35,302 bases of DNA. Source: an uncultured Candidatus Saccharibacteria bacterium (GTDB taxonomy: Bacteria; Patescibacteriota; Minisyncoccia; Phycocordibacterales; UBA918). How positions within the stretch are numbered: position 1 is the stretch's first letter; every line of letters starts with the position of its first letter. The notes under the pieces were generated by a model. The model was not told the DNA's origin, searched no databases, and saw nothing but the letters and a program-made list of their open reading frames with translations. Of the stretch, positions 1 through 35,302 are shown piece after piece. The position numbers and the translations under genes were made by a program. Where the stretch lies: the NCBI GenBank assembly GCA_964402035.1, contig CAYOAM010000003.1, positions 228,657 to 263,958 on the forward strand, read 5' to 3'.

Positions 1-1
1 C

Positions 2-292
2 GCGACATGGGCGCCCAAGAAGCGTCATCATAAGTGCGCGAGTCGGCGACGACTCCACTTTGTCTTCAGGGAGCGGTATATAGCTTTCTGCAGTACAGAG
101 GTGCATACGCTGAGTATTGAGTTCATATGCGCCTATGCTGGCTTCATCAGAGCCAGAGATCGAGGATAAAATGAAGACACGTTCAGAGGGTGCCGCGGTC
201 GTAATAAGATCACCAATCTGCATACCACTGTTCATGTACGGTACGATTTCTCTAGTGCCGAAACATATGAGGTAACCCACGCGGATGCTCAT
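2..292 (-). CDS. hypothetical protein, runs off the left edge of the window
   Basis: Manual translation from ATG at 292 (MSIRVGYLICFGTREIVPYMNSG...) stays open to the window edge; GGGAGG Shine-Dalgarno just upstream. Absent from the ORF track because the stop lies outside the window. Confidence 0.55.
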   Translation of the reverse strand, partial: MSIRVGYLICFGTREIVPYMNSGMQIGDLITTAAPSERVFILSSISGSDEASIGAYELNTQRMHLCTAESYIPLPEDKVESSPTRALMMTLLGRPCR

Positions 293-557
293 GTCAACCT
301 CCCTGCAGTTATTAGTCCAGTATCAGTATTGTCTGAAGAAGTACTTTCGTCAATAAAAATACCGACCACACAAGTGTGATCGGCATAAAAGAAGGCGGCG
401 GTGCACAGAGTAAACTATGTCCACTCCGGGGGGGTGGGGGGTGGAGGGTGGAGTGCCAGCAACCTAGCTGGACCGCCAGACCCAGACGAAGCCGAGGGGA
501 CGCTTCGTCGGGTGGTTGAGCCTATAGCGATCATACTGGAATAGAAACCGTTGTCAA

Positions 558-773
558 TCACACGCCGTAGTCACCCTCATCACTCTCTTGTTGTTCTTGC
601 CGACGCAAACAAAAGACGATGAAAAATCCGATAGCAAACGCACCAACCGTGGAGATCACCATTGACCAAAACGGTATATCGCTATCGAGGCCTGTAAAGT
701 AGAGTCGGAAGAGTATACCGACTGCTATACCGCACAACCCACCGATAGTGCTCTTTTTCAGGATGGTACTCAT
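558..773 (-). CDS. small membrane protein (2 predicted TM helices)
   Basis: ORF 558..809; start moved to MSTILKK at 773, which follows GGAGGAG; two hydrophobic stretches and an acidic tail. Confidence 0.6.
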   Translation of the reverse strand: MSTILKKSTIGGLCGIAVGILFRLYFTGLDSDIPFWSMVISTVGAFAIGFFIVFCLRRQEQQESDEGDYGV

Positions 774-928
774 CGGATCTCCTCCAACTATAATGTTGTC
801 ATAGTCCACGAGAGACTATCTCATGACGGATAAAAATATGCAAAAGAAAAGATGACAGAGCCATATTTCATGGTATATTGGAGCCGAGCAAGTGTGCTCG
901 TTTTTTTATTCTGTCTGTAGAATATTGA

Positions 929-983
929 TATCCGCCCATAGCTCAAGGAGTAGAGCGTCAAGCCCTACCCCGTACCGCTTGAC
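929..983 (+). repeat. tRNA 5'-half-like fragment upstream of tRNA-Lys
   Basis: TATCCGCCCATAGCTCA (929-945) is identical to 1011-1027; followed by a GCTC/GAGC D-stem and a GTCAAGC/GCTTGAC hairpin; no T-arm. Confidence 0.75.
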
Positions 984-1013
984 CCTTATTAACGAGAAGA
1001 TCTTCGATGGTAT

Positions 1014-1086
1014 CCGCCCATAGCTCAGCCGGTAGAGCAGCTCCCTTTTAAGGAGAAGGTCCCAGGTTCGATCCCTGGTGGGCGGA
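1014..1086 (+). tRNA. tRNA-Lys(UUU)
   Basis: Acceptor CCGCCCA/TGGGCGG, D-arm TAGCTCAGCCGGTAGAGC, anticodon loop CTTTTAA, T-loop GGTTCGATCCC; CCA not encoded. Confidence 0.96.
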
Positions 1087-1137
1087 CAAGAACGAAGTGA
1101 ATGCCGTCCACGAAGAAAGCGCGGGGCGCTTTCGAGA

Positions 1138-1268
1138 AGGGATCGAAGACCGTGTGAGATCTTTTCAAAGAAAAGTCCACACGGTGTACTGAAGTTGTAG
1201 ACTTCGATCCCTGGTGGGCGGACAAGTACACAAAATCTCCCCTGCGGGAGATTTTGTGTACTTGTCCG
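1138..1268 (+). repeat. tRNA-3'-associated structured element (type A) with duplicated tRNA-Lys 3' end
   Basis: AGGGATCGAA (anti T-arm), stem ACCGTGTG/CACACGGT, GTACT, hairpin GAAGT-TGTAG-ACTTC, tRNA 3' end copy 1203-1226, 23-bp-arm hairpin 1219-1268. Confidence 0.85.
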
Positions 1269-1270
1269 AC

Positions 1271-1357
1271 GCGCAGCGATGTTTCTGTTCTGCGAAGCAG
1301 AGGCAGAAACCGCGAGCGGGGATCGCGAAATTTTTCCGTCAGGAAAAATATTCGTGA
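1271..1357 (+). repeat. structured repeat (type B), copy 1
   Basis: Shares GCGAAATTTTTCCGTCAGGAAAAATATT (1325-1352) exactly with 34528-34555, plus a homologous upstream hairpin. Confidence 0.8.
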
Positions 1358-1385
1358 TGACAAGGAACAGCACCTGCGTGCTGTC

Positions 1386-1754
1386 TTACAAAGGCATATC
1401 AACCGCAAATGCTCCAGCGCCCGTGATAAAAAGTGAAAGTGAAATAGCGATAAGCAGTACAAAAAAAGCTCGCTCAGGTACATAGGCCGCACATTTTTTA
1501 TGAAAAATAAGTAGTGAGATTGCGAGTGCTAGGACACCAAGTGCTGCAAGTTGTGTTAAAAATCCAACAACAAAAAGTCCACCGAGAGAAAGTTCAAGCA
1601 TACCCAATAGTATGAGTGCGATACGTGGTGATTCCGGCGCGTGAGACTTGCGCAAATGCTGTATACCAAAGATTGCGAGGGCGCCACCGGTGATGATACG
1701 CAGTATCGCGTGCGCCAAAAGCGCGAGAAACATAATAGGGAATACGGCCATCAT
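1386..1754 (-). CDS. DoxX family membrane protein
   Basis: LRIITG...FG..H, ELSLGGLFVVGFLTQLAA and C-terminal GAGAFAVD motifs; 4 TM segments. Confidence 0.85.
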   Translation of the reverse strand: MMAVFPIMFLALLAHAILRIITGGALAIFGIQHLRKSHAPESPRIALILLGMLELSLGGLFVVGFLTQLAALGVLALAISLLIFHKKCAAYVPERAFFVLLIAISLSLFITGAGAFAVDMPL

Positions 1755-1776
1755 GCGAGTAGTGTATCATGCACGA

Positions 1777-2259
1777 ATGTCGAAAAAAGATATACCGCTG
1801 TATGTGGTTCTACACAATATACGCAGCGCTCAAAATGTGGGTGCGATATTCCGTACTGCCGATGCGGTGGGTATTGCCGAGCTATTGCTAGTTGGGTACA
1901 CGCCAACACCCATTGACCGCTTTGGACGACCACAGGGTGCTGTAGCAAAGGCATCCTTGGGCGCGGAGCACACAGTTCCGTGGCGACATATCGATACAAT
2001 AGAGGAATGCATCCGCTATCTGCGAAGAAAAGAAGTGTCGATCTGTGCGGTTGAGCGTGCAAAAGAGGCAGTACCATACACGACCGTTAAAAAGGATCAA
2101 CCGACTGCTTTTATTTTTGGTAATGAAATTGAGGGTGTGCTGCAGGCAGTCATCGATAGTGCCGACGTATGTATTGCGCTACCGATGTATGGCAGTAAAG
2201 AATCGCTCAATGTGTCGGTGACAGCGGGTATTGTCCTCTATGAGTTCAGAGAGGGGTGA
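1777..2259 (+). CDS. TrmH/SpoU family RNA methyltransferase
   Basis: SPOUT motifs LHNIRSAQNVGAIFRTADA, FGNEIEG, LPMYGSKESLNVSVTAGI; start moved to MSKKDIP. Confidence 0.92.
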   Translation: MSKKDIPLYVVLHNIRSAQNVGAIFRTADAVGIAELLLVGYTPTPIDRFGRPQGAVAKASLGAEHTVPWRHIDTIEECIRYLRRKEVSICAVERAKEAVPYTTVKKDQPTAFIFGNEIEGVLQAVIDSADVCIALPMYGSKESLNVSVTAGIVLYEFREG

Positions 2260-2302
2260 AAGGTGCTGGGAGCACCTTTCACGAAACATTAGACTCAGTA
2301 TC

Positions 2303-3274
2303 CTAATATTTCAACACCGCAACAACGCGGTCTTCATTATCAAGCAAACGAATAATCTCGCGTTCGCCGCGCCAGAGATCGTCATTTTCATCAAGGTAAA
2401 TGTGCCAGGTTGACTGCAAAAAGTATGCGTCATATTGATGATTTTTTAGACATCCTGTGTAGGAGAGCGTATCGTCAGCAAACGTACGACAGCTTTTTGA
2501 AACATTGGCGCGGTCAGCATTCACGATGCGACAAGAAGACAGTGTTTCGACGAAGTCATAGCAAGCATCATTGTCGAGTGCAATTTTTGCAAATGTTTCC
2601 ATTTCGGTCAGCGGATTGGGGCACTGCTGACTCAATGAAGGGGTGAACTCTTGGAACTGGGCAAAGTATCCGGTGCACATATTTTCTCGAAACGACATAC
2701 CAATAGGGGATTCTCCTGTCACAATATATGCGGTATCTCCCGCTGTGAGCATGATGTCGTTTTCGGTAGAGTCAGATCTACTTTTTGGTTTTCTATTACC
2801 TTGTGGAATGGTCCCTGCATTTTTAGTTACTGTGCTCTCGATACGCCAGCCAGAGACATTAATCGGTATTGTGATATCACTTGCGGCATAGAGGGTGAGG
2901 TATTCGGCGTCTTCATCGTCGCTCCACACATTGCCGCTTTGTAATGTGATCTTGTCTTTGTATGGCGAAACGGTGCCCCAGAGTTTGGTATCGGCAATCC
3001 CTTGTTTGAGATCGGTAATAGTCTGTTGGGCGCGCGCAACTTCTGCTTGTACTTGATCGGGTGAAAGTGGGGCTGCGGATTCCTGTTCCGTTTGCGGAGC
3101 AGCACTGATGGATGTCTGATTATCTTGCAATAGTGTCTGTTCTCCTGTTGATGTAGCGTGCGGGGCGATGGTTCGTAGGGTGCCCGAAGCGACAAACCAC
3201 ATACAGATGATGATGCCGAAAAAGACGACTAAAAATCCCGCGCTATTACCACCTCCTGCACTTTCATCAGCCAT
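2303..3274 (-). CDS. membrane-anchored extracellular protein, possible lamin-tail-like domain with Cys-rich insert
   Basis: N-terminal TM helix; EYLTL...PINVSGWRIES and LW..ERE.IRLLD.E..VV segments resemble LTD-type domains; six Cys in the C-terminal half; overlaps the murE stop. Confidence 0.65.
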   Translation of the reverse strand: MADESAGGGNSAGFLVVFFGIIICMWFVASGTLRTIAPHATSTGEQTLLQDNQTSISAAPQTEQESAAPLSPDQVQAEVARAQQTITDLKQGIADTKLWGTVSPYKDKITLQSGNVWSDDEDAEYLTLYAASDITIPINVSGWRIESTVTKNAGTIPQGNRKPKSRSDSTENDIMLTAGDTAYIVTGESPIGMSFRENMCTGYFAQFQEFTPSLSQQCPNPLTEMETFAKIALDNDACYDFVETLSSCRIVNADRANVSKSCRTFADDTLSYTGCLKNHQYDAYFLQSTWHIYLDENDDLWRGEREIIRLLDNEDRVVAVLKY

Positions 3275-4568
3275 GGCGTTTTGATTCTCCACTACCAAAT
3301 AAATATGCTATTTCTCCTCGCACGGTTTCTGCATCACTCCATGGTGTCTTCGTGTTTCGAGGTCCCATAATGTATGGGTCCGTGCCTTTTCCAGTAATCA
3401 AGACTACTCCTTTGTCAGGTGCGATGCGGAGCGCATGACGTATTGCTTCGCGACGATCCATAATGACCGTGAGTTTGCTCTGATCTTCGATACCGCGCTT
3501 CATATCTTCAATAATCTTGTCGGGAAGTTCGTCGTATGGATCTTCGTCGGTCAAGATAATGTGCTCACAATATTCTCCCGCGATCCGTCCCATTTCAGGA
3601 CGCTTCCATGTGTCGCGTCCACCACCAGTGTTTCCCAAGACACAGATCTTTGGTGTGTCGCCAAATGCTTTGTATAGCTTTTCAAGTGAGTCAGGTGTGT
3701 GCGCATAGTCAACGATTGCAGAAATTTGTTTTCCTGCGCCTTGAGGTACTGTTATTTTTTCAACACGTCCTTTTATGGGAGCGAGATTGCCAAGTGCTCG
3801 CTCGATGATCTTGAGTGGTACGCCAAATGATCGCGTGCAGGCGATTGCCGCGATGACGTTGTATACATTGAAGAGTCCCACGAGTGGTGTGCGGATAGTT
3901 AGTCCTTCAAAAACGACGCTGACCCCATCTTTGGTCAAGGTGTGGAGTTCTGGGTCTTTGAGTGAATAGGGGATACGCTTTTCTACCATCGCCTTGAGAA
4001 AATCCTCACCATGTTCATCATCAGCGTTTACGATGATGCGTCGTGGACGTTTCCGTGATTGCTCAAGTTCGTGCACGATCGAAAGTTTTGCTTGTTTATA
4101 TTTTTCAAATGATCCATGCGACTCGATGTGTTCAGGAGATAGGTTGGTGAAAACCAAAGCATCAAGGTCAATGAACTTGTGACGATATTGCTTTGCTCCC
4201 TCGCTCGTCATCTCGATGATGGCAACATTGCAACCAGCAGAGACCGCGTCACGCAAAAACTTTTGCATAAACATACGCCCCGGCATGGTCATTTTAAAGA
4301 GATTTGGTTCGGTTCGTTCGCCAATTTTAAAACGAATCGTCCCCGCAACTGCAGTGCGTTTTCCATCTGCTTCAAAGATGGCATTGATGAGCTCGGTCAC
4401 CGTTGATTTCCCTTTTGTGCCGGTGACTCCGACGACGGTTATTTCTCGTGAGGGAAAGCCATACCAAAAGGCACCGATAAGGGCGAGGAGGTAGTGATAT
4501 GGTGGGCGAAATGCACCTAAGAGACGGCTCGGAATCAGGCGTTTGAGGTAGTACAAGAGGGTGTTCAT
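3267..4568 (-). CDS. murE: UDP-N-acetylmuramyl-tripeptide synthetase (MurE)
   Basis: GVTGTKGKST P-loop, EMTSEG, FTNLSPEHIESH, GLFNVYN, VDYAHTPDSL, GGGRD..KRP.MG, ITGKG; start at MNTLLYY. Confidence 0.92.
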   Translation of the reverse strand: MNTLLYYLKRLIPSRLLGAFRPPYHYLLALIGAFWYGFPSREITVVGVTGTKGKSTVTELINAIFEADGKRTAVAGTIRFKIGERTEPNLFKMTMPGRMFMQKFLRDAVSAGCNVAIIEMTSEGAKQYRHKFIDLDALVFTNLSPEHIESHGSFEKYKQAKLSIVHELEQSRKRPRRIIVNADDEHGEDFLKAMVEKRIPYSLKDPELHTLTKDGVSVVFEGLTIRTPLVGLFNVYNVIAAIACTRSFGVPLKIIERALGNLAPIKGRVEKITVPQGAGKQISAIVDYAHTPDSLEKLYKAFGDTPKICVLGNTGGGRDTWKRPEMGRIAGEYCEHIILTDEDPYDELPDKIIEDMKRGIEDQSKLTVIMDRREAIRHALRIAPDKGVVLITGKGTDPYIMGPRNTKTPWSDAETVRGEIAYLFGSGESKRHG

Positions 4569-4641
4569 ACGTAGCGGATACCCAATTATAGCGCAAGATT
4601 GCCCTAGAGGCATCAACACATAGTTTTTACGGTAAAAAGGG

Positions 4642-5208
4642 TTATTTCGACAAACTGCGTAGCGCTTCCTTCACGCGGTCGTTGGTGTTTTTGATTGAGG
4701 GGTCGATGCGCTGTACTGCATCACGCGCTTCTTTTTGGCTATAACCTAGCGTTACCAGAGCATCGATAGCGTCACTGTTGCCGTGTTCTCCGGGAGCAAC
4801 CATGTCATTTCCTTCAAATTTGTCTTTGAGACCCATTACAATTTTTTCAGCACTCTTTTTCCCAATACCTGACATCTTCGAAAGGTAAACAGGGTCTTCA
4901 GACGCAACTGCTTTTTTAATGAGTTCAATATCCGCTTGCGAAAGAATTTGCATGGCAGATTTGGGGCCAATCTTTGGGAGGTCGATGAGCATCTCAAACA
5001 TCTCAAGATCGTCGAGGGAGAAAAAGCCGTAGAGGTCGAGTGCGTCTTCGCGCACGGCTAGGTACGTATGTAAAGACAGGGCGTTGCCTATGGCAAGCCC
5101 TTCGGCGCGCCCATTCTGTATAGCGACCAAGTACCCAACCCCATGAACATCGAGCACAATCCGCCCCAAGCGTATATCGGAGACAACCCCTGTGAGCATG
5201 CGTATCAT
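4642..5208 (-). CDS. ruvA: Holliday junction branch migration protein RuvA
   Basis: MIRMLTG start, DVHGVGYLV, VREDALDLYGF, HhH IGPKSA and GIGKKSAEKI, DAIDALVTLGYS. Confidence 0.96.
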   Translation of the reverse strand: MIRMLTGVVSDIRLGRIVLDVHGVGYLVAIQNGRAEGLAIGNALSLHTYLAVREDALDLYGFFSLDDLEMFEMLIDLPKIGPKSAMQILSQADIELIKKAVASEDPVYLSKMSGIGKKSAEKIVMGLKDKFEGNDMVAPGEHGNSDAIDALVTLGYSQKEARDAVQRIDPSIKNTNDRVKEALRSLSK

Positions 5209-5291
5209 AGATGTGATATAGCCGTATGGTAGCACAAATAGTCCCCACCTAAGCATTGCGTAATCTGGGCATCTTCCTATAGTGAGTCTAT

Positions 5292-8228
5292 ATGTGGGTG
5301 AGTCATATATATGACGATCTGCCGATAAGTTTTCTCTCAAAATACGTCTTATCCAGTGCGGGCCTCGTGCTCGCATTTTTGTTTCTCGCACCGCACGTCG
5401 CACATGCAGCATTTACGCTCTCATGGGGAACGGTTGTCTATGATGAAGATTCAGGAGACATCATCTTTGATGATCGTATCTATCTTCCAGATGGAGCTGA
5501 AACAGAACTACCACTTGGGGTTACCAAAAAGATTGGCATTGGATTTACAGGAACGCTCTATGATGTCTACGGAAAACTTTATCAGATGAATGGTAGCGAG
5601 CGAGAGTTTGTAGAAACATTAAACCAAGAGGAGGATTTTGCATGGGATGTGTATGGCACCTACGAACTCGATGTCTTTGATGCGGGAGCCCCGGTTCTAT
5701 CATCTAGGGATTGGCATCGTGGGTTTTGGCAGCGTTTGTTGGGCAGTATCGCACGTGCAGATACCGGTGACTATTTGGGCACCATACGCTTTACCATAAA
5801 ACCTATACAGGGACCAAACCAAGCGCCCACTCTTTCTTTTGTGCCAGATAGCGGGGGAGTCCTACCAGAAAAGGGAATACCTAAGACAACGGAGTTTGTA
5901 TTTCGTGTCGTCTACACTGATCTTGATAACGATGCACCACAAGGAGCGCATCTACATGTAGATGGAAAAGAGATAGCACTTGAAACAGAGACAGGTACGG
6001 GAGATTTGCATGATGATGTTTTTAGCAACGGCGAAGTACTTAGGGCAGCATATGTTTTTGACGATCGTGGGACGTACCCATTTTCCTTTGAAGCTGGCGA
6101 TGGGACAGCCACGACTACCTTAGCGGGAGATGTTGCTATAAGTGTCGGATTCTCTAACGTCGCATTTTTCCCCGGCGTCCAAGCTTCCTATCTCTATAAA
6201 GAAGGGGCACTCACTGAAGATCAGGTGTGGACTCCGAATGCGACCCTAGGCACTGCAAATGACGTAGAAAACCTCGCGTTGAATCCTGACGGATCGAGTG
6301 TTGACGATATTTACACAAGGGAAAATGAAATAGTAAGAACAGCGTACGAGTCACTCTTGGGAGGGGTGCCCGTTTATGCTGGTTTTGATACGTACATGGA
6401 TTCTCTTGTTTCAGGCGGAACTATAGAGTCGTGGAAACCAATCGTGTATGATTGGCGACTCGATTTTGACACTATTCTAGAGTCAGGAAAACAAGATGGA
6501 GAAAAGATATCGTATCTGAACGCCACAAGCACCCCCTATATCTACCAAGAGTTGAAGCGGCTGGCAGAAAATTCTGAGAGTGGCAAGGTCTCTATCATTG
6601 CCCATTCAAACGGCGGCTTGCTCGCGAAAAAATTACTCAAAAAACTTGAAGATGAAAACGATCCACTTCTTTCGAAGATTGACCTTCTGGTGTTCGTAGC
6701 TGTCCCACAACTCGGCACACCAAAAACGCTCTTTCCGTTGCTTCATGGCACAGAAAATCCTCTGGGAAATTTTCCGACCTTTCTTCAGGATCGTGTATGG
6801 CGCGAGACAGTACGGCACTCACCTGCTGCGTATAACTTGTTGCCCTCAAGTGAATATTTAGAAAGTGGCGAAGTCATGATTCATTTTGATAGTTCACTAA
6901 ACAATCTTACGGAGACTATACAAAAACGCGATGCTGAGGGGTATATAGGGACGACGCTTTCTCCCGTACTTGATTACCGTACGCACTATGGGGAAGACGT
7001 GCGTGGTTTTAATGAACTGCATGACTTCCTTAAAGGAAAAGAGGGAAGACTGGGTCCTGCGTACGATGATGTGGTACATCCCAGTGTGCTACCGACTTCT
7101 TTTCTTGCTTCTGCAGAAAATGTGCATGATGAGATCGACCCATGGGAATCACCTGACACAGACCATGATGGTGAACCTGATATAAAGGTTGTGCAAATAG
7201 TGGGTGTTGGTCTTGGTACCATTGCGGGGGTTGAGTTCATAGCTAAGAAACATCTCTTTGGTTGTACTGCTGATTCGTCGACATGCTCGACGGATCTTTA
7301 CGGAGTTCAAGCAGTACCCATGTATTCTTCCTTAGGAGATGAAACGGTGACAGCGCGAAGCGCTGCCGCTATGGATGTAGAGACATACTACGTTGATTTG
7401 AGAGAATACAATGATGATGGTGTCGATCCCGATGGGGTTAAAATCCGAAAACATTTTAATATTATGGCTTTAGAGCCCGTTACCTCCATTTTGGAAAGTC
7501 TTGTGTATGGTGCGATAGTTGATGAAGATGAGTATATTTCAAAAGTTATACCTGATACTGGCGACATCACTGTTATAGAAGCGCATTCACCCGTTGATCT
7601 CGCCATTCAAGATTCTTTTGGGAACATCTCCAGTCTCAAAAAAGATACTTCGTCTGGTGTTTCATATTTTGAAGAAAATGTGCCCAATACAACGTATTTC
7701 AAAGTAGGCTCAAGCACTTTTATGACGGTAGATAGTTCCTCACCGCACACTGTTTTGCTTGATGGTACTGGAGAAGGTACCTTCACACTTGTCATTAAAA
7801 AATATACCAATGATGCACTGAAATCGAAAACTACTTTCAGCGAGGTGCCTGTTACTGGTTCCCTGCAAGGAAGCGTTGTGTTACCTATCCTTGGTAAACC
7901 GATAACCCTTTCAATCGACAAAGATGGTAACGGCATCGTAGATACGACGGTACAAGCTGATGGAACAACAAAAACGTATCAAGAACTCTTTGTCAATTTC
8001 AGAAGCATTGTGTCGCAGTCCACAATGGATAAAAACATCAAGGTCGCGCTTACAGCGCTCTCTCGACTTGGAGAAAAAGCGATACAAGAAAAAAGGATAC
8101 TTGTGGGGCGCGTGACCATTATTGCGATGGAGCTTTTTATTAAACAAAAGACAGGGAAGGGTATACAGTCTGTAGATGCTATAAGATTGCTTGCTATACT
8201 TAAAGAGATAAAGACAATACTTAAATAA
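5292..8228 (+). CDS. large exported alpha/beta-hydrolase (LCAT/PGAP1-like lipase/acyltransferase) with accessory beta domains
   Basis: Signal-like segment ending AHA; FFPGVQASYL, YDWRL, nucleophile elbow IIAHSNGGL, VPQLGTP, GDETV, H in KHFNI; C-terminal HSPVDL domain and DKDGNG Ca-loop. Confidence 0.85.
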   Translation: MWVSHIYDDLPISFLSKYVLSSAGLVLAFLFLAPHVAHAAFTLSWGTVVYDEDSGDIIFDDRIYLPDGAETELPLGVTKKIGIGFTGTLYDVYGKLYQMNGSEREFVETLNQEEDFAWDVYGTYELDVFDAGAPVLSSRDWHRGFWQRLLGSIARADTGDYLGTIRFTIKPIQGPNQAPTLSFVPDSGGVLPEKGIPKTTEFVFRVVYTDLDNDAPQGAHLHVDGKEIALETETGTGDLHDDVFSNGEVLRAAYVFDDRGTYPFSFEAGDGTATTTLAGDVAISVGFSNVAFFPGVQASYLYKEGALTEDQVWTPNATLGTANDVENLALNPDGSSVDDIYTRENEIVRTAYESLLGGVPVYAGFDTYMDSLVSGGTIESWKPIVYDWRLDFDTILESGKQDGEKISYLNATSTPYIYQELKRLAENSESGKVSIIAHSNGGLLAKKLLKKLEDENDPLLSKIDLLVFVAVPQLGTPKTLFPLLHGTENPLGNFPTFLQDRVWRETVRHSPAAYNLLPSSEYLESGEVMIHFDSSLNNLTETIQKRDAEGYIGTTLSPVLDYRTHYGEDVRGFNELHDFLKGKEGRLGPAYDDVVHPSVLPTSFLASAENVHDEIDPWESPDTDHDGEPDIKVVQIVGVGLGTIAGVEFIAKKHLFGCTADSSTCSTDLYGVQAVPMYSSLGDETVTARSAAAMDVETYYVDLREYNDDGVDPDGVKIRKHFNIMALEPVTSILESLVYGAIVDEDEYISKVIPDTGDITVIEAHSPVDLAIQDSFGNISSLKKDTSSGVSYFEENVPNTTYFKVGSSTFMTVDSSSPHTVLLDGTGEGTFTLVIKKYTNDALKSKTTFSEVPVTGSLQGSVVLPILGKPITLSIDKDGNGIVDTTVQADGTTKTYQELFVNFRSIVSQSTMDKNIKVALTALSRLGEKAIQEKRILVGRVTIIAMELFIKQKTGKGIQSVDAIRLLAILKEIKTILK

Positions 8229-8229
8229 T

Positions 8230-8712
8230 ATGGAATTTATACGTACATGGTTATGGGAAGGGAGAAGAAAATATGTCTACTCGTTGTCTCTGCTGGGTCT
8301 ATGGGCATGGTTGGCGGCTTATTTTGTGTGGGAGAGTTTTGGGAAATCTCTTTGTCCGACCAGAGAAGCATTTGAAGCAATTACTAAGGAATATGAACAC
8401 TGCGTGAATTGGTATCTCTACACCATTCACAATCCATTTTTCTTCGGGCACTTTTTAAAAACCGTTATTCTACTCCCGCTTCTATTTTTATTTCCCTTTT
8501 CAACGCTCACATTCCGCGCATGGGCTACATTTTCTGCATTACTTATACCTACTGCGATTTACAGCATTATCACTGCCCCGACATATGGTCAATTTTTCGA
8601 TAAGGTGATGACGAGCACTACCTGGGGCGCTTTTTATGTCTGTGGTACCCTGTCTATTATCATCCTTATTCCACTTGGTGAATATCTCTATAAAAAGTTT
8701 AAGGCAAAATAG
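8230..8712 (+). CDS. 4-TM membrane protein coupled to the lipase gene
   Basis: Starts 1 nt after the lipase stop; four hydrophobic segments and a Cys pair in the first loop. Confidence 0.75.
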   Translation: MEFIRTWLWEGRRKYVYSLSLLGLWAWLAAYFVWESFGKSLCPTREAFEAITKEYEHCVNWYLYTIHNPFFFGHFLKTVILLPLLFLFPFSTLTFRAWATFSALLIPTAIYSIITAPTYGQFFDKVMTSTTWGAFYVCGTLSIIILIPLGEYLYKKFKAK

Positions 8713-8977
8713 TGTCATTACAGAGATTAATCAGTCGTTCCCAACCCAAGATTTATTAGCTACAATACCAAAAATATCATGGCAGAAAATGGTGAATGCC
8801 ACCATTTTTCCGAGGACAGAACATTCCAGCGTTTCGAGAAAAAGGAGTATGAAAAATCAGAGAAGGATTTGTATATAAAGAAAAAGAAGTGTAGACAAAC
8901 TGCTCATGTAGGTTGGCGGTATGACAGGCCAAAAAAATGCGTGGCAGGCTTCTTTGCGTACCATTAAAATCTCTGGA

Positions 8978-9592
8978 TTATGTAGTGTCCTTGTATCGAT
9001 GTTTTTGCCAGTCACCTCTCATATACTCATCAAATTGGTTAGTGTCTTTGATTTTGTTGAAAATGACAGCTGTGTAAATATCAAGACCTGTAATATTGTT
9101 CCGGTACTTCTTCCCGTCGAAGTAGTGTTTCTTAATTTCTAGAATGAGATTCACTTTCTCTGGATGTTTCAATAATTTCTTTTCAAAATTCTTTGTTGTT
9201 TGTAAAACGTACCGTGAATATGCGCTTGCTTCATCTAAGTACCAAATATCAATTTTCCAATTCTTGTTTTCATAAAAAATGTGAAGTTCCCAGTAATAAC
9301 CGTTAGGAGTGTCCCTCCTGAAGAATTTTTTGAAATCTGAAAATGAAACGGTGTTGAAAATCTCACTCTTCACCAGCTGAGAAGTGAGGTTCTCTGCTGC
9401 AGCCCTATTTATCTTGGGCGACATTACCAATAAATCTATATCCTCTCTGTACATTACGCGTAATCGTAAACTGCCAATAATTTCCGTGTGACCCAAGTGC
9501 ATTAGGAGTGCTGGCAGGTTTGTTTTTTTAAGTATTGAATGTGCGGACTCGATTAATTTCTTGGATTTATTTGATAAATATAATTGTCGCAT
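8978..9592 (-). CDS. Pol-beta superfamily nucleotidyltransferase-like protein
   Basis: IIGSLRLRVMYREDIDL (GS...DxD) with a third acidic residue in WKIDIW. Confidence 0.7.
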   Translation of the reverse strand: MRQLYLSNKSKKLIESAHSILKKTNLPALLMHLGHTEIIGSLRLRVMYREDIDLLVMSPKINRAAAENLTSQLVKSEIFNTVSFSDFKKFFRRDTPNGYYWELHIFYENKNWKIDIWYLDEASAYSRYVLQTTKNFEKKLLKHPEKVNLILEIKKHYFDGKKYRNNITGLDIYTAVIFNKIKDTNQFDEYMRGDWQKHRYKDTT

Positions 9593-9605
9593 AAACTAAG
9601 AAAAG

Positions 9606-10475
9606 TTATATGGCTGGGAGAGATTTTGCTTTACATAACATTATGCCATCTGTTGGTAAAGATACTTGCCCCAAGGGAGTCTCGGTGATAAGGCTTCGTG
9701 GGGGAATGTTGATTATAATCTTGTACTTATTATCTAACATCTCCACTAACTGTTCGTTCATCCACTCACGAGGTTTATCCGGTACCGAATGCACTCCAAT
9801 CATAAGGTAGTCGACACACCCATCCTCACGTATTGCAGATGAGTGGAGTATTGCGTCCCTCTCCGATCCTTGAATATCCATATGGATAAGATTGAGGTGC
9901 TTCACATTATACATTTTTAATACTGTATCGATGGTATAGGAAGGTACTTCTATGTTTCCTTTACTACTCACGCCGGCACCGTAGTAACTTGCCGGATCAA
10001 ATCTTGCGTCAAATTTGCAAACCCCATTTTCCCCTGTTATTGCCCCATGAAGCACGTGGCCGGCAATATTTTGCGATAAAAAATGATCCTTCGTCCATTT
10101 GTAGTGAGTCGGTTCTGCTTCAACTGCTAGACATAAATATCTTTGTGCTACTGTCGGTATTAACTTGTAATCTATCACACCAGCAAAAGACAGCGACCAG
10201 TCACCTCTCCCAGCACCAAGCTCCATAAAAGAAACATTCTCATCGGTGAATTCATGAATAACATTGAGAAAGAGTTGTATCTCGAACATTCCTTCTGTAA
10301 GAATGCCGGGGCCTGTTGGTGTTAGTACCCCAGGAATCTTTTTAATAGCAGAGCGGAATTGTTCAGAACGAGATTCTTTTTTCTGGTAATATCCATGCCA
10401 TCGTTTTTCCCAATACTGCCCATCGAGGGTTGAATCCGTCCTCGGTGACTTTATATCGAATAATCGTAAGTACAT
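9606..10475 (-). CDS. FkbM-family SAM methyltransferase
   Basis: FMELGAGRGDW, AVEAEP, VPSYTID, LIHMDIQGSE; start uncertain (10475 or 10499). Confidence 0.85.
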   Translation of the reverse strand: MYLRLFDIKSPRTDSTLDGQYWEKRWHGYYQKKESRSEQFRSAIKKIPGVLTPTGPGILTEGMFEIQLFLNVIHEFTDENVSFMELGAGRGDWSLSFAGVIDYKLIPTVAQRYLCLAVEAEPTHYKWTKDHFLSQNIAGHVLHGAITGENGVCKFDARFDPASYYGAGVSSKGNIEVPSYTIDTVLKMYNVKHLNLIHMDIQGSERDAILHSSAIREDGCVDYLMIGVHSVPDKPREWMNEQLVEMLDNKYKIIINIPPRSLITETPLGQVSLPTDGIMLCKAKSLPAI

Positions 10476-10661
10476 ATTAAGAATGTGTCTGTATTGCAAC
10501 TTTGGGTTTTTCTACTGCGAAGATCTACGAATCTTATCATAAGTCATATGCTCATTAAACCTTGCTCAAAATATAGGCTTTTCTTCCTAATGCAACAAGA
10601 TCAACACATGCATTTAAGCGTTCTGGGTGATTAATGATTCCCCATGCTATAGTATGGGCGT

Positions 10662-11378
10662 ATGATGGCCGAGAGTGCTCTAAAACTGGTTGGGGATGTT
10701 TTGCATGCCACGTATACTCCTAATCTGAGTATACTTTGTGATATTGATGAGCTAATTCTGCGGAATCGTGACATTTTCTTCCCCCGCAATGTGTATTCTG
10801 GAAATAAATCAGGTCCTACGTTCGCAGGAGAACAGCCGGTTCGCTATGAAGAAATGCCGTTTGCTGATTATGTATGGAAGATATCTGTAGATACTAGACA
10901 TGGGATGATTCTTGAGGAGTTGATTGTGAGGCTTTCCATCAAACATATATTAGAAATCGGGACAGGTTTCGGTGTTTCCACTTCATATCTGCTAAGTGGT
11001 TTACAGAGAAATTCAGAGAGACATACTCCTCATCTTGTTACCTTTGAATTGAGGAGTAAACTCTTCCAGTATATCTGGTTTCTATTGAAGAGATATCCAA
11101 AAGAATATTGGCAAGCAATACATTCTGACGCAGAGATTATTCTTCCCCTCATAAACATGGAATTCCAGATGGCTTTTATTGATGCTGGACACGAGTACGA
11201 TCAGTCAATTTCTTTATGGAATGCGCTAAAGTATAAAATAACTAGTGGGGGGTGTGTAGTATTCGACGACATTTATTGGTCTGAAGATATGAAGCGCGTG
11301 TGGCAGTATATTTCGCAAGACCCAATCATACATGGTACACATCAGACAAATAGGTTTGGTATTGGCATAATTCGATGA
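10662..11378 (+). CDS. class I SAM-dependent O-methyltransferase (Methyltransf_24-like)
   Basis: ILEIGTGFGVST, AFIDAGHEY, GGCVVFDDIYWS..M...W. Confidence 0.88.
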   Translation: MMAESALKLVGDVLHATYTPNLSILCDIDELILRNRDIFFPRNVYSGNKSGPTFAGEQPVRYEEMPFADYVWKISVDTRHGMILEELIVRLSIKHILEIGTGFGVSTSYLLSGLQRNSERHTPHLVTFELRSKLFQYIWFLLKRYPKEYWQAIHSDAEIILPLINMEFQMAFIDAGHEYDQSISLWNALKYKITSGGCVVFDDIYWSEDMKRVWQYISQDPIIHGTHQTNRFGIGIIR

Positions 11379-13366
11379 ATGTTTTTTCACCAAAATACAC
11401 GAAGTATTCGGTTGTATTACCGACTTACAATCGTACAATTGATTTAGAGCGAGCTCTTTTGGCGCTCGTGAGACAGACCATACCCCTCGATGAAGTTGAA
11501 GTTCTCGTAGTTGACGATGGGTCTTCAGGAAATGGTTTGGAGAATCAACAAATAATCAAAAAGATTCAAGAGTATAATAGAAAAATTGTAATCAAATATT
11601 TTTACAAAAAAAATGGTGGTAATGCCAGCGCACGAAATTTAGGGATTCGGAATGCAATTGGGGAAATAATATTTTCAACAGATGATGATGTTGAGGTTCC
11701 GCCATATTGGATGGAAAAAATACTTGAAGGGTTCAGACTTTTTCCAGCTGCTGTCGGTGTCGGAGGCGTGTATCATTATACTGCAGAAGATATACAAGCA
11801 AATATCTTTGCAAGGTTTTATGCAAATTTTGATAAGAAATATTTTCCACGTACTGATATTTCTGTAGTGTATTCCAATTATTCGGGTGGTTACAATCGAG
11901 CAGGAAATACTGCAAATATGGCTTATAAGAAAAGCGTATTTAAAAAAATTGGTTTATTTGATGAAAATATTTCATATACAGGTCAAACAGATTGGGAGTT
12001 TAGAACAAGATGTCTTGCTTATGGTTTTGGACTTGTAACGTTACCCCTAGATATCGTGCACCATAAAAAGTTCACTCTTAAGAAGTTTATTTTAAAATCA
12101 ATTGCACAAGGACGAGGTCAAAATTTTTGTGATACAAAATATCCTGACAGACCTGAATACAAGAAGACACAGACTATTTTAGGAATCTTCGAGTTGTATT
12201 CCGAATGGATACACGTCCCTCCCTATGCAGGTAGTTCCGGGATTTTTCTATTGTATCTCGTGTGTCGTTTAATCGGTAGGTACCTCAATATTTTTTTAAG
12301 ACATTATCCTAAAAGTGTCATATATCAACAAGCGTTTGACCGTAGGTTTATGTGCATGTATGACTCGTCGTTTCACCTCATAGAGGAAGTCTGGACATCT
12401 CCTCGCCCCAGCAAAGAGTACGCACCCCTATCTCGATCGAATAATCTTATTGTAACTGTAATTATACCTACATACAATCGAATTGGATCATTACTCGAAA
12501 CTCTCAGTGCGTGTGTTGCTCAGAGTATATCTAGAGAATCATATGAGATTATTGTTGTTGATGATGGATCAACGGATGGTACTTACGAAATAGTTTCTGA
12601 TTACTTTAAAAAAAAGAATTTTACCAATGCTTCTATAATAAAACTCGTAACTAATAGTGGTCCTTCGCATGCGAGGAATGTCGGTGTGGGTAATGCAAAA
12701 GGCAACATTATTGCTTTTACTGATGACGATTGTGTGCCTCCAAAAGACTGGATTTCGAAAATGATGTTAATTTTTTATGAACATCCTGAAACCTGTATCG
12801 TTGCTGGTTGGCATCACACTCCCAACCCATCGGACTTTAGTCGCATCTATAACGACAACTACTATGCAGTCTTTTTTCCACACGTAGCAAAACATCTACT
12901 TTTCACAAGAGGTTCATTTTCTCATAATGGTGTTAATACAGCCAATCTTGCGGTGAGAAAATACGCGTTTAATTCATTGGGTGGATTTAACGAATCGATG
13001 AAGCGATTTGAAGATACTGATTTTGGCACAAGGGCAATTCACAAAGGACTAGTGGTATGTTATTCGGGGATAATGGTGTTGCATCAAAAGAATCTGAATC
13101 TGGCTCAATTCTTAAGTCAAGGAGAAGAGAAGGCTGAAAGTATGATGCAGTGGCTGGGTCAGTGTGAGATGGTTCCCTTAAAAATCGTGAGAAATTACTT
13201 CAATCCCGGTCTAGCATGGATTCATTTTTTGAGGCTGTTTCCGTTTATATTTGCAAATCGAAAAAAGGAATGGGCGCGATTTCTGTATCGGGTAATTTTT
13301 TACAGGAAGTTCCTTGAGTATTTTCCTGATAAGAGAGCTTCCTTTATAAAAAGACTGCATTATTAA
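11375..13366 (+). CDS. tandem two-domain GT2 glycosyltransferase
   Basis: Two copies of the GT2 motif set: VLPTYNR/IIPTYNR, VVDDGS, ARNLG/ARNVG, TDDD, NTAN, GLFDE/GGFNE. Confidence 0.92.
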   Translation: MNVFSPKYTKYSVVLPTYNRTIDLERALLALVRQTIPLDEVEVLVVDDGSSGNGLENQQIIKKIQEYNRKIVIKYFYKKNGGNASARNLGIRNAIGEIIFSTDDDVEVPPYWMEKILEGFRLFPAAVGVGGVYHYTAEDIQANIFARFYANFDKKYFPRTDISVVYSNYSGGYNRAGNTANMAYKKSVFKKIGLFDENISYTGQTDWEFRTRCLAYGFGLVTLPLDIVHHKKFTLKKFILKSIAQGRGQNFCDTKYPDRPEYKKTQTILGIFELYSEWIHVPPYAGSSGIFLLYLVCRLIGRYLNIFLRHYPKSVIYQQAFDRRFMCMYDSSFHLIEEVWTSPRPSKEYAPLSRSNNLIVTVIIPTYNRIGSLLETLSACVAQSISRESYEIIVVDDGSTDGTYEIVSDYFKKKNFTNASIIKLVTNSGPSHARNVGVGNAKGNIIAFTDDDCVPPKDWISKMMLIFYEHPETCIVAGWHHTPNPSDFSRIYNDNYYAVFFPHVAKHLLFTRGSFSHNGVNTANLAVRKYAFNSLGGFNESMKRFEDTDFGTRAIHKGLVVCYSGIMVLHQKNLNLAQFLSQGEEKAESMMQWLGQCEMVPLKIVRNYFNPGLAWIHFLRLFPFIFANRKKEWARFLYRVIFYRKFLEYFPDKRASFIKRLHY

Positions 13367-14064
13367 TATACAATGCGGTGTTTATGATTCTCTTTGAATT
13401 GAGTAAATAAATTTCTATTGTACAGCTCTTCATTACTTACTTCTCCTTGGAGAGATCTCCAGTGCGAATGATGCTTGATTGTATAACATTGATCTAAACC
13501 TAAGTATGTCCAGGGTTCTAAGGTGCTATCACCACATAAATAAAACAGGACGTTGTCCCAGCGCGAGTGACCAGGAACAAATGCGGGGATATGGTCGCGA
13601 ATGTGGAACCACCATTTTTTTGAAAATATAAACATGTCAAAACCATAATCCCTAACAGGGTGAAGTGTTATTTCTTCTCTATTGAGAAAACTATCGGGTA
13701 TGTTGGGTATGATACGAGCTTTGCATGCATAGGCGTGCAAATGTTGATGCTGGTGGGTTTTAAAAATATGAAATATCGAAGCCGAAAAGTTGCTCGGAAT
13801 CACACATATATCGCTATTTGAAAAACAAAAGTAATCATAGTCATTGTTGTGTTCGATGCCAAAATCGATAATTGACTTTATGGTTGGTAACTTTCGATTT
13901 GAAAAATCAATCAAGGGCAGATTCTTATCGGAGATGGGAAATTTGCTGAAAAAACCACTTCTATACTGGTACTCCCAGGTTTGTTGCGCAAAAAGATTTC
14001 TCATGTTCTCTGCGCTTTCAGATTTGTACTCACTAAAGATATGTAAAATTCTGTTATTGTTCAT
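13363..14064 (-). CDS. hypothetical protein, possible GT-A fold
   Basis: 233-aa ORF with FSNSDI, GFDMFIF, G..RWDN and a late H-rich motif, resembling nucleotide-sugar transferase folds; weak call. Confidence 0.55.
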   Translation of the reverse strand: MNNNRILHIFSEYKSESAENMRNLFAQQTWEYQYRSGFFSKFPISDKNLPLIDFSNRKLPTIKSIIDFGIEHNNDYDYFCFSNSDICVIPSNFSASIFHIFKTHQHQHLHAYACKARIIPNIPDSFLNREEITLHPVRDYGFDMFIFSKKWWFHIRDHIPAFVPGHSRWDNVLFYLCGDSTLEPWTYLGLDQCYTIKHHSHWRSLQGEVSNEELYNRNLFTQFKENHKHRIVY

Positions 14065-14307
14065 TATGCATAGTATGAAGTATTTGCGTTTTGATGTCTA
14101 TGTTAGGACGAGTGGTGAAGGGTATCTGTATACCATTGCTAGACTGCGCAAGAGACTGACAAAAAAGTGTGTTTATTGGCACTAGCTGATTCTCAAGGTG
14201 TGCTCCGTACACAGATATTCCTTGACATTTCAATCTAGCAATGTATTGTGCTAAGTAGAAGGGTCGACGTACCTTGAAATGATTTAGCTCTCTGGAAGGA
14301 GATAGAC

Positions 14308-15687
14308 ATGTACAAGAAGTTGTTCGCGGCCTTGGTCCTGATCATTATCTCCTTTGGGGCAAGTGCTCAGGCACCCAATTGCTACACGCCACTTTTTCAC
14401 AATACTCGTCTCGTCAATTCAGGTGATCTTGTGTCGCAAAAGATGCAGGTACTCTCTGGCTGGTGGAAAGGCATCTATCAGATAGGCAATACACCAGTGT
14501 GTATGGTGATAGTGGTGGAAGAGGTATTGCCGGGTGGTGCGTCTGCTCGTGTCGTATACAGTGGTCGGACCCCCAGTGGTGGAACCCGTCTATTACGGAC
14601 GACAGGTACTGTATCCTCCACTTCGCAGGATTCATTCGTTCTGCGGCATCGTCTTTTCGACCATACGGGTCGCGGTGACGCCACTATGACCTACTACGTC
14701 CATAGTGACGGCTCTGCCCAGGTAGAATTCTACGCCGGATCGGCTTCCGGGACTACTTACCCGAAAGCATCCCTTGCACGCATGGGAAGACAGCCTGTCG
14801 TTCAGCTTCCCGGACCGTTGGGTATTTCGAATCACCAGCTCGTGAAAACAGGACTGTTCGTTGGTGATTTTGAACAGCAAAGATCCTTTGCCGTCATCGT
14901 TGATTCGGTGGCAGAAGGAAAAGTGCGTGGTCGCTACCTCGAAGGGTCGTACTCTGGGGATGAAAGAACTCTCCTCCCCTTTGAGGCATTGGTAGATGCG
15001 GCTGGTACGTTTACTTTCGACAATAGCAACAATACACACGCCAATGTGCGTACAGTCTTCACTCTCTCAGCGCGTGCAGACATGTTCGATGCAGTGGCGC
15101 ATCCACAGTACAAGCGGCAGCAAGTAGCAGTACTCGAAAGAAGTATTTCTAGCGAGAGTCGGCCGCAGACCGGGGAGGCGCTTTTCTCGCAAGGGGAAGG
15201 CATACTTCGTGGCCAAGACGCCAAGAAAAGTACCTCGGAAACCGTACGAGGAATTGCCCTCATTCGGCAGTCTGCTGAAGCGGGGCACTCTTCTGCACAA
15301 GCGATGCTCGCAAGTGTATATCGGAACGGGCAGTTTGGCATTAGTGCTGACTACAAGGAGGCCTTACGTTGGGCAACTGCGGCGGTGAAAGGTGGCAATA
15401 TTGGTGCCCTCCTGGATCTTGCAGTTTTGTATCAAGACGGTCTCGGGATCGGTCATGATTTTGCTCAAGCGGGCCATCTTTTGGAACGTTGCGTGAATAT
15501 AGCTCCCGAAAATTCCTGGTGCCATCTCCGCCTTGGGAGATTGTACAAAGAAGGATTGGGAGTAGTACTAGATCTCGATCGAGCCAAGAAGCATTTCGAG
15601 ACCGCCTTAGCACAAGGAAACCCTTATGCCAAGGATGCATTACGCAAGCTGGGTGAACCTGTCCCGAAGGTGGCGCAGGGAGGATAG
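14308..15687 (+). CDS. secreted Sel1-like repeat protein
   Basis: Signal peptide ending ASA-Q; C-terminal repeats SAEAGHSSAQAMLASVY.NG, A..DLAVLYQDGLG, LGRLYKEGLGV..D...A..HF..A..QGN; GAAGGAG SD. Confidence 0.88.
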   Translation: MYKKLFAALVLIIISFGASAQAPNCYTPLFHNTRLVNSGDLVSQKMQVLSGWWKGIYQIGNTPVCMVIVVEEVLPGGASARVVYSGRTPSGGTRLLRTTGTVSSTSQDSFVLRHRLFDHTGRGDATMTYYVHSDGSAQVEFYAGSASGTTYPKASLARMGRQPVVQLPGPLGISNHQLVKTGLFVGDFEQQRSFAVIVDSVAEGKVRGRYLEGSYSGDERTLLPFEALVDAAGTFTFDNSNNTHANVRTVFTLSARADMFDAVAHPQYKRQQVAVLERSISSESRPQTGEALFSQGEGILRGQDAKKSTSETVRGIALIRQSAEAGHSSAQAMLASVYRNGQFGISADYKEALRWATAAVKGGNIGALLDLAVLYQDGLGIGHDFAQAGHLLERCVNIAPENSWCHLRLGRLYKEGLGVVLDLDRAKKHFETALAQGNPYAKDALRKLGEPVPKVAQGG

Positions 15688-15704
15688 TGGAGTCTACGTA
15701 GAAG

Positions 15705-15736
15705 GTGCGCGATTTACAGGAATCGCGCACTTTTTT
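15705..15736 (+). terminator. intrinsic terminator between convergent genes
   Basis: GTGCGCGATT-TACAGG-AATCGCGCAC followed by TTTTTT. Confidence 0.8.
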
Positions 15737-15740
15737 AATT

Positions 15741-16949
15741 TCACTTATCTAGCTTTTCAAGAAGGTTACGTGCCTGATGTGCATCACGTGGTGATATGTC
15801 GATTGCTTTTTGATAGCTCGTTATGGCGTCCTTACTGCGACCAAGTTTCTCGTATATTTTTCCAAGGATAATGTAGGGTTGATTGTATACACCGTGAAAT
15901 TCTGGCGCATTAAAATTGAACATAAAACCAGGGAAAGATCCTGAAGGTTTGTCGAGGTCTTTATTTAATGAGACGGCTTTTTCAGCATAAGTGAGTGCGT
16001 CTTGGTGCTTCCCTAGTTCATAGAGTGCTGTCGCGAGAAAGAAATATGTATTCACTTGCACAAAACGGGGGAAGTCGGGTGATGTAAATGTCGAATCCAC
16101 TGCAACTGTTTTGAGTGTCCCTAAGGCTTCTTCGTAGTGCCCTCTTAGTACCAAATCAACCCCTGTAAGATATTTTTCTATAAGCTTTTGTGACACCTCC
16201 ATTGAGGTGGTTCGAGGGGGGTACATTTTTTGAGACTTTTCACTAAAGAAAGATGGGGCGGGATTGCGTAATGGTTCCACGACAATGAATGGCAACGGCC
16301 TCCCTGCCTCAATACTGAAGGCAGCATAGATATCTTTAAAGGACATAGAAAAATTATTTCCATACCAGTAGTGATGCAAGATCACATTTTTATGTTCCGT
16401 ATCAATTCCTATAAACACAACCACCGTGTCGGATTGCTTTTCAGGGGATATCTGACTACTTGGCGGCATGAAAAGTAGTAAGGGGACGTTGCTTTTTGGA
16501 CTAAGGAAGCGTGCGGTTTCCTCAAGGGTCATGGGCATTACGTGGGCGCTCATTTTCCCAATCTGAGAAAAATAGTCAACGAGTGATTCGGACGTCGTGC
16601 GATTAGTTCGCGGGTTGGGGCGTACATGAAGTAGGCTGCTAGGGGTTATTGCTGTATTCTCCCAGTATTCTCCCAACATTAGGATTGCCGCAGCAATATC
16701 GCTAATAAATAAATCATCTGCAGTACTCTTCGTATAAAACCCCTTGTATGGGACACCGGGAATTATGTAATTCGTCTTTTTTTCTGCAGTGACAGTGTCC
16801 AATGTTTGTATTGGTTGGGTATCTTTCTTCAAAATGAAAAAAAAGATACCTGAAATACTTATAATAAAAAAAAGAATAAGGAGTAAAATTTTTTTCTGTA
16901 TAGTAAGCACGATATTAATTTTACGTGATAAAATATTACGTATTGCCAT
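15741..16949 (-). CDS. membrane-anchored C39-like (degenerate) peptidase domain plus TPR repeats
   Basis: N-terminal TM; IPGVPY, AAAILMLGEYW, VPLLL, VVVFIGID, ILHHYWYG..FSMSF match a C39_2-like scaffold; C-terminal TPRs (LATALYELGKHQDALTYAEKA; LGKIYEKLGRSKDAITSYQKAIDISP). Confidence 0.72.
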   Translation of the reverse strand: MAIRNILSRKINIVLTIQKKILLLILFFIISISGIFFFILKKDTQPIQTLDTVTAEKKTNYIIPGVPYKGFYTKSTADDLFISDIAAAILMLGEYWENTAITPSSLLHVRPNPRTNRTTSESLVDYFSQIGKMSAHVMPMTLEETARFLSPKSNVPLLLFMPPSSQISPEKQSDTVVVFIGIDTEHKNVILHHYWYGNNFSMSFKDIYAAFSIEAGRPLPFIVVEPLRNPAPSFFSEKSQKMYPPRTTSMEVSQKLIEKYLTGVDLVLRGHYEEALGTLKTVAVDSTFTSPDFPRFVQVNTYFFLATALYELGKHQDALTYAEKAVSLNKDLDKPSGSFPGFMFNFNAPEFHGVYNQPYIILGKIYEKLGRSKDAITSYQKAIDISPRDAHQARNLLEKLDK

Positions 16950-17235
16950 CAGAAAGTGAGCCGGAACTTGCAGCGCATTGTGCGGCGTCGCCTATACATC
17001 CTGTTCCGCAAGCTGTTGCAGGTGGTCCATCTCGATCGATACCTAGAATTACAGAATCGGGTGGTGTATCAGCGTGTGCGTTATAACCAAATAGTCCAAC
17101 GGCCGCGTCGCTTAAGCCATCCAGATTTTCATCATGCGACGTTCCCCAGAATCGAAATCCTGAAAGGAAAAATATGCTGACTAGAAAAAAACCACGGAGT
17201 AGTAAATTTCGAGCCTTCTTTTTTATGTAAACCAT
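16936..17235 (-). CDS. candidate RiPP precursor peptide with N-terminal signal/TM segment and Cys/Ser/Thr/Gly-rich C-terminus
   Basis: Basic N-terminus plus hydrophobic helix, AHA-D site, C-terminus PPATACGTGCIGDAAQCAASSGSLSDGNT; TGTATAAT upstream; divergent from ycaO; overlaps the next gene by 14 bp. Confidence 0.65.
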   Translation of the reverse strand: MVYIKKKARNLLLRGFFLVSIFFLSGFRFWGTSHDENLDGLSDAAVGLFGYNAHADTPPDSVILGIDRDGPPATACGTGCIGDAAQCAASSGSLSDGNT

Positions 17236-17288
17236 ATCGCATTTATTATACACCTTCTATTTTGCATAAGGTAGTGTATGATCTGCAC
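17236..17288. promoter_or_regulatory. back-to-back divergent promoters for the precursor and ycaO operons
   Basis: Minus-strand TATAAT at 17245-17250, 9 nt before the precursor ATG; plus-strand TATGAT at 17277-17282, 6 nt before the ycaO ATG; no SD. Confidence 0.55.
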
Positions 17289-18797
17289 ATGTATGCGGAT
17301 GAAGAATTAGATATTTTTAAAGACGTTTCCCTTCAGGAAGTCGTTTCAGCAAAGAAATTTAAATTCCTGGGTATTAAGGGATATATGGTTCGGATTGCTT
17401 TGTCTGTCCTGTACAAGTTCGTTGGAAAGAGCGTATTTTTTAAAGTACCAGAAAATCTTTCATGGATGGAACCCGAAGCTGTTACGTTCTTACCAATACT
17501 CGGTGTACTTAAAAAGCAAGGTTTCTTTAATAATGGTACACATATTATTACTAAACATGGCGGCTATGCTGATGAACCATACGCGCATGTCTATTTTGTG
17601 GGCGCTCACGGAGGAGGAGTTGATTTTTTTAGTCAAAAAAAATCGATCTGGAAAGCACTTGCTGAACATGTGGAGAGATATCTCTGGAAAGATACTGATC
17701 TTTCGCATCTTATTTCAGACAGTGTTTACGCATCGTATCAGGATCTTTGTCGGAGTCGGCAGGTGCTCAATATAGATCGATTGGCTGGTTTTTCTTCTGT
17801 GCAGCGAGAGAAGATTTCATCACTTCAGTATAGTCATATGTCAAAATTTCGGTGGGTGAGAGGATATGGAAACCACGGAGAGATATGGGTGCCCTTGCAG
17901 TTAGTGAGTGTTAAACATTTTGCACGATATGTACAAACACCACTGCAAGAAAAAAGTGTTCCTGATGCTGAGCCGCTTTTGCGGTCGGTGATTACAACAG
18001 GTCTCGCTACAGGACCGTCCCTTGAAGAAGCGGTTGTAAAAGGTGTGTTGGAGGTGATAGAACGTGATGCTTTTATGGTATCCTATCTCAATAGCATTAA
18101 CTGCCCAAGAGTTGATCTTCAAGATGCTCGTATTCGAGACAAGGATATCGAGGATGTTCTCCGTCCTTTTGATAGGTATAATCTAGAAGTGGTTGTGGTG
18201 AGATTAGTCACCGATTTCTCTTCCGTGTATGTATACGCTGCAATTATCATTGATCGCACAGGAAAAGGACCAGCGGTAACGGTTGGTGCAAAAGCCGATT
18301 TTTCTCCCAAAGCGGCCTTAATTGGGTCAATAAGTGAAAGTTTAGGTGTTCGTTATGCAGCTAAACAGACATTTCATAAAGTTCTTGATCCTGATGTGCG
18401 AAAAATGGATAGGGATGAGCGAGTAGTATATTGGGCCAGCTCAACCGAAATGATTGAAAAAATATCCTTTTTCTTTAAAGGAAAGCAAGAGCAAATAAAT
18501 TTTTTACCAGCCGAGGATGATCGTTTGGGTGATATTCAGTATTATAAAAAGAAAATGTCGCATCTTATGTGTGAGATTGAACGGAAGGGTTATGTTTGCG
18601 CGTATGTAGATTTAACACCAAATTGTATGCAATCATTGGGTTTGCATACAGCTTTTGTGATTATTCCTGAGCTACAACCACTTTATCTCAAAGAAGCCAT
18701 TCCATACTTGGGTGGCTCTCGTCTAAGGGAGGTGCCAATTCGGTGTGGGTATGAGTCAGCTTCAGTCTTAAATACAATTCCGCACCCATTCCCGTAG
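17289..18797 (+). CDS. ycaO: YcaO-family ATP-dependent cyclodehydratase
   Basis: KALAEHVERY, TTGLATGPSLEEAVVKGVLEVIERDAF, IIPELQPL and C-terminal PHPFP (PxPxP-type tail). Confidence 0.95.
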   Translation: MYADEELDIFKDVSLQEVVSAKKFKFLGIKGYMVRIALSVLYKFVGKSVFFKVPENLSWMEPEAVTFLPILGVLKKQGFFNNGTHIITKHGGYADEPYAHVYFVGAHGGGVDFFSQKKSIWKALAEHVERYLWKDTDLSHLISDSVYASYQDLCRSRQVLNIDRLAGFSSVQREKISSLQYSHMSKFRWVRGYGNHGEIWVPLQLVSVKHFARYVQTPLQEKSVPDAEPLLRSVITTGLATGPSLEEAVVKGVLEVIERDAFMVSYLNSINCPRVDLQDARIRDKDIEDVLRPFDRYNLEVVVVRLVTDFSSVYVYAAIIIDRTGKGPAVTVGAKADFSPKAALIGSISESLGVRYAAKQTFHKVLDPDVRKMDRDERVVYWASSTEMIEKISFFFKGKQEQINFLPAEDDRLGDIQYYKKKMSHLMCEIERKGYVCAYVDLTPNCMQSLGLHTAFVIIPELQPLYLKEAIPYLGGSRLREVPIRCGYESASVLNTIPHPFP

Positions 18798-18800
18798 CAT

Positions 18801-19574
18801 ATGATTTTTGGCCACTTAAGTAAATTATTTCATAAAAAAACCACTGGTCTTTTGGCGCCAGGAATTATTCCTGCTGACAGCAGATTGTGGCCAAAGGAGT
18901 GGGTTACTGTTGAGTACAAGACGTATCCGCGCATGGATCGTGTTGCTCTTTCTGCGCCAACCCCATTTTCAAATACGTATGAAAACATGTTGCGTACCCG
19001 TGCATCACTGCGTGATTTTGATCCTGCAAAAAGTCTCACACATAAAGAAGTCTCAACGTTGTTGTATTGGACAGTGGGTGAGGCGAACTTTTCAAACGCC
19101 CTAGATAATGATAGGAATCGTCGTTCTGCTCAAAAACGCTTTTATCCTTCGGGTGGGGGACGATATCCTGTCGAAACGTATATATCCATTCGGAATAGCA
19201 GAGAGATCGCATCGGGTGTGTACCACTACAACATTAAAGAGCATTCTTTAGAGCGGCTTTTAGGACCAGAAGGTGATCTCTTGGTCAAAAATGCTCTCAC
19301 CTATCCATGGTCAAAGGACGCACCATTTGTGCTCATGTTTACCGCAGTATGGAATCGTAATTTTATGAAGTATCGTGATTTTGGGTACAGAATTGTCCTT
19401 CTGGAAACAGGTCATGTTGCACAAAACGCAGTCATATCTGCCACAGGGCTGGGCCTTGGTTGTTGTACGCTTGCGGGCTTTAGAACTGAAGAAATGGCAA
19501 AAATACTTGATATAGATATGATGATTGAGGCGCCAACATACGTTATTGCCATGGGGCATCCAAAAATGGGGTAG
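18801..19574 (+). CDS. SagB/ThcOx-family FMN-dependent azoline dehydrogenase
   Basis: RASLRDF, RFYPSGGGRYPVETY, GVYHYN, MKYRDFGYR (Lys-Tyr motif), LETGHVAQN; 3 nt after the ycaO stop. Confidence 0.93.
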   Translation: MIFGHLSKLFHKKTTGLLAPGIIPADSRLWPKEWVTVEYKTYPRMDRVALSAPTPFSNTYENMLRTRASLRDFDPAKSLTHKEVSTLLYWTVGEANFSNALDNDRNRRSAQKRFYPSGGGRYPVETYISIRNSREIASGVYHYNIKEHSLERLLGPEGDLLVKNALTYPWSKDAPFVLMFTAVWNRNFMKYRDFGYRIVLLETGHVAQNAVISATGLGLGCCTLAGFRTEEMAKILDIDMMIEAPTYVIAMGHPKMG

Positions 19575-19606
19575 CCTCTCGCTTGGTGTTGTATGATGAA
19601 TGTATC

Positions 19607-20395
19607 ATGATGCAAAAACGCTGGTTGTATGGGGTGGCAACAATAGTTATCCTCGTGCTTGGTGTGTATATGGCAAGGGAAAATGTTTCACAATATCTTG
19701 TTGCGCACGCTTCCCCACGCACAGCATCGGTGATTGGTTTTGATAAACCGGCAGTATTTTTTTCCATAGGGAATTATTATTTTGGTGGTGGGATGTACGA
19801 TGTTGCGCGAGCTAAAGAAGCTTACAAAAAAGCGCTTGAACTTTCTGGCGATAGTCCGCAGAGCGATATCCACTATCAGCTTGCGCGAATCTACTTTATA
19901 GAAGGAGATTTTTATAATGCCCTCTACGAAATCGATAAGGAGATCGTACGATTCCCCGAGAATAAGCGTTCGTATTATGTGCGAGGTCTCATTTATGGTT
20001 TTATGAGACAGTATGAAAAAGCAGAAGATGATTTTCTTACTTTTATCGCGTGGAAAAAAAATGGTTGGGCTGCCTACAATGATCTTGCATGGATCTACTT
20101 TATGGAGGGTGAATTTGAGGGGGTTCGTGTAGCAGCCGAAGGAGGACTGAGATATCATCCAGACAATCCATGGCTTAATAACACGTTGGGGGTCGCGTTG
20201 CTCAATCTTGGTTTTAAAGAAGAGGCCCTGCGACGATTCCTTAATGCACAGGTATCTTTTGGTCATTTAACGAAAGAGGACTGGGGTAAGGCATATCCGG
20301 GAAATGATCCCCGTAGCTATGATCGAGGATTTGCATCAATGGGGGAACAAATTAAAAAAAATATTGCATTGACGGGTGATGCTCAGGTGGATTAA
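19607..20395 (+). CDS. membrane-anchored TPR protein
   Basis: N-terminal TM; repeats HYQLARIYFIEGDF..AL, YYVRGLIYGF..QYEKA, AYNDLAWIYF, NTLGVALLNLG..EEA. Confidence 0.88.
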   Translation: MMQKRWLYGVATIVILVLGVYMARENVSQYLVAHASPRTASVIGFDKPAVFFSIGNYYFGGGMYDVARAKEAYKKALELSGDSPQSDIHYQLARIYFIEGDFYNALYEIDKEIVRFPENKRSYYVRGLIYGFMRQYEKAEDDFLTFIAWKKNGWAAYNDLAWIYFMEGEFEGVRVAAEGGLRYHPDNPWLNNTLGVALLNLGFKEEALRRFLNAQVSFGHLTKEDWGKAYPGNDPRSYDRGFASMGEQIKKNIALTGDAQVD

Positions 20396-20435
20396 TGGGG
20401 TATTTTTTTTTGATCAGGTGATATTATGGATATAC

Positions 20436-22247
20436 ATGTTACAGATCCTCATGCGTTATGGTGCCAGGCCACTATTCATTGCGTCTGCCGGTGTACTGTT
20501 TTTTGTTGGATCTGTGGTATTTGTTGGTAGTGCGAATGTTGAGCATCTTGCCTCAGTTGAGGTCGGTTATGCGGCATTTTCCCCGAAAGGGGAAGTGGGC
20601 GGTAGTATTTTTCCTGCGTCGTGCGAATCTATTCCAGAATTTGAACATAATCTTGGGGAATGTGATGTGTCTACAACTCTAAGTTTTGAGGTGCAATTGG
20701 ACACCGCGCCAAATATTCTTTTTACGGGTGAGGTGGCGAATGTTCATTGGAAAGTCACCACTGGCGTTGGTTGGTTGCCACCAACAATAAATGATGAGAT
20801 TGCTCTTTTTAGGGTTGGTACAAGTGATGCGTCGCAATTAGATTATTTCAAAAATACTGTACCAGACACAGAAAGAACTGTGCCTGTAACAATAGTGCAA
20901 CCAGCCGGTAATTATGAGTTTCGTTATTTCTACAATGATGCAGGTGTACTGAAGCGTGTCGCAACGAGCAACCAGTTTACGGTGGGGAATTCTCGTATTG
21001 ATCTTGTATCGACCAATCTTGCCATGTCTGGTGGCGGTACCGTGATCACCATCGGTGCTCCCGCAGTCACCTTTACGGCAGATGTAAAAAACATCGGCAC
21101 CGCTGCAGCCACCACTTTCGACGACCAATTTTTATATGCGTATGTGACGGGGGGTGTAGTTGGTACTTTTTATCCCATCACTCCTGATATTTCTCATTTA
21201 AGTTTGGGGCCAAATGCTACTGAGGTTGATACATCCGGATCTTTTAGTCCATTAACTCCCGGGACGATAGTCGTGCGCCACTATGTGGATGCACATTCTG
21301 CCGTTGCCGAAGCAAACGAGGTGGACAATTTTTCAGAAAAGACCTTTACCGTGAGAGATACACTTGCGGTAACGTGTTCGGTAGCCGGATCACCAATCAT
21401 AAAGGGAGATTCTGCAGTTTGGACAGCAACACTTTCGGTTACGGGCGCTCCAAACTATACATACGAGTGGTCTGGTACGGATGGGTTTAGTGATACTAAT
21501 GTTGTGCCGGGAACTTCAAATACACAGTCGCACACGTACAATGTCCCTGGGACCAAGACTGCATCTGTGCGAGTCACTGATAGTGCAGGTGAAACCACTG
21601 GCTGGGTGGCATGCTCCAATAGTCTGACGGTCAATAATCCGCCGACTCCCGTTGCAAATATTGAAGCGAGAGTGACAGGTGGCCCATGGACTGGTGGAAC
21701 TCTCTATATTGTTGATGGGCAGGAAATTGAGTTACGCTGGAATTCGGTGAATGCTTCTGAATGCGCAGGTACAAACTTTTCAACAGGCGCAGCGCCAAAC
21801 GGTTTTGGTCAAACAGTGGGTGCGGGTGGTGTAGTTGAGCCCGGTCCAGGCTTGTCAACCCCTTATTCAGTAACGTGTCACAACGGTGCACCTCCTCCTC
21901 AGGATACGGATACTGTGACGGTAAATAAAGCACTAGTGGGAGTTGGTGGAGCAGCATCAATCAGAGCGATTCCAAGCCGCGTTCGTACTAATCAGTCTAC
22001 GGTCATAGATGGGACGGTCAATGCACATACTGGGTGTGTTATTACGGGACGCGCTATTGATCCAAGTAATCTTGATGGGGATGGAGATGCTGATACGCTT
22101 GATTTGACTACTTTGGGTATTGTTGCGGGGTATGGTCCGTATACAACAGGGCCAATAGTAGGCACCACTGCATATACACTTTCGTGCACATCCGGTGGTA
22201 CCGGTACAGCTATTGTTCGAGCACTCCCTACTTTTGAAGAGATTTAA
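20436..22247 (+). CDS. exported CARDB/PKD-like Ig-fold surface protein (paralog 1)
   Basis: N-terminal TM/signal; CARDB-type DL...VKNIG...VD....VAEANEVDN; PKD-like YTYEWSGTDG...YNVPGTKTASV; Thr/Gly/Val rich; ends VRALPTFEEI. Confidence 0.8.
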   Translation: MLQILMRYGARPLFIASAGVLFFVGSVVFVGSANVEHLASVEVGYAAFSPKGEVGGSIFPASCESIPEFEHNLGECDVSTTLSFEVQLDTAPNILFTGEVANVHWKVTTGVGWLPPTINDEIALFRVGTSDASQLDYFKNTVPDTERTVPVTIVQPAGNYEFRYFYNDAGVLKRVATSNQFTVGNSRIDLVSTNLAMSGGGTVITIGAPAVTFTADVKNIGTAAATTFDDQFLYAYVTGGVVGTFYPITPDISHLSLGPNATEVDTSGSFSPLTPGTIVVRHYVDAHSAVAEANEVDNFSEKTFTVRDTLAVTCSVAGSPIIKGDSAVWTATLSVTGAPNYTYEWSGTDGFSDTNVVPGTSNTQSHTYNVPGTKTASVRVTDSAGETTGWVACSNSLTVNNPPTPVANIEARVTGGPWTGGTLYIVDGQEIELRWNSVNASECAGTNFSTGAAPNGFGQTVGAGGVVEPGPGLSTPYSVTCHNGAPPPQDTDTVTVNKALVGVGGAASIRAIPSRVRTNQSTVIDGTVNAHTGCVITGRAIDPSNLDGDGDADTLDLTTLGIVAGYGPYTTGPIVGTTAYTLSCTSGGTGTAIVRALPTFEEI

Positions 22248-22459
22248 TTTAGATACCTACGTCCTTCGAAATCCCCCGCGACCTTTGGTCGCGGGTTTGC
22301 TAGGGCAGGTTATCGCCGAATGGATGTACTACTCGCAGCCTGAAATAATCCAATAGACTGACCAATCAAAATACTAGAAAAAGAAAAAACCCGCGGAGCG
22401 TGGCTCGCGCGGGTCGATGGGGAGTTTTGTTATGTGGACGGAGCGTAGGCCTTTGATGT

Positions 22460-23029
22460 TCAGCGTGTCTTGATTGATGCGAGGATTGTGTCAATGATGC
22501 GGTCTCCGTTTTGGGCCACTTCGAGAAAAGTGTCTGTGTTCACGTTTGCGACACGAGCGAAGAAAGGAACGCCCGCTGTTGTGCTTCCGTAGATAAATGC
22601 AAGATTCGCAAAACGTGTGCCTTTTCGGTACTGGTACAGCTCGAGCGTAATATCCTTCAATCCTGCATGTATCAGAGAAACCTTCTTGTGAGGTGCGATA
22701 GTCTCGCCTGACTGGTACGCTTGCTTGTCTTCCCTTACGAATACGCCAGGAGAAGGGCCTGAGCTTATAGAGCTGATGTACTTGTCACGTGTCTGCTCGT
22801 TGTTAAGTCCTGGTTGCACGTTGAACCAGATATTTGCATGTTCGAGCTTCTGGCCAGGCTGTGAATCTGAACAGGACCACAATTTCCATTCCCCTGGTTT
22901 CTTAGAAGCACTCACTGTGCAGGTCCATCGAGAAGGTAGATCGAGAGAGATGCGATAGATGTCGGTCGCCCCCACAACGCTCACGGGCAACAGAAGTATT
23001 GCGAGAAACGAGACTACACGAAAGAACAT
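22460..23029 (-). CDS. secreted hypothetical protein
   Basis: Start moved to MFFRVVSFLAILLLPVSVVGA (signal peptide), preceded by GGGAGG; C-terminal IDTILASIK loosely PsbP/DcrB-like. Confidence 0.7.
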   Translation of the reverse strand: MFFRVVSFLAILLLPVSVVGATDIYRISLDLPSRWTCTVSASKKPGEWKLWSCSDSQPGQKLEHANIWFNVQPGLNNEQTRDKYISSISSGPSPGVFVREDKQAYQSGETIAPHKKVSLIHAGLKDITLELYQYRKGTRFANLAFIYGSTTAGVPFFARVANVNTDTFLEVAQNGDRIIDTILASIKTR

Positions 23030-23191
23030 GGTCTTCCTCCCATTGGTTGGACTGCATACTGTTTGTACTATACTGCGAGACAAGAAATTGTCCAGACGTG
23101 GTGTAGCGTGCTGTGGGTGGATAATTGTTCTGTGCGGTGTTGCCATTTTGCGTAATAATAGGTCTATTGTTAGTCACTCATTTTTTAGTAC

Positions 23192-24289
23192 ATGGAAATG
23201 GATATTAATACTCCGCAGACTGATGAGGTGGTTCGTATTATGGATCAGCGGACGGTTGCGACGCGGAGGATCTATATATTTGTTGCGCTTCTAGTGCTCG
23301 CAATTTTTTCGGTGATGGGATACACATTGAAGCGTGATGGATTTATTGGTGCAGACCGTATGAAACCGGTACTGGATACGAACGTCGCAAGTCCCGAAGC
23401 GTCAGGAAACATTATCCTCACACTCGTACCCGATGATCGCAGCCATATGGGATTGTACTCATTTGATGTGAAGGCGGGCACATTGGCTCCGTATCTGTTG
23501 CCAAAAGGCAAGACCGCTATCGTGGGTGGGGGTGCTGCGGCAGATTCAAATATTCTGCCCCTTGCATCCAATATGGAGGCAGGCACGGGTGATGCAAAAA
23601 AACTACAGATCTTTCTCCACAATACGCAGAGTGGTATTGATACGAAGGTGACAACGAGTGATGTATCACAAAAAAGAAATCCAACAGTAGCTGCGAATGG
23701 CTCTATCGCTTTTAGCGGGAGTCCTGTAGTGAAAGAAGGAATTATTGATCCTGAAGATCTTGTTTTATATCTTATAGATCGGAGCTTTGCTGATAAGGCC
23801 AATAGTGTAGAAGTAAAGATAGGACGTGGTATGTTCCCACATTTTTCTCCCGATGGATCAAAGATCCTATATTTAGGTAATGCAGGTCTCTACCTCTACG
23901 ATAGTGCCAATAAAGCGACGTCACTTGTGTGGCAAGCAAAGGGAGGTGCTGCGCGTGCAAACATGCAGTTTTCTGTTTCTGATAAGGGGGATCGATTGGC
24001 GTGGACGAATCCAAACACGGGTATTGTTTCACTCTTTAGGATCAATGTATGGGACCCTTTCTCAATGGTGTTTGAAAAAGAAATACCGGTATATGCATTT
24101 TGGCCGGTGTTTTCTCCAGATGGAGCACATCTTGCACTTGAAGTTGTTGACGTGGCAGATGAGGGCAGAGCACCAAACAACCAGCGTCTTATGATCTATG
24201 ATCTAACAACACTTGAAGGAAAAGTCGTACAGGATCTTAAAGGCTTTGTGCAGTCGGCGATGTACATTAATGAATGGGTGAATAATTAA
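23192..24289 (+). CDS. membrane-anchored TolB-like/PD40 beta-propeller protein
   Basis: N-terminal TM; repeats NPTVAANGSIAF, FPHFSPDGSKILY, SVSDKGDRLAW, WPVFSPDGAHLA. Confidence 0.85.
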   Translation: MEMDINTPQTDEVVRIMDQRTVATRRIYIFVALLVLAIFSVMGYTLKRDGFIGADRMKPVLDTNVASPEASGNIILTLVPDDRSHMGLYSFDVKAGTLAPYLLPKGKTAIVGGGAAADSNILPLASNMEAGTGDAKKLQIFLHNTQSGIDTKVTTSDVSQKRNPTVAANGSIAFSGSPVVKEGIIDPEDLVLYLIDRSFADKANSVEVKIGRGMFPHFSPDGSKILYLGNAGLYLYDSANKATSLVWQAKGGAARANMQFSVSDKGDRLAWTNPNTGIVSLFRINVWDPFSMVFEKEIPVYAFWPVFSPDGAHLALEVVDVADEGRAPNNQRLMIYDLTTLEGKVVQDLKGFVQSAMYINEWVNN

Positions 24290-24294
24290 TCAAT

Positions 24295-26469
24295 ATGCAC
24301 ACACTAAAAAATTATGTTGTCGTACTGATTGTTGGAGCACTCTTCATGTTTGTAGGAACCTTGGTGGTGAGTTTCGGTCAGGATCGGTTGGTCTTTGCCC
24401 AAGAGGCAGACGGGGGTGAGCCGGGTGGTATTGGTGGAGGTCCCACGGACGGCCCCACGGATGCTCCCGCGGATGGACCAACGGACGCGCCCTCAGATAA
24501 AGATGTGGATGTTTCTAGTTCATTTGGACTTGAACCCGGTTCCGTCACATGCGCCAACACCACCGACCTTGGTGCAGGAGGTCCTGCAGACAGTATCGAT
24601 CCCTCGACGGGGATACCAATCATCACTGGCTCAAGCTTTAGGGCTGTCTTGAGCGCCTCGTGTGATGGTTCGCCACATGCAAAGATTCGTGTTGATTATG
24701 TGGGTCTCTCGTGTAGTGACCAGGTTGATATCTACTATCAGACCACCAAGATAGATCGCAATGGATGTGCGACAAATAGTTTTTTTGAATTTCGCCATGA
24801 CGCGGTGTCACCAGTAGCGAGCGTGCCGGGTGTATATCCGGTACGTCTCAATGCTGTATCAGGCGGTCGCGTGACTGAAACCACCACGGGTAATGTTTCT
24901 GTACCCGACTGTAGCTCGGCTAAACCGGACGTTGTACCAGCAGCGCCAACCTACTCGACCATGACACAGCTCTTTGCAGGGTCAGTGACAAACAGTGCGT
25001 ACACAGCAGCAGGAAGTTTTCAAAACAAATTTGAAATTGATTATGGTCGCGATGGTACAGTGGATGTGACACTGAGTGGGGCAGGCACAGCAGTTGTTTC
25101 ACTTGCACCACGAGGTACCGCCTCGCTCGGAAGTGCTGTATGGACAGGGCCGGCGGGTAATCATCGTGTACGGGTTGTTGCTGATAGCGGGCGCACACTC
25201 GATGAGGAACGTGAGGACAATAATGTATCTGCGTGGACTGATTTTGTTATTCCAAAACCAGATCTCATCTCAGCAGGGCTTGGTATTGCAGGTGGGGCGA
25301 CATCGATTGTGGCGAATACACCAACAACACTCGTGGCACAGGTACAAAATACAGGGAGTGGTGTTGCGGGATACTTTGAAGATCGATTCTCATACAGTTA
25401 CGGTGGATTGGGCGGATTCTTTATACCTATTTCACCCGATGTTGCGCACGTATCTCTCGCACCTGGTGCGCCGGTGACTGATACTGCAGGAAGTTTTACT
25501 CCCACATCACCCGGAACTATTACGGTAAAGCACTGTGTCGATGAATTTTTTTCGGTTGCAGAATCAAATGAAGGGAATAACTGTTCGACACAAAGCTATA
25601 CGGTAACGAGCGATATTATGGTCGCGAGCTGCTCAGTTGATGACGGCGATGTCGAAGTGGGTGACCCTGTGGTGTGGTCTGCGACCGCAACCGGTGGATC
25701 AGGCTCGTATATATTTACTTGGATGAGTACCGATGGACCATCGGGTGACGGCAACACGAAAACGGTTGCGTATGGTACGACGGGTGCAAAGACCGCCTCG
25801 GTGATTGCGCGTGACGCACTCGATCTTACAAAGACGAGTGGAGCGGTTTCTTGTTCGACATTCGGCACATCGGTCACGGTTACTCCTTCGACCAATCCTA
25901 CGGCGGAACTCAAGGTGCGCATCGATAGTCCGGGATCTACATGGACATCAGGACCACTCAATATCACGGCTGCTGACCAGATTCAATTGAAGTGGGATTC
26001 CACAAACGCCGCACGGTGCGATGCACTTGCATACTTTGATACGGGACGAGCGGTACGTGGTGAGACATCGGGCGTTGGTGGGGTAGAAGAGCCTACCGCT
26101 GGGTCACGAACATATACCGTTGTCTGTGATGGTAAACGGGATGAGGTGACCGTAAACTTTGTCACTTCAGGTCCTGGGGGAAATCCTACTATTTCCGCAA
26201 ATCCTGGTCGCGTACGTGCAGGAAATACTAGTACCGTGGTGGGTACTCTCAATGGGCATACCGGATGTGTGATCACCGGAAGAGACATTGATCCATTTAA
26301 TAGCGATGGAGATGGCAATCCAAGCACGCGTTTGGTAGGAGGGTCAGGTGCTTTTGGTCCGTATGTTACCGGTCCTATTGTGGGCACGACACCGTTCCGT
26401 CTATCCTGTGCGTCGGGTGGTAGTGCTGTAGCTACTGTGCGAGTGATCTCAAGTGAGATAGAAATTTGA
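24295..26469 (+). CDS. exported CARDB/PKD-like Ig-fold surface protein (paralog 2)
   Basis: Signal ending VFA-Q, G/P/T/D linker, two CARDB-like domains (KPDV...DEEREDNN; KPDL...VAESNEGNN), PKD-like domain; C-terminal half collinear with paralog 1. Confidence 0.82.
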   Translation: MHTLKNYVVVLIVGALFMFVGTLVVSFGQDRLVFAQEADGGEPGGIGGGPTDGPTDAPADGPTDAPSDKDVDVSSSFGLEPGSVTCANTTDLGAGGPADSIDPSTGIPIITGSSFRAVLSASCDGSPHAKIRVDYVGLSCSDQVDIYYQTTKIDRNGCATNSFFEFRHDAVSPVASVPGVYPVRLNAVSGGRVTETTTGNVSVPDCSSAKPDVVPAAPTYSTMTQLFAGSVTNSAYTAAGSFQNKFEIDYGRDGTVDVTLSGAGTAVVSLAPRGTASLGSAVWTGPAGNHRVRVVADSGRTLDEEREDNNVSAWTDFVIPKPDLISAGLGIAGGATSIVANTPTTLVAQVQNTGSGVAGYFEDRFSYSYGGLGGFFIPISPDVAHVSLAPGAPVTDTAGSFTPTSPGTITVKHCVDEFFSVAESNEGNNCSTQSYTVTSDIMVASCSVDDGDVEVGDPVVWSATATGGSGSYIFTWMSTDGPSGDGNTKTVAYGTTGAKTASVIARDALDLTKTSGAVSCSTFGTSVTVTPSTNPTAELKVRIDSPGSTWTSGPLNITAADQIQLKWDSTNAARCDALAYFDTGRAVRGETSGVGGVEEPTAGSRTYTVVCDGKRDEVTVNFVTSGPGGNPTISANPGRVRAGNTSTVVGTLNGHTGCVITGRDIDPFNSDGDGNPSTRLVGGSGAFGPYVTGPIVGTTPFRLSCASGGSAVATVRVISSEIEI

Positions 26470-26613
26470 GCACGTAAAACCCCCATCTACTTCGTTGCAT
26501 GCGTCGCTCGAACCGCTCATAAGAAGATTGAGAAATATGCCCCCGGCATATTTCTCTGGCTCGGGTCCTCGCTCCTATGCGCCTTGTATCTGTAGGTTTT
26601 TACGTGCTCAAAT
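26464..26613. repeat. 150-bp element bounded by 16-bp perfect inverted repeats (MITE/REP-like)
   Basis: ATTTGAGCACGTAAAA (26464-26479) and TTTTACGTGCTCAAAT (26598-26613); internal hairpin GAGAAATATGCC/GGCATATTTCTC. Confidence 0.75.
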
Positions 26614-26669
26614 AAAGTCCTAAGCAATTTCTGTTGCATGTTAGTGTTTTGTAGGGTATAGTACGCGAC

Positions 26670-26939
26670 ATGCCAATTATCAAATCAGCAAAGAAAGCGC
26701 TCCGCTCTTCTCTCCAGAAGCGCGTGTACAATGTGCGTGTACAGTCAAATATGCGTGATATTCTCAAGAATATTGCAAAGCATATTGAGTCCGGGAAACT
26801 CGACGAAGCACAAAAACTATTGAGTGATGCCTACCAAGTGATCGACAAGGCGGCAAAACGCGGAGTTATTAAGAAAAATACCGCTTCACGAAAGAAATCA
26901 CGTCTTGCAATTGCGATTGCAAAAGTAGCTAAGAAATAA
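26670..26939 (+). CDS. rpsT: 30S ribosomal protein S20
   Basis: MPIIKSAKKALR...IDKAAKRGVIKKNTASRKKSRL. Confidence 0.97.
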   Translation: MPIIKSAKKALRSSLQKRVYNVRVQSNMRDILKNIAKHIESGKLDEAQKLLSDAYQVIDKAAKRGVIKKNTASRKKSRLAIAIAKVAKK

Positions 26940-26940
26940 C

Positions 26941-26972
26941 AAAAAGACCACCCAATGAGGGTGGTCTTTTTG
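26941..26972 (+). terminator. rpsT intrinsic terminator (bidirectional)
   Basis: AAAAAGACCACCC-AATGA-GGGTGGTCTTTTTT. Confidence 0.85.
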
Positions 26973-27146
26973 TTATACTTGATATATTTCCTCCGCGGTC
27001 CGTTGGGGTCAGATTCGTAATTCGTTTTATCTTTCAGTAAATTTTGTATAGCTTTTGTGGTCACGAATCACTAAGTAACATGCTACGCATGTGTACTAAG
27101 TGTTCTCGACCCCACCTCGCGGTCGCTAAAGCGACATCGCTGCGGT

Positions 27147-27376
27147 CAGCACAAAAGCAGAAAACCTGCCGCAGGGCAGGTGTCTCTGTCTTTTGTGCTC
27201 CCGGCAGGAAGTTCGGTTCTTACAGAACCAGTACCCTGATTGGATTTTCTGTTCGCGCTACGCACTCCATAAAATGCTCAATCAGGCTTCGATTCCTTAA
27301 AAACAATACCCCGTATTGTTTTTTGTTCGCACTGATATGAAAAAACTGCCAAAAGGCAGTTTTTTCATATCAGTGC
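27147..27376 (-). repeat. tRNA-3'-associated structured element (type A) downstream of tRNA-Arg(GCG)
   Basis: Minus strand: 22-bp-arm hairpin, AGGAATCGAA anti T-arm, CCTGATTG/CAATCAGG stem, GTACT, GGTTC-TGTAA-GAACC, 16-bp tRNA 3' end copy (27195-27210 = 27373-27388), second hairpin. Confidence 0.82.
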
Positions 27377-27445
27377 TCCCGGCAGGAATCGAACCTACAT
27401 TACAGGCTCCGCAAGCTTGCGTCCTATCCGTTGAACGACGGGAGC
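27374..27445 (-). tRNA. tRNA-Arg(GCG)
   Basis: Reverse complement GCTCCCG-TCGTTCAACGGATAGGAC-GCAAGC-TTGCGGA-GCCTG-TAATGTAGGTTCGATTCCTGC-CGGGAGC-A; anticodon GCG. Confidence 0.92.
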
Positions 27446-27481
27446 AGATATCGCTTTTGAGCGATAAAAAGAAGCATACCG

Positions 27482-27985
27482 TTAAAATCCTAAAAGTTCC
27501 AGTAGGCGGTGCCCGATTGATTCTTCAAGGTGTTCTTCTGGCAGCCGCTCCTCAAGGAAATATTCGATATCCTCAACAGCATCTTCAGGCACCGGGATGA
27601 TCATTAGGGGCGCCAAAAGGTGCTTTGATTGTAGAAATAGTTGTGCAGTTTGTGGATGTTCTTCGTCCAGATAGAAGCATTTGAGTGTACTGTATGGGTG
27701 TAGATCGTTTCCGATGCGTACGCCGCGCAGCGAGACACTGTAGGTGATCATGCGGGGTTTTTTTGAAGAGAGTAGGGCAGTCACGGTACCTGCGAGCAAG
27801 ATCACAATACCAAAGAGCACGTTGCCGTAGACGATCATCGCGACTGAGCTCGCGATCGTGATAATGCCAAGTGCCCAAAACCAGTCACTGCCTTTTTCGG
27901 TGTGATGATGTTCAGGTGCGTCCCATGATATTTCACGGAGTCGGCCTGTTGGCTGTTCAATATCCTCTACATAGTCTGCTTCCAT
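27482..27985 (-). CDS. conserved hypothetical 2-TM protein with C-terminal PH-like domain
   Basis: ISWDAPEH..EK.SDWFW, two TM helices, then YSVS.RGVRIG..LHPY..L.CF; pattern recalled from CPR genomes. Confidence 0.75.
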   Translation of the reverse strand: MEADYVEDIEQPTGRLREISWDAPEHHHTEKGSDWFWALGIITIASSVAMIVYGNVLFGIVILLAGTVTALLSSKKPRMITYSVSLRGVRIGNDLHPYSTLKCFYLDEEHPQTAQLFLQSKHLLAPLMIIPVPEDAVEDIEYFLEERLPEEHLEESIGHRLLELLGF

Positions 27986-28042
27986 AGGTTTATTTTAGCA
28001 CAGCGCCAGGGGGTGCGCGCATCATAAGGGGTATTAAATTGT

Positions 28043-28207
28043 TGCGGAGAGCGTGAGATTCGAAACGTATCGTTTCAGTACCCGTTCAGGATATTTTTGT
28101 GCTCCGCCAGCTGGCGGAGCACTCCTCCAAAACTATCTCTGAATGGCTTCGAATCTCGTCCTCCTGTTACAAAAAACACCCACAAGGGGTGTTTCTAAAA
28201 ACAGGTG
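28043..28207 (-). repeat. tRNA-3'-associated structured element (type A) downstream of tRNA-Ser
   Basis: Minus strand: hairpin, GAGATTCGAA anti T-arm, CCATTCAG/CTGAACGG stem, GTACT, GAAAC-GATAC-GTTTC, degenerate tRNA 3' end copy (28043-28064). Confidence 0.78.
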
Positions 28208-28294
28208 CGGAGGGAGAGAGATTCGAACTCTCGACCCAGTTTCCCAGGTGACAGTTTTCAAGACTGTTGCTTTAGACCACTCAGCCATCCCTCC
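28208..28294 (-). tRNA. tRNA-Ser(UGA)
   Basis: GGAGGGA acceptor, ACAGT-CTTGAAA-ACTGT anticodon arm, long variable arm, GTTCGAATC T-loop, G discriminator. Confidence 0.96.
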
Positions 28295-28384
28295 AAGGCT
28301 ATATATTGCGTGAGTACCACAGGATAGTAGCAAAAAACCTTGGTAATATCCATGGTTATCAATCATTGTGGTATGCTTTTCTGC

Positions 28385-28774
28385 ATGCGGTATATGGGTA
28401 TTGATTATGGCAGCAAGCGGGTGGGGGTGGCACTGTCTGATGAATCGGGGAGTATGGGTTTTCCGCATGCGGTGTTTCCAAATGACTCGGCGCTCAAGGC
28501 ACGGGTTGTAGCGCTTGTTGCTACCGAGCATGTTGGAGCGCTGGTTGTTGGGGACTCTTATGGACTTCACGGCAATAAAAATCCCATAGCGACGCAGGCT
28601 GATGTTTTTGTAAAATCTCTTGCTACAGAGCTAGCGATACCGATACACTATGAGTCGGAAATGTTTTCAACACAGGAAGCGGTCCGTGAGCAGGGGAGAA
28701 ATGAACTTACCGACGCATCCGCAGCCGCTATCATCCTCAATAGTTATCTTACACGTTTAAAAAACACCACATGA
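28385..28774 (+). CDS. ruvX: Holliday junction resolvase-like / pre-16S rRNA nuclease RuvX (YqgF)
   Basis: MGIDYGSKRVGVALSD, ESEMFST.EA, DASAAAIILNSYL. Confidence 0.92.
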   Translation: MRYMGIDYGSKRVGVALSDESGSMGFPHAVFPNDSALKARVVALVATEHVGALVVGDSYGLHGNKNPIATQADVFVKSLATELAIPIHYESEMFSTQEAVREQGRNELTDASAAAIILNSYLTRLKNTT

Positions 28775-29100
28775 TTACCTACGATGATTTTGCAAAGCTG
28801 CAGATTGTACTTGGAAAGGTACTTTCCGTTGAGCCGGTGCCGGAGGCAGACAAACTCTTGCGCCTCATGGTAGATGTCGGCGAGGAAAGCCCAAGACAGA
28901 TTGTCTCGGGTATTCGTACGTACTTTGAAGATCCGCAGGTACTGGTCGGGAAAACTTTTCCCTTTCTTATAAATTTGGAATACCGGACGATTCGTGGTGT
29001 TGAAAGTCAGGGGATGATACTCGCGGCAAGTACTGCTGAAGGAAATTTTTCGTTACTCGCGCCCGAAACTCCTCTCGCGCCTGGTTCGCGTGTAAAATAA
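28771..29100 (+). CDS. stand-alone tRNA-binding OB-fold protein (Trbp111/MetRS C-terminal-like)
   Basis: ITYDDFAKL, ADKLLRL.VDVG, RQIVSGI, NLEYRTIRGVESQGMILAA, PGSRVK. Confidence 0.9.
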   Translation: MITYDDFAKLQIVLGKVLSVEPVPEADKLLRLMVDVGEESPRQIVSGIRTYFEDPQVLVGKTFPFLINLEYRTIRGVESQGMILAASTAEGNFSLLAPETPLAPGSRVK

Positions 29101-29111
29101 ATGTTCGATAG

Positions 29112-29160
29112 GTGACGGCACAAAAATCCAGAACACTGTTCTGGATTTTTGTGCCGTCAC
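29112..29160. terminator. perfect palindrome with 24-bp arms (terminator or cruciform)
   Basis: GTGACGGCACAAAAATCCAGAACA-C-TGTTCTGGATTTTTGTGCCGTCAC. Confidence 0.6.
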
Positions 29161-29227
29161 TCCGGGCGCACAGTCACACTGTGTGTATGTCGCGTATTTT
29201 TGAGTAGATGCATCGTATAATACGAGT

Positions 29228-30325
29228 ATGCGTGTGTCTTCATTGTTCTCGCGGATGTTTCCGCCGCCGCGTTTTATGACGCTCCCCTCTGCGGGCGTTG
29301 ATATTTCTGATGCGTCTCTCAAGTACGTGCAGTTTAAACATGGTGGTCGCAGACTTGAATTGGTGACGTGGGGCGATATTCCTATTCCGGAAAAGACGGT
29401 CAAGCGAGGTGATTTGCAGAACAAAGACAATTTAGTTGCCGTGCTCAAAGAATTTAAGCAAAAGACCCGTGTCGAGTATGTCCGCGTTTCACTCCCTGAA
29501 GAGCGCGCGTATTTGTTTGAAACAACGGTGGAAAAAGTCTCGTCGCCTCGTGAGATCAGAAACGTCCTTGAATTTAGACTCGAAGAAAACGTGCCCCTTT
29601 CTCCACGTGATGCCTACTTTGACTATGCAGTGGTCGGAAAAAATCCCACAACGCATGCACTCACAGTTGGTGTTGCAGTCTACGCTCGCGATACGATCAA
29701 CGGCTACTATGAAGCGTGTCGTAGTGCGGGACTCATACCGCTTTCCTTTGAAGTAGAGGCGCAAGCTATTGCCCGCGCGGCAGTACGATCGGGCGAGCGT
29801 GGTGCCTTTATGATTGTTGACTTTGGTCAGTCACGCACCGGTGTTGGTATTGTGTACCATGGCACCTTGATGTTTACCTCAACCATCGATATTGGCGGAG
29901 CGCAACTAAGTGATGCAATGCGGCGTCATATTGGGGCGATTGAAGAGTCGGAGATAACCCGTATCAAAAATACCCAAGGATTATTGCGCTCAGAAGAGGC
30001 GGGTGGAGAAGTCTATACTGCGCTCCTCTCCTCAATTGCGACGCTCAAAGATGAACTCAGTATGCGCATCAACTATTGGAATGTGCATGGAGAGGGTGTA
30101 ACCGATCGTGGTATTGAAAAAATTATTCTCTGTGGAGGTAGTGTAAATCTAGCGGGGCTCCCGGAGTATTTTACCGAGGAACTTGAAATACCGACTGAGC
30201 GTGCACAAGTTTGGCAAAACGCTTTTTCTTTTCAGGATGTGGTGCCGCCAATTACACGAAGATACTCCTATGGGTATGCAACCGCAATTGGGCTTGCGCT
30301 CACTGATTTTGTACCAGAACTATGA
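29228..30325 (+). CDS. pilM: type IV pilus assembly protein PilM
   Basis: GVDISDASLKYV, actin-like IVDFGQSRT, IGGAQL, IILCGGSVNLAGL, YATAIGLAL. Confidence 0.9.
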   Translation: MRVSSLFSRMFPPPRFMTLPSAGVDISDASLKYVQFKHGGRRLELVTWGDIPIPEKTVKRGDLQNKDNLVAVLKEFKQKTRVEYVRVSLPEERAYLFETTVEKVSSPREIRNVLEFRLEENVPLSPRDAYFDYAVVGKNPTTHALTVGVAVYARDTINGYYEACRSAGLIPLSFEVEAQAIARAAVRSGERGAFMIVDFGQSRTGVGIVYHGTLMFTSTIDIGGAQLSDAMRRHIGAIEESEITRIKNTQGLLRSEEAGGEVYTALLSSIATLKDELSMRINYWNVHGEGVTDRGIEKIILCGGSVNLAGLPEYFTEELEIPTERAQVWQNAFSFQDVVPPITRRYSYGYATAIGLALTDFVPEL

Positions 30326-30858
30326 TAAATCTCATTCCGAGCGAAGCGCAGTCACTGGTCCGTCGTGAGTATCTCATGCGCGTCTATACGGTATGGGCAC
30401 TGTTGTTTGCGGGCGCGATACTTGTCGGAGCAACATTGCTCATTCCAACGTTTGTATTATTTTCAAAGCAAGTGTTGATTGATGAAGATATAAAAATCGA
30501 AAATGCGACGACTGATGCAGATTATACAAAGACCGTAGAGGAGTTGAAGCGAGCAACCATGCTTGCGGATCGCCTATCGACTGTGGGGTCTACGGTATTG
30601 GCGTCGGATATTGTGGCGCATGTTGAGGGAGCGCGATCCGAACATGTGTCACTTGAGAATTTGTCGATCACGTATGAAAAGAAGGTGTCACGTATTGAGG
30701 TGCGAGGTATTGCTGAGACACGTGAGGCACTCTCGCTATTTTTGGAAACCATAAAGCGGGATGCATTTTTCCTCGATGCGCAAGTCCCAGTGTCTGATCT
30801 AGCGAGGGATACAAAATTGCCGTTTACCGCAACACTCACGTTACGTATGACACCATAA
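30322..30858 (+). CDS. pilN: PilN-like pilus assembly protein
   Basis: MINLIP (INLLP motif), TM helix, IEVRGIAETREAL..F ferredoxin-like domain; overlaps the pilM stop. Confidence 0.8.
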   Translation: MINLIPSEAQSLVRREYLMRVYTVWALLFAGAILVGATLLIPTFVLFSKQVLIDEDIKIENATTDADYTKTVEELKRATMLADRLSTVGSTVLASDIVAHVEGARSEHVSLENLSITYEKKVSRIEVRGIAETREALSLFLETIKRDAFFLDAQVPVSDLARDTKLPFTATLTLRMTP

Positions 30859-30863
30859 GAGCT

Positions 30864-31397
30864 ATGTCACCAAAAACACTACAATCAGTAATCTTTGCTA
30901 CCATTGTGCTATTGAGCGCGTGTACATTGTATGGAGGTCTTTGGTATGTGACGCACTTACGTGAAGTGGGGATGCGCGAACGCGCACAGTCACAAGCTGT
31001 TGCGCATGCACGAAATCTGGAGCTTACCGCGCTTGCAAAAGTGCGTGCGGATACCGAAACATCACGAGCAAAACTCAATGATTACTTGTTGACCGACAAT
31101 GGTGTCACCGTTTTTTTGGGACAGATGGAAAAAGCAGCGCGTGCACGTGGACTTACGATTGCAACCCAATCGGTGAATGTTGAACCGATAGACGGAACGA
31201 CAGCATTTGCATCATTCGTATTTACCTTTGAAGTGGGTGGTACCTTTGCTTCGGTCACACAGTTTTTGGCGCTTCTTGAGACGATGCCGTATCAGTCTAC
31301 GATTACAAGCACTATGTTGTCGCGAGAGTCTCGGAGCGATAGTGATTCGTGGAAAGGGGTATTCACCGTGAAGGTCACTAAAGAAAAGAAACTATGA
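30864..31397 (+). CDS. pilO: PilO-like pilus assembly protein
   Basis: TM plus coiled coil; GTFASVTQFLALLETMPY; follows pilN. Confidence 0.75.
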   Translation: MSPKTLQSVIFATIVLLSACTLYGGLWYVTHLREVGMRERAQSQAVAHARNLELTALAKVRADTETSRAKLNDYLLTDNGVTVFLGQMEKAARARGLTIATQSVNVEPIDGTTAFASFVFTFEVGGTFASVTQFLALLETMPYQSTITSTMLSRESRSDSDSWKGVFTVKVTKEKKL

Positions 31398-31798
31398 ATA
31401 TAGATCTTCATTATAATCTGGCGCGACTGCGACGATCAAAAAAAACAGATCACCGCTTTGAATTGGTGCGTCCGTTTCGAGAGTGGTTTACCGGATTTAT
31501 TTTGGCGATACTCATCTTTGGTATCGGTGGGGTGTACGCTGGTTGGTGGTTTTCGGTTAATCGACAGGTGGGTGATAGGGTAGTAGAGGTGCCTCCAGAA
31601 AAAAGCTATACCTATGACCATAGTCGTGTGGAAAAGGTGCTGGATCTCTATCGTGCGCGCGAGGATGCATTTTCTGCACTACAAAATTTGCCTACTCCCG
31701 TACCAGCAGTAGTTGAAAAGCCGGTTACAGAAAAGGAAGACGAAGAGGTGGTGCCGAAAGCTCCCATTGTAGAGAGTACTCCGAGCCTTGTTGAGTGA
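31394..31798 (+). CDS. single-TM protein at the end of the pil operon
   Basis: Overlaps the pilO stop; one TM helix, Pro/Glu-rich tail. Confidence 0.7.
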   Translation: MNIDLHYNLARLRRSKKTDHRFELVRPFREWFTGFILAILIFGIGGVYAGWWFSVNRQVGDRVVEVPPEKSYTYDHSRVEKVLDLYRAREDAFSALQNLPTPVPAVVEKPVTEKEDEEVVPKAPIVESTPSLVE

Positions 31799-31801
31799 AG
31801 G

Positions 31802-31844
31802 TCAGCCTAGCACTTACTTTTCTTGAAAGTAAGTGCTAGGCTGA
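31802..31844. terminator. long hairpin ending the pil operon
   Basis: TCAGCCTAGCACTTACTTT-TCTTG-AAAGTAAGTGCTAGGCTGA, 19-bp perfect arms. Confidence 0.65.
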
Positions 31845-31854
31845 GTCGGTAAAA

Positions 31855-31879
31855 CCCCCTGTAGTTCAATGGATAGAAC
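31855..31879 (+). pseudogene. tRNA 5' fragment (Arg-like acceptor strand plus D-arm)
   Basis: CCCCCTG-TAGTTCAATGGATAGAAC, parallel to GCCTCGA-TAGTTAAATGGATATAAC of the adjacent tRNA; no 3' half. Confidence 0.6.
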
Positions 31880-31909
31880 CATAAGGAGTTGGGTGGTGGG
31901 AAATAACAT

Positions 31910-31981
31910 GCCTCGATAGTTAAATGGATATAACTGCGGACTTCTAAGCCGTTATTCCAGGTTCGATTCCTGGTCGAGGCA
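31910..31981 (+). tRNA. tRNA-Arg(UCU)
   Basis: GCCTCGA/TCGAGGC acceptor, anticodon loop CTTCTAA, CCAGG-TTCGATT-CCTGG T-arm. Confidence 0.93.
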
Positions 31982-32198
31982 CTGGTACAAAAGATCCGAC
32001 CTCGTGTCGGGTTTTTGTATGAGACCAAGGAATCGAAAAGGTTGCCAGATATTTTAGAAGCGAAGCGTACTAAAATATCGACAACCTGTACTGAATGTGT
32101 AACATTCGATTCCTGGTCGAGGCACTGGTACAAAAGATCCGACCTCGTGTCGGGTTTTTGTATGAGACCAAGGAATCGAAAAGGTTGCCAGATATTTT
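31962..32198 (+). repeat. type A tRNA-associated element with 94-bp exact direct repeat (period 143 bp)
   Basis: 31962-32055 = 32105-32198; the unit includes AGGAATCGAA, AGGTTG/CAACCT stem, GTACT and GAATG-TGTAA-CATTC. Confidence 0.9.
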
Positions 32199-32268
32199 GT
32201 GAGTCGTTGTAACTATGACTCATAATAAAAAACGCACTGCCTAAGCAGCGCGTTACTTCCCCTGTCCC

Positions 32269-32886
32269 TCAAGTACTAATTCCGCAAGACCGGATTATAC
32301 TCAGCTGCTCCGTAAGATCTCTTAGCAGTTCCTCTCGCCTTTGTCTTAGAAGTTGGCGTGGTACTAGTATGCTTGCTAATGCAGACACTAGCATCAACAA
32401 CCAAGTGCATCCGACAAGAATTTTTATTGGCCACGACGAGGTCACGAAACTAGAGGTTAAAGGTAGGAGGTATATTCCTACTACCGGGCCGACTGCAAAG
32501 GCACCGGAGAGCAGCACGATCGGTACATCTAGTGCTGACCACCAATGTCTGAGCTTGGAAGCAATTCTTATTTGCTCAGATGCTGCCCATCCTCGCACCA
32601 TGGGAGTAGCAACTGTTTTCGTATAGCAGGTATCTTCAGGTCCCCAAGCTCCAACGAGAAACGTTTTCCCGTTTGTTTTTTGGAGTAATACTGCCGAGAC
32701 TAGCGCACTCTTGTGGTGATGTGAACACACGGTGAATGTGCCACCTGCCTGCTCCTTTGCTTCTGTCCACAGCTTTAACATCTGGGACGGCATTTCACAA
32801 AGTGCTGCATACCCTGAGTCATTGTCGTGCCATCCATGATAGCGGTTGATGACCTCGAGCTCATCGCCACTGATTTCTCTCACCAT
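32269..32886 (-). CDS. hypothetical protein with two C-terminal TM helices
   Basis: 205-aa ORF with a soluble N-domain, 2 TM segments and a basic tail. Confidence 0.6.
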   Translation of the reverse strand: MVREISGDELEVINRYHGWHDNDSGYAALCEMPSQMLKLWTEAKEQAGGTFTVCSHHHKSALVSAVLLQKTNGKTFLVGAWGPEDTCYTKTVATPMVRGWAASEQIRIASKLRHWWSALDVPIVLLSGAFAVGPVVGIYLLPLTSSFVTSSWPIKILVGCTWLLMLVSALASILVPRQLLRQRREELLRDLTEQLSIIRSCGIST

Positions 32887-33032
32887 CTTTTCTGCCCCAT
32901 ATCTCTATCTAAGCATGATGCTTAGAATATTGTCTGTGAGCAGTAAACCAAACAATCTTCCTCTTGGCAATCTGTGCCACATTGTTTAGTTTTCTATAAA
33001 AAGTGTATGCTATCGGTAGATCGGAGGTTGCC

Positions 33033-33485
33033 ATGATGCTGTCAGCACATGACTTCTTACAATGGTTGCGCCCTCGTAGGATTGGCTACGAAGACATAGT
33101 CTCGTATGTCAAAAGGATGGATGCGTCTCGGAGTATTGGCTTTTTCTCGAAAGATCACCACCTTGCGAAGGTTATCGAGTATTGTCTTCGAGTCGGATGG
33201 TATCCGATTATAGATAAACCCCTACAAGTGGTCATCGCAATACCAGGTAGGCATCACACCATTCGTGCTGCATTACTTAGGTATCACCACAACAGCCCTT
33301 GTATTGGCGAGACATACTTTGCTCAGGCCGACAGGTATACCTTTGAAGGGTGGGGGTATCATTTTTCTTCGCGGGGTCGAGCTCTCGTTGTTGGCCTTTC
33401 CTATCGAGAGATTGGTGCCGATGAGGAATTGTTCCGTTGGCATAAGACAAAACTCTTGCTTCTTGCGGAGCCATCGCAGCGTTAA
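33033..33485 (+). CDS. hypothetical protein (tandem paralog 1)
   Basis: GGAGG SD before MMLSAH; alignable with the next ORF. Confidence 0.75.
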   Translation: MMLSAHDFLQWLRPRRIGYEDIVSYVKRMDASRSIGFFSKDHHLAKVIEYCLRVGWYPIIDKPLQVVIAIPGRHHTIRAALLRYHHNSPCIGETYFAQADRYTFEGWGYHFSSRGRALVVGLSYREIGADEELFRWHKTKLLLLAEPSQR

Positions 33486-33655
33486 AGTACTTTGTTTCGG
33501 CAGATCACTTTTCTTTGCACGAATTCAAATTTCAGCTAATGTCCTGCACTGCTACGCAGGACATTTTTCTAGCTGCAGTTTATAACAATGTTGAATTACC
33601 GCAAGATCAAGCGTATAGTTTTAGGTGGTTTGTAGTACCGACCTATGGGGGAGAT

Positions 33656-34105
33656 ATGAGCGCTTCCGAGTTAGTGGCTGTACTGGATGATAAGAATGTT
33701 GCCTACGCTGGTTTGGTTGCGGCCATTCGTAGCTTCATCAGCACAAATTCTATTGTGCACGTTGTTAAAGACGAGCACATATGCCGGCGTGCTGAGACGC
33801 TTCTGAATGATGGATTCCATCCGATTTTTGATCGTCTTGGGATTATTGGACTCAAGGGATCCCGCGCATCCTTAAGAGAATTTAGAGGTTTGCTCTACTG
33901 GTACCATGCCGTGGCGGCTGGGTGTACGCCAGCTGAGAAAGATGATAGACCTGATTCCTACACATGCACAAGCAAGGGCTACCATTTTTCAATTACTAGT
34001 GGGCAATGCTTGCTTGTCGTGGGTGCACGATATGTACCAAATGAGTACGACAGGTTGCTGTTTGCGAAATATCGTCCCTCGATATTTTCGCGTCTAAAAG
34101 AATAG
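33656..34105 (+). CDS. hypothetical protein (tandem paralog 2)
   Basis: GGGGGAG before MSASEL; shares KDxH, GxxPIxD, DxYTxxxxGYHFS and LVVGxxY with the previous ORF. Confidence 0.75.
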   Translation: MSASELVAVLDDKNVAYAGLVAAIRSFISTNSIVHVVKDEHICRRAETLLNDGFHPIFDRLGIIGLKGSRASLREFRGLLYWYHAVAAGCTPAEKDDRPDSYTCTSKGYHFSITSGQCLLVVGARYVPNEYDRLLFAKYRPSIFSRLKE

Positions 34106-34142
34106 CGCACTCACCGTTTTACGCTACGGTGGGTGCTTTTTA
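34106..34142 (+). terminator. intrinsic terminator
   Basis: GCACTCACCGT-loop-ACGGTGGGTGC followed by a T run. Confidence 0.7.
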
Positions 34143-34156
34143 TAAATGCAGGTATT

Positions 34157-34184
34157 TTGCATGAAATCAAATTTCAGCTATACT
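34157..34184 (+). promoter_or_regulatory. sigma70-type promoter of tRNA-Val
   Basis: TTGCAT-16 nt-TATACT, 16 nt before the tRNA. Confidence 0.6.
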
Positions 34185-34200
34185 GCAGAGCGTGGATTGA

Positions 34201-34273
34201 GGGCGATTAGCTCAGTTGGTAGAGCGGCTCATTTACACTGAGAAGGTCGGGGGTTCAAGTCCCTCATCGCCCA
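34201..34273 (+). tRNA. tRNA-Val(UAC)
   Basis: GGGCGAT/ATCGCCC acceptor, TAGCTCAGTTGGTAGAGC, anticodon loop TTTACAC, GGTTCAAGTCC. Confidence 0.96.
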
Positions 34274-34317
34274 CAGATACACAATCCGGCTTCATGCCGG
34301 TTTTTGTGTATCTGTAA

Positions 34318-34468
34318 GATGAGTGAGACTTGAAGGGGTTGCCAGATATTTTATAACTGAAAGGAAATAAAATATCGACAACCCGTACCGAACATGTAAT
34401 GTTCAAGTCCCTCATCGCCCACAAAAGACATAAACACCTGCCCTTCGGCAGGTTTTATGCTTTTGTGG
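34318..34468 (+). repeat. type A tRNA-associated element downstream of tRNA-Val
   Basis: GATGAG..GACTTGAA anti T-arm, GGGTTG/CAACCC stem, GTACC, GAACA-TGTAA-TGTTC, 23-bp tRNA 3' end copy (34401-34423 = 34253-34275), hairpin. Confidence 0.85.
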
Positions 34469-34471
34469 GAA

Positions 34472-34560
34472 GCGCAGCTATGTTTTTGTTTGAGCTTTGC
34501 TCAAGGCAAAAACAGCGAGCTGGGGTAGCGAAATTTTTCCGTCAGGAAAAATATTTGTGA
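34472..34560 (+). repeat. structured repeat (type B), copy 2
   Basis: Homologous to 1271-1357, with a 28-bp identical core. Confidence 0.8.
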
Positions 34561-34775
34561 CCACAAAAGACATACAATACATCCCGCCTGCGCGGGATTT
34601 TCTGATTGTGTGGGAGTCGGAACCATGTCGCTTTGCGACTGGTGAGACGTGGTCAAGAGCACTTAGCACATTTCTATGCAATAAGTAATTTGGTTAGTGA
34701 CTCAGGACTACACAAAAACTAAGAAACTTAGAACTGGCGCCAAGTCCCTCACCAGTAGTCTTAGTGAATGTAATT

Positions 34776-35279
34776 TCAGTGTAACCAACTTCTAGTATCA
34801 ACAAAGAGTTGTGGAAATACCCAGAATGCGGCAAGGAGTATGGGAAGACAAAGACCATAGAGAAAAAGTTTGGAATGTCTAGAAGTCTGGTCCGATTTTT
34901 CTATCACGAAAGGCATAGCTAGTGGTAAAAGAAGGGGAGTGTATGCACTGATGACCACACTGAGCGGCTTATGAAGAAGGTATATGCTAAGAGTATCGGA
35001 AAGTAGGTTAAAAATATCCGCATACAGAACACATAAATAAAGAAAGCAGTAACCTAAAGTAAACCTAGCCACTTTTGTTAGTATGGGCGCATCTTTTGAT
35101 TTCTTAGCAACATAAAGAGAGATAAGAATTTCTGTAAATATTATTAAGGAGACGATAAATGCGAAAGTTATTACGTCATCGTGGCTCAAATAAGCAAGAG
35201 CCCCAAAGGGTAAGAATATACTGATAAGTGTGGAGAGTATGGAAAACCCAACCCCAGACATCAGTGCCTTTTTGAACAT
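34776..35279 (-). CDS. multi-pass membrane protein
   Basis: 167-aa ORF, about 5 hydrophobic segments. Confidence 0.7.
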   Translation of the reverse strand: MFKKALMSGVGFSILSTLISIFLPFGALAYLSHDDVITFAFIVSLIIFTEILISLYVAKKSKDAPILTKVARFTLGYCFLYLCVLYADIFNLLSDTLSIYLLHKPLSVVISAYTPLLLPLAMPFVIEKSDQTSRHSKLFLYGLCLPILLAAFWVFPQLFVDTRSWLH

Positions 35280-35302
35280 AAAGCTATGGTAGCATGCACG
35301 AT

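Follow-up and report, generated by a model that had tools for sequence, protein, structure and literature searches.

A new family of covarying repeats at tRNA gene ends that seems to spread with no known transposase

In the IS200/IS605 family, a guide inside the element base-pairs with the flanking target, and insertion takes place 3' of that target. The integron attC site and the hairpin of the CTX phage attP(+) site, which is used by Xer, are recombination sites formed by a folded single strand. The GTTC of the tRNA T-loop might resemble the GTT core site of attC. Among integrative elements that target tRNA genes are satellites lacking an integrase and island arrays, of which the tycheposons of Prochlorococcus are an example. 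In plant mitochondria, t-elements are tRNA-like processing signals. The repeat described here resembles each of these systems in some respects and differs from each in others.

The window, a stretch of 35,302 nucleotides from an uncultured Candidatus Saccharibacteria bacterium, contains exactly five tRNAs according to ARAGORN and Rfam, and a reading of the sequence places the same module 3' of all five (Table 1). The module begins with a spacer or terminator, which is followed by X' (complementary to the 3' part of the tRNA), the long stem P2, the tetranucleotide GUAC, the hairpin P3, and X2, which repeats the tRNA 3' end. The original description of a T-loop complement, a long stem, GTACY, a covarying hairpin and a repeated tRNA 3' end is in agreement with this reading at each of the five genes. 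Of the five GTACY motifs, four read GTACT and the fifth GTACC. The hairpin is 15 nt long and its arms covary; the loop is TGTAA or TGTAG in four of the five copies and GATAC in the Ser copy. The tRNA copy is exact (21-23 nt) at Lys, Arg-UCU and Val, but only 16 nt are exact at Arg-GCG, and the Ser copy is degenerate. The Lys X2 overlaps the 3' arm of P3 by TTC. The GAACGAAGTGA motif of the Lys spacer is seen again 3' of other tRNAs. The pattern GTACYGNNNNYGTAR occurs four times in the window, where 0.01 occurrences are expected.

Table 1. Positions of the tRNAs and of the parts of the five elements in the window.
Feature	Position	Strand	Details
tRNA-Lys(UUU)	1014..1087	+	ARAGORN, Rfam, sequence reading
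X1 of tRNA-Lys(UUU), T-loop to 3' end	1067-1088	+	
Lys spacer with conserved loop motif GAACGAAGTGA (L*)	1089..1103	+	Sequence reading
Lys X', whole	1104..1148	+	
Lys X', part complementary to acceptor 3' strand	1104-1111	+	
Lys hairpin hp1	1112-1136	+	GGGG loop
Lys X', part complementary to T-loop/T-stem	1137-1148	+	
Lys core	1149..1205	+	P2 1149-1185; junction GTACT 1186-1190; P3 hairpin 1191-1205
Lys element, covariance model R1 match	1137-1217	+	75.3 bits
Lys X2	1203..1224	+	22-nt exact copy of tRNA-Lys 3' end
tRNA-Arg(GCG)	27373..27445	-	X1 27373-27393; ARAGORN, Rfam
Arg-GCG spacer and hp1	27299..27372	-	Spacer hairpin L, containing A and T tracts, ~27333-27372; hp1, GGGG loop, ~27299-27325
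Arg-GCG T-loop complement and core	27215..27298	-	T-loop complement 27287-27298; P2 27235-27286; GTACT 27230-27234; P3 27215-27229
Arg-GCG element, covariance model R1 match	27203-27298	-	73.6 bits
Arg-GCG X2	27195..27214	-	Last 16 nt identical to tRNA; T-loop part CGAACTTCC replaces TTCGATTCC
tRNA-Ser(UGA)	28207..28294	-	X1 28206-28227; ARAGORN, Rfam
Ser spacer and X'	28147..28205	-	Terminator-like hairpin L 28163-28205; X' 28147-28162
Ser core	28062..28146	-	P2 28082-28146; GTACT 28077-28081; P3 28062-28076, loop GATAC
Ser element, covariance model R1 match	28050-28158	-	72.7 bits
Ser X2	28043..28064	-	tRNA-Ser 3'-end copy, degenerate
tRNA-Arg(UCU)	31910..31982	+	X1 31962-31982; ARAGORN, Rfam
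Arg-UCU spacer and X'	31983..32038	+	Terminator-like hairpin L 31983-32022; X' 32023-32038
Arg-UCU core	32039..32107	+	P2 32039-32087; GTACT 32088-32092; P3 32093-32107
Arg-UCU element, covariance model R1 match	32027-32119	+	96 bits
Arg-UCU X2	32105..32125	+	tRNA 3'-end copy, 21 nt, exact
Arg-UCU second tandem unit, truncated	32126-32198	+	Exact repeat of L, X' and first P2 half
tRNA-Val(UAC)	34201..34274	+	X1 34253-34275; ARAGORN, Rfam
Val spacer and X'	34276..34335	+	Terminator-like hairpin L (stem-loop 34286-34300, T tract); X' 34318-34335
Val core	34336..34404	+	P2 34336-34384; GTACC 34385-34389; P3 34390-34404
Val element, covariance model R1 match	34324-34416	+	95.7 bits
Val X2	34401..34423	+	tRNA-Val 3'-end copy, 23 nt, exact

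The element is about 90-170 nt in size and folds, on the tRNA-sense strand, as a three-way junction of the helices P1, P2 and P3, with GUAC in the junction. P1 is the closing helix and, at tRNA genes, consists of X2 (the copy of the T-loop-to-3'-end segment) paired with X'. The long stem P2 contains a bulged A and a GA-rich internal loop; P3, a hairpin of 5-6 bp, has a U-GUA-A loop. RNAalifold, applied to 18 copies, gave 22 pairs, 19 of which show compensatory changes. In an alignment of 130 distinct copies from 31 genomes, which had been fitted to the covariance model, 93.7% of the pair cells are paired and both sides have changed in 659 of them. None of 500 shuffles of this alignment reaches the observed value, and slid controls are 25-44% paired. 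The strong covariation in both alignments supports the reading as a conserved structured element. G-U and U-G combinations outnumber A-C and C-A on the sense strand (77 vs 23), which indicates that the fold is selected on that strand. A127 and C128 of the junction are conserved at 100%, U126 at 95% and G125 at 94%, and the GUA of the P3 loop at 99%. Cores at different tRNAs of different genera are up to 94-96% identical, and the genes flanking these cores cannot be aligned at the DNA level. Such conservation across genera would be expected just as much of a functional RNA.

The tRNAs were the sole matches (5) to Rfam 15 in the window at the gathering threshold. Nothing overlaps the elements at E values up to 5, and the loci of orphan copies are likewise without a match; the element has no matching Rfam family at either setting. 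It is a new, abundant repeat family, called family A. The covariance model finds 42 copies in the source genome (G000, 1.03 Mb) and matches in 32 of the 41 genomes of the order; nine have none, and there are no matches in 150 other genomes sampled from the phylum. Family A is restricted to this order of small-genome bacteria. The number of copies per genome ranges from 0 to 43, the latter in G015, and there are tandem arrays with shuffled modules. Together with the core identity between genera, these features show an element that behaves as a proliferating one, in line with the earlier suggestion that it is non-autonomous and mobile. A second, similarly built family, B, also exists, and a member of A or B follows nearly every tRNA of the source genome, while orthologous tRNAs variously carry family A, family B or nothing. 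Empty and filled sites could be compared within one genus: the tRNA-Ser(UGA) site is empty in G035 and G017, with 470-630 nt seen, and contains cargo and an element in G032. Furthermore, the paralogous Lys(CUU) locus resembles an empty Lys(UUU) locus.

Of the 37 tRNAs of the source genome, 18 are followed, at a distance of 109-310 nt, by a repeat of their own 3' end (13 nt with at most 2 mismatches, searched over 700 nt downstream). No such copy lies upstream of any of the 37. Among the best matches of the tRNA-derived model, a sample biased in favor of tRNA loci, 22 of 38 distinct copies in the source genome and 68 of 92 in its relatives lie within 350 nt behind a tRNA on the same strand; 16 and 58 of these, respectively, have at least 10 nt identical to the tRNA tail. 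Metagenome copies found with a pattern that omits the T-loop are behind a tRNA in 31 of 68 cases. The unbiased census of G015 places 13 of 43 matches behind a tRNA, an excess over chance estimated at about 27-fold. The enrichment at tRNA 3' ends is supported; most copies in this genome (30 of 43) do not adjoin a tRNA. More than 15 tRNA species are used, as well as 5S rRNA. One copy lies within a duplicated 3' segment of the 5S rRNA gene, and the gene copy on its 5' side is direct, not inverted, which fits poorly with a simple guide model. The P1 arms of orphan copies away from tRNAs are arbitrary, and P1 may therefore be a mere closing helix.

The arms X' and X2 vary from site to site and match the local tRNA. 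The T-loop complement is the best conserved part of X'. X' often reaches into the acceptor 3' strand, although this part is often missing, and a small hairpin, hp1, whose loop reads YGGGR, splits the complement. The hp1 and L* hairpins are element-specific and sit between the target-derived segments; the relative position at which such hairpins break X' does not vary between the copies of different tRNAs. An intrinsic-terminator-like hairpin or the conserved GAACGAAGTGA loop is found between the tRNA and the element; in most cases it is the terminator-like hairpin with its T tract. Of 39 tRNA-linked copies with a diverged X2, 30 have an X' that is a better fit to the real tRNA, 6 an X' that is a better fit to X2, and 3 an X' that fits both equally. 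X' tracks the functional tRNA sequence rather than X2. This preference, like the terminator-like hairpin that usually comes ahead of the element, bears on the suggestion of a pre-tRNA trailer switch that would sequester the T-arm. The pairing of X' in the Glu and Gln copies includes the discriminator and the base that follows it, and the T-loop nucleotides are likewise base-paired. The cargo had been put at 100-180 bp, which is correct in the window but not elsewhere: at tRNA-Tyr a 5.9 kb gene island separates the tRNA from its element and X2, and at other loci single ORFs occupy this interval. None of the cargo ORFs has a recombinase domain.

The source genome, which is 99.3% complete, has no match to the reverse transcriptase PF00078, TnpB PF07282 or IS110 PF01548 families. 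Its only tyrosine recombinase is one Xer-like PF00589 gene, and its one large serine recombinase is far from all copies. A link to HUH/RAYT enzymes, which had been proposed from the hairpin-foot motif, is not supported across the 41 genomes: Y1/RAYT genes are not associated with the element. PF01797 matches 24 of the 41 genomes (by tally, 21 of the 32 with the element and 3 of the 9 without), and a RAYT-like protein used as the query gave the same picture. G015, with its 43 copies, has no Y1 gene, whereas G020, G025 and G028 have Y1 genes but lack the element. Integrases, reverse transcriptases, TnpB and IS110 transposases likewise do not co-occur with the element. Two pattern scans of viral contigs gave eight chance matches, none confirmed by the model, and no matches, respectively. 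The element seems to spread to the ends of tRNA genes with no known transposase.

The explanation preferred here, plausible though a little short of probable, is that of a mobile element which is non-autonomous, carries a guide and homes to the 3' ends of stable-RNA genes with an enzyme supplied in trans. In a single-stranded form, as ssDNA or RNA, it would be guided by X' together with the GAA in the 5' arm of P3. These would pair with the sense strand of highly transcribed stable-RNA genes (tRNAs, 5S rRNA) at the 3' end and direct insertion into that end or immediately behind it, so that the gene would remain intact and its tail would be duplicated. The duplicated tail might then serve as a fresh target, giving tandem arrays, with cargo genes riding between the repeats; cutting and joining would have to be done by the enzyme acting in trans.

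The main rival, which is somewhat unlikely, holds that the element is a functional RNA module acting in cis within the transcription units of stable RNAs, and that duplication and homologous recombination, rather than transposition, have spread it. Read-through from the tRNA or 5S gene would yield the three-way-junction fold, with putative roles in 3'-end formation, exonuclease protection, processing or control of pre-tRNA folding; X' would be antisense to the tRNA tail and X2 would mask X'. This agrees with the G-U excess on the sense strand, with RNA-like motifs (conserved terminal loops, the bulged A, a tandem-GA-like internal loop), with the very high conservation between genera and the linkage to tRNA and 5S rRNA genes, with the presence of A or B behind nearly every tRNA of the source genome, and with the tracking of the real tRNA by X'. 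However, the usual T-tract hairpin ahead of the element would make co-transcription inefficient, and since the Glu and Gln copies have a paired discriminator base, P1 does not offer RNase P, RNase Z or CCA addition a tRNA-like acceptor end. The tRNA-free majority in G015, the uneven copy numbers with nine genomes lacking any, the exchange of A, B and nothing at orthologous tRNAs, and the cargo genes that separate tRNA from element also speak against a cis-acting module.

Classical site-specific integration into tRNA genes, by an integrase carried on a phage or plasmid outside the assemblies, is improbable. The elements would then be scars of such integration or miniature integrative elements: an attP with the 3' part of the tRNA would recombine with the T-loop region, X1 being element-borne, X2 the displaced host end and the core an attP arm. 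The direct repeats do start in the T-loop, with the upstream gene intact and the distal copy decaying; they bound cargo islands and accrete in tandem, and at one locus a second copy of the tRNA-Ser(GGA) 5' part lies upstream of the gene. Nevertheless, more than 15 tRNA species and 5S rRNA would all have to be targets of a single integrase. A tyrosine-recombinase match is present in 40 of the 41 genomes and is mostly one Xer-like gene only. Absence from the scanned viral contigs and the orphan copies without tRNA flanks weigh in the same direction, and an attP needs neither the inverted copy X' nor a strand-specific covarying fold. It is very improbable that the tailored arms are a mutational by-product with no targeting function, made by quasi-palindrome template switching or microhomology-mediated copying at a palindromic T-loop hexamer, from tRNA tail to X' to X2. 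X1, the hairpin, X', the core and X2 do form nested palindromes, TTCGAA is palindromic and occurs in many T-loops, X' follows X1 with X2 lagging, and the spacer L is duplicated along with X in G007 and at Arg-UCU of the window. Outward growth of a palindrome, however, predicts the reverse of what is seen, since X' is best kept where it complements the segment of X1 that is most distant from the spacer hairpin. Hairpins specific to the element break X' at a constant relative place, the duplicated Arg-UCU spacers are direct rather than inverted copies, and the strong tRNA enrichment would be left unexplained.

Several known systems can be set against the guide-bearing mobile element that is preferred here. 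The partner proteins of IS110 bridge RNAs, TnpB omega RNAs, and group II introns or retrons have no match in the source genome. A MITE of a DNA transposon has terminal inverted repeats that stay constant and short target-site duplications of fixed length, whereas X' and X2 differ at every site and match the local tRNA. Small self-cleaving ribozymes (hammerhead, hairpin, twister, pistol, hatchet) are similar in size, in a junction with invariant junction and loop nucleotides, and in tandem repeats; known ribozyme models in Rfam give no match at E up to 5, and the hammerhead core motif is absent from the elements on reading. Like t-elements, the repeat has a helix copying the acceptor and T stem in the transcript beside a gene. 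Unlike them, it pairs the T-loop nucleotides and the discriminator, has no free acceptor end or elbow, is multi-copy with a conserved core, often has terminators upstream, and is missed by the Rfam tRNA model.

The IS200/IS605-derived PATEs and REP/REPIN sequences, which Y1 (HUH) transposases or RAYTs mobilize, are also short non-autonomous hairpin repeats with a tetranucleotide at the hairpin foot and a strand-specific single-strand structure, here GUAC between P2 and P3 with the G-U bias noted above. The guide, however, is 10-22 nt here and 4-5 nt in IS200/IS605, the fold is a three-way junction, and Y1/RAYT genes do not co-occur; both RAYT-like genes of the source genome are flanked by other, unrelated repeats. 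IS200/IS605 insertion proceeds 3' of a target of 4-5 nt that is not duplicated, whereas the tRNA-linked copies lie between direct repeats, 16-23 nt long, of the tRNA tail. The attC and CTX attP(+) sites share with the element function in a folded single strand, conservation of structure over sequence, arrays whose units are set apart by such sites and a folded arm that mimics the target duplex. They differ in being bulged hairpins, with AAC/GTT core sites and extrahelical bases in attC, in their target, which here is a tRNA tail, and in the integron integrase, which is lacking here; most genomes have no second tyrosine recombinase, and the dif-like palindromes of the source genome do not resemble the element.

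It is unlikely, yet worth stating, that the element represents a new class of nucleic-acid-guided mobile elements. Such an element would combine a three-way-junction core of ~100 nt with a split, reprogrammable guide (X' and the P3 5' arm) pairing with the exposed sense strand of stable-RNA gene 3' ends (any tRNA, 5S rRNA), would be inserted by a host or other enzyme without a classical transposase, and would regenerate its own target, leading to arrays and cargo capture. If so, the conserved fold might itself join in the chemistry. Parallels in genomic arrangement come from the tRNA-targeting integrative elements, including tycheposons, which likewise have direct repeats of the tRNA 3' part (here at 18 of 37 tRNAs in the source genome and for 58 of 92 copies in relatives), an intact gene, tandem accretion and cargo between the repeats. 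Integrative elements use a tyrosine or serine integrase, whereas most genomes here have only one Xer-like gene, the serine recombinase is distant and the cargo is recombinase-free. Unlike such integrative elements, the repeat comes in units of ~140 nt, uses more than 15 tRNA species and 5S rRNA, and has an inverted copy of its target and a conserved, covarying fold.

All five tRNA genes of the window (five by ARAGORN, five by Rfam) are followed by a copy of family A. This element runs from a spacer or terminator hairpin (L) through X', the complement of the tRNA's own T-loop-to-3'-end, the stem-loop P2, a GUAC junction and the hairpin P3 to X2, a downstream copy of the tRNA tail. When the sequence was read again, the order of parts in the original prediction held behind all five genes and its coordinates needed essentially no change. 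The predicted complement of the T-loop was found in every copy, as a stretch that pairs with the T-loop and the T-stem 3' strand of its own tRNA, and so was the long stem-loop P2. P3, claimed to be a hairpin with covarying arms, is 15 nt long, and its arms vary from copy to copy with their complementarity kept. The GTACY motif, described as invariant, is present throughout, reading GTACT in four copies and GTACC in one. The claimed copy of the tRNA 3' end was found as well: X2, which ranges from the T-loop to just beyond the discriminator, matches exactly over 21-23 nt in the Lys, Arg-UCU and Val copies and over the final 16 nt in the Arg-GCG copy, and the Ser copy is degenerate. There are four occurrences of the motif GTACYGNNNNYGTAR in the window compared to 0.01 expected from shuffles.

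Several features had not been predicted. X' frequently extends into the acceptor 3' strand, and a small hairpin whose loop reads YGGGR (hp1) breaks it. Between the tRNA and the element there is either a terminator-like hairpin with a T tract or a conserved loop, GAACGAAGTGA. At Arg-UCU a second, truncated unit follows in tandem. Both hp1 and the L loop keep their positions in copies whose X' and X2 arms are fitted to different tRNAs. Other tRNAs of the source genome are followed by a second repeat, family B, which has the same grammar as family A, a different core, and a position behind tRNA ends or behind X2. Its first part is a terminator hairpin, with the final ~5 nt of the tRNA in the outer stem. 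It continues with a stem (GCGCAGC..GAGC) and then a long hairpin (GGGGTCGAGAGCACTTAG...CTTAGTGACTNGTGACC or variants), and ends with a short copy of the tRNA's final bases. Tandem arrays of family B occur, and at Leu(CAG) and Phe it has full T-loop complements and tail copies, as in family A. Family B has no Rfam match.

The 700 nt downstream of each of the 37 tRNAs found by ARAGORN in the 1.03 Mb source genome were searched for tail copies. A near-exact, 13-nt copy of the gene's own 3' end lies 109-310 nt downstream of 18 of them, and none of the 37 has such a copy upstream. The covariance model R1, built from an alignment of 18 copies, has 42 matches in this genome. Of 41 genomes sampled from the order, 32 have matches, among them 21 of the 24 other members of the source genome's own taxonomic family, with 0 to 43 copies per genome (43 in the relative G015, 27 in G001), all cross-genome counts being inflated by kinship between the genomes. 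In an evenly drawn sample of the phylum (genomes of 0.5-1.2 Mb, the order being represented by one further genome and the class by five, with 28 candidates scored per genome), the single match among 151 genomes was in the source genome itself. A 20-nt pattern of P2 and the junction was found in at least 119 metagenome contigs, a few of which are chance hits. No Rfam family overlaps the element, even at E up to 5, and no known RNA family matches it at the orphan-copy loci or at the locus of an intron-containing tRNA. A full-text literature search found no description of such an element. PMC9897764 deals with tRNA fragments derived from integrative elements and CRISPR in archaea, and passages of bioRxiv 10.64898/2026.10.21.760802 make no mention of the element. 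Family A is undescribed, whether it is a mobile element or a functional RNA.

The fold of family A is real and strand-specific. From a MAFFT alignment of 18 copies, RNAalifold predicts a three-way junction of 22 pairs, 19 of them with compensatory changes. Pairs were counted in 135 R1 matches (130 distinct) from the source genome and 30 relatives. In the 130 distinct copies 93.7% of 2804 pair cells are standard pairs, in an alignment that is fitted to the model and so favours the model's pairs; the MAFFT alignment, independent of the model, gives the same picture. Changes on both sides are found in 21 of the 22 pairs (659 cells), none of 500 shuffles equalled the pairing values, and just 25-44% of positions paired when the partners were slid. 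The support from covariation is unusually clear, and the prediction of a covarying structure is upheld. Among the cells that are not Watson-Crick on the tRNA-sense strand, 77 are G-U or U-G and 23 are A-C or C-A, so selection acts on the fold as a single strand of this polarity, be it RNA or the top strand of the DNA. At the junction, A127 and C128 are conserved at 100%, G125 at 94% and U126 at 95%. P2 has a bulged A and a GA-rich internal loop. The first pair of P3 is G-C and its loop is U-GUA-A at 99%; the GUA of this loop and the UAC of the junction, both nearly invariant, are possible pseudoknot partners.

Of 90 tRNA-linked copies, 51 have an X2 that is practically the same as the tRNA tail. 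In the other 39, X2 has diverged; the better complement of X' is then the real tRNA in 30 copies and X2 in 6, with no difference between them in 3. Thus the arm inside the element follows the functional gene. In the relative G032, X' still tracks the tRNA across hundreds of bases of cargo, and where a recurrent variant of X2 carries two extra bases in its T-loop part, X' is still perfectly complementary to the tRNA. Outward growth of a palindrome was considered as the origin of X' and rejected, because the distribution of complementarity does not fit.

Within 350 nt behind a same-strand tRNA lie 22 of 38 distinct copies in the source genome (16 of the 22 with at least 10 nt identical to the tail) and 68 of 92 in the relatives (58 of the 68), figures that are biased upward because the loci are best hits of a model made from tRNA-linked copies. 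Two less biased counts are lower. In G015, which has 45 tRNAs, 13 of 43 hits follow a tRNA at a distance of up to 400 nt. With a pattern that excludes the T-loop, 31 of 68 copies are behind a tRNA among the listed metagenome matches with enough upstream sequence. The preference for tRNA gene ends in G015 is estimated to be roughly 27-fold, in agreement with the enrichment expected at tRNA 3' ends. These less biased counts make family A a dispersed repeat that strongly favours tRNA ends, not an obligatory appendage of tRNAs. More than 15 tRNA species are used across the genomes.

One copy of the element is behind the 5S rRNA gene, where its core lies inside a duplicated 51-nt 3' segment of the gene. 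The duplicated segment begins 130 nt downstream of the 5S gene and is split 35|16 by the core. Another copy is upstream of tRNA-Ser(GGA), and there the 5' part of the same tRNA is duplicated. The closing helices of orphan copies are arbitrary in sequence. Orphan-type pairs abut the 5' ends of both tRNA-Glu genes on the opposite strand. Elsewhere two tandem orphan units begin at the stop codon of an upstream ORF. The first small hairpin there has the final codons of the ORF as its 5' arm and the stop codon in its loop. The RNase P RNA of the source genome is followed by a terminator alone, without the element; its match is 487 nt long for a model of 367 positions and scores 85 bits, below the 100-bit cut-off. 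In this genome, rated 99.3% complete, no tmRNA was found by ARAGORN and no SRP RNA with RF00169.

The P2-P3 cores are up to 94-96% identical between genera and between tRNAs, and a 2-kb query that includes the flanking genes aligns at the tRNA and the element only. The nearest neighbour of a core is in its own genome in 45 of 133 cases, compared to 14.5 expected. Orthologous tRNAs in related genera carry family A, family B or nothing. The empty and filled sites that a mobile hairpin should leave can be compared within one genus: in two species nothing follows tRNA-Ser(UGA) over the 470-630 nt seen, and in a third it is followed by a small gene and the element. The Lys(CUU) paralogue resembles an unoccupied form of the Lys(UUU) locus of the window.

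The array behind the intron-containing tRNA has the order X-L1-X'1-core1-X-L2-X'2-core2-X-L2-X'2-core2-X-L1-X'1-core3, so modules are exchanged at X and at the X'/core boundary. This tRNA gene, missed by ARAGORN, has an insert that resembles a group I intron (Rfam Intron_gpI, 45.3 bits against a cut-off of 50, E 5.9e-10), and three family A units with a period of 139 nt come after it. Copy numbers are uncertain at two runs of N, either assembly gaps or withheld bases, inside repeat arrays behind tRNAs. Cargo genes occur as well. The products of a 5.9 kb island between tRNA-Tyr and its element are an aminotransferase IV, a WelO5-like 2OG oxygenase or halogenase, a GFO/IDH oxidoreductase, a peptidase S51 and a 373-aa protein resembling the AlaRS catalytic domain (an AlaRS-like fragment). 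It may be a small biosynthetic cluster. The core is replaced by a 166-aa ORF in one unit at tRNA-Ser(CGA) and by a DUF6671 gene in the relative G006. The cargo ORFs include no recombinase. In contig-level DNA runs of one sample, possibly the source, only contig breaks and repeat-induced joints were seen, with no excision or empty-site form.

The source genome encodes one Xer-like tyrosine recombinase and one large serine recombinase, the latter not linked to any copy, and has no match to RT, TnpB or IS110 transposase. A tyrosine-recombinase match is present in 40 of the 41 genomes and is single in most. The link to HUH/RAYT enzymes suggested in the original prediction did not hold up. RAYT/Y1 genes occur in 24 of the 41 genomes without relation to the element: G015 and G001, rich in copies, have no Y1 gene, and G020, G025 and G028 have Y1 genes but no element. 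The two RAYT-like Y1 genes of the source genome (~225-230 aa) bear other flanking repeats, inverted GGGGACAGGGACAATA-type repeats on contig C1 and CTTGGAAGYCSGRCTTCCAAG hairpins on contig C2, both unlike the element. A first pattern hit 8 loci on viral contigs, of which the model confirmed none and at none of which there was a tRNA; a second pattern had no hits. As to mimicry of Xer/dif sites, the two dif-like palindromes (ATAA-N6-TTATG type) that a generic motif picks out in the source genome do not resemble the element.

Locations of repeats, genes and associated features in the window and on contigs C1-C4 of the source genome
Feature	Location	Strand	Remark
Family B	window 1225-1373	+	
Family B	window 34424-34560 and onward	+	
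Family B	window ~27040-27194	-	
Family B	loci L006, L007, L028, L031		
Family A at 5S rRNA (L046)	C2:225772-226140	-	
Orphan-type pair at tRNA-Glu	C1:13738-13920	-	
Orphan-type pair at tRNA-Glu	C1:386525-386710	-	
Tandem orphan units	C2:268580-268765	-	
RNase P RNA match	C4:12921-13407	-	
Intron-containing tRNA	C3:74640-74990	-	locus L020, 909-1117
Run of N in array	~C2:92800-93090		behind tRNA-Thr(UGU)
Run of N in array	C3 ~73925-74015		
Cargo island (L044)	C1:62340-68229		5.9 kb between tRNA-Tyr and element with exact X2
Large serine recombinase	C3:190814		
RAYT-like Y1 gene	C1:209322-210011	+	
RAYT-like Y1 gene	C2:105944-106630	-	
dif-like palindrome	C1:294664-294691		
dif-like palindrome	C3:167442-167469		~150 nt upstream of tRNA-Pro

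With slightly less than even confidence, we regard family A as a non-autonomous element that chooses its site by pairing with the sense strand at the ends of stable-RNA genes. The strand-specific conserved fold, combined with an internal arm complementary to the tail of the flanking gene, points in this direction, as do the tail copy regenerated at the far end, the arrays, the cargo, the patchy distribution and the high similarity between genera. Such an element would have a single-stranded intermediate, X' would serve as the guide, and insertion would be enzymatic. The conservation and the G-U bias are accounted for equally well if family A is instead an RNA module with a function in tRNA and 5S transcripts. 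This main rival deserves serious weight but is on the whole unlikely; it fits poorly with the terminators between tRNA and element, with the many copies away from tRNAs, with the cargo and with the patchy distribution.

Parts of the data, but only parts, could also be explained by classical integrase scars, which seem improbable, or by arms of purely mutational origin, which seem more improbable still. The idea that the element imitates a tRNA acceptor for RNase P or RNase Z is weakened by the pairing of the discriminator. A mobile family A would mean that extremely reduced genomes, without the usual transposases and integrases, have a naturally programmable system for homing to tRNA tails. 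The islands between repeats would then make it a candidate route of gene gain for these bacteria, and it could lead to a recombination or ligation activity hitherto unrecognised. As a functional RNA, family A would be a structured RNA specific to the order, abundant and bound to the ends of tRNA and 5S genes, with a possible role in RNA maturation. Hundreds of copies are retrievable from genomes and metagenomes.

Defining features of attC and CTX attP were looked for in the element and are absent, and the likeness to them is that of folded single-strand sites. IS200/IS605 elements choose their sites by guide-target pairing. Family A lacks defining features of these too, but its proposed guide-target principle resembles theirs.

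What the first reader, a model, noticed from the sequence alone, without database searches (positions are those of the whole stretch)
15741..19574. Candidate azole-RiPP (TOMM-like) system in a CPR-type genome, with an atypical exported precursor
Seen: a four-gene divergon, [C39-like/TPR <- small peptide] back-to-back with [YcaO -> SagB-type dehydrogenase], 53 bp between the starts. Established: YcaOs with a Pro-rich PxPxP C-terminus (here PHPFP) are typically azoline-forming; SagB-type FMN enzymes with a Lys-Tyr motif (here MKY) oxidise azolines to azoles; canonical TOMM clusters also carry an E1-like/RRE partner and an ABC exporter. I see neither, nor a TfuA. Inference: a minimal thiazole/oxazole pathway acting on a membrane-targeted substrate in a biosynthetically reduced lineage, possibly for host attachment, metal binding or antagonism.
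Basis: partly seen in the sequence, partly recalled or inferred. Interest (0 to 1): 0.9.

Follow-up and report, generated by a model that had tools for sequence, protein, structure and literature searches.

The report
Exported azole-peptide gene cluster, CPR bacterium
A tiny-genome bacterium carries a minimal enzyme pair that probably turns cysteines of a small secreted peptide into ring structures, and relatives pair the same peptide family with other cysteine-modifying enzymes, which points to an undescribed family of exported modified peptides.

Summary
The four genes are real and their linkage is conserved. YcaO (Pfam 138 bits, ends PHPFP) and a SagB-type dehydrogenase (TIGR03605 above cut-off; Lys-Tyr kept in 64 and 66 of 66 neighbours) sit back to back with a 99-aa ORF and a membrane-anchored TPR protein.

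The small ORF belongs to a family found at 17 loci: positive N-terminus, hydrophobic helix, spacer, near-invariant A-x-A-D, then an acidic Gly/Ser/Cys tail.

- The '+' operon continues to 22247, through a conserved TPR protein and a CARDB/PKD surface protein.
- The 'C39-like' domain is homologous to C39 peptidases (hhalign 97%), but the catalytic Gln/Cys/His positions are not kept, so it is a pseudo-peptidase.
- The peptide module also occurs in genomes with no YcaO. There, Cys-rich members lie beside an MbnB-type enzyme or radical-SAM enzymes.
- YcaO/nitroreductase (LAP) clusters in CPR genomes are already in print (Sharrar 2020). Sec-signal RiPP precursors are known for bufferins.

No E1-like, ThiF-like, PqqD or TfuA partner was found in the genome, and no ABC transporter in the window. 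One signal peptidase I is present.

Verdict: a new variant of linear azole-peptide clusters, partner-less and Sec-routed. No chemistry or expression data exist.

The parts
15741..16949 (-). 402-aa membrane-anchored companion: N-terminal TM helix, C39-like papain-fold domain without the catalytic residues (pseudo-peptidase), C-terminal TPR repeats
   Evidence: TPR Pfam hits. The family has 20 members. hhalign of the N-domain profile against a true Peptidase_C39_2 protein gives probability 97.1%, E 7e-11. The Gln/Cys/His of that protein align to Phe/Asp/Thr here, and no Cys is invariant in the family. The AF2 model has pLDDT 72. The ortholog in L009 passes PF13529 (26.6 bits against a cut-off of 24).
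16936..17235 (-). 99-aa putative precursor: positively charged N-terminus, hydrophobic helix (residues ~11-29), ~26-aa spacer ending A-H-A, then D plus a 44-aa acidic core with 3 Cys, 5 Ser, 4 Thr, 7 Gly
   Evidence: ORF. In the 15-member alignment A and D of the A-x-A-D motif are nearly invariant. No Pfam or NCBIfam match. Homologs are annotated 'hypothetical protein' in public records. An alternative GTG start lies at 17253.
17236..17288 (.). 53-bp divergent intergenic region between the two ATG starts
   Evidence: Sequence read. The consensus sigma-70 scan found no site in it.
17289..18797 (+). YcaO cyclodehydratase, stand-alone type, with a ~55-aa subfamily-specific N-terminal extension and a C-terminal PHPFP
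   Evidence: PF02624 138.4 bits; TIGR03604 187.7 bits (below the 219.25 cut-off). AF2 pLDDT 86.5; Foldseek top hits are LynD, MusD and TruD. The PDB profile search aligns it only to residues ~350-780 of TruD/LynD. ExxER and ExxERD are invariant in 41 sequences. N-terminal length before the first ExxER: median 142.5 against 87 residues. An alternative TTG start lies at 17262.
18801..19574 (+). SagB-type FMN dehydrogenase (azoline to azole), minimal 257-aa form
   Evidence: TIGR03605 128.8 bits, above the 78.4 cut-off; Nitroreductase Pfam 85.8 bits. K190 is kept in 64 of 66 and Y191 in 66 of 66 YcaO-neighbouring homologs.
19583..20395 (+). 270-aa membrane-anchored TPR protein ('TPR270'), same operon; the most conserved neighbour of this YcaO subfamily
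   Evidence: Pfam TPR. It lies next to YcaO in 10 loci of the first set. In the class sample it is in 25 of 401 genomes and YcaO is in 23 of 401, with 14 holding both. In 12 of the 24 non-own TPR270 loci a YcaO lies within 9 kb.
20376..22247 (+). 623-aa surface protein with TM helix, conserved P-A-S-C motif region, CARDB and PKD domains; overlaps TPR270 by 20 nt
   Evidence: Pfam CARDB 30.4 bits. Homologs follow TPR270 in loci with and without YcaO.
23192..26469 (+). PD40 beta-propeller protein (23192-24289) and second CARDB paralog (24295-26469); possibly part of the same surface module
   Evidence: Pfam PD40 and CARDB 65.9 bits. The paralog matches the 623-aa protein at E 3e-81. A 356-370-aa protein lies between YcaO/SagB and TPR270 in L010, L030 and L064. 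Its relation to the window's PD40 protein was not tested.

Best explanation
This is a partner-less linear azole-peptide (LAP/TOMM-type) pathway grafted onto a conserved exported-peptide module of Patescibacteria.

Proposed order of events:
1. The 99-aa product of 16936-17235 is made with a Sec-type signal anchor: positive N-terminus, hydrophobic helix and spacer.
2. Before export, the cytoplasmic ATP-dependent YcaO cyclodehydrates Cys (perhaps also Ser/Thr) in the acidic Gly/Ser/Cys core to azolines. The SagB-type FMN enzyme then oxidises them to azoles.
3. The modified peptide leaves through the general Sec pathway, not an ABC exporter.
4. It is cut after the A-x-A motif by signal peptidase I, giving a ~44-residue peptide that starts with Asp.
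5. Outside the membrane it meets the anchored pseudo-C39/TPR companion, TPR270 and the CARDB/PKD protein, which bind, hold or present it.

Shown: the gene content, the homologies, the motif conservation, and the recurrence of the gene set.

Inferred: that the small ORF is the substrate, the order 'modify then export', the cleavage site and its protease, the roles of the surface proteins, and the biological function. The leading guess for function is an extracytoplasmic metal-binding peptide, by analogy with bufferins. Action on a host or competitor is the alternative.
For: **Enzymes.**
- YcaO and SagB assignments rest.
- The YcaO ATP/Mg motifs ExxER and ExxERD are invariant in 41 sequences.
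- The C-terminal PHPF(P/L/I) is kept across relatives. A review states that a C-terminal PxP motif is found in azoline-forming YcaOs (PMC7136475, passages read).
- The SagB Lys-Tyr pair is kept in 64 and 66 of 66 homologs.

**Substrate.**
- A small ORF with the same build lies within 6-1345 nt of YcaO at 12 loci, in differing gene orders.
- In 15 aligned members, A and D of A-x-A-D are nearly invariant.
- The CG(T/S/P)G(C/V) core start is shared by four members: CGTGC (window, L012), CGSGC (L021) and CGPGV (L009).
- All 15 have a net positive N-terminus (+2 to +6), and the cores have 0-5 Lys+Arg against 2-17 Asp+Glu.

**Interchangeable maturases.**
- In YcaO-less genomes, the 7-Cys member in L157 sits next to an MbnB/TglH/ChrH enzyme (PF05114, 248.5 bits) and an rSAM-SPASM enzyme.
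- The 4-Cys member in L140 directly follows a radical-SAM/beta-propeller protein.
- That MbnB-type gene is the only one above cut-off in 401 genomes of the class.

**Export route.**
- No ABC_tran domain lies in the window. One signal peptidase I is in the genome (135 bits).
- Position -1 is Ala in 14 of 15 members. Position -3 is Ala in 12 and Val in 2 of 15 (read).
- Precedent: bufferins are RiPPs that use Sec signal peptides and are cut at the signal-peptidase site (PMC11626156, passages read).

**Linkage to the surface module.**
- 14 of 23 YcaO genomes have TPR270, against 11 of 378 genomes without YcaO.
- 14 of the 17 genomes with a short YcaO have TPR270, against 0 of the 6 with a long, fused YcaO.
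- TPR270-linked YcaOs cluster on the tree: 2 changes, and 0 of 500 shuffles were as low.
Against: - No mass-spectrometric, expression or binding data exist.
- The small-ORF family also occurs with no YcaO in the genome (G008, G117, G249, G289). Some tails have 0-1 Cys (L106, L144; and L028 beside a YcaO). The peptide therefore has a function that does not need azoles.
- The window's core has only 3 Cys.
- TIGR03604 is below its curated cut-off.
- No leader-recognition element was found. The YcaO N-terminal 90 residues are modelled at pLDDT 33-75 and do not show the strand-strand-strand-helix-helix-helix order of an RRE.
- A cytoplasmic enzyme acting on a signal-anchored substrate needs a mechanism that delays export.
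- The A-x-A-D site lies 17-34 residues after the hydrophobic helix (some spacers there are mis-assigned). This is longer than the short stretch recalled as usual for signal peptidase I.
- The hydrophobic helix was scored only by Kyte-Doolittle windows (1.74 for the window peptide). No dedicated predictor was available.
- The counts of neighbours are biased. Loci were fetched with YcaO or TPR270 as bait, and the genomes are kin.
Confidence: 0.6

Rival explanations
1. YcaO/SagB modify a different, larger envelope protein of the module, and the small ORF is only a neighbour. Candidates are the CARDB/PKD protein with its conserved P-A-S-C region, or, in other lineages, 280-540-aa membrane proteins with a Cys/Gly-rich stretch just after the TM helix.
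For: In L010, L030 and L064 no small ORF of this type was seen. There, a 517-539-aa TM protein with a Cys/Gly-rich N-terminal stretch follows YcaO/SagB. In L059 and L073 the neighbour is a 282-301-aa TM protein. The L073 protein has the same A-H-A-D motif followed by a Hint domain (PT-HINT, 37.8 bits). CARDB-like proteins with P-A-S-C follow TPR270 in most loci.
Against: The P-A-S-C proteins are equally present and conserved in YcaO-less genomes. The large TM proteins have the same logic as the small ORF (TM, then a Cys/Gly-rich stretch), so they look like fused versions of the same substrate rather than a rival. In the window no such large Cys-rich protein lies beside YcaO.
Confidence: 0.15
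2. The small ORF is an unmodified signal-anchored acidic surface or secreted peptide of a housekeeping envelope module. The YcaO/SagB pair is a horizontally inserted island that acts on an unlinked or lost substrate, or is inactive.
For: The module exists without YcaO in about half of the TPR270 genomes (11 of 25). YcaO is sporadic among relatives: 6 of 61 matched, and one of those matches is weak. G+C of 16-21 kb is 0.41-0.44 against 0.48-0.50 on both sides.
Against: YcaO/SagB insert at this module repeatedly and in different orders. They include arrangements where the small ORF lies between SagB and the companion (L009) or 29-56 nt after YcaO (L146, L021). The only MbnB-type enzyme in 401 genomes also sits beside this ORF family. 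The catalytic motifs of both enzymes are intact.
Confidence: 0.12
3. The YcaO performs another amide activation (thioamide or amidine) rather than azoline formation.
For: Stand-alone YcaOs of bottromycin make an amidine as well as a thiazoline (PMC7136475, passages read). There is no E1-like partner here.
Against: No TfuA was found in the genome. A SagB dehydrogenase with an intact Lys-Tyr pair is fused into the same operon at 11 of 12 YcaO loci that hold the small ORF. The closest solved relatives are azoline-forming heterocyclases. The PHPFP terminus is present.
Confidence: 0.05

Closest known systems
Linear azol(in)e-containing peptide (LAP/TOMM) clusters, e.g. microcin B17, and the CPR LAP clusters of Sharrar et al. 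2020 (PMC7298704)
   Same: A precursor gene, a YcaO cyclodehydratase and a SagB-type dehydrogenase: the minimal LAP set as defined in PMC7136475. The core is Gly/Ser/Cys-rich. It occurs in CPR genomes.
   Different: There is no E1-like or ThiF-like partner and no ABC exporter. The precursor starts with a hydrophobic signal anchor and an A-x-A-D site instead of a soluble leader. The Microgenomates-type CPR/DPANN loci I examined have soluble 62-111-aa precursors, shorter YcaOs (436-454 aa) and no TPR270, and L019 and L014 hold a 421-435-aa protein with an HxxEH motif read as M16-type by eye. Sharrar's list of 110 clusters is in supplements that I could not open.
Bufferins (MNIO/DUF692 + DUF2063-modified Sec-signal RiPPs; PMC11626156, PMC12452194)
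   Same: A small Cys-containing precursor with an N-terminal Sec-type signal in place of a classical leader. Cytoplasmic conversion of Cys to a five-membered heterocycle comes first, then Sec export and signal-peptidase cleavage. One relative (L157) pairs this very peptide family with an MbnB-type enzyme.
   Different: The enzymes are different (ATP-dependent YcaO + FMN dehydrogenase, giving thiazole/oxazole, not 5-thiooxazole). The precursor family is different (no DUF2282). The hydrophobic helix is followed by a long spacer. The companions are different (pseudo-C39/TPR, TPR270, CARDB). Metal binding is untested here.
Stand-alone YcaOs of bottromycin biosynthesis
   Same: They act without any partner protein (PMC7136475).
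   Different: The cluster context is different, with no SagB-type partner logic of this kind. No sequence comparison was made here.
Cyanobactin heterocyclases LynD/TruD/MusD
   Same: They are the best solved matches by sequence profile (E about 1e-58) and by fold (Foldseek E 4e-21, TMq 0.63).
   Different: Those enzymes carry a ~350-residue N-terminal E1-like/RRE part. The window protein aligns only to their YcaO half. In its place it has about 90 poorly modelled residues.
Non-catalytic C39-like domains (such as that of haemolysin-type ABC transporters; recalled, not checked here)
   Same: A C39 fold retained with the catalytic residues lost. The presumed role is peptide binding rather than cleavage.
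   Different: Here the domain is on a single-pass membrane protein fused to TPR repeats. It is predicted to face outward and is not part of a transporter.

Membership tests
YcaO superfamily (PF02624) | Match to the YcaO ATP/Mg-binding domain above the curated score | tested here: met
   138.4 bits against a cut-off of 25.7. ExxER/ExxERD are invariant in 41 aligned sequences. Fold matches LynD, TruD and McbD.
TOMM cyclodehydratase, SagD family (TIGR03604) | Score above NCBIfam's curated cut-off | tested here: not met
   187.7 bits against a cut-off of 219.25. It is the best-scoring NCBIfam model and covers profile positions 5-377 of 377.
Azoline-forming YcaO | Proline-rich C-terminal PxP(xP) motif | tested here: met
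   The protein ends in PHPFP. Most of the 45 listed relatives end in PHPF plus one residue. The motif's meaning is taken from PMC7136475.
Azoline-forming YcaO | E1-like (C) or ThiF-like (F) partner or fused RRE for leader recognition ('in most cases') | tested here: not met
   There are no TIGR03603, TIGR03882 or PqqD matches in the genome, and ThiF is sub-threshold and distant. The N-terminus shows no RRE-like order. RRE-Finder was not available.
SagB-type azoline dehydrogenase (TIGR03605) | Score above cut-off and the conserved Lys-Tyr pair | tested here: met
   128.8 bits against a cut-off of 78.4. K190 is kept in 64 of 66 and Y191 in 66 of 66.
Minimal LAP biosynthetic gene cluster | Precursor (A) + YcaO (D) + dehydrogenase (B) co-located | tested here: met
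   for the window. The set recurs at 11 loci with all three. That A is the substrate is inferred.
Minimal LAP biosynthetic gene cluster | Azol(in)e rings in the product | not testable with these tools
   This needs LC-MS/MS of the co-expressed or native peptide.
Peptidase C39 / C39_2 | Homologous papain-like fold | tested here: met
   hhalign against P0021 (PF13529, 72 bits) gives probability 97.1%, E 7e-11. The ortholog in L009 passes PF13529. The window protein alone has no Pfam hit.
Peptidase C39 / C39_2 | Catalytic Gln/Cys/His(/Asp) | tested here: not met
   These positions in P0021 align to Phe/Asp/Thr in the window protein. There is no invariant Cys in 20 members. The near-invariant His192 aligns to the His that precedes the Asp in P0021's V-H-D-P motif, taken from a recalled C39 pattern to be non-catalytic.
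Sec signal peptide / signal anchor with a type I cleavage site | Positive n-region, hydrophobic h-region, small residues at -3 and -1 | tested here: inconclusive
   Net N-terminal charge is +2 to +6 and a hydrophobic window is present in 15 of 15 members. Ala is at -1 in 14 of 15. However, the site lies 17-34 residues after the helix, and no SignalP or TM predictor was available.
Bufferin-type RiPP | MNIO (PF05114) enzyme with a DUF2063 partner | tested here: not met
   There is no PF05114 match in the window's genome. It is present only in relative G249, beside the same peptide family.

The most novel reading that the evidence does not exclude
Patescibacteria possess a family of signal-anchored, Sec-exported peptide (and protein) scaffolds whose Cys/Ser-rich, acidic tails are matured by interchangeable cytoplasmic enzymes. 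These are a partner-less YcaO/SagB pair in most lineages, and an MbnB-type oxidase or radical-SAM enzymes in others. The products are then handled outside the cell by a dedicated, conserved surface apparatus: a pseudo-C39/TPR or 'LGW' receptor, TPR270, and CARDB proteins. The window would be the YcaO/azole counterpart of bufferins. It would be the first azole RiPP route that uses the general secretion pathway and a hydrophobic leader, possibly read by the subfamily-specific N-terminal helix of the YcaO at the membrane. It would serve metal capture or host contact in ultra-small episymbionts.
Probability: 0.3. Interest if true: 0.8.

Novelty: new variant of a known kind. Interest (0 to 1): 0.62.

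Why it matters
If the reading holds, three things follow.

- **YcaO recognition.** An azoline-forming YcaO would recognise its substrate without any E1-like, ThiF-like or RRE element. It would do so on a precursor whose 'leader' is a secretion signal. So far that logic has been demonstrated only for MNIO-modified bufferins.
- **CPR biology.** Bacteria with ~1-Mb genomes would be keeping RiPP chemistry for an envelope or extracellular function. This offers a handle on how these organisms deal with metals or with their hosts.
- **A genome-mining signature.** The pattern (hydrophobic helix, A-x-A-D, acidic Cys/Gly tail, next to TPR270) finds substrates that standard precursor finders miss. Those tools expect soluble leaders.

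The pseudo-C39/TPR protein would add an example of a protease fold re-used as an extracellular peptide receptor.

Tried and rejected
- **RRE or E1-like element hidden in the YcaO N-terminus.** The AF2 model gives pLDDT 33-75 for residues 1-90, with the order strand-helix-helix-strand-helix-strand. Foldseek and the PDB profile search align only the YcaO domain. Not supported, but not excluded.
- **Active C39 leader peptidase.** Rejected.
- **Foldseek of the companion model.** It returned only TPR proteins and says nothing about the N-domain. The PDB profile search of the N-domain gave only chance-level hits, the best at E 0.14.
- **Relation between the 'LGW' companion family (A8) and the C39/TPR family.** hhalign probability 5%, rejected. 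A8 has no solved relative.
- **The search for related loci with the single YcaO protein.** No relatives were found. The alignment-based scan worked.
- **Promoter scan.** No consensus site lies in the 53-bp divergent region. 4 sites were found in 15500-20600 against 11.8 expected. Uninformative.
- **RNA evidence.** No RNA holder is listed. Four DNA runs of one freshwater study hold the stretch, three of them possibly the source.
- **Correlation 'Cys-rich tail only where YcaO is present'.** Rejected as stated, because L157 (7 Cys) and L140 (4 Cys) lie in YcaO-less genomes. It was replaced by the observation that other Cys-modifying enzymes sit there.
- **Class assignment.** Record titles disagree: Saccharibacteria for the same-family contig, Giovannonibacteria and Parcubacteria for same-class proteins. 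I therefore say only Patescibacteria/CPR.
- **Not in print?** Searches found no description of YcaO clusters with signal-bearing precursors or of this module. The library lacks most subscription journals, and supplements were closed. The cluster list of PMC7298704 may include this type.

Full report
**1. What is in the window**

Region 15741-22247 holds two divergent gene sets.

On the minus strand:
- A 99-aa ORF at 16936-17235 from ATG. A GTG start at 17253 would give 105 aa.
- A 402-aa ORF at 15741-16949. Its start is overlapped by the end of the small ORF by 14 nt.

On the plus strand:
- YcaO at 17289-18797 from ATG (TTG at 17262 is possible).
- A SagB-type dehydrogenase at 18801-19574.
- A 270-aa TPR protein at 19583-20395, called TPR270 here.
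- A 623-aa CARDB/PKD protein at 20376-22247.

The plus-strand genes are spaced by 3 nt, 8 nt and a 20-nt overlap. They therefore look like one operon that runs beyond the finding's end coordinate. Exactly 53 bp separate the two ATG starts.

Domain assignments:
- YcaO: Pfam YcaO 138.4 bits. TIGR03604 (SagD family) 187.7 bits, which is the best NCBIfam model but below its 219.25 cut-off.
- Dehydrogenase: TIGR03605 (SagB) 128.8 bits, above the 78.4 cut-off.
- 402-aa protein: TPR repeats.
- Small ORF: no match in either library.

The genome is 1.03 Mb, 99% complete, and has a single YcaO gene. G+C of 16-21 kb is 0.41-0.44 against 0.48-0.50 on either side.

**2. The enzymes**

- In an alignment of 41 YcaOs, the ExxER and ExxERD motifs are invariant.
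- The AF2 model (pLDDT 86.5) matches LynD, MusD, TruD, the archaeal YcaOs and McbD.
- A sequence profile aligns only with the YcaO half (residues ~350-780) of TruD and LynD.
- The protein ends in PHPFP, and most of the 45 listed relatives end in PHPF plus one residue.
- A review states that the C-terminal PxP motif is found in azoline-forming YcaOs (PMC7136475, passages read).
- The SagB Lys-Tyr pair (MKY here) is kept in 64 and 66 of 66 YcaO-neighbouring homologs.
- The genome has no match to TIGR03603, TIGR03882, PqqD or TfuA. ThiF appears only as a 26.8-bit fragment about 129 kb away.
- No ABC_tran domain lies in the window.

**3. The small ORF is a real, conserved gene**

In a same-family genome (L009) the four families recur in another order. 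SagB and a 93-aa ORF lie on one strand, the companion on the other, and YcaO is convergent with the companion.

Further copies lie beside YcaO in:
- the same-genus genome (L011);
- G022 (L012);
- L021, L027 and L028;
- L137, L145, L146, L154 and L156.

Fifteen members align with A and D of an A-x-A-D motif nearly invariant. Four share a CG(T/S/P)G(C/V) start of the core: CGTGC (window, L012), CGSGC (L021) and CGPGV (L009).

All 15 have the same build:
- a net positive N-terminus (+2 to +6);
- a hydrophobic 19-residue window (Kyte-Doolittle 1.5-2.7; 1.74 in the window);
- a spacer;
- an acidic tail almost free of Lys and Arg.

Public records call these ORFs 'hypothetical protein'.

**4. The companion is a pseudo-peptidase**

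The 402-aa protein has 20 relatives of 366-448 aa. The profile of its N-domain matches a bona fide Peptidase_C39_2 protein (P0021, 72 bits) with hhalign probability 97.1%, E 7e-11. The L009 ortholog passes PF13529 on its own.

The catalytic positions are not kept. The Gln, Cys and His of P0021 (seen) fall on Phe, Asp and Thr of the window protein. No Cys is invariant in the family. The near-invariant His192 aligns to the His that precedes the Asp in P0021's V-H-D-P motif, which I take from a recalled C39 pattern to be a non-catalytic position.

The framework motifs are retained. The protein has one N-terminal helix with five positive residues before it, so the C39-like and TPR parts probably face outward. 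That topology is an inference. I conclude that it binds rather than cuts.

**5. The wider module**

TPR270 is the best-conserved neighbour.
- Among 61 relatives, strong matches occur in 10 genomes. All 5 genomes with a convincing YcaO are among them, together with 5 without YcaO.
- In an even sample of 401 genomes of the class, TPR270 is in 25 and YcaO is in 23, with 14 holding both.
- Split by YcaO type: 14 of the 17 genomes with a short YcaO (open frame 440-540 aa) have TPR270. None of the 6 with a long, fused YcaO (647-787 aa) has it.
- In 12 of the 24 non-own TPR270 loci a YcaO lies within 9 kb.

A YcaO tree of 52 rows places the TPR270-linked enzymes together (2 changes; 0 of 500 shuffles were as low). 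L156 is nearest to the window at 45% identity. Rows dropped before the tree:
- duplicate loci;
- rows under 380 aa or with masked residues;
- first-set rows with E above 1e-17. This last filter removed the TPR270-linked L059, L064 and L073.

These linked YcaOs carry more residues before the first ExxER motif: median 142.5 (n = 10) against 87 (n = 31). Start codons there are those of the longest ORFs.

A clustering of all proteins of 150 aa or more within 9 kb of the 17 small ORFs gave:

| Neighbour family | Loci (of 17) |
|---|---|
| TPR270 | 15 |
| YcaO | 12 |
| SagB | 11 |
| 'LGW' companion family | 7 |
| Pseudo-C39/TPR companion | 5 |
| Family of 533-857-aa proteins (one with Pfam PQQ_2 beta-propeller; the PRTase label was read by eye) | 6 |

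These counts are biased by how the loci were fetched. Of 8 loci found with YcaO as bait, 6 have TPR270. Of 9 found with TPR270 as bait, 4 have YcaO. The genomes are also kin.

**6. The module without YcaO, and other maturases**

G006, G008, G117, G249 and G289 have no YcaO at all. They are 91-100% complete.
- G008 and G117 hold small ORFs with 0 and 1 Cys.
- G249 (L157) holds a 7-Cys member placed divergently from an MbnB/TglH/ChrH enzyme (PF05114, 248.5 bits). A 190-aa ORF overlaps that enzyme's end, and an rSAM-SPASM enzyme lies close by.
- G289 (L140) holds a 4-Cys member 90 nt after an 857-aa radical-SAM/beta-propeller protein.

The G249 enzyme is the only PF05114 match above cut-off in the 401 genomes. 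A single instance proves little. Still, it is hard to explain unless this ORF family is a substrate for Cys-modifying enzymes.

**7. How it most likely works**

My reading:
1. The precursor is modified in the cytoplasm by YcaO (azolines) and SagB (azoles).
2. It is exported by Sec.
3. It is cut after A-x-A by the genome's single signal peptidase I (135 bits).
4. It is received by the outward-facing companion, TPR270 and the CARDB protein.

The precedent is the bufferin family. These are RiPPs with Sec signal peptides that are modified before export and cut at the signal-peptidase site. They act as periplasmic copper binders (PMC11626156, passages read). The authors call this feature highly unusual among bacterial RiPPs (PMC12452194, passages read).

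Weak points:
- The cut site lies 17-34 residues after the helix.
- Nothing identifies a leader-binding element.
- The peptide family clearly works without azoles in some genomes.
- No expression or chemical data exist.

**8. Comparison with what is known**

Sharrar et al. 2020 reported a LAP cluster (YcaO, nitroreductase, peptidase, 84-aa precursor) in a Microgenomates genome, and 110 more in 93 CPR genomes (PMC7298704, passages read).

The Microgenomates-type and DPANN-type loci in my set differ from the window:
- soluble 62-111-aa precursors;
- 436-454-aa YcaOs;
- in L019 and L014, a 421-435-aa protein carrying an HxxEH motif, which I read as M16-type by eye (not scanned);
- no TPR270.

The window therefore represents a different sub-type. 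My searches found no paper that describes YcaO clusters with signal-bearing precursors or this surface module. That holds only within a library that lacks most subscription journals.

**9. Verdict**

- The system is a new variant of a known kind.
- Interest is 0.62. It is well above ordinary because of three features: the partner-less enzyme, the hydrophobic leader, and the interchangeable maturases around one exported scaffold.

Noticed in passing
L157:5168-6877 (genome G249): The only MbnB/TglH/ChrH-type (MNIO) gene above cut-off in 401 genomes of the class lies divergently next to a 7-Cys member of the same small-ORF family. A 190-aa ORF with no Pfam match overlaps its end, and an rSAM-SPASM gene lies upstream. 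It looks like a bufferin-style system in a CPR genome.
   Followed up: partly
L073:3771-4619 and L059:7416-8321: The YcaO neighbour in L073 is a 282-aa membrane protein with the same A-H-A-D motif, followed by a Hint/intein-like domain (PT-HINT, 37.8 bits). This suggests a self-cleaving version of the substrate. The YcaOs end in PHM.. instead of PHPF., and the SagB match is weak. The 301-aa L059 neighbour was not scanned.
   Followed up: no
L010:7203-8822, L030:5843-7429, L064:7203-8756: 517-539-aa membrane proteins with a Cys/Gly-rich stretch right after the TM helix follow YcaO (and SagB, where found). In L010 and L030 two upstream ORFs that I labelled ATP-grasp-like and methyltransferase by eye (no family scan) precede the YcaO. 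These are possible protein-sized azole substrates.
   Followed up: no
window 20376-22247 and 24295-26469; L105, L106, L107, L110: A family of large surface proteins follows TPR270 whether or not YcaO is present. Some members match CARDB. They share an N-terminal segment about 30 residues after the TM helix, with a G-G-x-x-x-P-A-S-C-(E/P/D)-S motif. Its meaning is unknown.
   Followed up: partly
L021:3263-4438, L156:5558-6697, L137:12437-13531, L157:6917-8020 and others: A second companion family ('LGW', 335-432 aa) sits beside the small ORF in place of the pseudo-C39/TPR protein. It has an N-terminal TM helix and an invariant G-W near the C-terminus. It has no Pfam family, no solved relative, and no detectable relation to the C39/TPR family (hhalign 5%).
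   Followed up: partly
L011:10834-11952 (same-genus genome G001): Here the companion beside the precursor is a 372-aa membrane protein with weak matches to (alpha/alpha)6-barrel families (GH88 at E 0.0015, GH127 at E 0.005). This is a third kind of companion.
   Followed up: no
L009:4191-5933, L106:3142-4920, L110:11780-13381, L140:7444-9111, L156:1591-3216: A 533-592-aa protein recurs near the module in 6 of 17 loci, with and without YcaO. By eye it looks like a phosphoribosyltransferase-like N-terminus fused to a PQQ-type beta-propeller.
   Followed up: no
window 8001-14000: A low-G+C stretch (0.36-0.41) holds a double GT2 glycosyltransferase (11375-13366), two methyltransferases (9606-10499 and 10662-11378) and ORFs without family matches. 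It is possibly an acquired glycan-modification island.
   Followed up: no
window 29228-31798: A PilM gene (PF11104, 98.6 bits) is followed by three short ORFs in the same direction. This is a type IV pilus assembly operon about 7 kb from the cluster. By eye, similar N-termini (not scanned) lie near TPR270 in L108, L109 and L110.
   Followed up: no
window 5292-8228: A 978-aa protein has an LCAT-like alpha/beta-hydrolase (lipase/acyltransferase) domain (PF02450, 36 bits).
   Followed up: no
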